From Solirubrobacterales bacterium (GTDB lineage Bacteria; Actinomycetota; Thermoleophilia; Solirubrobacterales; Solirubrobacteraceae), in NCBI GenBank assembly GCA_025964075.1, contig JAOPZQ010000136.1, forward strand, positions 1 through 31,823: 31,823 nt of DNA. Direction: 5' to 3'. Every line of letters begins with the position of its first letter. Position 1 is the first letter of the stretch. Made by a program: the position numbers and the translations under genes. This document shows, piece by piece, positions 1 through 31,823 of the stretch. The notes below the pieces were generated by a model that did no database searches, was not told the origin of the DNA, and saw only the letters and a program-made list of their open reading frames with translations.

Positions 1-469
1 AGGTCCACTCCGGCGGCGTGATCGGGCAGCACTCCCCGAAGTTCGGGATGTTGGCCTTGATCAGCGCCGGCATGATGTTCGTGCCCAGGAACGAGAACGA
101 GCCGACGACCGCGACGTCTCCGTCGGACACGGCCTGACGAGCGCATGCGGCGGCGTCCGTCGGCTTGCCGTGCTCGTCGCAGACCGTGGCCTGCAGCGGG
201 TGGCCCTTGATGCCGCCGTGCGCGTTGATCCACTTCTCGTACGCCTTGGCGCTGATCGAGATGTTCGGATACACGGGGCCCTGCGAGTTCAGGGACGTGA
301 TCGTCATCGTCTTGATCGGGGTGCCCGTCGGCAGCTTCGTGGAGGCGGTCGTCGTGGTTCCGGCGGCGCTCGCGCCCGTGCCGGAGCTCGTGCTCGACGA
401 CGAGCTGCCACCGCACGCGGACAGCCCCATCGCCACCGCGCCTGCGGCAAGTGCCGCGACGAGTTTCAT
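1..469 (-). CDS. ABC transporter substrate-binding lipoprotein, branched-chain amino acid/periplasmic binding protein type 1 family (runs off the left edge)
   Basis: Read by hand, absent from the ORF track: ATG at 469-467 with GGAGG SD; MKLVAALAAGAVAMGLSAC (lipobox LSA-C), Ser/Thr linker, then AYEKWINAHGGIKGHPLQATVCDEHGKPTDAAACARQAV, matching the N-terminal pattern of LivJ-like binding proteins. Confidence 0.85.
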   Translation of the reverse strand, partial: MKLVAALAAGAVAMGLSACGGSSSSSTSSGTGASAAGTTTTASTKLPTGTPIKTMTITSLNSQGPVYPNISISAKAYEKWINAHGGIKGHPLQATVCDEHGKPTDAAACARQAVSDGDVAVVGSFSFLGTNIMPALIKANIPNFGECCPITPPEWT

Positions 470-513
470 GACGTACCTCCTGCTTGGGATAGCGGACCCT
501 CTTCTCGGCGACG

Positions 514-519
514 AGCGTA
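514..519 (-). promoter_or_regulatory. putative -10 element (TACGCT) of the lipoprotein gene
   Basis: TAnnnT hexamer exactly 42 bp from the palindrome at 562-576. Confidence 0.5.
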
Positions 520-561
520 AGCGCACGCCCAGCAGGGTTGGAGGGGCGCTTTCGGAGTGCC

Positions 562-576
562 TTGGAAAACACCCAA
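562..576. promoter_or_regulatory. putative PucR/CdaR-type activator site TTGG-N7-CCAA
   Basis: TTGGAAAACACCCAA in a divergent intergenic region; same architecture recurs at 4643, 7042, 22403 and 26598. Confidence 0.6.
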
Positions 577-585
577 GCGGGCCCT

Positions 586-600
586 CCGGGGATTCCACAA
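586..600. promoter_or_regulatory. degenerate second activator site (right arm CCACAA) for the adc-like operon
   Basis: ACAA arm ends at 600, 42 bp before GAGGCT (643-648); left arm degenerate. Confidence 0.35.
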
Positions 601-675
601 ATGCCGTGCGCGGGGCGGTTTGCCGCCGTCGCTCCCGCGCGCGAGGCTCACGGCACTCAACGCGAGGAGAGACAC

Positions 676-1500
676 ATGGACGCCGGTGCCTTCAGGGATT
701 CGTTCTCGCAGCCGATCGGCCCGGGGGCCGGCGCCTACGCGCCGCCTCCGTACCATTACCGCGGCGTGCAGGACATGCTCATCGCCTACGCCGCCGACCC
801 CGAGGGCGTCGCCGCGCTGCTGCCGCCGGGGGTCGAGGCGGCCGACGACGAGCCGGTCTGCATCGCCTGGGGGCGCTGGATCCCGTTCTCCTCCTTCGGC
901 CCCTACCACGAGGCCTACGTCATGGTCCGGGTGAACCTCGACGGCCAGACGTACCTGTACCAGCCGTTCATCTTCACCGACAACGAGATCCCGCTCGTGG
1001 CCGGGCGCGAGATCTGGGGCTTCGCCAAGAAGCTCGCGACGATGCAGCGCAGCTCGGGCGGCGGAACGGAGCCGTTCGGGGAGCAGATGCTCTTCACCGT
1101 CGAGCGCCCTCGGGGCCAGCGGATCATGACGATGTCGATGGCCTGCGACCGCACGGCGGACCCCGTGGAGATGGAGGACCTCCCGGTGCTCTCGACGCGC
1201 ATCATCCCGAGCGCCGAGGCGGGACGGCCGCCGTCGGTCGCCGAGCTCGTTCGCCTCGACGTCGCCGCGTCCCTGCACCACAGCGCGGACGGGACGCCGG
1301 AGCTCTTCACCGGGCGCGCCTCGGTGTCGATGGACGCCCGCTCGCCGGTCGACCCGTGGCACCTGCTGGCCCCCACTCGGATCCTGCAGGGCTGGTACGG
1401 CGTCTTCGACTTCGACCTCTTCCACGGGAAGGTCGTCCACGACTACCTCGCGGACGCCGAGATCTGGAAGGCGCCGGCCACCGTCGCGGGCGTCGCATGA
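676..1500 (+). CDS. acetoacetate decarboxylase-like (ADC superfamily) protein, 274 aa
   Basis: GAGGAG SD before ATG 676; Schiff-base lysine motif GREIWGFAKK; YHEA carries the conserved Glu; PPPYHYR N-terminal motif. Confidence 0.88.
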   Translation: MDAGAFRDSFSQPIGPGAGAYAPPPYHYRGVQDMLIAYAADPEGVAALLPPGVEAADDEPVCIAWGRWIPFSSFGPYHEAYVMVRVNLDGQTYLYQPFIFTDNEIPLVAGREIWGFAKKLATMQRSSGGGTEPFGEQMLFTVERPRGQRIMTMSMACDRTADPVEMEDLPVLSTRIIPSAEAGRPPSVAELVRLDVAASLHHSADGTPELFTGRASVSMDARSPVDPWHLLAPTRILQGWYGVFDFDLFHGKVVHDYLADAEIWKAPATVAGVA

Positions 1501-2513
1501 CTCGCGAGGACTCCAATCAGGCGAGCCCGGATGGCGCGCGGAGTCCGCTCACGAGCGCCGCGTTCCCCCCGGCGCGGCGGGTCGAGACGAACGGCATCGG
1601 CCTCGCCGTCCACGAGCTCGGCGACGGCCCGGCCGTCGTCCTGCTGCACGGGTTCCCCGAGCTCGCCTACTCGTGGCGCCGGCAGATCGGGCCGATCGCG
1701 GAAGCGGGGTTCCGGGTGATCGCCCCCGATCAGCGCGGCTTCGGGGACAGCGACGCGCCCGAGGACTCGCAGACGTACAGCGTGAAGACGCTCGTGTCCG
1801 ACCTCGTCGGCATGCTCGACGCGCTCGACATCGAGCGGGCGGTGTTCGTCGGCCACGACTGGGGCGGGATGCCGGCCTGGTACTCGGCGGTGTACGCGCC
1901 GGAGCGCGTGGCCGGAGCGGGCAGCCTCTGCACGCCGTTCTTCACACCCGGGGAGGTCGACCTCCTCGAGGCCTACGACGAGGTCCGCGGCCCGCAGCAC
2001 TACATGCGGACCTTCCAGGTGCCCGGCGTCGGCGAGGCCATGCTCGAGCGGGACGTGGAGGCCACGTTCCGCGCGCTGATCCGGGGTCGCGGCATGACGC
2101 TCGCGGAGTTCCGCGCCTCGCCTCCCGAGATCCAGGAGATCCGGGCGGGCGTGTTCGTCGGCGATCCCCAGATGTTCGGCGACGAGCTTCTCTCCGACGA
2201 GGAGCTGGCGGTCTACGTCGACACGTACCGCCGCACCGGGTTCACCGGCGGCCTCAACTGGTACCGCGCGCTCCACCAGGACTGGGAGGAGGGGCGGGGC
2301 CAGGAGATGAGGATCGAGACGCCGGCGATCATGATCTGTGCGGAGCACGACTTCTTCCTCCCTCCGGACTTCACCGACGGCATGGAAGAGCTGGTCCCCC
2401 GCGTCGAGAAGCACGTTGTCCCCGACTGCGGTCACTGGATCCAGCAGGAGCGCCCTGACGAGGTCAACGCGCTGCTCGTTCCCTGGCTCACGAAGCACTT
2501 CGCGCACGCCTAG
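1497..2513 (+). CDS. alpha/beta hydrolase, soluble epoxide hydrolase (EphA-like), 338 aa
   Basis: ATGA overlap with the upstream stop; HGFPE oxyanion motif, GHDWGG nucleophile Asp, HY and NWYR tyrosines, GHWIQQE catalytic His. Confidence 0.9.
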   Translation: MTREDSNQASPDGARSPLTSAAFPPARRVETNGIGLAVHELGDGPAVVLLHGFPELAYSWRRQIGPIAEAGFRVIAPDQRGFGDSDAPEDSQTYSVKTLVSDLVGMLDALDIERAVFVGHDWGGMPAWYSAVYAPERVAGAGSLCTPFFTPGEVDLLEAYDEVRGPQHYMRTFQVPGVGEAMLERDVEATFRALIRGRGMTLAEFRASPPEIQEIRAGVFVGDPQMFGDELLSDEELAVYVDTYRRTGFTGGLNWYRALHQDWEEGRGQEMRIETPAIMICAEHDFFLPPDFTDGMEELVPRVEKHVVPDCGHWIQQERPDEVNALLVPWLTKHFAHA

Positions 2514-2536
2514 CGTCGATTGGAGAGAAGACAACG

Positions 2537-3277
2537 ATGACCGCAGTCCTCGTCCACGGAAATCCCGACAGCCACCTGCTCTGGGAGCGCGTGCAGGAAG
2601 AGCTCGACGGCTCGCACCGGGTCGTCGCGCTCGACCTGCCGGGCTTCGCCGACCCGCCGCCGGCCGGCTTCGACGCGAGCAAGGAGTCCTACGTCGACTG
2701 GCTCGTCGCGGAGATCGAGCAGCTCGTCGAGGAGCATGGTCCGGTGGACCTCGTCGGCCACGACTGGGGCTCGCTGCTCGTCCAGCGCGTCGCCTCGACG
2801 CGGCCCGAGCTGCTGCGCTCGCTGACCGCCGGCGGGGCGGTCGTCGACGCCGACTACCCGTGGCACTCCATCGCTCAGGTCTGGCAGACGCCGGGCGAGG
2901 GTGAGCGGTACATGGCGGAGGAGCTGACGCCGGAGGTCTCCGTGCCGTACCTGGTCGAGAACGGCGTGCCCGAGGTGTACGCCGCGCGCAACGCGTGGCT
3001 CGTCCCCGGCAACAAGGACTGCATCCTCGCGCTCTACCGCTCGGCGGTGAGGGTGGGGGAGGAGTGGCAGCCGGACCTCGAGCGCGTCGGCGTGCCGAGC
3101 ATGGTCATCTGGGGCCGCGAGGATCCCTACGTCGAGCTCGAGTGGGGCGAGCGCCTCGCCCGGCGTCTGGGGGCGGAGCTGGTCGTCCTGGACTGCGCCC
3201 ACTGGTGGCCGTACGAGCGCCCCCGCGAGACCGCGGAGGCGCTCGAACGGCTGTGGGCGCGCGTCGCCGTCGGGTGA
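2537..3277 (+). CDS. alpha/beta fold hydrolase (epoxide hydrolase/dehalogenase-like), 246 aa
   Basis: HGNP, GHDWGS (Asp nucleophile), WGREDP, AHW motifs; GGAGAG SD. Confidence 0.88.
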   Translation: MTAVLVHGNPDSHLLWERVQEELDGSHRVVALDLPGFADPPPAGFDASKESYVDWLVAEIEQLVEEHGPVDLVGHDWGSLLVQRVASTRPELLRSLTAGGAVVDADYPWHSIAQVWQTPGEGERYMAEELTPEVSVPYLVENGVPEVYAARNAWLVPGNKDCILALYRSAVRVGEEWQPDLERVGVPSMVIWGREDPYVELEWGERLARRLGAELVVLDCAHWWPYERPRETAEALERLWARVAVG

Positions 3278-3283
3278 CGCTCG

Positions 3284-4558
3284 CTACAGATGCGCGGCGC
3301 CGAGCAGCGCGAGCATCGTGTTCTCGCCGTCGGCGATCTTGTACGACTTCGCGTCGCGCAGCAGCTTCTCCGGGCGGAAGCTCGTGCCGTCGGCGAACGT
3401 CACGCCGTCGCGCCGCGTGCCCCGGCCGCCGCACAGCTGGATCGCGGTGTCGGCGATCTCGAACGCCGCCTCGGTCGTGAACACCTTGGCGGCGCACGAG
3501 TGCTGGATCGAGCCGACCTCGTCCGCGTCCGAACGGCCGTAGTTGTACAGGTACACCGAGCGCGTCATCGCCCGGGCGGCCTCGAGCAGCTGGAACATCC
3601 GGAACAGCCGCAGGCGGACGGCCTGGTGCTCGTAGATGACCTTGCCGCCCTGGACCCGCTCCTTCGTCCACTTCAGGGCGCCCTCGTACGCCGCCCGGCC
3701 GGCGCCGAACGCGAGCAGCCCGGTGGACACGTTGGCCAGCGCGTGCGTGGCGTTGAGGACGTCGACGTAGGTCTCCGGGTCGGCGATCATGTAGTGCTTC
3801 GGCAGCCGCACGCCGTCGAAGATGATCTGGCCCTGCGGCAGCGCGCGGAGCCCGTGCTTGTCGAGCGGCTCGCCGCGCGAGATCCCCGGCAGGTCGAGCG
3901 GCACGATCGCCACGCCGCCCTTGTCGAGGCCCGAGCTGTCGATGTTGCAGAACAGCGTCGCGTGGGTCGCGATCACGCCGCTCGACACCCACCACGACTT
4001 CTGGCCGTCGAGCACCCATTCCTCGCCGTCGAGCCGGGCGCGGACCTGGCCGCCGGGGACCACGAGCTCGGCCGTGTGCGCCGCGAGCTGGTCCGAGCCG
4101 TGCGCCGGCTCGGTGATCGCCCAGCACCCGAACCAGTCCGTGCGCTCGCCGGAGAAGTACGGCTTCGAGAACTCCTCGATGAGCTCCGGGCTCCCGAGGT
4201 TGTAGGCGTACTGGTACGGGAACGGAGCGAGGAAGAGGACCGCGCCGAGGCCGGCGTCGCCCGTGGCGATCTCCTCGAAGATGAGGCATTCCTCGAGGCG
4301 CGAGAGCCCGAGGCCTCCGAGCTCGGTCGGCCCCGTGAGCTTCGTGAAGCCCTCGCGGTGCGCCGTGGCGATGAAGTCGAAGATGGGGGAGCCGGGGGCG
4401 ACCGCCTCCTCGGCGCTCATCTGGTCGAGGGCGTAGCCGGTGGGTCGCACGACGTCCTGGGCGAACTCGCGGGCGCGTCGCTGCCAGGCGCGAGCCTCCT
4501 CGGGGATGTCGACGTTCAACTCGAGGAACCCCGTGGGCTCCGTCTTGGTGACGCTCAA
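3284..4558 (-). CDS. acyl-CoA dehydrogenase family protein, 424 aa
   Basis: TTG start with AGGAG SD; WAITEPAHGSD, LDGQKSWWVS, QLCGGRG and KLLRDAK FAD-binding motifs. Confidence 0.9.
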   Translation of the reverse strand: MSVTKTEPTGFLELNVDIPEEARAWQRRAREFAQDVVRPTGYALDQMSAEEAVAPGSPIFDFIATAHREGFTKLTGPTELGGLGLSRLEECLIFEEIATGDAGLGAVLFLAPFPYQYAYNLGSPELIEEFSKPYFSGERTDWFGCWAITEPAHGSDQLAAHTAELVVPGGQVRARLDGEEWVLDGQKSWWVSSGVIATHATLFCNIDSSGLDKGGVAIVPLDLPGISRGEPLDKHGLRALPQGQIIFDGVRLPKHYMIADPETYVDVLNATHALANVSTGLLAFGAGRAAYEGALKWTKERVQGGKVIYEHQAVRLRLFRMFQLLEAARAMTRSVYLYNYGRSDADEVGSIQHSCAAKVFTTEAAFEIADTAIQLCGGRGTRRDGVTFADGTSFRPEKLLRDAKSYKIADGENTMLALLGAAHL

Positions 4559-4594
4559 CGCACCGCTCCTTCCTGACCGTGTGCCGTGACGACG

Positions 4595-4657
4595 ACGCTA
4601 GTCCGTGCCGTCCGGGGTCGTGAGGGCCGCGGCGGGCCGCCTTTGGAACTCCCACAG
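4595..4657 (-). promoter_or_regulatory. acyl-CoA dehydrogenase promoter: -10 TAGCGT (4595-4600) plus site TTGG-N7-ACAG (4643-4657)
   Basis: 42-bp spacing identical to the other promoters. Confidence 0.55.
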
Positions 4658-4667
4658 CCGGTGGAAG

Positions 4668-5702
4668 TCAGGCGTAGAAGGTCTCCGCGATCCCCTCGAG
4701 GTAGAACGCCAGCTGCTCGGGCGTCAGGCCGCCGATCGGAGGCACGAGGCAGAACGAGTCCGCCACGTCCCAGACCGTCTCCACCTGGCGGCGGCACGCG
4801 TCGGCGTTCCCGAGGACGACGTAGCGCTCCACCATCTCGTCCGTCACCGCCGCCGCGGCGGCGGCCATGTCCCGCCGCTCGACGCCCTGCTGGCAGGCGA
4901 GCGCTTCGGCCCGGAAGCCGTCGGCGGCGAACAGCTCCTCGTACTGCTTCATCCCCGCGTAGAACGCCACGGTCCCGCGGCAGTCCGCGATCGCCTGGCG
5001 CCTGTCGTCGTTCACCGCCACCCACAGCCACGCGTTCCAGTGGATGTCGGAGCGCTCGCGGCCCGCCCGGCCGAGGCCGCGCTCGAGCGCCGCCCGGCCG
5101 GGGCCGGCGATCCAGTGGACGCCGTGGATCGGGTGGTCCATGAAACCGTCGGCGATCTCCCCGGCGAGGCTGGTCAGGCGGGGCTGGTTCGCGGCCAGCC
5201 AGATCGGGATCCGCTCGCGCACCGGCGGTGCGAAGGGCCCCTGGAAGACGCCCCAGTCGTGCCGGTGGAACTCCCCCTCGTAGCGGTCGAGCTCGCCGGT
5301 GTGGCTCTTCGCGACGATGAGCCGGATGAGCTCGATCGTCTCGCGCATGTGCGCCACGGGCTGCCCGTAGTTCGGCTCGCCGAACAGTCCCTCGACCCAC
5401 GCGCGGATCGAGGTGCCGAGCCCGAGGACGAACCGGCCGCCGCAGACCCGGTCGAGGTCCATTGCCGTCATCGCGGTCTCGAACGGGCTCCGCGTGAAGG
5501 CGATCGCGATCCCGCTCGCGAGTTGCGGGCGCTCGGTGACGGCGGCGCAGTATCCGAGCCCCATGAACGGCGAGCTGTAGATCTGGGGGACGAAGATGCC
5601 GGCCAGGCCGGCCGCCTCGACCTGCCGCGCCTGAGCGGTCAGCACCTCGCCCGGGACGAGCGGGGGCAGGAACGCCCACTGCCGGCTGTTGTCGTTCCTC
5701 AC
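4668..5702 (-). CDS. LLM class (luciferase-like) probably F420-dependent oxidoreductase, 344 aa
   Basis: GTG 5702 overlapping the P450 stop, GGGAG SD; IAIAFTRSPFETAMTAMDLDRVCGGRFVLGLG resembles the TIGR03617/MSMEG_2256-type family; cofactor assignment is inferred. Confidence 0.85.
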   Translation of the reverse strand: MRNDNSRQWAFLPPLVPGEVLTAQARQVEAAGLAGIFVPQIYSSPFMGLGYCAAVTERPQLASGIAIAFTRSPFETAMTAMDLDRVCGGRFVLGLGTSIRAWVEGLFGEPNYGQPVAHMRETIELIRLIVAKSHTGELDRYEGEFHRHDWGVFQGPFAPPVRERIPIWLAANQPRLTSLAGEIADGFMDHPIHGVHWIAGPGRAALERGLGRAGRERSDIHWNAWLWVAVNDDRRQAIADCRGTVAFYAGMKQYEELFAADGFRAEALACQQGVERRDMAAAAAAVTDEMVERYVVLGNADACRRQVETVWDVADSFCLVPPIGGLTPEQLAFYLEGIAETFYA

Positions 5703-6976
5703 CGTGTGCTCCCTCTGGCGGTGCAGGTGGCGGAGTCCGCGGTGGCGTCCGGGAGGGCGACCACATGCTCCGCGTGGACGGGAAGCGCCGCGAGCGAGCG
5801 CGAGAGGAGCCGCGGCTTCCATCGCGGCGCTTCCGCCGAGAGGCGAAGCCCCCAGAGGCGCCTCATCGCGGACGGGATCGCGACCCGTCCGACCATGCGG
5901 GCGAGCGGGGCGCCGAGACAGTAATGCGGGCCGAGCCCGAACCCCAGGTGGGGATTGGGGTCCCGGCCGAGGTCGAGCTCGTCGGGGCGGTCGAAGGTCC
6001 GCGGGTCGCGGTTGGCCGCGGCGAGCACGAGCAGCACGCGCTCGCCCGCGCGGATGTGCTTGCCGCGCCACCAGTAGCTCTCGGCCGCGAAGCGGACGCT
6101 GACGCGCGCGGGCCCCTCGAAGCGCACGAGCTCCTCGACCGCCGTTCGCGCGAGCTGCGGCTCGGCCTCGAGCCTGGCCGCCTGCTCCGGGCTGCCGAGC
6201 AGCGAGAGGATGCCGTTGCCGAGTATGCCGGCGACGGCTTCCTGGCCCCCGCAGAGCAGGAGCGTGAGCATCGCGACGATCTCGTCGGGCGTGAGCGCGT
6301 CGCCCTCGACGGTCCGCGCCCGGCGCACCCGCCCGAGCAGGTCATCCGCATCCGCGGCTCCCGACTCGGCCGCGAGCCGCTCGACGTACGCCACGAGCTC
6401 GCCCGCTCCCTGGAGCGCGCGCTCGTCGATCGCGCCGCCGTCGGCGAGCTCGGACTCGACTGCCGAGAAGTCGTCGGCCCAGCGCCGCAGGTCGTCACGG
6501 TCCGAGGCGGGCAGGCCGAGCAGCTCGACGGCGATCATCGCGGGGAGCGCGCCGGCGAAGTCCGCGACGAGGTCGATCTCGGTTCGCTCCTCGAGGTCGT
6601 CGAGCAGTACGTTCGCGGCTCGCTCGACCTCGAAGGTCAGGCGCTCGCCGCCATCGGGAGGGAGCGCGTCGAGAACGAGGCTCCGCAGCCTGCGGTGCTC
6701 GGACCCGTCCGCCACCGTCATCCAGCCGGCGAGCGTCCCCGAGACCGCCGCCGCCGTCCCGGAAGCCACGCCCTGGGGCGGCTGGATCCCGCGATCGCTC
6801 GACAGGCGGCGGTCCAGGTGCGCCGCGACGCAGTCGTCGTAGCGGGTGATCAGCCAGGCGCCGTGCCGCGCGCTCCAGTGCACCGGGTCGCCCTCTCGGA
6901 GCTCGGCCAGGACCGAGTACGGGTCGGCCAGCGCGCCCGGGGCGAGCAGATCGATCTCCGGTTCCACGTCAGCCAC
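5699..6976 (-). CDS. cytochrome P450, 425 aa
   Basis: Heme motif FGLGPHYCLG, ExxR (EELVRF), LAAANRDP; I-helix GGQEAV lacks the usual Thr. Confidence 0.93.
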   Translation of the reverse strand: MADVEPEIDLLAPGALADPYSVLAELREGDPVHWSARHGAWLITRYDDCVAAHLDRRLSSDRGIQPPQGVASGTAAAVSGTLAGWMTVADGSEHRRLRSLVLDALPPDGGERLTFEVERAANVLLDDLEERTEIDLVADFAGALPAMIAVELLGLPASDRDDLRRWADDFSAVESELADGGAIDERALQGAGELVAYVERLAAESGAADADDLLGRVRRARTVEGDALTPDEIVAMLTLLLCGGQEAVAGILGNGILSLLGSPEQAARLEAEPQLARTAVEELVRFEGPARVSVRFAAESYWWRGKHIRAGERVLLVLAAANRDPRTFDRPDELDLGRDPNPHLGFGLGPHYCLGAPLARMVGRVAIPSAMRRLWGLRLSAEAPRWKPRLLSRSLAALPVHAEHVVALPDATADSATCTARGSTR

Positions 6977-6994
6977 CGAGCGCCACCGGCGGCC

Positions 6995-7056
6995 AGCCTA
7001 GGGATGCGTCGCGCGTCGTCAACCACGGGGCCGGCGGCCGCCTGTGGGTTCGCCAA
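6995..7056 (-). promoter_or_regulatory. P450 operon promoter: -10 TAGGCT (6995-7000) plus site CTGT-N7-CCAA (7042-7056)
   Basis: Reverse complement TTGG-CGAACCC-ACAG closely matches the 4643 site; 41-bp spacing. Confidence 0.55.
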
Positions 7057-7079
7057 CGCTGGCGGCGGGGCGGCGGCGG

Positions 7080-7724
7080 TCAGGGCTTCGTCGCTGGGGC
7101 GTCGAACCCCCGAACGATGAAGTCCCAGAAGAGGAACGCGATGTCGCGTGGCCGCCGGGGACCGTCCGGCTTGTACCACTGGTAGGACCAGTTGACCATC
7201 CCGAACGCGGCGAAGGTCGCCATCTTCACGTCGAGATCGCGGAACTCCCCCGAGTCCACGCACTCCTGGATCGCCGAACGAAGATGGGCCTGGATGACCG
7301 CCCGCTTCTGGCTGATGCGCTCCTGTTGCTCGGGGCCGAGCTCTCGATGGTGCTCCCAGAACGCGCGGACGTGACCGCGGTGACTGTCGACGACCTCGAG
7401 CACGTCTCCCATCGACTCGAGCAAGCGCTGCCGGCCGGTCATCGGCGTGTCCGCGCGCGACTCGATGCGGGCGAGCATCTCGTCGGCGAACGTCTCGTGG
7501 ATCCAGAACAGGAGGTCCTGCTTGCTCTTGACATAGTGGTAGAGCGTCGACTTCTGGATGCCCGCCGCGGCCGCGATGTCCGCCACGCTCGTCTGGTGGT
7601 AGCCGTGCGTGTCGAACAGCTCCGCCGCGTGCCGGACGAGGTCCGATCGCTTGACGTCGGCGGCCGACCGACCGTCCGGTGGAACACGGGTGTCCGAGCT
7701 CGCGCCACGCATGGGATCGAACAT
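7080..7724 (-). CDS. TetR/AcrR family repressor, KstR2-like C-terminal domain, about 214 aa
   Basis: HTH AAELFDTHGYHQTSVADIAAAAGIQKSTLYHYVKSK; C-terminal GMVNWSYQWYKPDGP typical of KstR2/PaaR-type repressors; start could also be 7712. Confidence 0.9.
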   Translation of the reverse strand: MFDPMRGASSDTRVPPDGRSAADVKRSDLVRHAAELFDTHGYHQTSVADIAAAAGIQKSTLYHYVKSKQDLLFWIHETFADEMLARIESRADTPMTGRQRLLESMGDVLEVVDSHRGHVRAFWEHHRELGPEQQERISQKRAVIQAHLRSAIQECVDSGEFRDLDVKMATFAAFGMVNWSYQWYKPDGPRRPRDIAFLFWDFIVRGFDAPATKP

Positions 7725-7778
7725 ATCAGCGCGTCGAGGAGCACGACCGCGGTTCGGTCCGGCTGGGCACATGGCCGC

Positions 7779-7800
7779 TGGCCGACCGTCGGGTCGGCCA
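7779..7800. promoter_or_regulatory. putative TetR operator, perfect 9-bp inverted repeat TGGCCGACC-gtcg-GGTCGGCCA
   Basis: Directly downstream of -10-like TATCCT (7805-7800, minus strand), 55 bp upstream of tetR. Confidence 0.65.
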
Positions 7801-7968
7801 GGATACGAGCGAGTGCGCGGCCGTCGAGGATCCGCGGCGCAGGCTCTTCGGCGCGTCGCCGCACCCATCGTTCGTGCCGTCGGCGTGCCGAAGGGCGATG
7901 TACGGCACGGGCGACTGCGGCCTCGTCCGCACCCGGCGAGCGGGTCGGCGCCGTCGGGCGGCTCCGCG

Positions 7969-8886
7969 TCAGCTGTCTGTCTGCCCGGCCGGCGGAGCGA
8001 GGGTTCTGCCGAGCCAGCGCCAGAACGCGCGAGCGGGCCCGCGTGGCGCGGGCCGGGCGCGGCGCACGGCCCGTAGCGAGCGGCGCAGATCGACTCCGGA
8101 GACCGGTATCGCGGCCAACGTGCCGGCGGCGATCTCACTGGCAACGACGCGCTCGGAGAGCAGCGTGAAGCCGCCGCCGAGGACCGCGCGCTTGAGGGCC
8201 TCGGCGCTTGAGACCTCCAGTGCCGGGTGCAGCTCGACGCCGGCGTCGGCGAGCATGGCGGTCGCCACGGCGCGTGTGCCCGAGCCCGCCTCGCGTGCCA
8301 GGAAAGGTTCGCCGGTCAGCGCCTCGAGCGCGACGGCGCGACGGCGCGCCCAGGGATGGGTGCTCGGCACGACGACGCGGATCTCGTCGTGGGCGACGAC
8401 GAGCTCTCGCAGCCCGTGCATGGCGGCTGGTCCTTCGATGAAGCCGATCTCGGCCGCGCCGTCGCGCACGGCGTGCACGACCTCCTCGGAGTTGGTGATC
8501 GTGGCGGACACACGGCACGGCGGCGCGGCCGCGCGAAACGACGCGAGCCACTCGGGCAGGAGCGTCACGCCGATCGTGCGGCTGGCGTGGATGAGGAGCA
8601 GCGGTGCGTGGTCCGGTGAGCTCAGCGCGGCTTCGGCGCGCTCGAGCACGGCGAGGGCCTCACGGGCCAGCGGGTAGAGCACGCAGCCGGACGCGGTCGG
8701 GCGCAGGCCGTGTGCGCCGCGTTCGAGCAGCGCCCGACCGACCCGTCGTTCGAGCGCCTGCAGGCGCTTGGTCGCGGCGGACTGCGTGAGCTGCAGCGCG
8801 TCGGCGGCACCCTGCACCGTGCCGGTCTCCACGGCGGTCACGAAGGCCGCCAGGTCCCGGCCGGGCAGCGGGTCCGCGAGGGACAT
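7969..8886 (-). CDS. LysR family transcriptional regulator (CysL/YeiE-like), 305 aa
   Basis: HTH TVQGAADALQLTQSAATKRLQALE; REAGSGTR motif in the substrate-binding domain. Confidence 0.9.
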   Translation of the reverse strand: MSLADPLPGRDLAAFVTAVETGTVQGAADALQLTQSAATKRLQALERRVGRALLERGAHGLRPTASGCVLYPLAREALAVLERAEAALSSPDHAPLLLIHASRTIGVTLLPEWLASFRAAAPPCRVSATITNSEEVVHAVRDGAAEIGFIEGPAAMHGLRELVVAHDEIRVVVPSTHPWARRRAVALEALTGEPFLAREAGSGTRAVATAMLADAGVELHPALEVSSAEALKRAVLGGGFTLLSERVVASEIAAGTLAAIPVSGVDLRRSLRAVRRARPAPRGPARAFWRWLGRTLAPPAGQTDS

Positions 8887-8900
8887 TCCAAAGCGGAATG
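8884..8900. promoter_or_regulatory. LysR recognition box CATTCC-N5-GGAATG (T-N11-A) overlapping the lysR start codon
   Basis: Perfect 6-bp arms fitting the T-N11-A rule. Confidence 0.6.
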
Positions 8901-8962
8901 TTATGCCCCGAGGACGACTGGCGCGAGCCCGACGGAGGATGGACGATCGACATGCAACCGAT

Positions 8963-8976
8963 ACACACACACACAC
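8963..8976. repeat. (AC)7 dinucleotide microsatellite
   Basis: acacacacacacac read directly. Confidence 0.9.
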
Positions 8977-8993
8977 CGAAAGTCAGAGCAGAC

Positions 8994-9224
8994 ATGAAGC
9001 CCACCAGAACACGTCTTATCGGGGTCGCGACCGCCCTGAGTACGATCGCCATCGCCATCCCGGCGTCGCCCGCGGGCGCCGCGACGGCCGCTCCCGTCCC
9101 CGCCCGGCCGGCGGCCGCGGTAGTCGGGACCACGTTCATCAGCACCGCCGCGTCGACCTTCACCAACATGAACAACCAGGTCTCGCCCGGTGGCAACTCC
9201 TCGGGGAGCCAATCCGCCCGGTGA
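8994..9224 (+). CDS. small secreted hypothetical protein, 76 aa
   Basis: MKPTRTRLIGVATALSTIAIAIPASPAGA signal peptide (AGA cleavage); Thr/Ser/Asn-rich mature part; GC3-biased codons. Confidence 0.65.
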   Translation: MKPTRTRLIGVATALSTIAIAIPASPAGAATAAPVPARPAAAVVGTTFISTAASTFTNMNNQVSPGGNSSGSQSAR

Positions 9225-9403
9225 CGCCCCGCATCGGGCGATCCGCGCGTCGGTCTCATCCGAACGAACGAGAGCGGTCCCCATTTGTAAGAGCCCCTCT
9301 TCGGATCTTCACAGGCCGCTCTTCGGCTCATCACGCGGAGGCATTACGGCCTCGTCGCATAGTGGGATCAACCCCGGACTCACGATGCAAGGGATGAACC
9401 ACC

Positions 9404-9814
9404 ATGACCTTCAAGCACAGGATTTTGAGCAGGCGCAAGCTCACCGCGTCCGTCGCTGCCGGCGCCGCGGCGATCGCGCTCGCGACCGGCGGCTACGCGA
9501 TCGCCAACTCCGGTTCGACCGGCACCACGAACGCGGCGACGGCGGGGAAGGTCGTCCCGTTCCAGCGCGGTAACCCGAGCCCGGCCACGCCGGTCGGTCA
9601 GGTCCCGGCGAACTTCAATCCCGGGACGGGCACGATCATCACCGGCACCGCGGCGAACAAGGCCAAGGCCGCTGCGGTTGCCGCCTACCCGGGAGGCACC
9701 GTCAACCGCGTCGTGCTGCTGAGCAACGGCGAGTACAACGTCCACATAATCGGCGTCAACTGGCCGCACCACGTATTCGTCAGCAAGACCTTCCAGGTCG
9801 TTGGCGCCGAGTAG
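9404..9814 (+). CDS. exported hypothetical protein with PepSY-like C-terminal domain, 136 aa
   Basis: Basic N-terminus plus hydrophobic helix; KAKAAAVAAYPGGTVNRV...GEYNVH resembles a PepSY repeat. Confidence 0.75.
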   Translation: MTFKHRILSRRKLTASVAAGAAAIALATGGYAIANSGSTGTTNAATAGKVVPFQRGNPSPATPVGQVPANFNPGTGTIITGTAANKAKAAAVAAYPGGTVNRVVLLSNGEYNVHIIGVNWPHHVFVSKTFQVVGAE

Positions 9815-9877
9815 GCGCGCCGGTCTTGCCAGCGCGGCGCGGGGACGAGGCGGCGATCCGTCCGGTCCGTCGGCACG

Positions 9878-10555
9878 TCACGGCCGGACCGGCGGATCGA
9901 TCCTCACGAGGCCGGTCTCGTAGGCGAGGACGACGAGCTGGGCGCGATCCCGCGCAGAGAGCTTGCTCATCGCGCGGCTGACGTGAGTCTTCGCCGTCGC
10001 CGCGCTGATCACGAGCCGCTCGGCGATCTCCTCGTTGCTGAGCCCGGTGGCCACGAGCGCCATCACCTCGCGCTCGCGGGCGGTGAGCAGCTCGAGCCCG
10101 CGCGAGGAGCCGGACGAGTACTTCGCGTGCGAGGCGAACTCCGCGATCAGCCGGCTCGTCACGCTCGGCGCGAGGAGCGCCGCGCCGTCGGCGACCACCC
10201 GGACGCCGTGCAGGATCTCGGTCGGCTCGGCGTCCTTGAGCAGGAACCCGCTCGCACCGCCGCGCAACGCTTCGAAGACGTACTCGTCGGTTTCGTAGGT
10301 GGTCAGGATCAGCACCCTCGTTCCGGCGAGGTCCGGGTCGGACACGATCCGCCGCGTCGCCTCGAGACCGTCGAGCACCGGCATCCGGATGTCCATGAGG
10401 ACCACGTTCGGACGACTGCGCCCCGCCACGGCGACCGCCTCCGCGCCGTCCGCGGCCTCGCCGACGACGACGATGTCGTCCTCGCCCTCGAGCAGGACGC
10501 GCACACCGGCGCGCACCAGCGCCTGATCGTCGGCGAGCAACACGCGGATCGTCAT
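9878..10555 (-). CDS. two-component response regulator, NarL/LuxR family, 225 aa
   Basis: LLADDQ, VLMDIRMP (phospho-Asp), GFLLKD, LTAREREV...GLSNEEIA HTH. Confidence 0.95.
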   Translation of the reverse strand: MTIRVLLADDQALVRAGVRVLLEGEDDIVVVGEAADGAEAVAVAGRSRPNVVLMDIRMPVLDGLEATRRIVSDPDLAGTRVLILTTYETDEYVFEALRGGASGFLLKDAEPTEILHGVRVVADGAALLAPSVTSRLIAEFASHAKYSSGSSRGLELLTAREREVMALVATGLSNEEIAERLVISAATAKTHVSRAMSKLSARDRAQLVVLAYETGLVRIDPPVRP

Positions 10556-11748
10556 GAGCGCACCGGTATCGGCAGGGTCGCTCGGACCCGGAAGCCCCCG
10601 CCATCCTTGGGACCGGTCTCGAGCTCACCGCCGAGCGCGTGCACCCGCTCGCGCATGCCCGGAATCCCATGCCCGTTGCGGTCGTGCACAGCGCTGGCGG
10701 CCTCGGCTCCCCGCGGGGCGTCTCCCCGGCCGTCGTCCTCGACGACGACCATGAGGACGTCGGGCCGGTACGCGAGCGAGACGCACGCCGCCGCCGGCCC
10801 GGCGTGACGCAGGACGTTCGTGAGCGACTCCTGGACGATCCGATACGCGGCAAGGTCGACGCTCGCGGGCAGCGGCGCGCGGGCGCCGCCGACGACCACC
10901 TCGGTCGGGATCCCGGCCTCGATCGTCGTCGAGACGAGCACGTCGAGCTGGTCGAGCCCGGGATCCGGGCCGCGCGCGTCGGCCTCGTCCCGCCGCAGCA
11001 CGCCCAGGATGCTGCGCAGCTCCCGCAGCGCCTCCTTGCTCGTCTGCTTGATCGTCCGCAGCGCCTCGGCGGCCCGCTCGGGCTGCTCCTCGATCACATG
11101 CGCGCCGACGCCGGCCTGGATGCTGATCATCGCGATCGTGTGCGCGATGACGTCGTGCAGCTCACGAGCGATGCGGAGCCGCTCCGCGTCGACGAGGCGG
11201 CGCGCCACCTCGTCCCGGGTCTGATCGGCGCTGCGCGCCCGGTCCTCGATCTCGGTGATGTAGTCACGGTGGCTCCGCACCGCCCAGCCGAGGAACAACG
11301 CGGCCAGCGCCAGCACCGGCTCGGCGACCGTCCTGCCGTCCGACCAGCCGTGCCGCTGGAGGAGACCCCGGGCCAGCGCGAGAACGAGGGCCGCGAGGGC
11401 GGCGAGCGCCAGCGGGCGCGATCGATCGCCACGCTGCGCGAGCGTGTACACGATGATCAGCGCCGGGAGGGAGATGGCGCCCGTGGCGTCGTCGGCGCCG
11501 ATCACCACGGCGGCGATCGCGAGCGTCGCGGCAAGCGTCGGAACCGGCCAGCGATGTCGCGCGACGAGCCCCGCCGCCACGGCTACCGCGAGCACGTACC
11601 CGGCGGCGCCGAGATGATCGGCGCTGTGTCCGCCGGCCTCCATCGCGCGCACCGTGACAAGCACGGCCGCAACGGCGAGCGCCACCGCGATGTCGGTCAG
11701 CGAGATCCGCGGCAGCGCCCGACTTCGGGCTGAGCGCCGATGCTCCAC
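10552..11748 (-). CDS. membrane sensor histidine kinase (HisKA_3), about 398 aa
   Basis: Several TM helices; RIARELHDVIAH H-box, QESLTNVLRHA N-box, GHGIPGMRERV; start uncertain (GTG 11748 chosen); ATGA-coupled to the response regulator. Confidence 0.88.
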   Translation of the reverse strand: MEHRRSARSRALPRISLTDIAVALAVAAVLVTVRAMEAGGHSADHLGAAGYVLAVAVAAGLVARHRWPVPTLAATLAIAAVVIGADDATGAISLPALIIVYTLAQRGDRSRPLALAALAALVLALARGLLQRHGWSDGRTVAEPVLALAALFLGWAVRSHRDYITEIEDRARSADQTRDEVARRLVDAERLRIARELHDVIAHTIAMISIQAGVGAHVIEEQPERAAEALRTIKQTSKEALRELRSILGVLRRDEADARGPDPGLDQLDVLVSTTIEAGIPTEVVVGGARAPLPASVDLAAYRIVQESLTNVLRHAGPAAACVSLAYRPDVLMVVVEDDGRGDAPRGAEAASAVHDRNGHGIPGMRERVHALGGELETGPKDGGGFRVRATLPIPVRS

Positions 11749-11823
11749 GCGGACAACATAGGGGACCCGTAGGGTCGCGATACCGCTGGTCCGGCCCGGC
11801 CGGTCGCCACGAACTACCACGTG

Positions 11824-11852
11824 GGGAGTACGCAGAGCGCCTGCGTACTCCC
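11824..11852. promoter_or_regulatory. perfect 12-bp inverted repeat GGGAGTACGCAG-agcgc-CTGCGTACTCCC in a divergent promoter region
   Basis: Read directly; candidate NarL-type regulator site or hairpin. Confidence 0.5.
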
Positions 11853-11921
11853 AGCGGGGTAGGGCCAAAGAGTCACCCGAGGGCCGACGACAGGCCGGGG
11901 CGTACCGAAGAGGATGCACCC

Positions 11922-12401
11922 ATGCGTAGGCTCTTCCTCATCCTCGGCATCCTGACGGCGGCGTCGCTCGGCGCGACCGTCGCCGGCGCCGCGACTCCGC
12001 GCCTCCCGGCGCAGGTCACCTCCAAGACGACCCCCGGGACGCGCACCAAGGCCGCGTACCGGTTCACCACCACGGGCTCCGTCGGCTTCTCGAGCAGCCC
12101 CGTGTGCCCGGCCGGGAAGACCGGCATCTACTGCGTCCCCCCGCCGCGCAGATGCATCGGCGGCGCCAAGGTCGTGGTGACGTTCAAGGTCGGCTCGAAC
12201 ACCATCTCGGCCCGTCGGGCGACCGTGGGAACGGATTGCCGGTTCCGGTCCACCGTGACCTTCAAGACGTCGCGCCTGCGGACGTACAGGCTGTTTCACT
12301 CCAAGCGCGGCCTGCTGCTCACCGTCAAGCAGCGCTTCGAAGGGGATGTCGAACTGGCGCCGGCCGCGGGTCTGACGCACCACGTTCGGGTCAAGGGCTG
12401 A
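11922..12401 (+). CDS. secreted hypothetical protein, basic and beta-rich, 159 aa
   Basis: Signal peptide MRRLFLILGILTAASLGATVAGA; four Cys; GAGGA SD. Confidence 0.75.
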   Translation: MRRLFLILGILTAASLGATVAGAATPRLPAQVTSKTTPGTRTKAAYRFTTTGSVGFSSSPVCPAGKTGIYCVPPPRRCIGGAKVVVTFKVGSNTISARRATVGTDCRFRSTVTFKTSRLRTYRLFHSKRGLLLTVKQRFEGDVELAPAAGLTHHVRVKG

Positions 12402-12419
12402 TGCTGCTCCGCGCCTTCC

Positions 12420-12440
12420 TTCGGCGTGAAGCACGCCGAA
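12420..12440. terminator. hairpin TTCGGCGTG-aag-CACGCCGAA between convergent genes
   Basis: Perfect 9-bp stem located between the two stop codons; no clear U-tract. Confidence 0.5.
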
Positions 12441-12468
12441 TGGTCGGGCGCCGCGACGCGCACAGCGC

Positions 12469-13080
12469 TTAGCGCGGCGACGCCAGGGACTGGCTCGCGA
12501 ACGCGGGCAGGACGGCGTCGACGACGCGTTCGGCGAGGCCGTCCTCGAGCGGGGCGCCGCTGAGCATGAGGCGGTAGTAGACGGGGCCGAAGAGCATCTC
12601 GTGCATGAGCTCGCGGTCGGTGTCGGGGCGCAGGTCGCCGCGCTCGATGCCGCGCTCGACCAGGCGGTGCACCTCGGCGACGCGTGTCGCGACGACGCGC
12701 TCGCGGAACGCGCGCGCGAGCTCGGGGTCGGCGGCGAGATCGGAGACGAGCCCCCGCATCACGCGGCCCATCAGGGTGGTGCCGAGGATCCTCACGGCGC
12801 TCTCGACGAACGCGACGAGTTCGTCGCGCGTGTCGTCGAGGTCGGGCACCGACACGAACTGCTCGACCATGTCGATGAGCACGGCGAGCGCGAGCTCGTC
12901 CTTGGAGCGCCAGCGTCGGTAGATCGTCGTCTTCGCGACCCCGGCGCGCGCGGCGACGCCCTCGACCGTCAAGCCCTGCACGCCGAGCTCGGCGAGCAGC
13001 TCGCGGGTGGCGTCGAGGATCGCCTCCCGCCGGCGGGACGCGCGGGACCCCTCGGTCTCCTCCGCTCGTTCGTGACCCAT
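12469..13080 (-). CDS. TetR/AcrR family transcriptional regulator, 203 aa
   Basis: HTH LTVEGVAARAGVAKTTIYRRW; C-terminal GIERGDLRPD...GPVYYR. Confidence 0.92.
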   Translation of the reverse strand: MGHERAEETEGSRASRRREAILDATRELLAELGVQGLTVEGVAARAGVAKTTIYRRWRSKDELALAVLIDMVEQFVSVPDLDDTRDELVAFVESAVRILGTTLMGRVMRGLVSDLAADPELARAFRERVVATRVAEVHRLVERGIERGDLRPDTDRELMHEMLFGPVYYRLMLSGAPLEDGLAERVVDAVLPAFASQSLASPR

Positions 13081-13115
13081 GTGACGAAACGTAGCGTAGC
13101 GTGCTGCTAGCTTTG

Positions 13116-13132
13116 CGCTACGCGCCGTAGCG
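13116..13132. promoter_or_regulatory. putative TetR operator CGCTACG-cgc-CGTAGCG, with extra CGTAGCG half-sites at about 13090-13101
   Basis: 7-bp perfect arms between divergent tetR and a small ORF. Confidence 0.55.
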
Positions 13133-13159
13133 TTCAACGTCAGTCAGAAAGGCAGGCCC

Positions 13160-13306
13160 ATGGCACACCGCATCGTCACGACCATCATCAACGCGCTGAA
13201 GCAGGAGGGGACGCAGGACGAGGTCCACTTCCACGCCCACGGCGGGCGGCCCTACCCGTGCTACGACGGTCGTTGCACCCGCGCCAGGCTCGACGCCGGC
13301 TCATAG
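13160..13306 (+). CDS. small His/Cys-containing hypothetical protein, 48 aa (MAHRIVTTIINALKQEGTQDEVHFHAHGGRPYPCYDGRCTRARLDAGS)
   Basis: Below the track cutoff; GAAAGGCAGG SD-like sequence, strongly GC3-biased codons, followed by a hairpin. Confidence 0.7.
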   Translation: MAHRIVTTIINALKQEGTQDEVHFHAHGGRPYPCYDGRCTRARLDAGS

Positions 13307-13324
13307 CCGGTAGCTCGCGTCGGA

Positions 13325-13352
13325 GGGCGGAGCGGCTCACGCCGTTCCGCCC
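13325..13352 (+). terminator. hairpin GGGCGGAGCGGC-tcac-GCCGTTCCGCCC after the 48-aa ORF
   Basis: 12-bp stem with one G-U pair; no U-tract. Confidence 0.45.
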
Positions 13353-13449
13353 CCGCGCGCGTACCGGCGGACTTCCGCGACGCGCTGACGAGTAGACGGA
13401 ACGGCGCCCCGATCACCCGGCGCGCCATGTGTGCCATCGTCGCGACGAC

Positions 13450-14484
13450 GTGCGCACGCTCGTACTGTCGGATCTACACCTCGGTGCGCGGCTGCGGCGC
13501 GATGTGCTGCGACAGGCGGAGCCGCGCAAGGCGCTGCTCGATGCGCTCGAGGGCGTCGAGCGGCTCGTGCTGCTCGGGGACGTGGTCGAGCTGCTGGAGG
13601 GGCGCGAGGCGCGGGCGATGGAGGTCGCCGAGCCGGTGCTGAGGGAGCTCGGCGCGCGAGTCGGCGCCCGAGGCGAGGTGATCGTCGTCCCCGGCAATCA
13701 CGACGTCGCGCTCGTACAGCCGTGGCTCAGGGCGCAGCAGACGCCGCTGGCCGTCGATACGGCGGTCCGAGTGGATGCGAGTCCCTTGCTCGTTCGCCTT
13801 GCGTCGTGGCTCGAGCCCGCCCGTGTGCGTGTCCATTACCCGGGCGTCTGGCTGTCCGAGCGCGTATGGGCAACCCACGGCCACTACCTCGATCGGCACC
13901 TGCTGCCGGAGTCCGCGTACGGCATCGCCCGCGGGCTGTTCGGGCGCGTGCCCCGGGGTGGCGCCACGCCGATCGAGTATGAGCGTGCCGGCGGCCCCTC
14001 CCTGACGCGGCTCGAGGCGCTGCTCACTCGCTGGCTGCCTCGGCCGCTCGCGTCGCTGGTGGACGACGTGGCGGAGTTGCTGCGCGCCTCCACGATGCCC
14101 GGGATCCCGCGGCGCCTGCTCAGCCACCGGCTCGCACCCGTGACCGCGATGCTGCTCGGGGTGCAGATGCGACGCGCGAGTATTCCCGCCCTAGCCCGTG
14201 TGGTCCACCGGCTCGAAGTCGACGCCGATTGGGTGATCTTCGGGCACGTCCACCGTCGCGGACCCCTCGCCGGTGACGATCCGCGGCGCTGGCGCGGTCC
14301 CGGTGGACGGCCGCGAATCGTCAACACGGGCAGCTGGGTCTACGAGCCGCTGCTGGTTCATCGCGCTGGGGCGTCGAACCCGTACTGGCCTGGCGGCGCG
14401 ATCCTGCTCGACGACGGTCTGGAGCCGCAGGCCATCGGGCTGCTCGACCATCTCGACGAGGGATCTTTCGGCCGCGGGGCGTAG
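13450..14484 (+). CDS. calcineurin-like metallophosphoesterase (LpxH-like motifs), 344 aa
   Basis: SDLHLG, GDVVE, GNHD, HGH, FGHVH, NTGSW; GTG 13450 gives the typical start MRTLVLSD. Confidence 0.88.
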   Translation: MRTLVLSDLHLGARLRRDVLRQAEPRKALLDALEGVERLVLLGDVVELLEGREARAMEVAEPVLRELGARVGARGEVIVVPGNHDVALVQPWLRAQQTPLAVDTAVRVDASPLLVRLASWLEPARVRVHYPGVWLSERVWATHGHYLDRHLLPESAYGIARGLFGRVPRGGATPIEYERAGGPSLTRLEALLTRWLPRPLASLVDDVAELLRASTMPGIPRRLLSHRLAPVTAMLLGVQMRRASIPALARVVHRLEVDADWVIFGHVHRRGPLAGDDPRRWRGPGGRPRIVNTGSWVYEPLLVHRAGASNPYWPGGAILLDDGLEPQAIGLLDHLDEGSFGRGA

Positions 14485-14577
14485 GGGCGAGTGGAGGGTC
14501 GAAGGCTGGCGGTGCGCAAAGTCAGACGACGGTCGGGCTTGTGACTGACGTCGGTGTCGGCCGTCGGCGAGCGGCGG

Positions 14578-15117
14578 TCACGGCCGGGCGGCGACGGTCG
14601 CGCGCAGACCGGTGGCGATCCCGGAGCGGGAGCGCGCGCGGACCGCGGCGGCGAGCGCGTCCGGCCACTCGGCGGTGCGAAGCTCGACATCGGGCGCTCC
14701 GAGCTGCGCGGCGGCTCTCGAGTTCAGGTGGGGGGCGAGGGCCCGGGCGCGCTGCTCGGCGGCGGCATGCTGGACGCGCAGCAGCGGCGTGCGGCCGGGG
14801 GTCGCGCAGTCGGCGAGGATGAGCCGCGCCGCCGGCTCGCGGGCTTGCCGTTCAGCGCGGGCCCACGGGATGTCCGCGCCGGCATCTTGGAGCGTGTCGC
14901 GGAGGGTCTGCCAGCCCTGGTGGCGTGTGTCGCAGCGGCGCACGAGCGTCCGCGCAAGCTCGTCGGCGAGCCGGAGGTCGGCGCTGGTGGGGCTGCCGGC
15001 GCTGTCGCTGAGCGCGTTCAGCGCCTCCGAGAACCGGCGGCCGTTCCGGACCGCGCCAGCGAGGTCGGCGCTGGAGCGTCGGCGCGGCGCGCGCGGGTTG
15101 GGGGCGGGTTGGTCCAC
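14578..15117 (-). CDS. hypothetical protein, about 179 aa (start uncertain, possibly frameshifted)
   Basis: GC3-biased codons and helical composition; no family recognised. Confidence 0.45.
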   Translation of the reverse strand: MDQPAPNPRAPRRRSSADLAGAVRNGRRFSEALNALSDSAGSPTSADLRLADELARTLVRRCDTRHQGWQTLRDTLQDAGADIPWARAERQAREPAARLILADCATPGRTPLLRVQHAAAEQRARALAPHLNSRAAAQLGAPDVELRTAEWPDALAAAVRARSRSGIATGLRATVAARP

Positions 15118-15356
15118 GCAGTGACGATATCGGGCCCCTGCTCGACCCGCAGCGCTGTGCCCGTGCCCAGCGTGCTTCGGACGCCGAGGTCGGCGCACTG
15201 CGCCGCCGCCGCGATGGGCGACGCGGCCAGATCCGAGGGCCAGGTGTCCTTGTCGTCACCCCTCGCCCCGTCGACACTCATGGCATGAAGTCATCCACCG
15301 TCAAGCCATCCACGATCGCCGGTGGGAGCCCCGATTTCCACCGAGCGGAATTGTGA

Positions 15357-15716
15357 GTGTTCCTGTTTCGCTTCCGCCGCAGCGCGTCGGCGCTTCAGCG
15401 GGGCGACGTCATCGTCGATCGCGATCGCGAGCACCTCGTGGTCCTGGACTGCGAGTACCGGGGCGACATCGTCCGCACGCGCCTGCAGGGCCACGGCGAG
15501 ATCGTCTTCGACTGGCCGCGGGACTTCCTCCTGTCCGTGTACCGCGACCGCAACGGCCGTCCGGGCGCGATCGACGAGGATACGCGGCGCCTGCGCTCGT
15601 ACGTGCTGTACGACTGGACGCCCGAGGGACAGGAGGCAGACCTCAGTCCGCGCTCAGGATGTGAACGCTCATCGCCGCGGAGTCGTCAACGAGCCAGCCC
15701 CCGCCGTTCTGGGTGA
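15357..15716 (+). CDS. hypothetical protein, 119 aa (last 74 nt overlap the thiolase antisense)
   Basis: First ~95 codons look globular and coding; the tail is low-complexity. Confidence 0.5.
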   Translation: MFLFRFRRSASALQRGDVIVDRDREHLVVLDCEYRGDIVRTRLQGHGEIVFDWPRDFLLSVYRDRNGRPGAIDEDTRRLRSYVLYDWTPEGQEADLSPRSGCERSSPRSRQRASPRRSG

Positions 15717-16842
15717 GGGCGATGCGGGCGCCGTCGACCTGGCGCGGGCCCGCGGCGCCGCGGAGCTGCCACGTCGCCTCGCAGATCTGCGCGAGCCCGG
15801 TCGCGCCGATCGGGTGGCCCTTGGAGAGGAGCCCGCCGCTGGTGTTGACGGGGATGTCCCCGCCGAGAGCGGTCCGGCCGGAATCGAGGAGCGCGGGTCC
15901 TTCGCCGGGCTCGGCGAGGCCGATCTGCTCGTAGGCCATGAGCTCGGCGGGCGCGCTGGCGTCGTGCACTTCGACGCAGTCCAGGTCCTCGGGGCCGATG
16001 CCGGCGCTCTCGAACGCCGCCTTCGCCGCGTGCCCCGTCGAGCCCGACGTCGGATCGGACTTGTCGTTGTGGTTGCCCGAGACGAGGACCGACGCGCGCA
16101 CGCGCGGGCCCGCGCGCCCCTCCCGCCGCGCGCGCTCCTCCGACATCAGCACGACCGCGGCCGCGCCATCGGAGATCGGCGAGCACATGAGGAGCGTCAG
16201 CGGGGCGACGATCTCCCGCGAGCCGAGCACCTGCTCGACCGTGAGGTGCGCCCCGTACTGCGCGCGCTCGTTGAGGGCCCCGTTGCCCTGCGCCTTGACG
16301 ACGACCTTGGCGAAGTGCTCGGGTGTCGCTCCCGAGCGGTCCATGTAGTCGCGCGACATCTGCGCGTAGAGGTCCATGAAGAGCGAGCGCTTGCTCGAGT
16401 CGGGCCCGGAGCCCATCTGCGCCACGAGCTCGGGCAGCGTCTCGATATCGACCGCGGTTCCGATGGCGGCCATGCCCACGGTCTTGTCCTCGGTCGCGAG
16501 CTTCTCGACACCCAGGCACATGACCATGTCGTACTGACCGTTCGCCACGGCGTGGTAGCCCAGGTGCATCGCGGTGGACGCTGACGCGCAGGCGTTCTCG
16601 AGGTTGAAGATGGGGATGCCCTCGAAGCCGAGCGGCCGCAGGACGACCTGGCCGCGGATCATCTCCTGCCCGGTGGTGAGCCCGGCGGCCGCGTTGGCCA
16701 CGTACGCGCTCTGGATGTCGGCCGCAGTGACGCCGGCGTCGGCGAGGGCGGCGGTCACCGCCTCGGCCGCGAGGTCCTTGAGCGTGCGCGTCGACTTGGC
16801 GAACCGCGTCATTCCCGCTCCGACGACGTGGACTTTGTTCAT
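15643..16842 (-). CDS. thiolase family protein, SCP-x/non-specific lipid-transfer type, 399 aa
   Basis: ENACASAS catalytic Cys, MCSPISDGAAA, EVHDA, KGHPIGATG. Confidence 0.92.
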   Translation of the reverse strand: MNKVHVVGAGMTRFAKSTRTLKDLAAEAVTAALADAGVTAADIQSAYVANAAAGLTTGQEMIRGQVVLRPLGFEGIPIFNLENACASASTAMHLGYHAVANGQYDMVMCLGVEKLATEDKTVGMAAIGTAVDIETLPELVAQMGSGPDSSKRSLFMDLYAQMSRDYMDRSGATPEHFAKVVVKAQGNGALNERAQYGAHLTVEQVLGSREIVAPLTLLMCSPISDGAAAVVLMSEERARREGRAGPRVRASVLVSGNHNDKSDPTSGSTGHAAKAAFESAGIGPEDLDCVEVHDASAPAELMAYEQIGLAEPGEGPALLDSGRTALGGDIPVNTSGGLLSKGHPIGATGLAQICEATWQLRGAAGPRQVDGARIALTQNGGGWLVDDSAAMSVHILSAD

Positions 16843-16848
16843 GGCGCA

Positions 16849-18396
16849 TCAGCTCCTTGTCTTCGACGCCTCGGGCCGGGTCCAGGTCGCGGTGGTGACG
16901 CCCTCGGCCTTCAGCGCGGCGTATTGCACGCGCTGCGTCCCCGTCTTGGGAAGCGCCTCGCGAAACTCGACGTAGGTGGGCACGGCGTAGGCGGCCATGC
17001 GCCCCTCGCAGTAGTCGATGAGCTCCCCCGGTGTGAGCCGCGTGCCGGGACGAGGCACGACGACGAGCTTGACGTCGTCCTCGCCGAGCTCGGACGCGAC
17101 GGCGTGCGCAGCGGACTCGAGCACCCCGGGGTGGGTGTTGACGACGTTCTCGACCTCCCACGCCGAGATGTTCTCCCCGCGCCGGCGCATCGACTCCTTG
17201 AGGCGACCGCAGTAGAAGTAGCGGCCGTCCTCGTCGACGCGCGCGAGGTCGCCGGTGTGGAACCACCCGCCGGCGTACGCCGCTTCCGTCGCCGCCGTGT
17301 TCTTGTGGTAGTGGGTGATGCGCCCCTGGGGGTGGCGCATGACGAGCTCGCCGACCACGCCCCGTCCGACCTCGTTGCTCGCAGCATCGATCACGGCGAA
17401 CTCCGTCGGGCCGATCGGGCGTCCCATCGCTCCGGGCGTGCCGTCGTCGTTGACGAGGAAGCCCGGGTGATCGACCATCCCGAAGAACTCGACGATCCGC
17501 ACCCCGAACCGCCGCTCGAACTCGACCCACGCCCATTCCGGGCACGCGGCGGAGAGCACGGACCGCACCGGGTTCTCGGCGTCGTCGGGGCGCTCCGGCT
17601 GCTTGAGGAGGATCGGCAGGAGCGCGCCCAGCGCGTTGAACTCGACCGCCTCGTAGCGGCGGACGTCCGCCCAGAAGCGCGAGGCACTGAAGCGCTCCGC
17701 GAGCGCCAGCGTCCAGTCGTTGAACACGGCGCCCATCGCCGAGAGGATCAGCGCGTTGCCGTGGAAGAGCGGGAGCGCCGTGTACACGGTCTCCCCGGGC
17801 TCGACGCCGAGCCGAGCCCACAGGCGGTGCATCGGCGTCAGGTCGTAGGCCGTCGCCACGACGCCCTTCGGGGGGCCCGTGGTGCCCGAGGTGTAGAGGA
17901 TGCCGAGCCCGCTCGCGCCGCCGCCCTCGATCTCCGGAACCGCGTCGGACGCGTCGAGCAGGCGCTCGAGCCCGATCGCTCCCGGCACCCGCGTGGCGTC
18001 GCCGCGGACGACCACGCGGGGCGGGTCGACCAGCTGCGCGTGGATGTCGGCGTAGGCGGCCGTGAGCGCGCCGTCGACGATCAGCGCGCGCGCGTCCGAG
18101 TCGTTCACGATGTGGGCGAGCGTGCCTCCGCGCTGCGCCGTGTTGATCGGAACGGCCGCCGCGCCGATCGCCACGATGCCCATGTACGAGGAGAGGAACT
18201 CCGGGGAGTTCGGCAGGAGCAGACCGACGCGATCGCCCGCGCGCACGCCGAGCTCGGCGAGGCCGTGCGCGGTCCGGAACGACGCCTCGGCGAACTCCCG
18301 CCAGGTGATCTCGCGATCGCCGAAGCGCAGGTACGCCGCATCGGGATGGGAGTCCCGGCGCTCGACCAGGAGATCGACGAGGGGGGGTCTCGTCAT
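16849..18396 (-). CDS. acyl-CoA synthetase / CoA ligase (CaiC-like), 515 aa
   Basis: YTSGTTGPPKG P-loop, LPLFH, WFHTGDL, RRRGENIS, LPKT. Confidence 0.92.
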   Translation of the reverse strand: MTRPPLVDLLVERRDSHPDAAYLRFGDREITWREFAEASFRTAHGLAELGVRAGDRVGLLLPNSPEFLSSYMGIVAIGAAAVPINTAQRGGTLAHIVNDSDARALIVDGALTAAYADIHAQLVDPPRVVVRGDATRVPGAIGLERLLDASDAVPEIEGGGASGLGILYTSGTTGPPKGVVATAYDLTPMHRLWARLGVEPGETVYTALPLFHGNALILSAMGAVFNDWTLALAERFSASRFWADVRRYEAVEFNALGALLPILLKQPERPDDAENPVRSVLSAACPEWAWVEFERRFGVRIVEFFGMVDHPGFLVNDDGTPGAMGRPIGPTEFAVIDAASNEVGRGVVGELVMRHPQGRITHYHKNTAATEAAYAGGWFHTGDLARVDEDGRYFYCGRLKESMRRRGENISAWEVENVVNTHPGVLESAAHAVASELGEDDVKLVVVPRPGTRLTPGELIDYCEGRMAAYAVPTYVEFREALPKTGTQRVQYAALKAEGVTTATWTRPEASKTRS

Positions 18397-18403
18397 CGGC
18401 TCC

Positions 18404-18712
18404 TCACCACGTGATCGGCGGCTGGATCGGGATGCCGTTCTGGACGAAGAAAGACCGCAGGATGTTGGCCTGCCTCCGCCCGCCCGAGGCCTCGAAGGCG
18501 TCGATCCGGCTGACCCACTCGCGCCGCGCCTTCATCCGCAGCTTGAGCTGGCCGTCGTCGAAGCGGCGCAGGCACTGGTCGACCATCTCGTCCGGCGTCG
18601 CGCCGTGGGTGACGCAGAACGCCTCGAGCACCGCGATGCGCTCGTCGTCCTCCGCGAAGCCGGCGGCCTCCATCCAGGCCTGCACGCTGCCGTAGCCGGT
18701 GAGGGCCATCAT
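18404..18712 (-). CDS. conserved-looking helical hypothetical protein, 102 aa
   Basis: ATGA/TGATG overlap with the nitroreductase stop; MMALTGYGSVQAWM...LRSFFVQNGIPIQPPITW; GC3 bias; fills the gap to the CoA ligase. Confidence 0.8.
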   Translation of the reverse strand: MMALTGYGSVQAWMEAAGFAEDDERIAVLEAFCVTHGATPDEMVDQCLRRFDDGQLKLRMKARREWVSRIDAFEASGGRRQANILRSFFVQNGIPIQPPITW

Positions 18713-19530
18713 TCCTCGGGCAGGCCGTAGGCGCGCGCGATCGAACGGATCTCGGCCTGCCGCCACGGGTACGGGGCGAGGGGCTGCAGCAGGCGGTGCT
18801 TCTCGAGGGCCGCGGTCACCTCGGGCGTCGCCTCGAACGGCGTCGTCGCGTCGTTCCAGAAGTAGTCCTCGGAGATCGGCGCGCGCGGACGCTGGCCGCC
18901 CGCCTGCATGTCCTCGGCGGGGTAGCCGACGAGGACCATCCACATCGGCTGCCAGTTCTCGGGAACGCTCAGCGACTCCTTGACGACGTCGGAGTTCCAC
19001 GACTTGCAGCACGCGCCCAGTCCGAGCGCGGTGACGGAGAGGAGGATGTGCGCGAGCGCCTGCGCGGCCTCGACCGCCGCCATCCACCCGGCCGCCGCGG
19101 GGTCCGCGAGCAGCGGCTCGAGGATGGTCTTGCCGACGACCTCGTCGGCGAAGCGGTGGCTCCACCCCAGAGCGGGCGCGAAGGCTCCCCGGTCGTACAG
19201 GTCCTTCAGACGCTCGGGACCGCCGGCGGGCGCCTGCGGATCGGAGTACGTGAACAGGTAGAGCGGCGCCATGTCGAGGTCGGCGGTGTTCGTGGGCGTC
19301 TTCAGCGCCTCGCGAGCCTCGGGGTCGAGCGTGTCCCGCTCGCAGGCGATGACCTTCAGGTAGGAGGCGTTCACCGACCGCGACGACCTCTGCGCGGCCT
19401 CGAACATGACCTCGACCTTCCAGCGCTCGACGGGACGGAACGGCTGGAAGTAGCGGATCGAGCGTCGGGTCCCGATCGCGTCGAAGAGGGGCATCGCCCC
19501 CGCCCGATCCATCTCGTGCTCGTCGTACAT
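18709..19530 (-). CDS. nitroreductase superfamily flavoprotein with C-terminal extension, 273 aa
   Basis: RRSIR FMN-binding motif, ALGLGAC, VLVGYP...RPR; GAGGAG SD. Confidence 0.85.
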   Translation of the reverse strand: MYDEHEMDRAGAMPLFDAIGTRRSIRYFQPFRPVERWKVEVMFEAAQRSSRSVNASYLKVIACERDTLDPEAREALKTPTNTADLDMAPLYLFTYSDPQAPAGGPERLKDLYDRGAFAPALGWSHRFADEVVGKTILEPLLADPAAAGWMAAVEAAQALAHILLSVTALGLGACCKSWNSDVVKESLSVPENWQPMWMVLVGYPAEDMQAGGQRPRAPISEDYFWNDATTPFEATPEVTAALEKHRLLQPLAPYPWRQAEIRSIARAYGLPEE

Positions 19531-19544
19531 GTGTCTCGCCCTCT

Positions 19545-19678
19545 CCTCGCGGGTAGTCGGCCGACCTTAGCGGCGCCCGTATCCATTGTCCATCCAGACC
19601 GGGTGGTCGGTCGGCTCTTACTGAACCCTCTCTTGCAGTTATCCTAAACGGGGTTTACGCTCCCGACCGAGTAGTCGC
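19545..19678. promoter_or_regulatory. divergent promoter region with CCGAC-N6-GTCGG-like operators at 19595-19610 and 19663-19678 and a half-site at 19550-19560
   Basis: CAGAC-CGGGTG-GTCGG and CCGAC-CGAGTA-GTCGC flank -10-like GACAAT (minus, 19585-19590) and TACGCT (plus, 19656-19661). Confidence 0.55.
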
Positions 19679-19697
19679 ACGAGGGAAGGAGAGAGCG

Positions 19698-20489
19698 ATG
19701 GGATTTGTGCGTACACCCGAGGAGATCGGGCGGATCCAGGAGGCCCTGAGCAAGCCGCGCTTCGTCGGCGCCGAGATGCTCACGGTCGACTTCCTGACGA
19801 CGCTCGGGTTCGTCGAGGCGGTCCTGCCCCCCGGCCTCGAGCCGGCCGCCCAACCTCGCATCACGGCGATGGTCGGCCGCTGGCAGAGCAACTGCGTCGC
19901 CGACTTCGACGGCGGCGCCATCTACGTCGCCGCCCGGCACGGCGACCTCGACGGCGACTACGTCCTCGCGATGTTCATGGACGACGACGAGCCGATCATC
20001 TACGGCCGCGACCTGTTCGGCGAGCCGAAGAAGCAGGCGGTGTCGCACCTCCATCGCCGCGGCGACCACATGACCGGGTACATCGAGCGGCGCGGCACGC
20101 GGCTCGTGCAGCTCGACGCGGAGCTCACCGAGGACACCGGGCCGGTCCGGGTCACGGGGCACAACTTCAACTACAAGGCGACGCCGTCCGCCGACGGACT
20201 CGGCCTCGAGCACGACGCGGTGCTCACGGTCGCGACGTTCGAAAACGACTTCTGGACATCGCGTGGCGGGACGGGCGAGGTGCGGCTGACGAGCACCGTG
20301 CACGACCCGCTCGGCGACATCCCGATCGAGTCGGTGCTCGGCGCCGCCTACGTCGAGGGCGACATGATCGCGAGCTGCCGCTCGGCGGCCCGTATCCCCG
20401 CCGAGGACTTCCTTCCGTACGCCCTCGGCCGCCTCGACGACTGGAGCGCGCTGAACACCGAGTCACCGCCCGCCCTCGTGGCGAGCTGA
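19698..20489 (+). CDS. acetoacetate decarboxylase-like (ADC superfamily) protein 2, 263 aa
   Basis: GRDLFGEPKK lysine motif; GGAAGGAG SD. Confidence 0.85.
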   Translation: MGFVRTPEEIGRIQEALSKPRFVGAEMLTVDFLTTLGFVEAVLPPGLEPAAQPRITAMVGRWQSNCVADFDGGAIYVAARHGDLDGDYVLAMFMDDDEPIIYGRDLFGEPKKQAVSHLHRRGDHMTGYIERRGTRLVQLDAELTEDTGPVRVTGHNFNYKATPSADGLGLEHDAVLTVATFENDFWTSRGGTGEVRLTSTVHDPLGDIPIESVLGAAYVEGDMIASCRSAARIPAEDFLPYALGRLDDWSALNTESPPALVAS

Positions 20490-20506
20490 CGTCGGGGCGC
20501 CGAGCG

Positions 20507-22396
20507 ATGGACCGGCATCGCACCGAGTCCCGCTGTCCCGCGATCGACGCGTTCGCCAAGATCGCCGGCGCGCTCGGCGGGCTGACCGAGATGGACGATC
20601 TCCTCCATCTCCTCGCCCGCACGCTCTCCGACCTCGTCGGTGTCGAGCGCTACAGCCTGCACCTGCGCGACGACGAGGCCGGGCTCTTCCACGGCCGCGT
20701 CGGCCACACGGGCACCGAGAGCATCGACAGCCTCGTCAAGCGGGCCTCGGCGGGGATGCAGGCCGACGGCATGAGCCGCGAGCTGCTCGAGAGCAGGCGC
20801 CCGGTGATCATCGTCAACGCGCGAGACGATCCGCGCATCGTCCGCTCGACGGTGCGCTTCTGGCGGATCCGCTCGTTGATGGCCGTCCCGCTGCTCCTGG
20901 GCGACGAGGTCCTCGGGATCGCCTATCTCGACGACGTCGACCGGGCGCACGAGTTCTCGGATTCCGATCAGGAGCTCGCGCTGGCGTTCGGCGAGCTCGC
21001 CGGCATCGCGATCGATCGGATGAAGACGACGCTGCAGCTGCGGTCCGAGCTCGAGGCGATGAGCCGGCAGAACGCCGCGTTCCGCCGCGCGGCGGCGCTG
21101 GACGACCGGCTGAGTGCGCTCGTCGTCGAGGGTCGGAGCCTCGAGGACCTCATCGCGCTCCTGGCCGAGGCGCTGGGCAAGCCGTGCGCGCTCTACGACT
21201 CCGCTGACGAGCGCGTCGCGGTCGCGTGTCCCCCCGGATGTGCCGAGGACGTCGCTCCGCGCCTGCTCGAGGCCCCCTACCGGCACATGCCCGAGGTGCA
21301 GCTCGCGCTGGGCTCGTTGGCGGAGAGTCGTGGCGGCGTCGTCGCGCCGGTGCCGACGGCCGGTGTCCTCCACCGTCACTACATCGCTCCGGTCACGGCC
21401 GGCGGGGAGGCCTGGGGCACCCTGATCCTCATGGAGCACAAGCGCCGGTTCACGGGCGCGGACATCCTCACCGCCCGGAGGGCGGCGACGCTCATCGCCC
21501 TCCACATGAGCGCCGAGCGCAAGGTGCGCGCCGGCGAGGCGACCGCGCGGGCGTCGCTGACCGCGGAGCTCGTCGCCGGCGACCTCGACGAGGTCGAGGC
21601 GCGTCGTCGCGCCGAGCACCTCGGGCTCAACCCGACCGGCGACCACGTCGTGTGCCTGATCGCGGCGCGCGGCGGGGGGCGGGACGCCGTCCCGGACGTC
21701 GGCTGGGTCGGCGCAGCCCTCGACGACATCGAGGCGGTCGGGCGCGTGCTCACGGCCCGGCTCCGCGACGGCGTCGTCGCCGTCATCGAGTGCCCGACGG
21801 GCTCGACGCGGCGCTGCTACGCGAGCGCGCTCAGGCAGCCGCTGGCCGAGGTGTGCGAGCAACTGACCGCCGGCGCCGAGCTGGTCGCCGGCATCTCCGC
21901 CGTGTACACGGGTCCCGAGGCGCTGTCCGAGGCCTACGAGCAGGCCCGGCAGGTGGTCCAGTGCATCGAGCGGTTCTCGCCGCCCGGCTCGGGCACCGTG
22001 TTCACCGCCGAGGAGCTCGGCGCCGGACGGCTGTTCCTCGCCATGTCGGACGAGCACGAGGCGTCGCGCTTCGCCCTCCAGACGCTCGGAGAGCTCGTCG
22101 ACGATCCCGCTCGCTCGGACCTGCTGGCCACGCTCTGCCAGTTCTTCGCCCACCAGGCGAGCATCCGCCGATGCGCCGAGGACCTCGGCGTGCACGAGAA
22201 CACGATCCGCTACCGGCTCGCCAAGGCCGAGGAGCTCGCGGAGCTGCCGTTCACCCGCGATCCCGATGCCCAGACGCGAGCCCAGATCTCGCTCGCGATC
22301 CTTCAGCTGCAAGGAAGGATCCCCGCCGAGGTCGCCCGGCGCGTGGAGTCGAGCGCGGTCCGCTCGCTGGAGCCGGTCACGCACGGCAGCGCCTGA
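20507..22396 (+). CDS. GAF-domain PucR/CdaR-family transcriptional activator, 629 aa
   Basis: N-terminal GAF (RSLMAVPLLLGDEVLGIAYLD), second sensor domain, C-terminal HTH IRRCAEDLGVHENTIRYRL. Confidence 0.9.
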   Translation: MDRHRTESRCPAIDAFAKIAGALGGLTEMDDLLHLLARTLSDLVGVERYSLHLRDDEAGLFHGRVGHTGTESIDSLVKRASAGMQADGMSRELLESRRPVIIVNARDDPRIVRSTVRFWRIRSLMAVPLLLGDEVLGIAYLDDVDRAHEFSDSDQELALAFGELAGIAIDRMKTTLQLRSELEAMSRQNAAFRRAAALDDRLSALVVEGRSLEDLIALLAEALGKPCALYDSADERVAVACPPGCAEDVAPRLLEAPYRHMPEVQLALGSLAESRGGVVAPVPTAGVLHRHYIAPVTAGGEAWGTLILMEHKRRFTGADILTARRAATLIALHMSAERKVRAGEATARASLTAELVAGDLDEVEARRRAEHLGLNPTGDHVVCLIAARGGGRDAVPDVGWVGAALDDIEAVGRVLTARLRDGVVAVIECPTGSTRRCYASALRQPLAEVCEQLTAGAELVAGISAVYTGPEALSEAYEQARQVVQCIERFSPPGSGTVFTAEELGAGRLFLAMSDEHEASRFALQTLGELVDDPARSDLLATLCQFFAHQASIRRCAEDLGVHENTIRYRLAKAEELAELPFTRDPDAQTRAQISLAILQLQGRIPAEVARRVESSAVRSLEPVTHGSA

Positions 22397-22402
22397 GCAC
22401 CT

Positions 22403-22466
22403 TTGTAGAACCGACAACGCCCCGCGCTCGCCGCCGGGTCCCGGGCGGGCGGCCCGCGGCGAGAAT
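22403..22466 (+). promoter_or_regulatory. Zn-dehydrogenase promoter: TTGT-N7-ACAA (22403-22417) plus -10-like GAGAAT (22461-22466)
   Basis: Perfect 4-bp arms, 43-bp spacing, directly after the cdaR-like gene. Confidence 0.6.
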
Positions 22467-22473
22467 GCGGCTC

Positions 22474-23550
22474 GTGCCCCCCGCTTCCCCAGCCCGCGGC
22501 AGCATCCGCGCCGTCGAATGGAGGGGCCCCGAGGCCCTGGCGCTGGTCGACCGCGAGGCGCCCGAGGCGACGCCGGGACAGGCGGTCGTGGAGGTGGCCC
22601 ATTGCGGCATCTGCGGCTCGGATCTCCATAGCTACCGGCACGGTCTGGCGGCGACAGCCGGCCAGGTGCTCGGCCACGAGTTCTCCGGCACGGTGCTCGA
22701 GGCGCCGGGAGTGGAGGGTCTGGCGCCCGGCGATCGCGTCACCGTCCGGCCGCTCATCCCCTGCGGCCGGTGCCGACGCTGCCGGGCCGGCGAGCCCAAC
22801 CTGTGCGAGGTCGGCGCTGTCGACAACATCGGCTACGGATCGCCGGGCGCCTTCGCCGAGCGCGTGCTCGTGCCGCGGGCGGCGCTCGGGGAGACGGTGT
22901 TCCGGTTGCCCCCCGAGGTCGGCGACCGGGCGGGCGCCCTCGTCGAGCCGCTCGCGGTCGCGATGCACGCGGCGCGGCTCGGCGCCGTGCTCCCGGAGGA
23001 CGTCGTCCTCGTGCTGGGCGCGGGAATGATCGGCCTCGGGGTGACGCGGCTCCTGCGCCTCGCGGGGGTCGGCCGGCTGGTCGTCGCCGACCTCTCCCCG
23101 CTGCGCCGCGCGCGGGCGCTGGCCCTCGGCGCCGACCGGACGATCGACCCGCGAGCGGAGGACGTCACGAAGGCGATGCGCGAGATCACCGGGCCCGGGG
23201 GCTTCGGCCTCGGCGCCGCCGTCGACGTCGTGTTCGAGTGCGCGGGCGTCGAGGAGACGCTGGCCCACGCCCTCAAGTCCGCACGCCAGGGCGGCACGCT
23301 CGTCCTGACCGCGGTCTACGCGGGCGCGGTCAGGATCCACCCCGATCGGATCGTCGAGAAGGAGCTGACCGTGCGCGGCGCGTTCGCCTACCGCGACGAG
23401 TTCCCCGCCGTGATCGATCTCCTCGCGTCCGGCGCGGTCGACCCCGAGGAGTTCGTCTCGCACTCGTTCGGCCTCGACGACGTCGAGCTCGCGTTCCGGA
23501 CGCAGATGGACACCGCCCGCTCGATCAAGGTGCTCGTCACTCCGGGGTGA
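22474..23550 (+). CDS. zinc-dependent alcohol dehydrogenase (MDR; butanediol/threonine/sorbitol dehydrogenase-like), about 358 aa
   Basis: CGICGSDLH, GHE, CGRCRRC...C structural Zn, GAGMIG; GTG 22474 chosen because it sits 7 nt after the -10 (alternative ATG 22465). Confidence 0.88.
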   Translation: MPPASPARGSIRAVEWRGPEALALVDREAPEATPGQAVVEVAHCGICGSDLHSYRHGLAATAGQVLGHEFSGTVLEAPGVEGLAPGDRVTVRPLIPCGRCRRCRAGEPNLCEVGAVDNIGYGSPGAFAERVLVPRAALGETVFRLPPEVGDRAGALVEPLAVAMHAARLGAVLPEDVVLVLGAGMIGLGVTRLLRLAGVGRLVVADLSPLRRARALALGADRTIDPRAEDVTKAMREITGPGGFGLGAAVDVVFECAGVEETLAHALKSARQGGTLVLTAVYAGAVRIHPDRIVEKELTVRGAFAYRDEFPAVIDLLASGAVDPEEFVSHSFGLDDVELAFRTQMDTARSIKVLVTPG

Positions 23551-24763
23551 GCAGCTCGAGGACGGCCGCGGCGTAGATCTCCGCCGCCGCGGCGACCTCG
23601 GCGACGGCCACGTGCTCGTCCACCGCGTGCGCGAGCTCGAAGTCGCCCGGCCCGAACGTGATCGCCGCCGGGTTCCCGAAGCCGTGCTCGTCGGTGCGCA
23701 TGAGCTCGGCGGCGTCGACCCAGCCGCCGTTGAACTGGCGGATCTCGGCCGTCCCGCCGGTCACGGCGCCGACCGCGCTCTGGAGCGCCTTGATGCCCCG
23801 GTGCGCGGGATCGGCCTCGCCCGGGCGCAGCCACAGGCGCCCGGCACCCATCGGCAGGACCTTGGACTCGAAGCGAACCTCGCCGTCCTCGCGCTCGAGC
23901 TGGCGCAGGAACGCGTCGATCGCCTCGGCGACGCCGGTCAGCGTCGTGCCCGGGGGCGAGAGCACGGAGAGCACGGCGTCGCACCGCGCCGGGATCGCCC
24001 AGCCGCCGCCCGGCAGGGTGCGGATCGCGTTCGTGGTCACGCGCGGCTCGAACCAGCGGGAAGTGCCGCCCGGCAGCGCCAGGAGCCCCTGCTCGACCGC
24101 GAGGACGAGCCGCGCCATCTTCTCGATCGCGTTGACGCCGCGCTCGGGCTCGGTCGGGTGGGCGGTGCGTCCGATCGCGGTGATCTTCCACGTCGAGATG
24201 CCCGGGTACGCCATCTCGATCCGCTGGTTGCTCGTCGCCTCGGCGGAGAACACGGTGTCGACGCGCTCGATCACGCCGAGGTCCTCCATCAGGGTCGCGC
24301 CGCGGAAGCCGTCCTCTCCGTCGCAGTCCGACATGAAGTAGAGCGGGCCGTCGAGCGCGGCGCCGCTTGCCACCACGGCTTCGAGTGCCGCGAGCATCGC
24401 GACATGAGCGCCCTTGCTGTCGACCGCCCCGCGGCCGTAGACGACGCCGTCCTCGATCTGACCGCCCCACGGGTCGCGGCTCCAGTCCGCGGGGACCGCG
24501 CCGACCGTGTCGTAGTGGGCGTCGAAGAGGATCCCGGCTTGCTCGCCGCGGCCTTCGAGGCGACCGAGGACGAGCGGCGCGCGCCGCCCCTCCACGGCGT
24601 AGTGCTCCACGGTCATGCCGAGCTCGCGCAGGCGGGCGCTGACCCACAGGTGGGCGGTGGTGTCCTCGCCGACGACGCTCCGGATCGAGATGAGCTCGCG
24701 CAGGAGCTTCGCGCAGCGCTCGGGGTCGATGCGGATCCGTTCGGTCTGCTGTTCGGTGCTCAT
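23537..24763 (-). CDS. M20/M25/M40 family metallo-hydrolase (ArgE/DapE-like), 408 aa
   Basis: AHYDTV, GRGAVDSKG, AEAT, GRTAH dimerisation entry, AHAVDEH; EE motif altered to GE. Confidence 0.88.
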   Translation of the reverse strand: MSTEQQTERIRIDPERCAKLLRELISIRSVVGEDTTAHLWVSARLRELGMTVEHYAVEGRRAPLVLGRLEGRGEQAGILFDAHYDTVGAVPADWSRDPWGGQIEDGVVYGRGAVDSKGAHVAMLAALEAVVASGAALDGPLYFMSDCDGEDGFRGATLMEDLGVIERVDTVFSAEATSNQRIEMAYPGISTWKITAIGRTAHPTEPERGVNAIEKMARLVLAVEQGLLALPGGTSRWFEPRVTTNAIRTLPGGGWAIPARCDAVLSVLSPPGTTLTGVAEAIDAFLRQLEREDGEVRFESKVLPMGAGRLWLRPGEADPAHRGIKALQSAVGAVTGGTAEIRQFNGGWVDAAELMRTDEHGFGNPAAITFGPGDFELAHAVDEHVAVAEVAAAAEIYAAAVLELLTPE

Positions 24764-24787
24764 GGCCGGCCTTTCGTCGGGGGAGAG

Positions 24788-25516
24788 TCAGCGGGAGTCG
24801 TCGAGGAGCGCCGGGTGGCCGCGCAGGCTGAGGCCGCCGTCGACGGTCAGGCACGTCCCGGTGATCCAGCGTGCGGCGGGGGAGGCGAGGAACGCGACGG
24901 CGGCCGCGATGTCCGCGCCCTCGGCGATGCGGCCGAGCGGCGTGCCGTCGACGAAGGACTCGGACACGCCCGGTTGCGCGAGCATCGGCTCCATCAGCGG
25001 CGTGCGCACGACGCCCGGCGCGACGGCGTTGCAGCGGATGCCGCGCGAGCCGAGCTCGAGGGCGGCGGAGCGGACGAGCGCCTCGAGGCCCGCCTTCGCC
25101 GCGCAGTAGTGCGTCAGGCCGGCGACGGGGGAGCGCGAGTCGATCGACGAGAGCAGGGTCACGGACCCCTCGCCCGCCAGCGCGCGAGCGCAGGACTGAA
25201 CGACGTTGAAGGCGCCGGTGAGGTTGACGGCGAGGACGAGCTCCCACTCGCGCGCCGTGATGTCGGCGAGGGGCGTCACGCGGGCGGTCCCCGCGGCGTA
25301 GACCACGGTCCACGGCGAGCCGCAATGCGTGGCGAAGTCCTCGACCGCGGCGCGCACGGCCTCGGCGTCGCGCACGTCGAGGGGCAGGGAGGCGACGTCG
25401 GACGGTGGGCGCAGGTCGGCGACGACGACGCGCCAACCCCGGGCGGCCAGCTCGTCGGCGGTCGCGCGTCCGATGCCGGAGGCGCCGCCGACCACGAGCG
25501 CCCCGGCGGCCGGCAT
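24788..25516 (-). CDS. short-chain dehydrogenase/reductase (SDR), about 242 aa
   Basis: GGASGIG, S...YCAAK, NAVAPG, DGG; TGATG coupling to the E2 stop (alternative GTG 25528). Confidence 0.9.
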   Translation of the reverse strand: MPAAGALVVGGASGIGRATADELAARGWRVVVADLRPPSDVASLPLDVRDAEAVRAAVEDFATHCGSPWTVVYAAGTARVTPLADITAREWELVLAVNLTGAFNVVQSCARALAGEGSVTLLSSIDSRSPVAGLTHYCAAKAGLEALVRSAALELGSRGIRCNAVAPGVVRTPLMEPMLAQPGVSESFVDGTPLGRIAEGADIAAAVAFLASPAARWITGTCLTVDGGLSLRGHPALLDDSR

Positions 25517-26517
25517 CACGTCCGCCACGACATGCCTCCCTCGAGCAGCTCGGCGAGCTCGGTGAGCGCCCGCCCGCCGACCGCCCCGTCGATGGCGCGG
25601 TGGTCGAGCGTCATCGTGACCGTGAGCATCGGGACCGCGACGCTCCCCTGCTCGCGCGGGACGAGGCGCTCGACCGTCCGCCCGACCGCGACGATCGCGC
25701 TCTCGCCCGGGTTGACCATCGCGGTGAACCGATCGACGCCGAAGCTCCCGAGATTCGAGAGGCTGATGGTCCCGTCCGCCATGTCCTCGAGCCCGAGGTC
25801 ACCCGCGCGCGCGCTCGCGACCAGGCGCGCGCGCTCGCGCGCGACGGCCGCGAGCGTGAGCTCGTGCGCGTCGCGGATCACCGGGACGACGAGGCCGCGG
25901 TCGGTCGCCACCGCGAGCCCGACGTTCACCCCGGCCCGGCGCGCGAGCCGCGGCGGATCGTCGCCGTCGCCGGGGACGAACGACGTGGCGAGCGCGGGAT
26001 GGCGCACCACCGTCTCCGCGAGCGCCTGGACGAGCATGTCGCCCAAGCCGGGGGCGCCGTCGAGTCGCGCGAGCTCGGCCTTGGCGGCGAGCAGCCACGT
26101 CGCATCGACGTCACGCGCGAGCGCGTACTGCGGGATCGCCTGGCTGATGGTCATGCGCCGCGCGATCGCTCGGCGCAGCGGCGAGAGCTCCTCGAGCGCC
26201 GCCGGCTCGGGCGCGCGCGCGGCTCCGACTCGCGCGCCGGGTGACTTCGGATCGGACTCGCCCTCGAGCGGCTCGTCGAGCGAGTCCGCGAGGAGGACGA
26301 GCGTGGCGCCGACCTCGACCGTCTCGCCGATCGCAACCTCGATGCGGCGCACGAAGCCGTCGCGGGGTGCGACCACATCGGTGTCCGCCTTGTCCGTCGA
26401 GAGCTCGACGACAGGGTCGTCCTTGACGACCTGCACGCCGACCTCGACCGGCAGCGCGACCACCACACCTTCCGTCACCTCCAGGCCGAGCTGCGGCATG
26501 ACGACCGCGGTGACCAA
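25516..26517 (-). CDS. dihydrolipoamide acyltransferase E2 (lipoyl plus catalytic domain; no recognisable subunit-binding domain), 333 aa
   Basis: TTG start with AGGAGG SD; MPQLG...STDKA lipoyl-Lys; SLSNLG and DHRAIDG catalytic motifs. Confidence 0.9.
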   Translation of the reverse strand: MVTAVVMPQLGLEVTEGVVVALPVEVGVQVVKDDPVVELSTDKADTDVVAPRDGFVRRIEVAIGETVEVGATLVLLADSLDEPLEGESDPKSPGARVGAARAPEPAALEELSPLRRAIARRMTISQAIPQYALARDVDATWLLAAKAELARLDGAPGLGDMLVQALAETVVRHPALATSFVPGDGDDPPRLARRAGVNVGLAVATDRGLVVPVIRDAHELTLAAVARERARLVASARAGDLGLEDMADGTISLSNLGSFGVDRFTAMVNPGESAIVAVGRTVERLVPREQGSVAVPMLTVTMTLDHRAIDGAVGGRALTELAELLEGGMSWRT

Positions 26518-26549
26518 TCCGGAGACCTCCTGTTTCGTCGGTTCGCGTG

Positions 26550-26660
26550 ACGCTATGAGCCGGCTTCGCGGTCACCTATCTCGATGTCGGTCGCCCCTTG
26601 TTGCTTCTCCAACTCACCCGCTCCGGCGCACCGAGGGGCCGGATCGCGCGGCGCGAGAAT
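26550..26660. promoter_or_regulatory. bidirectional promoter: central TTGT-N7-CCAA (26598-26612) with -10 TAGCGT (minus, 26550-26555) and GAGAAT (plus, 26655-26660)
   Basis: Both hexamers are exactly 42 bp from the palindrome. Confidence 0.65.
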
Positions 26661-26667
26661 CCGGTTC

Positions 26668-27666
26668 ATGTCCCACCCGGATCCTTCGGGGGCGCCGGTC
26701 GTCGACCCGGCGGCTTCGGCGCCCCTGGAGTCGCTGTTCGCCTCGATGGCCCTGATCCGCGCGTTCGAGACTCGCGTCGCCGAGCTCTACCGCGACGGCG
26801 AGATCCCCGGGTTCGTGCACACGTCGCTGGGACAGGAGGCGGTGGCGGCCGGCGTCGGCCTCGCGCTGCGGCCCGACGACTACCTCGCGACGACGCATCG
26901 CGGGCACGGGCACTGCCTCGCGAAGGGCGTCGACGTCGACGGCATGATGGCCGAGCTGTTCGCGAAGGCGACCGGGCTCTGCCGCGGCAAGGGCGGCTCG
27001 ATGCACGTCGCCGATCCCCGGCTCGGCGTCCTCGGGGCGAACGCGATCGTCGGGGCGAGCATGCCGCTCGCCGTCGGGGCCGGCCTGTCGAGCAAGCTAC
27101 GGCGCCAGGACCGCGTCGCCGTCGCCTTCTTCGGCGAGGGCGCCGTCAACCAGGGGATGTTCCACGAGGCCATGAACCTCGCCGCCATCTGGGATGCCCC
27201 GGTGGTGTTCGTGTGCGAGAACAACGTCTACGCCGAGTTCACCGACAGCCGCACGATGAGCCGCGTGCCGCGGGTCGCCGACCGAGCAGCGGCCTACGGA
27301 ATCGCGGCGTCGACGGTCGACGGCAACGACGTCGAGGCGGTTCACGCGGCGGCGCAGGAGGCCGTCGAGCGGTGCCGCGTGGCCCGTGGCCCGTTCCTGC
27401 TCGAGGCGGAGACCTATCGCTCGCACGGCCACTACGAGGGCGACGCGCAGCCCTACAAGCCGGCCGAGGAGTCCGACGCGTGGGGGGCGCTCGACCCGCT
27501 GAGCATCGCCGAGGGCCGACTCCTCGAGCGGGGCGCGGGGTCGGCCCAGCGGCTCGCTGCCGTTCGTTCGCGCGCGCGGGAGCGGGTCGAGGCCGCCGTC
27601 GAACGCGCCCGCGCGGCCCCGCCACCGGCGCCGGAGGAGGCGTACGAGCATGTCTTCCACGGCTGA
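26668..27666 (+). CDS. acoA: TPP-dependent dehydrogenase E1 alpha, acetoin dehydrogenase-like, 332 aa
   Basis: GEIPGFVHTSLGQEA, HRGHGH, GEGA...ENN TPP motif, GHYEGD; substrate not proven. Confidence 0.85.
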   Translation: MSHPDPSGAPVVDPAASAPLESLFASMALIRAFETRVAELYRDGEIPGFVHTSLGQEAVAAGVGLALRPDDYLATTHRGHGHCLAKGVDVDGMMAELFAKATGLCRGKGGSMHVADPRLGVLGANAIVGASMPLAVGAGLSSKLRRQDRVAVAFFGEGAVNQGMFHEAMNLAAIWDAPVVFVCENNVYAEFTDSRTMSRVPRVADRAAAYGIAASTVDGNDVEAVHAAAQEAVERCRVARGPFLLEAETYRSHGHYEGDAQPYKPAEESDAWGALDPLSIAEGRLLERGAGSAQRLAAVRSRARERVEAAVERARAAPPPAPEEAYEHVFHG

Positions 27667-28630
27667 GCGGGCGCCGCGGTACATCGACGCGATCAACCAG
27701 GCGCTGGCCGAGGCCATGGCCGAGGACGACACGGTCGTCGTCATCGGCATCGACGTGGGCGCCGGCGAGGGCATCTTCCGGGTGACGCGCGGGTTGTTCG
27801 AGCGGTTCGGTCCGGAGCGCGTGATCGACACGCCGATCAGCGAGATGGGCTACGTCGGCGCCGCGGTCGGCGCCGCCATGACCGGGTTGCGACCGATCGT
27901 CGAGATCATGTTCATGGACTTCCTCGGCGTGTGCCTGGATCCGATCATGAACCAGGCCGCCAAGCTCCCCTACATGACGGCCGGCGCCCTCTCGGTCCCG
28001 ATCGTCTTCCGCACCCAGACCGGCGCCGGGCGCAGCGCGGGCGCCCAGCACTCGCAGAGCCTCGAGGCGATGCTCGCCCATGTCCCCGGCCTCAAGGTGG
28101 TGATGCCGGCGACCGTCACCGACGCCCACGACCTCCTCCTCGCCGCCGTCCGCGACCCCGACCCCGTCGTCTACGTCGAGAACCGGCGGCTCTACGCGAC
28201 GCGCGCGCGCCTCGATCGGGATCCGCTCCCACTCGGCGTCGCCCGCGTCGCGGCGGTAGGGGAGGACGTCACCGTCGTCACGTGGGGTCAGTCGCTGCGG
28301 GAGTGCCTGACCGCGGCCGAGGGCGGGAGCCCGTCGCTCGAGGTCGTGGACCTCAGGTCGCTCGTGCCCCTCGACATGGAGACCGTCCTCGCGTCGGTGC
28401 GCAAGACGGGCCGCCTGCTGGTCGTGCACGAAGCCGTCCAGGACTTCGGCGCCGGAGCCGAAATCGCGGCTCGCGTCGCCGACGAGCTGTTCGACGACCT
28501 CCGCGCGCCGGTCCGCCGCCTGGGAGCGCCGGCCGTGCCGATGCCGTTCAGCCCGGACCTCGAACGGGCGCTGCTCCCGTCGGCCGTGGCGATCGCGGCC
28601 GTCGCCGAGAAGCTCACGCGCGAGAGTTAG
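27650..28630 (+). CDS. acoB: TPP-dependent dehydrogenase E1 beta, acetoin dehydrogenase-like, 326 aa
   Basis: DTPISEMG, EIMFMDF, AQHSQS, EVVDLRSL motifs; overlaps the alpha stop. Confidence 0.85.
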   Translation: MSSTAERAPRYIDAINQALAEAMAEDDTVVVIGIDVGAGEGIFRVTRGLFERFGPERVIDTPISEMGYVGAAVGAAMTGLRPIVEIMFMDFLGVCLDPIMNQAAKLPYMTAGALSVPIVFRTQTGAGRSAGAQHSQSLEAMLAHVPGLKVVMPATVTDAHDLLLAAVRDPDPVVYVENRRLYATRARLDRDPLPLGVARVAAVGEDVTVVTWGQSLRECLTAAEGGSPSLEVVDLRSLVPLDMETVLASVRKTGRLLVVHEAVQDFGAGAEIAARVADELFDDLRAPVRRLGAPAVPMPFSPDLERALLPSAVAIAAVAEKLTRES

Positions 28631-29849
28631 CAGCCCGCGACGCCGCCCGGAGTCCGGCGACGACGCCACGGTCGTGGAGGTCGCCGATCTCGGCGGGGCT
28701 GAGGTTCAGGACCTCGGCGAGGATCTCCTCGGTGTGCTCGCCGAGCTGCGGGGCGCGCTGGACGGGGACGCGGCCGTGCTGGGCGAAGTCGAGGGGCGAG
28801 CGGGGTGCGAGGTAGCGGCCGACGCCGGGGTGCTCGATCTCCTCGAACATCGGGTTGGCGACGGAGCAGCGGGGGTCCTCCTCGACGAGCTGGCGGAACG
28901 TCTGGTAGGGGCCCCAGGACACGCTGGTGCCGGCGAACGCCTCGCGGATCTCGGCGAGGGTCCGCGACTCGAACCAGGGGCGCAGGATCGCGGCGATCAG
29001 GTCGCGGGCCTCGTAGCGGCCGGTCTCCGTGTCGAGATCGTGGCCCGTCGCGCTCTCGATGCCGGCGTAGGCGTCGCCCGTGCCGGTGGCCTCGACGAGC
29101 GCGCGCCATTGCCGGGCGGTCAGGGCGACGACCATCACGCGGCGGTCGTCCGCGGTGACGAAGTCGTGGCCGAAGGCGCCGTAGAGGTAGTTGCCGTCCT
29201 TGCGCTGGTCGCGACCGCCGAGCTGGGCCTCGGCGATGCGGCCGAGGTTCCCGACCATCGCGAACGCGACGTCGGAGAGGGCGACCCGGACCAGCTCGCC
29301 GCGCCCGGTGCGGCCGCGCTGACGCTCGGCGGCGAGGAGCCCGACGGCCGCGAGCGTCCCCATCGCGACGTCCCAGGCGGGCAGGACGCTGTTCAGCGGC
29401 TCGGCGAGGTTGCGCGGCCCGGTCGCCCACGGGAACCCGGTGGCGGGGTTGACCGTGTAGTCGACCTCGCTCGTGCCATCGGGATTGCCGGCGAGCGCGA
29501 CCATGATCAGGTCCTCGCGGCGGGCGCGCAGCTGCTCGTAGGAGAGCCAGCCGCGCGCGGGGAAGTTCGTGAGCAGCGCGCCCGTAGCCTCGACGAGCGC
29601 GGTCACGAGCTCGCGCCCTTCGGTCGATCGGATGTCGACCTGGATCGAGCGCTTGCCCTTGTTGAGGCCCGCCCAGAACAGGCTCTGCCCATCGGCGGCG
29701 AGCGGCCAGCGCTGATGGTCGAGACCGCCGCCGATCTGGTCGAAGCGGATCACGTCGGCCCCGAGCTGCGCGAGCGTCATGCCGCCGAGCGGCGCCGCGA
29801 CGAACGCGGAGCCCTCGACGACGCGCAGTCCTTCGAGGATCCCGTTCAT
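28614..29849 (-). CDS. mct: mesaconyl-CoA C1-C4 CoA transferase (2-methylfumaryl-CoA isomerase), family III CoA transferase, 411 aa
   Basis: GLRVVEGSAFVAAPLGGMTLAQLGADVIRFD, SLFWAGLNKGKRS, SEVDYTVN, VLPAWD, GNYLYGAFG closely match Chloroflexus Mct as I recall it. Confidence 0.88.
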   Translation of the reverse strand: MNGILEGLRVVEGSAFVAAPLGGMTLAQLGADVIRFDQIGGGLDHQRWPLAADGQSLFWAGLNKGKRSIQVDIRSTEGRELVTALVEATGALLTNFPARGWLSYEQLRARREDLIMVALAGNPDGTSEVDYTVNPATGFPWATGPRNLAEPLNSVLPAWDVAMGTLAAVGLLAAERQRGRTGRGELVRVALSDVAFAMVGNLGRIAEAQLGGRDQRKDGNYLYGAFGHDFVTADDRRVMVVALTARQWRALVEATGTGDAYAGIESATGHDLDTETGRYEARDLIAAILRPWFESRTLAEIREAFAGTSVSWGPYQTFRQLVEEDPRCSVANPMFEEIEHPGVGRYLAPRSPLDFAQHGRVPVQRAPQLGEHTEEILAEVLNLSPAEIGDLHDRGVVAGLRAASRAANSRA

Positions 29850-30835
29850 GCCATCACCGCCACGAGGCGCCAGTCCAGCACGGGCTCCGCCGCGCGGGTC
29901 TCGACCCGCAGCTGGACGAGCGCGCCCGGCCCGCTCGACGTGACGGCTTCCACGGTCACGACGCTGCGCAGCACGTCGCCTTCGGCGACCGGCGCGAGGT
30001 GATCGCACGAGCGCCATCCGGCGACCGTGACCAGGTTCGGCAGCGCGCGCGTGGCATGCGCGAGGGCGACGCCGATCGTGTGGCCCCCGTAGACGAGGCG
30101 CTGCCCGCGCGCGCCCGGGTCGGTGTGGGCGGCGGCGACGTTGAGCGTGAGGCGCGCCAGCTCCGGGGCGGCGGTCACCGTGTCGCCGCCCTCGACGACG
30201 TAGCGGCCGCCGACGCTCACCCCGTCCGCGTGGAGTCCGGGAACGAGCTCGCGGAACGCGTCGAGGTCCCAGCTCGCGACGAGGTCGCCCAGCGCGCCGG
30301 CGGGCAGCTCGGCCGGGATCGCATCGAGGTCGTCGGCATGGCCGGGGCGGTTGGCCTCCTCGCGCAGCGGCAACATCGCGCAGCGGTGGAAATCCAGGAC
30401 CGGACGATCCTCCTGGTCGACGGTGCGGATCCGCAGCACGGCGAGCCCCGTCGGCGCGCGACCGGGCTTGGGCGAGGTGTCGCGCAGCGCGACGACCTCC
30501 GTGACCGTGCGCAGCGTGTCGCCGATCCGCGGCGCCCGGCGCAGGACCAGCCCGCGATAGAAGAGGTTCGCGATCACGCGCTGCGTAGCGACCGTCGACT
30601 GGCCGATCGCGACGTCGCACACGAGCCCCGGATGGGCGAGCGCCCGCTCGCCGGTGACTCGCGCGCACAGATGGGCGTCGAGCGGCAGGCGCAGCCGATC
30701 GCCGAGGATCGCCTGGTGCAGCGCCGCGTGGCCGTCGGTGAGCGTGAGCCCGGGCGCCACGTCGAAGCGGTGGCCGACCTCCAGGTCCTCGTACCAGGGA
30801 CCGGCGACCGGCTGCTCGCGCTCGAGGACCGTCAT
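29846..30835 (-). CDS. tandem MaoC/hot-dog acyl-CoA dehydratase (Mch-like), 329 aa
   Basis: GPWYEDLEVG, ANLFYRGL, GDTL first hot-dog; GGHTIG, GDVLRS second; ATGA-coupled to mct. Confidence 0.8.
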   Translation of the reverse strand: MTVLEREQPVAGPWYEDLEVGHRFDVAPGLTLTDGHAALHQAILGDRLRLPLDAHLCARVTGERALAHPGLVCDVAIGQSTVATQRVIANLFYRGLVLRRAPRIGDTLRTVTEVVALRDTSPKPGRAPTGLAVLRIRTVDQEDRPVLDFHRCAMLPLREEANRPGHADDLDAIPAELPAGALGDLVASWDLDAFRELVPGLHADGVSVGGRYVVEGGDTVTAAPELARLTLNVAAAHTDPGARGQRLVYGGHTIGVALAHATRALPNLVTVAGWRSCDHLAPVAEGDVLRSVVTVEAVTSSGPGALVQLRVETRAAEPVLDWRLVAVMA

Positions 30836-31698
30836 CCGGCCCTCGCCACGGTTCGCAGCGCGGCAAGCCGCACCGGCTCGTCGAGCATCTCGCCGTCGAG
30901 GCGGACCGCGCCACGGCCGTCGGCCGCGGCGTCCGCGAGGGCGGCGAGCACCGCGCGCGCATACTCGACCTCCTCCGGCGTGGGCGTGAACGCGGCCGTG
31001 ATCGGCGCGATCTGCGAGGGGTGGATCGCCCACTTCCCGTCGAAGCCGAGCTCCGCCGCGCGGGCCGCCGCGGCGCGAAGCCCCTCCTCGTCGTCGATCG
31101 CCAGATGCGGCCCGTCGATCGCCTGCACCCCGGCGGCGCGAGCCGCGGACAGCACCGCGTCCTGCACGGCCAGCCACCGATCCAGTGGCGCGGACCGCGA
31201 ACGCCCCAGCGAGACGGCGAGGTCGGCATAGCCGAGGACGATCGCCTCCAGCCGCGGCGAGCCGGCGGCGATCTCGTCCAGCGCCCGGAGCCCGGCGGCC
31301 GACTCCACGAGCGCCTGGACGCCGAGCGGCTCGGCGTGGCCCGCGGCGCGCTCGACGCCGTCGAGCAGCCGGTCGACGAACGCGAGGTCGCCGGCGCTCT
31401 CGACCTTCGGGATGACGACGCTCCGCGGCCGGCTCCCGGCGCCGCCGAGCGCAATCACGTCCTCGTGCGCCCACGGCGTCCCGGGCGCGTTGACCCGGAC
31501 CGACGCGACGCTCCCGCCGGCGAGCGCCGCCAGCGCCTCCGCGCGCGCCTCAGCCTTCCGCGCGGGCACGACCCCGTCCTCGAGGTCGATCACCACTTCG
31601 TCGACCTCGATGCTCCGCGCCTTCTCGAGCATCCGCGGCGAGCTCGCCGGCACGGTCAGGGCCGCACGACGCGGCTGGTCGAGAAGGCGCGGAGGCAT
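30832..31698 (-). CDS. CitE/HpcH-type CoA ester lyase (malyl-/methylmalyl-/citramalyl-CoA lyase-like), 288 aa
   Basis: LTVPAS, IDLEDG, VRVN, IPKVE, LVESAAG, LGYADL, GKWAIHPSQI. Confidence 0.88.
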   Translation of the reverse strand: MPPRLLDQPRRAALTVPASSPRMLEKARSIEVDEVVIDLEDGVVPARKAEARAEALAALAGGSVASVRVNAPGTPWAHEDVIALGGAGSRPRSVVIPKVESAGDLAFVDRLLDGVERAAGHAEPLGVQALVESAAGLRALDEIAAGSPRLEAIVLGYADLAVSLGRSRSAPLDRWLAVQDAVLSAARAAGVQAIDGPHLAIDDEEGLRAAAARAAELGFDGKWAIHPSQIAPITAAFTPTPEEVEYARAVLAALADAAADGRGAVRLDGEMLDEPVRLAALRTVARAG

Positions 31699-31716
31699 AC
31701 GACGGATGATCGCAAG

Positions 31717-31821
31717 TCACCGCTGCCGGACCGCCTGGTGCGCCGCCCGGACGCCCTGGCCGGCGGCCCGGACCCGGACGCCGTTGCTGCTCGCGGCGCG
31801 CGTGGCGGCGGCGCCGGTCGC
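31717..31821 (-). CDS. possible 3' end of an upstream gene (partial)
   Basis: Frame with all-G/C third positions ending in TGA at 31719-31717, 18 bp before the lyase start; low complexity. Confidence 0.3.
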   Translation of the reverse strand, partial: ATGAAATRAASSNGVRVRAAGQGVRAAHQAVRQR

Positions 31822-31823
31822 CA

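Follow-up and report, generated by a model that had tools for sequence, protein, structure and literature searches.

The window analysed here, that is, the whole stretch of 31,823 nt, lies on contig JAOPZQ010000136.1 (GCA_025964075.1) and makes up ~0.8% of a 3.98-Mb draft genome that is 76% complete and has a GC content of 72%. A forward-strand gene (20507–22396, +) encodes a candidate activator of 629 aa in which Pfam identified tandem GAF domains, a GGDEF-like domain (GGDEF_2, PF17853; residues 358–485, E 6e-15) and a PucR-type helix-turn-helix (HTH) domain (HTH_30, PF13556; residues 539–597, E 6e-15). The AlphaFold model of this protein (mean pLDDT 87.6) contains an alpha/beta domain at residues 362–490 and has a predicted fold resembling tandem-GAF proteins, and sequence matches in the PDB were to the C-terminal domain of MabR (9f80, E 6e-8) and to 3onq. 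Further regulators in the window belong to the TetR (two proteins) and LysR (one) families, and there is one LuxR-type response regulator.

Palindromes and linked promoters

An initial annotation of this DNA had listed six intergenic palindromes of the form TTGK-N7-MCAA and seven −10-like hexamers, and had named the GAF-PucR protein as the regulator of genes spread over 26 kb. Every one of these sequences was present at its listed position, and a GC3-based gene call bore out the intergenic location of the sites, which are given here without strand and with their scores against a matrix derived solely from homologous loci, the window being left out. The first (562–576; TTGGAAAACACCCAA; score 16.9, the third best in the genome) lies 42 bp from the −10 box of a leftward promoter, and the second, 24 bp from it (586–600; reverse complement TTGTGGAATCCCCGG; 12.4), lies 42 bp from the −10-like hexamer of a rightward promoter. 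These are followed by sites at 4643–4657 (TTGGAACTCCCACAG; 15.9) and 7042–7056 (reverse complement TTGGCGAACCCACAG; 10.7, the weakest of the six). The site at 22403–22417 (TTGTAGAACCGACAA; 15.3), directly past the stop codon of the regulator gene, is unchanged in a relative at 95% identity (L021). The last (26598–26612; reverse complement TTGGAGAAGCAACAA; 15.8) is a single palindrome with −10 boxes on both sides at 42 bp. A search for a second site in the spacer, in the manner of the double repeat of GabR, found none except the 562/586 pair. A further match to the strict pattern, missed by the initial annotation, occurs at 2520–2534 (TTGGAGAGAAGACAA; 23-bp gap); because it lies over a ribosome-binding site and a search at 41–43 bp found no hexamer, it is probably a chance occurrence.

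The hexamers are distributed over seven transcription units. TACGCT (514–519, −) precedes a periplasmic binding protein gene (2–469, −; Pfam Peripla_BP_6), and GAGGCT (643–648, +) precedes an operon (676–3277) for an ADC-like protein and two alpha/beta hydrolases (Pfam). TAGCGT (4595–4600, −) lies ahead of an acyl-CoA dehydrogenase gene (3284–4558, −), and TAGGCT (6995–7000, −) ahead of genes for a P450 (5699–6976, −) and a luciferase-like monooxygenase (4668–5702, −). GAGAAT (22461–22466, +) is associated with a Zn-alcohol dehydrogenase gene (22474–23550). The divergent pair flanking the last palindrome consists of TAGCGT (26550–26555, −), for an E2–SDR–M20 hydrolase operon running from 26517 down to 23537 (−), and GAGAAT (26655–26660, +), for the E1-alpha/E1-beta genes (26668–28630). 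In this order, the gaps between site and hexamer are 42, 42, 42, 41, 43, 42 and 42 bp, in agreement with the fixed distance originally described.

Three of the seven hexamers start with G instead of T, several of the promoters have weak −10 boxes, and no conserved or recognisable −35 element was found at these promoters. Support for the hexamers as genuine −10 boxes comes from the many start codons that sit 6–9 nt beyond them, including those of five orthologous thiolase-like genes, in which the conserved N-terminus begins at a GTG at this distance. Since GAGAAT at 22461–22466 overlaps the ATG at 22465, the Zn-alcohol dehydrogenase likely starts at the in-frame GTG at 22474, 7 nt downstream of the hexamer, and its transcript is predicted to be leaderless; the same prediction holds for E1-alpha/E1-beta, where the ATG at 26668 is again 7 nt downstream. 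A gap of 41–43 bp places the centre of the site at about −62, as had been claimed, and the leaderless starts give ~−60 to −64. With these predicted start sites, the palindromes fall at the class I position, with a centre near −61.5 or whole turns away. When the locus was sought in sequencing runs, only soil DNA runs contained it (0 of 3 metatranscriptomes of the same study).

Motif definition and specificity

The pattern TTGK-N7-MCAA captures a real palindrome, but the sites at 4643 and 7042, with their ACAG/CTGT ends, fall outside it, and the motif was therefore recast as the 15-bp palindrome YTGKRR-N3-YYMCAR (consensus TTGTGG-N3-CCACAA). Within the window, the strict TTGK-N7-MCAA pattern occurs four times against 0.11 expected and the relaxed pattern YTGK-N7-MCAR eight times against 1.9 expected, counts that none of 100 shuffles reached in either case; a control with a spacer of 8 was not enriched (3 versus 2.1 expected). 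Across the 3.98-Mb genome, 4 of the 16 copies of the strict pattern fall inside the window (P ~7e-6). The shuffles and the genome-wide count thus reject chance as the source of the motif's abundance here.

A blind count of dyads in intergenic DNA of the window and ten homologous loci ranked TGTG-N5-CACA, TTGT-N7-ACAA and CTTG-N9-CAAG at the top. These are nested pieces of one palindrome; the motif was recovered from the ten metagenomic loci by a route independent of its first description. In a scan of the genome with the external-only matrix, four window sites were within the best eight matches. Combining a matrix match with a hexamer at 41–43 bp recovered seven of seven window promoters, and the five best entries of the genome were all in the window. 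Strong matrix matches on C279, C186, C268, C372, C195 and others had no hexamer at 41–43 bp. The match at C19:1668 does have one, in an unrelated locus of sugar/inositol type, and is probably a different operator.

Conservation in homologous loci

The comparative evidence comes from metagenomic contigs only, since no orthologue of the regulator was found in 40 taxonomic relatives or in 400 genomes of the phylum; a search of genome contigs likewise returned no relatives. Ten metagenomic loci carry a syntenic cluster with regulators ~50% identical to that of the window. The motif and a GAF-PucR gene occur together in all 11 loci, and no other regulator gene is found both in the window and in 10 of 10 external loci. 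Among 21 external promoters from 9 loci, [TG]ANNNT lies 41–43 bp downstream of the site in 12 (~1 expected; P 3e-11) and TANNNT in 9 (P 1e-14), P-values that overstate independence because the external loci are mutually related. The spacer between motif and hexamer is conserved across these loci in length and not in sequence. At three orthologous promoters, the site stands nearer to its hexamer GAGGCT by one helical turn, at 31 bp. One locus (L030) has the regulator with only degenerate sites, some of them 16 bp long. In the window, the regulator's own promoter region (19531–19706) contains no motif site, so that co-regulation of the regulator with its putative targets is not evident, and a search of this region for GTAGTCG-type repeats gave GC-rich noise only.

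Discussion

All of the computational tests that were run support the core reading of one regulator, a site centred near −62 and seven promoters. What was observed is the motif, together with how specific it is, how well its spacing is kept and how it co-occurs with the regulator gene. Because this arrangement is retained in related clusters from other soil bacteria, the palindrome can be regarded as a genuine gene switch of a well-known type, most likely operated by the GAF-PucR protein as the sensor-regulator of the island, a role supported by its domains, by co-occurrence and by the conserved spacing. We consider it probable that the six palindromes are the sites of a dimer of this protein and that the dimer activates the seven transcription units in a class I-like manner from the predicted start sites.

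Under this proposal, the GAF sensor would take up a small-molecule inducer and the dimer would occupy the 15-bp palindrome 41–43 bp upstream of the −10 box, centred at about −62 and on one helix face; a recognisable −35 is lacking at these promoters. The bound dimer would then recruit or stabilise RNA polymerase like activators of class I, which contact the alpha C-terminal domain of the polymerase. Expression would be turned on for the ABC-transporter binding protein, the ADC-like protein with its two hydrolases, the acyl-CoA dehydrogenase, the P450 with the luciferase-like monooxygenase, the Zn-alcohol dehydrogenase, E2–SDR–M20 and E1-alpha/beta. The palindrome at 26598–26612 would serve both of its divergent promoters (42/42 bp), and those at 562 and 586, 24 bp apart, would serve one promoter each of the other divergent pair.

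It is unlikely that the palindrome is a genuine operator bound by another protein, whether of the GntR/FCD, TetR or LysR type or encoded in the quarter of the genome that is missing from the assembly. A GntR/FCD-type gene does lie inside the cluster in 8 of 10 homologous loci, but its product has distinct GATTGTCnGAC boxes of its own, which in the E1/E2 gap of those loci adjoin canonical TTGACA-N17-TACTGT promoters. The window has no GntR gene of the kind that adjoins GntR/FadR-type operators (GT-N(1–3)-AC core), and the GntR paralogues of the draft genome are distant (identity no higher than 35% across most of the query, E 8e-17). The TetR, LysR and LuxR-type genes of the window are available candidates, but they are missing from the homologous loci, where the motif is still there. 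Given a genome that is 76% complete, another regulator or more sites could sit in the missing part; a global factor is nevertheless unlikely because promoter-linked sites were found only in the window. CRP/GlxR-type sites are distributed genome-wide and have TGTG and CACA 8 bp apart (TGTGA-N6-TCACA, 16 bp), whereas the two are separated by 5 bp here.

We also regard it as rather improbable that the GAF-PucR protein binds these sites as a repressor or acts dually, for instance by forming a loop or by obstructing an UP-like element, even though B. subtilis PucR is both an activator and a repressor (PMC7652997). With its end ~20 bp ahead of the −35 position, the site would not occlude RNA polymerase, and neither spacer nor flanks hold a second site for looping, bar the 562/586 pair. 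The missing −35 consensus and the several weak −10 boxes are typical of activator dependence, and the kept distance, together with the variant one turn closer, fits activation from one face of the helix. The possibility that selective reading turned AT-richer intergenic DNA of a genome of 72% GC into an apparent pattern, by chance or through base composition, is effectively refuted: although the sites and hexamers were picked by eye, three hexamers are of the non-canonical form GANNNT and the strict match at 2520 seems fortuitous, chance was rejected by the shuffles and genome-wide count, and motif and spacing were recovered independently in loci that the initial annotation had not seen.

The proposed class I-like activation by the GAF-PucR protein can be compared with several known systems. 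At the class I CRP-dependent promoter lac P1 of E. coli, the site is centred at −61.5. The window's promoters resemble this class in having a single palindromic dimer site near −62 on one helix face, in variants shifted by roughly one turn, and in the ability of a site to serve divergent promoters; they differ in that the candidate regulator belongs to an unrelated protein family and is local rather than global. AcoR-type proteins, which have a GAF-type sensor, activate acetoin dehydrogenase (E1/E2) operons through sigma-54. Here too, a regulator with such a sensor accompanies dehydrogenases and a cluster for an acyloin or 2-oxoacid dehydrogenase (E1-alpha/E1-beta/E2), but the regulator has no AAA+ sigma-54 interaction domain, and the promoters have sigma-70-type −10 boxes and no −24/−12 elements. 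Within the PucR family, the box of PutR may be similar to TTGTGG..CCACAA.

Most PucR-type regulators that have been characterised act as activators and bind an inverted repeat ahead of the promoter; these repeats are 17 bp long for B. subtilis PutR/PrcR and 24 bp for AdeR, and C. glutamicum GabR, which lacks the GGDEF-like domain, has two of 21 bp just upstream of −35 (PMC7652997, PMC13599513). The initial annotation had ascribed TTGT..ACAA arms around a spacer of about 9 bp to PucR/CdaR activators; in published accounts of PucR-type regulators, the PucR box is non-palindromic and no determined site is given for CdaR. The GAF-PucR protein shares with PutR, AdeR and GabR the C-terminal PucR HTH, with PutR and AdeR the GGDEF-like domain, and with all of them a palindrome, here a putative site, upstream of the promoter of adjoining catabolic genes. 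Control by an activator of the PucR type through an inverted repeat ahead of the promoter is already known, and it is activation by this route that we infer here. The protein differs from these regulators in its N-terminal tandem GAF sensor, in its putative site, one 15-bp palindrome with its proximal end ~20 bp ahead of the −35 position, and in a predicted regulon of seven promoters across 26 kb rather than one. Also similar is EtnR1 of Mycolicibacterium chubuense NBB4, a regulator of ethylene/epoxide genes with GAF and CdaR/PucR HTH domains, which requires the MEDS partner EtnR2 and whose site is not identified (PMC11197473). Both are actinobacterial GAF sensors fused to a PucR-type HTH in a catabolic island, but there is no MEDS gene here. 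MabR (Rv2242) of M. tuberculosis has the same C-terminal module of GGDEF-like domain and HTH (9f80), with a globin-like N-terminus, and regulates the fasII operon. The geometry of its dimer agrees with half-sites separated by a helical turn, and the distance of ~10 bp between half-site centres here fits the ~34 Å spacing of its recognition helices (PMC11617747).

Compared with homologous clusters with the same enzymes, promoter control in the window appears, judging by sequence, to have been switched from GntR repression to PucR-type activation. More tentatively, the system may provide the first DNA motif and promoter geometry for a subfamily of tandem-GAF PucR activators in soil Actinomycetota that had not been studied before, one that might do the E1/E2 acyloin/ketone job of AcoR by sigma-70-type class I activation, with E1/E2 promoters rewired from strong, canonical and GntR-repressed to activator-dependent. 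The palindrome is a candidate DNA site for the GAF-PucR subfamily, for which related literature reports none, EtnR1 included. After identification of the inducer, it could form the basis of a biosensor. For an uncultured soil actinobacterium, these results provide a concrete predicted regulon, with its motif, its seven promoters and a sensor-activator as candidate regulator, and the conserved 42-bp geometry and predicted leaderless targets would make it a compact system in which to study class I-like activation in Actinomycetota.

Results

The 31.8-kb window (72% GC) derives from a soil metagenome-assembled genome, the draft of which comprises 691 contigs and 3.98 Mb (~76% complete). Genes were called by third-position GC and annotated with Pfam and NCBIfam. 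The left part of the window encodes a periplasmic binding protein (2-469, minus strand), an ADC-like protein and two alpha/beta hydrolases (676-3277), an acyl-CoA dehydrogenase (3284-4558, minus), a luciferase-like monooxygenase and a P450 (4668-6976, minus), and TetR and LysR regulators. A short (CA)n run, ACACACACACAC, is present in the gap 8887-8993 upstream of the LysR gene. The right part encodes a thiolase, an acyl-CoA ligase, a small protein and a nitroreductase (15643-19530, minus), an ADC-like protein (19707-20489), a 629-aa GAF/GGDEF-like/PucR-HTH regulator (20507-22396), a Zn-alcohol dehydrogenase, an M20 hydrolase, SDR and E2 (23537-26517, minus), and E1-alpha and E1-beta (26668-28630).

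The initial annotation described a TTGK-N7-MCAA palindrome at a fixed distance from the -10-like hexamers of seven promoters. All of its palindromes and hexamers were found in the sequence, every palindrome was intergenic, and the measured gaps were 41-43 bp throughout: 42 bp from 562 to the hexamer at 514-519, 42 bp from 586 to 643-648, and 42, 41 and 43 bp for the palindromes at 4643, 7042 and 22403, respectively, with 42 bp in both directions for that at 26598. The sites at 4643 and 7042, which end in ACAG/CTGT, do not fit the pattern as given. The strict pattern matched four times in the window (0.11 expected from shuffles) and the relaxed YTGK-N7-MCAR eight times (1.9 expected); a version with an 8-bp spacer was not enriched there (3 versus 2.1 expected). 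Genome-wide, 4 of 16 strict matches fell within the window, which represents 0.8% of the sequence (P ~7e-6). The fourth strict match, at 2520-2534, had been missed; it covers a ribosome-binding site within a gap of 23 bp, lacks the promoter geometry, and hence is probably fortuitous. The ATG at 22465 shares bases with the hexamer GAGAAT (22461-22466), and the real start of the Zn-alcohol dehydrogenase is probably the in-frame, leaderless GTG at 22474. With either start, this protein is longer at its N-terminus, by ~11 residues, than homologues beginning MKAAVF.

Searches of 40 taxonomic relatives and of a phylum-wide sample of 400 genomes yielded no orthologue of the regulator. A protein search returned 77 homologues. 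One was 95% identical and most of the remainder 45-52%; soil metagenomes account for nearly all of them, and a few bear MAG names of Solirubrobacterales or Actinobacteria. Twelve related metagenomic contigs, covering 10 kb either side of the regulator gene, were retrieved; setting aside L021, the 95%-identity relative, and L023, a duplicate of L022, left ten distinct loci. The ten loci share a syntenic cluster with an ABC transporter, an ADC-like gene, usually GntR, and E1-beta plus E1-alpha, with the E1-side genes divergent from E2-SDR-M20-regulator; next come a thiolase-like gene, an acyl-CoA ligase, an SDR and/or Zn-ADH, a histidine phosphatase, a hydrolase and a PEP-utilising enzyme-type module of three genes.

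Across the 102 intergenic regions of the window and the ten loci, every 4-mer dyad with a spacer of 0-12 bp was counted blind. The top dyad was TGTG-N5-CACA (10 observed versus 0.65 expected), followed by TTGT-N7-ACAA, CTTG-N9-CAAG, TTGG-N7-CCAA and GTGG-N3-CCAC. These are nested parts of a single palindrome, cTTGTGG-N3-CCACAAg, and iterative refinement gave YTGKRR-N3-YYMCAR. Sites occur in front of the thiolase-like gene (immediately following the regulator gene), the ligase gene, the ADC-like gene and the PEP-utilising module, and 16-bp variants occur in L022 and L030. In L030, where the regulator is present, 11880-11955 and 15276-15353 hold only degenerate sites, some of 16 bp, with a left arm that overlaps the stop codon lying upstream; a 41-bp gap to CATCGT or GAGCAT is kept, as are leaderless starts.

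Spacing was assessed in 21 non-redundant external promoters, with orientation set by the downstream gene alone. At a gap of 41-43 bp, TANNNT was present in 9/21 promoters (~0.15 expected, P 1e-14), [TG]ANNNT in 12/21 (~1 expected, P 3e-11) and NANNNT in 15/21, although the loci are mutually related and these P-values therefore overstate independence. The distance is kept while the spacer sequences are unalignable, which argues that it is under selection. A start codon often falls 6-9 nt past the hexamer. The conserved N-terminus V-x-G-V-H-L-L-G-V-G of five orthologous thiolase-like genes starts exactly at that GTG, and the E1-alpha ATG at 26668 and the alcohol dehydrogenase GTG at 22474 are leaderless-type starts in the window. 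The putative hexamers behave as -10 boxes, and the leaderless starts fix the predicted transcription start, which would put the centre of the site between -60 and -64, in agreement with the position near -62 proposed initially. Neither a -35 consensus nor a second site within the spacer was found at these promoters. At three orthologous PEP-utilising-module promoters with a leaderless ATG, the site is 31 bp from GAGGCT, which brings it nearer by one turn of the helix without a change of face. Here (L026:17612-17626, L028:17102-17116 and L031:16903-16917) the perfect palindrome TTGTGGATGCCACAA, at 31 rather than 42 bp, precedes a conserved 204-aa protein and the three-gene PEP-utilising/PPDK_N-type module, which is absent from the window.

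For specificity, a scoring matrix was built from the 21 external sites alone, to the exclusion of the window, and run across the entire draft genome. The window sites at 562, 4643, 26598 and 22403 were within the eight best matches. When a [TG]ANNNT hexamer was also required on one side at 41-43 bp, window entries took the top five places and all seven promoters (7/7) were recovered; the entry for 586 (promoter P2) failed the automatic gene-start filter solely because the caller had put the ADC start at 601, not 676. The sole comparable match outside the window, C19:1668 on another contig, is in an unrelated sugar/inositol-type locus, and the remaining strong matches in the draft genome lacked the hexamer, so the predicted element is local to this island and not a global signal. 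The C19 palindrome (G000 C19:1667-1682, L033), a perfect 16-bp TTTGGAACGCTCCAAA, sits between a GFO/IDH/MocA oxidoreductase gene and a xylose-isomerase-like TIM-barrel gene, followed by a MalK-type ABC ATPase gene, and probably serves an unrelated sugar or inositol regulator as its operator.

Pfam identified GAF, GGDEF_2 and HTH_30 in the regulator, and a PDB profile search matched the MabR C-domain (9f80) and 3onq; its assignment to the PucR-type family is solid. In the AlphaFold model (mean pLDDT 87.6), a pair of GAF-type alpha/beta domains linked by long helices (~55 and ~40 residues) is followed by a GGDEF-like domain and the HTH; Pfam clearly detects only the first GAF. The whole modelled fold resembles tandem-GAF phosphodiesterases (PDE2/5/6 modules) and a phytochrome-linked diguanylate cyclase, a resemblance suggestive of a parallel dimer whose signalling spine is helical. 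In the MabR dimer the recognition helices are ~34 Å apart (PMC11617747), a spacing that fits the ~10 bp between half-site centres here. The operon that holds the ADC-like gene and the regulator gene itself is preceded by a canonical TTGCAG-N17-TACGCT promoter and lacks the palindrome, so the regulator's expression appears independent of its own sites; a different protein, possibly a repressor, probably controls the gene. The gap 19531-19706, between this operon and the nitroreductase-ligase-thiolase operon, carries this promoter rightward and a canonical-looking TGGACA-N17-TAAGGT leftward, each followed by a GTAGTCG-containing repeat, with the PucR-type palindrome absent.

Among regulator genes, only that for the GAF-PucR protein is shared by the window and all ten loci. 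None of the other loci has the TetR, LysR or LuxR-type genes of the window, and the GntR/FCD gene of most homologous loci is absent from the window, the draft genome holding only distant GntR paralogues. Most E1/E2 gaps of GntR-encoding loci contain GATTGTCnGAC-type boxes, probably GntR/FCD operators, and several also have a canonical TTGACA-N17/18-TACTGT promoter. Such promoters (TACTGT or TACCGT) are found in L022:4406-4545, L024:6621-6746, L025:6712-6858 and L030:6676-6862; three of these four loci also encode GntR, and there the boxes flank the promoter. The window counterpart (26518-26667) has neither boxes nor canonical promoter and carries the palindrome instead. A GntR operator as the identity of the palindrome was ruled out by the lack of a window GntR gene and the separate boxes in homologous loci, and a CRP/GlxR site by the half-site spacing and local distribution of the motif.

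Discussion

We propose that a ligand-sensing tandem-GAF PucR dimer would bind one palindrome per promoter, or one per divergent promoter pair at 26598, and, from a site centred near -62, activate weak promoters lacking a -35 element, several of which would yield leaderless mRNAs. Binding, activation, inducer and transcription starts are all inferred from sequence. The target enzymes are an E1/E2 acyloin or 2-oxoacid dehydrogenase, an SDR, a Zn-ADH, a P450 and a luciferase-like monooxygenase, together with two hydrolases, an acyl-CoA dehydrogenase, ADC-like proteins and a transporter; from this set, one might speculate that the pathway breaks down an acyloin, a ketone or a similar hydrophobic compound.

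PucR-type regulators are for the most part activators; the inverted repeats that PutR, AdeR and GabR recognise upstream of their target promoters measure 17, 24 and 21 bp, respectively, and the binding sites of CdaR and SrmR have yet to be determined (PMC7652997, PMC13599513). For EtnR1, a GAF-PucR regulator, no site was identified (PMC11197473). The predicted system groups with the PucR-type activators and its element would work like a class I activator site; the kind of mechanism is not new. What is new is the predicted motif itself, for a regulator subfamily without a characterised member, its strict, conserved 41-43-bp geometry, and the regulon size, with seven predicted promoters over 26 kb. 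Compared with the homologous clusters, the window looks like a regulatory rewiring of the same E1/E2 enzymes, in which activator-dependent promoters have apparently replaced GntR-repressed canonical ones.

Follow-up and report, generated by a model that had tools for sequence, protein, structure and literature searches.

About half of the genes on a soil Solirubrobacterales contig come from a large Thermoleophilia-conserved cluster with a probable role in the degradation of small epoxides, diols, acyloins and ketones

Introduction

Do the catabolic genes gathered on contig JAOPZQ010000136.1 of a Solirubrobacterales bacterium encode one degradation route, or several units that merely share a contig? 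The stretch analyzed here, hereafter the window (31,823 nucleotides), is one whole contig of a soil MAG with a completeness of 76%. The original prediction read it as a single route, in which a P450 epoxidizes a methyl-branched or isoprenoid-like compound, an epoxide hydrolase, ADH/SDR enzymes and an AcoABC-like cleavage follow, a ligase, an ACAD and a thiolase come next, and the resulting C5-CoA enters a CitE-MaoC-Mct module. Our results tilt, by slightly better than even chances, towards a mosaic consisting of a conserved catabolic core, a separate P450 unit and a separate Mct unit. Small epoxides, diols, acyloins and ketones are the probable substrates of the conserved cluster, for which our literature search found no published description.

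Gene content and transcriptional organization

Pfam and NCBIfam searches recovered, where they had been placed, all the gene families named in the original prediction, that is, the P450, the hydrolases, the Zn-ADH, the SDR, E1a/E1b/E2, the ADC proteins, the ligase, the ACAD, the thiolase and CitE-MaoC-Mct. Four other genes inside these operons had been passed over, namely those of an F420-type luciferase-like oxidoreductase, a nitroreductase, an M20 hydrolase homologue and a 102-aa unknown protein. The features are as follows (position, strand, description).

2..469, minus: 5' part of a Peripla_BP_6 solute-binding lipoprotein (PBP6), core member (Pfam)
676..1500, plus: ADC1, acetoacetate-decarboxylase family, core member (PF06314, 158 bits)
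1497..2513, plus: sEH/EphA-type epoxide hydrolase (EH), extended core, catalytic residues all present
2537..3277, plus: second alpha/beta hydrolase (ABH2), extended core, GHDWGS Asp nucleophile
3284..4558, minus: acyl-CoA dehydrogenase (ACAD), weak or occasional member (Pfam/NCBIfam)
4668..7724, minus: operon of TetR, P450 and F420-type luciferase-like oxidoreductase (LLM) (Pfam/NCBIfam)
5699..6976, minus: the P450 (Pfam/NCBIfam)
7969..15288, no strand assigned: intervening block (Pfam/NCBIfam)
15643..16842, minus: SCP2/SCPx-type thiolase, core member, SCP2-type by family
16849..19530, minus: nitroreductase-family protein, 102-aa unknown protein and acyl-CoA ligase, in operon with the thiolase
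19698..20489, plus: ADC2, second ADC-family enzyme, synteny anchor, K111-K112 and R21 kept
20507..22396, plus: GAF-GGDEF_2-PucR-type regulator, core member (Pfam)
22465..23550, plus: Zn-dependent medium-chain alcohol/polyol dehydrogenase (Zn-ADH), 35% identical to Paracoccus BDH
23537..26517, minus: operon of E2, SDR and M20 homologue, core members with orthologues in superclusters
24788..25528, minus: SDR, in operon with E2 and M20
25516..26517, minus: E2 with lipoyl and catalytic domains, in operon with SDR and M20
26584..28630, plus: AcoA/AcoB-like TPP-dependent E1 alpha and E1 beta, core, orthologues 65-82% identical
28614..31698, minus: CitE/Mcl-like lyase, tandem MaoC hydratase and Mct-like family III CoA-transferase (Pfam/NCBIfam)

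Judged from intergenic gaps and overlaps, these genes form at least six transcription units, and at least seven regulators are encoded, among them LysR, two TetR proteins, a two-component pair and the GAF-PucR protein. The intervening block encodes LysR, the second TetR, a metallophosphoesterase, a LuxR-type response regulator with a histidine kinase, and three unknown proteins, one of them small; no orthologues of this 8-kb block were found in any related locus examined, and it shows no connection with the other window genes. With so many regulators and transcription units, and with this insert among them, we could not confirm that the genes form a co-regulated set. The same three observations would suit a loose set of scavenging enzymes without a common pathway, whose synteny is gene order inherited within one order, a possibility on which the comparison with other genomes bears directly.

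A core conserved in Thermoleophilia

Synteny was assessed in 80 loci anchored on ADC2, taken from species-representative genomes. Thirteen window genes have orthologues, at 42-82% identity, that are linked in Thermoleophilia/Solirubrobacterales genomes: those of the PBP6 lipoprotein, ADC1, the sEH-type epoxide hydrolase, the second Asp-hydrolase, the SCP2 thiolase, ADC2, GAF-PucR, the Zn-ADH, M20, SDR, E2, E1a and E1b. About half of the contig's genes are members of this large Thermoleophilia-conserved cluster. In other genomes the supercluster spans 45-55 kb, with additional genes for an enone reductase, a pyruvate-carboxylase-type biotin enzyme, a PEP-utilizer module and proteins resembling acetone/acetophenone carboxylases. 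In some 30 Thermoleophilia loci, to whose products the window proteins are 43-82% identical, the order is thiolase-like-PucR-M20-SDR-E2<>E1a-E1b-FCD-ADC2-SCP2 thiolase, followed by ABC-PBP6-DUF3237-(ADC1)-PYC-type CT-BC-BCCP. None of the three carboxylase/kinase-like systems has a detectable orthologue in the MAG, which counts against our reading, although the MAG is only 76% complete.

The individual linkages differ in their extent. The PBP6 lipoprotein, which has a signal peptide with an LSAC lipobox, is represented in the window by residues 60-167, and residues 190-431 lie with ABC permease and ATPase genes on contig C507 of the same MAG; the adjacency of PBP and ADC1 is conserved in other loci. 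ADC1 orthologues (56-82% identical) adjoin PBP6/ADC2, and ADC1 and ADC2 are adjacent in Alphaproteobacteria and Aeromicrobium. Orthologues of the PucR-type regulator (43-51% identity) occur in 27 of the 80 loci. EH orthologues (57-74% identity) were found in 14 of the 16 supercluster genomes, and in 12 or 13 cases they share a contig with ADC2 at a distance of 20-51 kb; this linkage was verified in six genomes with fetched regions of 60-80 kb. ABH2 orthologues (49-73% identity) are present in six of six superclusters and adjoin EH in locus L115 and in a near relative, and in L115 both hydrolases lie within 7 kb of ADC1/PBP6. EH and ABH2 thus belong to the extended core. Zn-ADH homologues (42-47% identity) adjoin ABH2 in superclusters, and the enzyme is probably a core member. 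Orthologues of the SCP2 thiolase (68-74% identical) lie elsewhere directly downstream of ADC2, and a few loci of Thermoleophilaceae have an ACAD homologue (43-46% identity) placed between ADC2 and the FCD regulator. The nitroreductase, 102-aa protein, ligase and thiolase genes form an operon with gaps of -4, 7 and 6 nt; orthologues of the first three were not found in the other clusters examined, where similar positions are taken by other ligases and other nitroreductases.

Most supercluster genomes are from Solirubrobacterales, so that the synteny is partly inherited, and none of the 40 GTDB genomes most closely related to the MAG has ADC2; both facts agree with a mere inherited collection. 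Against it, the same families recur with different order and operon structure in the window, in loci L023, L115 and L135, in Aeromicrobium and in Alphaproteobacteria, and core genes that lie 20-50 kb apart elsewhere have been brought together in the window, where ADC1 and EH are translationally coupled (the stop of the former and the start of the latter overlap by 4 nt). Since gene order also differs between the window, these three loci and Solirubrobacterales, functional linkage is favored over merely inherited linkage, and we regard a loose set of scavenging enzymes as very improbable. Our reading, held with only modest confidence, is that the core of the window is a compact, rearranged copy of the Thermoleophilia/Solirubrobacterales supercluster.

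The P450 and Mct units

The middle of the predicted route stands in this comparison, its genes (EH, ABH2, ADC1, ADC2, Zn-ADH/SDR, E1a/E1b/E2, thiolase, PucR and PBP6) being repeatedly linked in varying orders; its P450 and C5 ends show no conserved linkage. The TetR-P450-LLM operon was seen beside the core in a single relative, 87% identical, and is absent from six superclusters of 60-80 kb, so that the P450 is not supported as the first step of the route. A P450 homologue of 55% identity sits in an unrelated gene context. This operon is a lineage-specific add-on with its own repressor, outside the conserved set. The Mct trio forms an operon convergent on E1b. It was found in 10 of the 40 relatives, all ten lacking both ADC2 and an orthologous E1, and in only three of the 16 core-carrying genomes, always on other contigs. 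The trio is an independent C5-dicarboxyl-CoA/glyoxylate module, separate from the core route, which leaves the proposed methyl-branched C5-CoA endpoint unsupported.

These results weigh heavily on the single P450-to-Mct route. In its favor, all its genes lie within 31 kb, the epoxide hydrolase is genuine and the E1 is Aco-like; TetR-P450-LLM-ACAD abuts ADC1-EH-ABH2 both in the window and in the 87%-identical relative; and relative G011 carries a paralogous E1a-E1b-MaoC-E2 set that runs in the same direction as CitE-MaoC-Mct, which makes some link between an E1/E2 and the trio conceivable. That set, however, is just 35-45% identical, i.e., a paralogue, all other cluster versions lack the P450 and LLM, and the window encodes neither a Meh-type hydratase nor an enzyme joining the acyloin cleavage products to mesaconyl-CoA. 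Together with the distribution of the trio, this makes such a route highly unlikely. The trio does resemble the Mcl-Mch-Mct-Meh set of the 3-hydroxypropionate bi-cycle, in that it combines an Mct-like protein, a tandem MaoC and a CitE/HpcH-type lyase, all encoded by overlapping genes of a single operon. Nevertheless, the window Mct scores 555 bits against TIGR04253, below the equivalog cut-off of 725, Meh is missing from the window, the host looks heterotrophic, and the module is independent of the other window genes.

Acyloin cleavage or oxidation of 2-oxo acids

The E1a protein scores 239-270 bits (47-55% identity) against the E1a of acoX-acoA-acoB-acoC-SDR-BDH clusters, 170-200 bits against pdhA-annotated genes and 119 bits against bkdA1. 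The acetoin-dehydrogenase-like character ascribed to E1 is thus supported, the AcoA/AcoB proteins of canonical acetoin clusters being its closest counterparts, and this makes an epoxide-diol-acyloin sequence ending in E1/E2 cleavage plausible; the Aco-like assignment itself is suggested by similarity and automated annotations. Four further E1a paralogues in the MAG indicate that the window E1/E2 is not the housekeeping complex. Orthologues of the neighboring proteins are 66-77% (M20), 52-68% (SDR) and 43-68% (E2) identical. The window E2 lacks the E1/E3 subunit-binding domain that is present in all its orthologues, and no E3, AcoX or AcoR-type genes were found in the window; both points weigh against the acyloin reading.

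The M20 homologue, the gene most tightly linked to E2/E1, has no role in acyloin chemistry and counts against the acyloin route; together with the LIV-type binding protein it would fit better with an amino-acid-derived substrate. Under such a scheme, an amino-acid-derived or N-acylated compound would be imported by the LIV-type system and deacylated by M20, E1/E2 would be a specialized 2-oxo-acid dehydrogenase, the ADC proteins would be pyruvate aldolase-dehydratases, and pyruvate would pass to the PYC-type and PEP-utilizer enzymes of the larger clusters. Several observations agree with it: M20-E2<>E1a-E1b is the tightest sub-module and the sole part retained in relative G021 (62-78% identity), the Peripla_BP_6/LIV-type transporter is in every case a direct neighbor, E2 belongs to the classical 2-oxoacid_dh type, E1b scores above the cut-off of the NCBIfam PDH E1-beta subfamily, and both the PYC-type carboxyltransferases and the PEP-utilizer proteins come from families of pyruvate enzymes. 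ADC1 has matches to Sbi00515 and MppR as well, ADC-fold enzymes that act on 2-oxo acids as pyruvate aldolase-dehydratases. On the other hand, no aminotransferase or deaminase occurs in any cluster version, the general-base Glu of M20 is Gly in all orthologues, the AcoA of bona fide aco clusters resembles E1a more closely than pdhA or bkdA genes do, true ADCs are better matches to both ADC proteins than Sbi00515 and MppR are, and the scheme leaves the enone reductase, EH and the acetone/acetophenone-carboxylase-like genes without a role. We therefore consider an amino-acid-derived substrate unlikely, while giving it real weight.

Proposed route and comparison with known systems

Small neutral oxygenates, that is, epoxides, vicinal diols, alpha-hydroxyketones (acyloins) and ketones, are the most likely substrates of the supercluster, with PBP6/ABC as its presumed uptake part. 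Beyond enzyme class, the chemical steps are inferred. The sEH-type hydrolase, a class assigned by sequence, would convert an epoxide to a vicinal diol. The predicted EphA-type epoxide hydrolase is well supported here: it conserves the HGFP motif, the nucleophile Asp of GHDWGG, both ring-opening Tyr and the Asp/His relay, and scores 251 bits against human sEH and 214 bits against mycobacterial EphA. The Zn-ADH, the SDR or both may then oxidize the diol to an acyloin; the likeness of the former to a butanediol dehydrogenase is upheld by its identity with the Paracoccus 2,3-butanediol dehydrogenase. By homology and context, the AcoAB-like TPP E1 and the lipoyl E2 would cleave the acyloin to acyl-CoA and aldehyde. 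The two ADC-fold lysine enzymes might release ketones by decarboxylating beta-keto acids or beta-hydroxy-ketones or splitting them in a retro-aldol reaction, and the CoA ligase and SCP2 thiolase would activate and cleave beta-keto acids. In full-size clusters, ATP-dependent carboxylase-like enzymes would re-functionalize the ketones; ketone-carboxylase-like genes were not found in the window or in the MAG. The neighbors seen elsewhere (ketone-carboxylase-like enzymes, enone reductase, ligases and thiolases) suggest that the exit of the route is beta-keto-acid/ketone chemistry through ligase and thiolase, not mesaconyl-CoA. For instance, the closest relatives of ADC2 (69-73% identity) share operons with HydA-HydB-Acetone_carb_G, with an enone reductase resembling curcumin reductase and with a carboxyltransferase of the PYC type. 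A true beta-keto-acid decarboxylase beside ketone carboxylases would create a futile cycle, which makes the ADC role proposed here a tentative one.

Both ADC proteins share the ADC fold and the ExxGxPKK lysine pair, i.e., the Lys-Lys Schiff-base motif, with true ADC, the Sbi00515 aldolase-dehydratase and MppR, and ADC2 keeps the Arg29 equivalent. Their identity to solved members, however, is only about 25-35%, and their scores of 68 and 54 bits fall below the cut-off of 150 for the NCBIfam ADC subfamily. Such a pair of distinct paralogues recurs beside transporters and carboxylase-like enzymes, a context that to our knowledge has not been described for any characterized member of the superfamily.

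In AcoABC systems a diol is converted to an acyloin and this to acyl-CoA and aldehyde. The acetoin/2,3-butanediol cluster on plasmid 1 of Paracoccus denitrificans PD1222 has a heteromeric TPP E1a/E1b 47% identical to that of the window, a lipoylated E2, a neighboring SDR and a Zn-dependent diol dehydrogenase that matches the window enzyme at 35% identity. In contrast to aco clusters, which have AcoX, the sigma-54 regulator AcoR and an alpha/beta-hydrolase-type AcoC, the window has a GAF-PucR regulator and an E2 with a classical acyltransferase domain, and window-type clusters always include an M20 homologue, ADC-fold enzymes, an SCP2 thiolase and a LIV-type transporter, components that, as far as we know, are foreign to aco clusters.

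Secondary-alcohol/methyl-ketone pathways with ATP-dependent ketone carboxylases lead from alcohol to ketone, beta-keto acid and beta-ketoacyl-CoA, which undergoes thiolysis; known routes use acetone carboxylase, or acetophenone carboxylase with benzoylacetate-CoA ligase and a thiolase. The orthologous superclusters likewise join SDR/ADH, HydA/HydB/Acetone_carb_G, CoA ligases and thiolases, although the HydA/HydB/Acetone_carb_G set scores 388 bits against the acetophenone carboxylase gamma-subunit model, far under its cut-off. We know of no such pathway that includes ADC-fold proteins, a PYC-type biotin carboxylase or a PEP-utilizer module.

Finally, the isobutylene epoxide hydrolase route of mycobacteria is a glutathione-independent alkene-epoxide route. 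The window differs from isobutylene-type routes in having no linked alkene monooxygenase and, downstream, E1/E2 and ADC enzymes and no 2-hydroxyisobutyryl-CoA mutase; its EH, of the sEH/EphA type, matches PDB 9c2g distantly (E 1e-26). As proposed for the window, in alkene-epoxide routes an alpha/beta-fold epoxide hydrolase forms a vicinal diol that is passed to dehydrogenases.

Gene content and transcription units

The window is the whole of contig C510 of a soil MAG (691 contigs, 3.98 Mb in total, 76% completeness) and has a G+C content of 72%. Genes were called by third-position G+C and named with Pfam and NCBIfam. In the resulting map every gene family named by the original prediction is present.

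Genes of the window, with coordinates and strand
2-469 (-), PBP6, the Peripla_BP_6 lipoprotein
676-1500 (+), ADC1, first ADC-family protein
1497-2513 (+), EH, epoxide hydrolase
2537-3277 (+), ABH2, second alpha/beta hydrolase
3284-4558 (-), ACAD
4668-5702 (-), LLM, F420-type luciferase-like oxidoreductase
5699-6976 (-), P450
7080-7724 (-), TetR
7969-15288, block unrelated to the rest (LysR, two-component pair, second TetR, metallophosphoesterase and uncharacterised proteins)
15643-16842 (-), SCP2 thiolase
16849-18396 (-), CoA ligase
18404-18712 (-), 102-aa protein
18709-19530 (-), nitroreductase
19698-20489 (+), ADC2, second ADC-family protein
20507-22396 (+), GAF-PucR
22465-23550 (+), Zn-ADH
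23537-24763 (-), M20 homologue
24788-25528 (-), SDR
25516-26517 (-), E2
26584-27666 (+), E1a
27650-28630 (+), E1b
28614-29849 (-), Mct-like
29846-30835 (-), tandem MaoC
30832-31698 (-), CitE

Short gaps and 4-nt overlaps indicate at least six transcription units, with ADC1 and EH translationally coupled, and regulators are numerous; co-regulation of the set is the one point of the original observation that was not confirmed. Three public soil DNA runs aligned to the window provided low-depth, sub-kilobase contigs bridging a few gene junctions (e.g. 28332-28686, across E1b and Mct). A search of the intergenic regions of the window gave no convincing operator motif common to all promoters. The pattern TTGGn4-5CCCACAG, derived from the two sites themselves, occurs at 4643-4657 (+) and 7042-7056 (-), upstream of ACAD and P450, and a palindrome resembling it, CTTGGAAAACACCCAAG, lies upstream of ADC1 (~555-575); the adjacent TetR may use the ACAD and P450 sites and this palindrome as operators.

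The window encodes PBP6 residues ~60-167, and the right end of another contig of the MAG, C507 (locus L138), encodes residues ~190-431 together with ABC permease and ATPase genes. Since the two contigs share out the residues of one protein, we conclude that they abut at the left end of the window with a gap of ~70 nt. Beyond the transporter, on the left side of C507, an unrelated SLT/M23 cell-wall hydrolase forms the border of the cluster. A search of the PDB with an orthologous PBP6 returned no relatives at E<=1e-5.

Hydrolases, ADC-family proteins and thiolase

The sequence of the hydrolase at 1497-2513 identifies it as a genuine epoxide hydrolase of the sEH/EphA type. It matches human sEH with 251 bits and mycobacterial EphA with 214 bits, and its motifs HGFPE (oxyanion hole) and GHDWGG (nucleophile Asp, at the position of Asp335), its cap tyrosines (aligned with Tyr383, in ..HYM.., and Tyr466, in LNWYR) and its charge relay (AEHDF and DCGHW, at the positions of Asp496 and His524) all align with the human enzyme. 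ABH2 carries an Asp nucleophile in GHDWGS and is closest to fluoroacetate and haloalkane dehalogenases.

The two ADC-family proteins score 158 and 144 bits against PF06314, and both contain the Lys-Lys Schiff-base motif (GFAKK in ADC1 and GEPKK in ADC2, aligned with GFPKK of C. violaceum ADC), K111 of ADC2 being invariant in 21 homologues. Neither reaches the threshold of the curated ADC subfamily NF002614 (67.9 and 54.5 bits vs a cut-off of 150). The carboxylate-binding Arg is present in ADC2 (R21), and the aligned position of ADC1 is a His. The thiolase, with a Thiolase_N plus Thiolase_C_1 architecture in Pfam, matches SCP2-thiolase type-1 (6hsj) with 235 bits and BbsB with 198 bits, which identifies it by similarity as SCP2-type.

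A conserved supercluster in Thermoleophilia

ADC2 was chosen as synteny anchor because its family is both tight and widely distributed (595 homologues at E<=1e-10, with identities of 59-94% among the best 120), and all window proteins were mapped onto 80 loci from species-representative genomes. About 30 Thermoleophilia/Solirubrobacterales loci have the arrangement thiolase-like-PucR-M20-SDR-E2<>E1a-E1b-FCD regulator-ADC2-SCP2 thiolase-ABC-PBP6-DUF3237-(ADC1)-PYC-type carboxyltransferase (CT)-BC-BCCP, the last three being biotin-carboxylase parts. Their proteins are 65-78% (E1a), 72-82% (E1b), 43-68% (E2), 66-77% (M20), 52-68% (SDR), 68-74% (thiolase), 72-82% (ADC1) and 43-51% (PucR) identical to those of the window.

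Stretches of 60-80 kb from six genomes confirmed a conserved supercluster of 45-55 kb with the order BCCP-BC-PYC CT-DUF3237-PBP6-ABC-thiolase-ADC2-FCD-E1b-E1a<>E2-SDR-M20-PucR-thiolase-like-ligase-SDR-ABH2-...-PPDK_N/PEP-utilizer proteins-ligase-second PYC CT-enone reductase-PucR<>HydA-HydB-Acetone_carb_G-SDR-EH. Orthologues of EH (57-74% identity) were found in 14 of the 16 supercluster genomes, and in 12 or 13 of those genomes EH shares a contig with ADC2 at a distance of 20-51 kb; EH thus belongs to the conserved set. Other lineages contain the same gene families in different orders: SDR-EH|ABH2 ... BC, PYC CT|ADC1|PBP6 in L115, PYC CT-ADC2-SDR|NTR|SDR|ABC-PBP6-DUF3237|ADC1 in L135, HydA-HydB-gamma-DUF3237-ADC2-enone reductase on one more contig, and a further variant in L023. 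This repeated reshuffling with proximity kept argues for a functional link and against mere inheritance.

In the superclusters (L116-L134, from genomes G041, G042, G045, G046, G048 and G050, as well as L114 and L057), three different ATP-dependent carboxylase/kinase-like systems accompany the Aco-like complex and the ADC pair, i.e. HydA/HydB/Acetone_carb_G; BC-BCCP with a PYC-type CT; and PPDK_N/PEP-utilizer proteins with a ~517-aa protein without Pfam family and a second PYC-type CT. The window encodes none of the three. In the 76%-complete MAG, a search for the PYC-type CT, the PEP-utilizer/517-aa pair and orthologous acetone-carboxylase-like genes found only paralogues of at most 35% identity.

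To our knowledge, the physiological roles of the ADC superfamily outside solventogenesis are largely uncharacterised, and the cluster defines a new genomic context for these proteins.

The P450 operon and the Mct trio

The original prediction had proposed a single candidate route, from P450-dependent epoxide formation through diol and acyloin to an AcoABC-like cleavage and a methyl-branched C5-CoA handled by CitE-MaoC-Mct. Its middle part is plausible and its genes keep their linkage elsewhere; the P450 entry and the C5-CoA exit found no support, as synteny across other genomes did not tie P450 or the Mct trio to the EH/ADH/E1-E2 core. TetR-P450-LLM, with ACAD, adjoins ADC1-EH-ABH2 only in one 87%-identical relative, and TetR-P450-LLM is absent from all 80 ADC2 loci and from the six superclusters; a P450 homologue (55%) stands in an unrelated context. 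ACAD has homologues (43-46%) in a few Thermoleophilaceae operons and may therefore belong to the cluster occasionally. In the window, the core thiolase shares an operon with the ligase, the 102-aa protein and the nitroreductase; the other clusters contain no orthologues of these three, and different ligases and nitroreductases occupy similar places.

Ten of 40 relatives keep Mct-MaoC-CitE together, and all ten are without ADC2 and without an orthologous E1. Mct occurs in only 3 of the 16 supercluster genomes, always on a different contig, and two complete chromosomes have no Mct. Given this separate distribution, we consider the trio an independent module, and its position beside E1b is no evidence of a shared route. 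One caveat to this independence comes from relative G011 (L002:1-9941), where ten genes on one strand (MR/MLE enolase-superfamily protein, family III CoA-transferase, E1a, E1b, single MaoC, an SDR frame, E2 catalytic domain, CitE, tandem MaoC and Mct) place a paralogous E1/E2 in apparent operonic association with the trio; its E1a-E1b-MaoC-E2 set is 35-45% identical to the window proteins and its Mct is 81% identical. Set against the C5 module of the 3-hydroxypropionate bi-cycle (Mcl, Mch, Mct and Meh), the Mct of the window scores 555 bits vs the equivalog cut-off of 725 and the tandem MaoC 23 bits to MC_hydratase vs 26.5; an HpcH/CitE lyase is present, and the window contains no Meh gene. 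Sorting the genes of the contig into those that belong to the unit and those that do not (P450 operon, Mct trio) should prevent the spread of an over-extended pathway in annotations.

The E1/E2 complex and its companions

Among PDB structures, E1a is nearest to mitochondrial-type PDH E1a (194 bits), followed by BCKDH (~147 bits). Among annotated plasmid genes, the top matches of E1a are canonical acetoin-cluster E1a proteins (47-55% identity, 239-270 bits), vs 170-200 bits for pdhA-annotated genes and 119 bits for bkdA1. One reference for this comparison is the Paracoccus denitrificans cluster, with the order acoX-E1a-E1b-AcoC-SDR-CMD-2,3-butanediol dehydrogenase-sigma54 regulator; when its AcoA was searched against the MAG, the window E1a was the best match, narrowly (255 vs 252 bits). 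The label acetoin-dehydrogenase-like is thus a reasonable one for E1/E2, as far as similarity and annotation go. The MAG encodes four further E1a paralogues, which makes the window E1/E2 an extra, specialised complex. A housekeeping PDH or BCKDH role for it was rejected in view of these four paralogues, which include an E1a-E1b-E2 set on contig C292.

E2 has a lipoyl domain and an intact DHRxxDG catalytic motif. At residues ~76-108 it has lost in-frame the peripheral subunit-binding domain (the RRAAPxARRxAxxxGxxLxxVxGTGPxGRIT block), which is kept in 14 of 14 aligned orthologues. This deletion may be an assembly artefact; the public soil contigs aligned to the window miss the site. The window contains no E3 gene. 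The SDR lies in the E2 operon. The Zn-ADH, 2 kb off, shares 35% identity with an annotated 2,3-butanediol dehydrogenase; both the SDR and the Zn-ADH score under their equivalog cut-offs. No gene is more tightly linked to E2/E1 than the M20 homologue, the most faithful companion of E2. Its motif FMSDCDGEDG carries a Gly at the position of the general-base Glu of ArgE/DapE-type enzymes. The D-G-E motif is conserved in 12 of 12 orthologues checked, so that decay in this MAG was rejected in favor of a family trait.

Proposed function and comparison with known systems

In the proposed working of the core, EH, assigned by class above, would turn an epoxide into a vicinal diol, Zn-ADH and/or SDR would oxidise the diol to an acyloin, and the AcoAB-like E1 with E2 would split the latter into acyl-CoA and aldehyde. 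The company of ADC2 in the clusters (acetone/acetophenone-carboxylase-like HydA/HydB/gamma, a curcumin-reductase-like enone reductase, PYC-type biotin carboxylases, PEP-utilizer proteins, ligases and thiolases) points to ketone and beta-keto-acid chemistry around this axis from EH to E1/E2. Next to carboxylases, a true decarboxylase would set up a futile cycle, and a lyase role is therefore tentatively favoured for the ADC-fold pair, in the form of retro-aldol cleavage or hydration of beta-hydroxy-ketones or enones, or else a reaction with another beta-keto acid. Activation and cleavage of beta-keto acids would fall to the ligase and the SCP2 thiolase. The main rival to this scheme is an amino-acid-derived or 2-oxo-acid substrate.

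It is tempting to speculate, at odds that we consider rather poor, that the supercluster, of which the window would be a reduced copy, is an undescribed network assimilating volatile ketones, enones, acyloins and epoxides, in which the ADC pair, the three ATP-dependent carboxylase/kinase-like systems and the AcoAB-like complex act jointly. Candidate substrates of such a network are acetone, butanone, methyl vinyl ketone, acetoin and small alkene oxides, and its ADC-fold enzymes would be retro-aldol/hydratase lyases or enamine-forming partners of carboxylation. If true, barely cultured but abundant soil Actinomycetota would constitute a dedicated sink for trace organic volatiles.

On the evidence of its gene families, the core would work like an acetoin/butanediol cluster fused with a methyl-ketone pathway and entered through an epoxide hydrolase. 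No described system includes it, and full-text literature searches (ADC-like genes, acetone carboxylase, acetoin dehydrogenase, epoxide hydrolase, Solirubrobacterales) found no description of the cluster. Unlike acetoin clusters, the core lacks AcoX, AcoR and E3, has a classical E2 instead of AcoC, and is always accompanied by M20, two ADC-fold paralogues and a LIV-type transporter. Few soil Actinomycetota are as abundant, or as poorly understood, as the Thermoleophilia/Solirubrobacterales, and the conserved 45-55 kb set offers a testable handle on their diet, possibly volatile ketones, diols and epoxides.

Distribution of the core

The core proteins of the window share 60-82% identity with Solirubrobacterales proteins, yet none of the 40 sampled nearest GTDB relatives of the MAG, from its own family and order, carries ADC2. 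This patchy distribution suggests horizontal transfer or repeated loss. The M20-E2<>E1a-E1b module is present in one of these 40 (G021). In Alphaproteobacteria and Aeromicrobium wangtongii, ADC2 and ADC1 are adjacent, beside a CoA ligase and an ABC transporter of the type found in the Thermoleophilia loci; the A. wangtongii locus holds ADC2-ADC1-thiolase-ligase-PYC-type carboxylase. In Gammaproteobacteria (L026, L027), ADC2 homologues (61% identical) lie beside TetR, a 385-aa protein and an APH-type kinase, without other genes of the cluster.

A minimal conserved unit was also observed in the Alphaproteobacteria and Aeromicrobium (L028, L031-L050 and L025), consisting of CoA ligase, a 517-aa protein without Pfam family, a 246-aa PEP-utilizer-domain protein, SurE, PBP6/ABC, ADC2, ADC1 and a CMD-family protein; its pair of 517-aa and PEP-utilizer proteins is found again in the Thermoleophilia supercluster.
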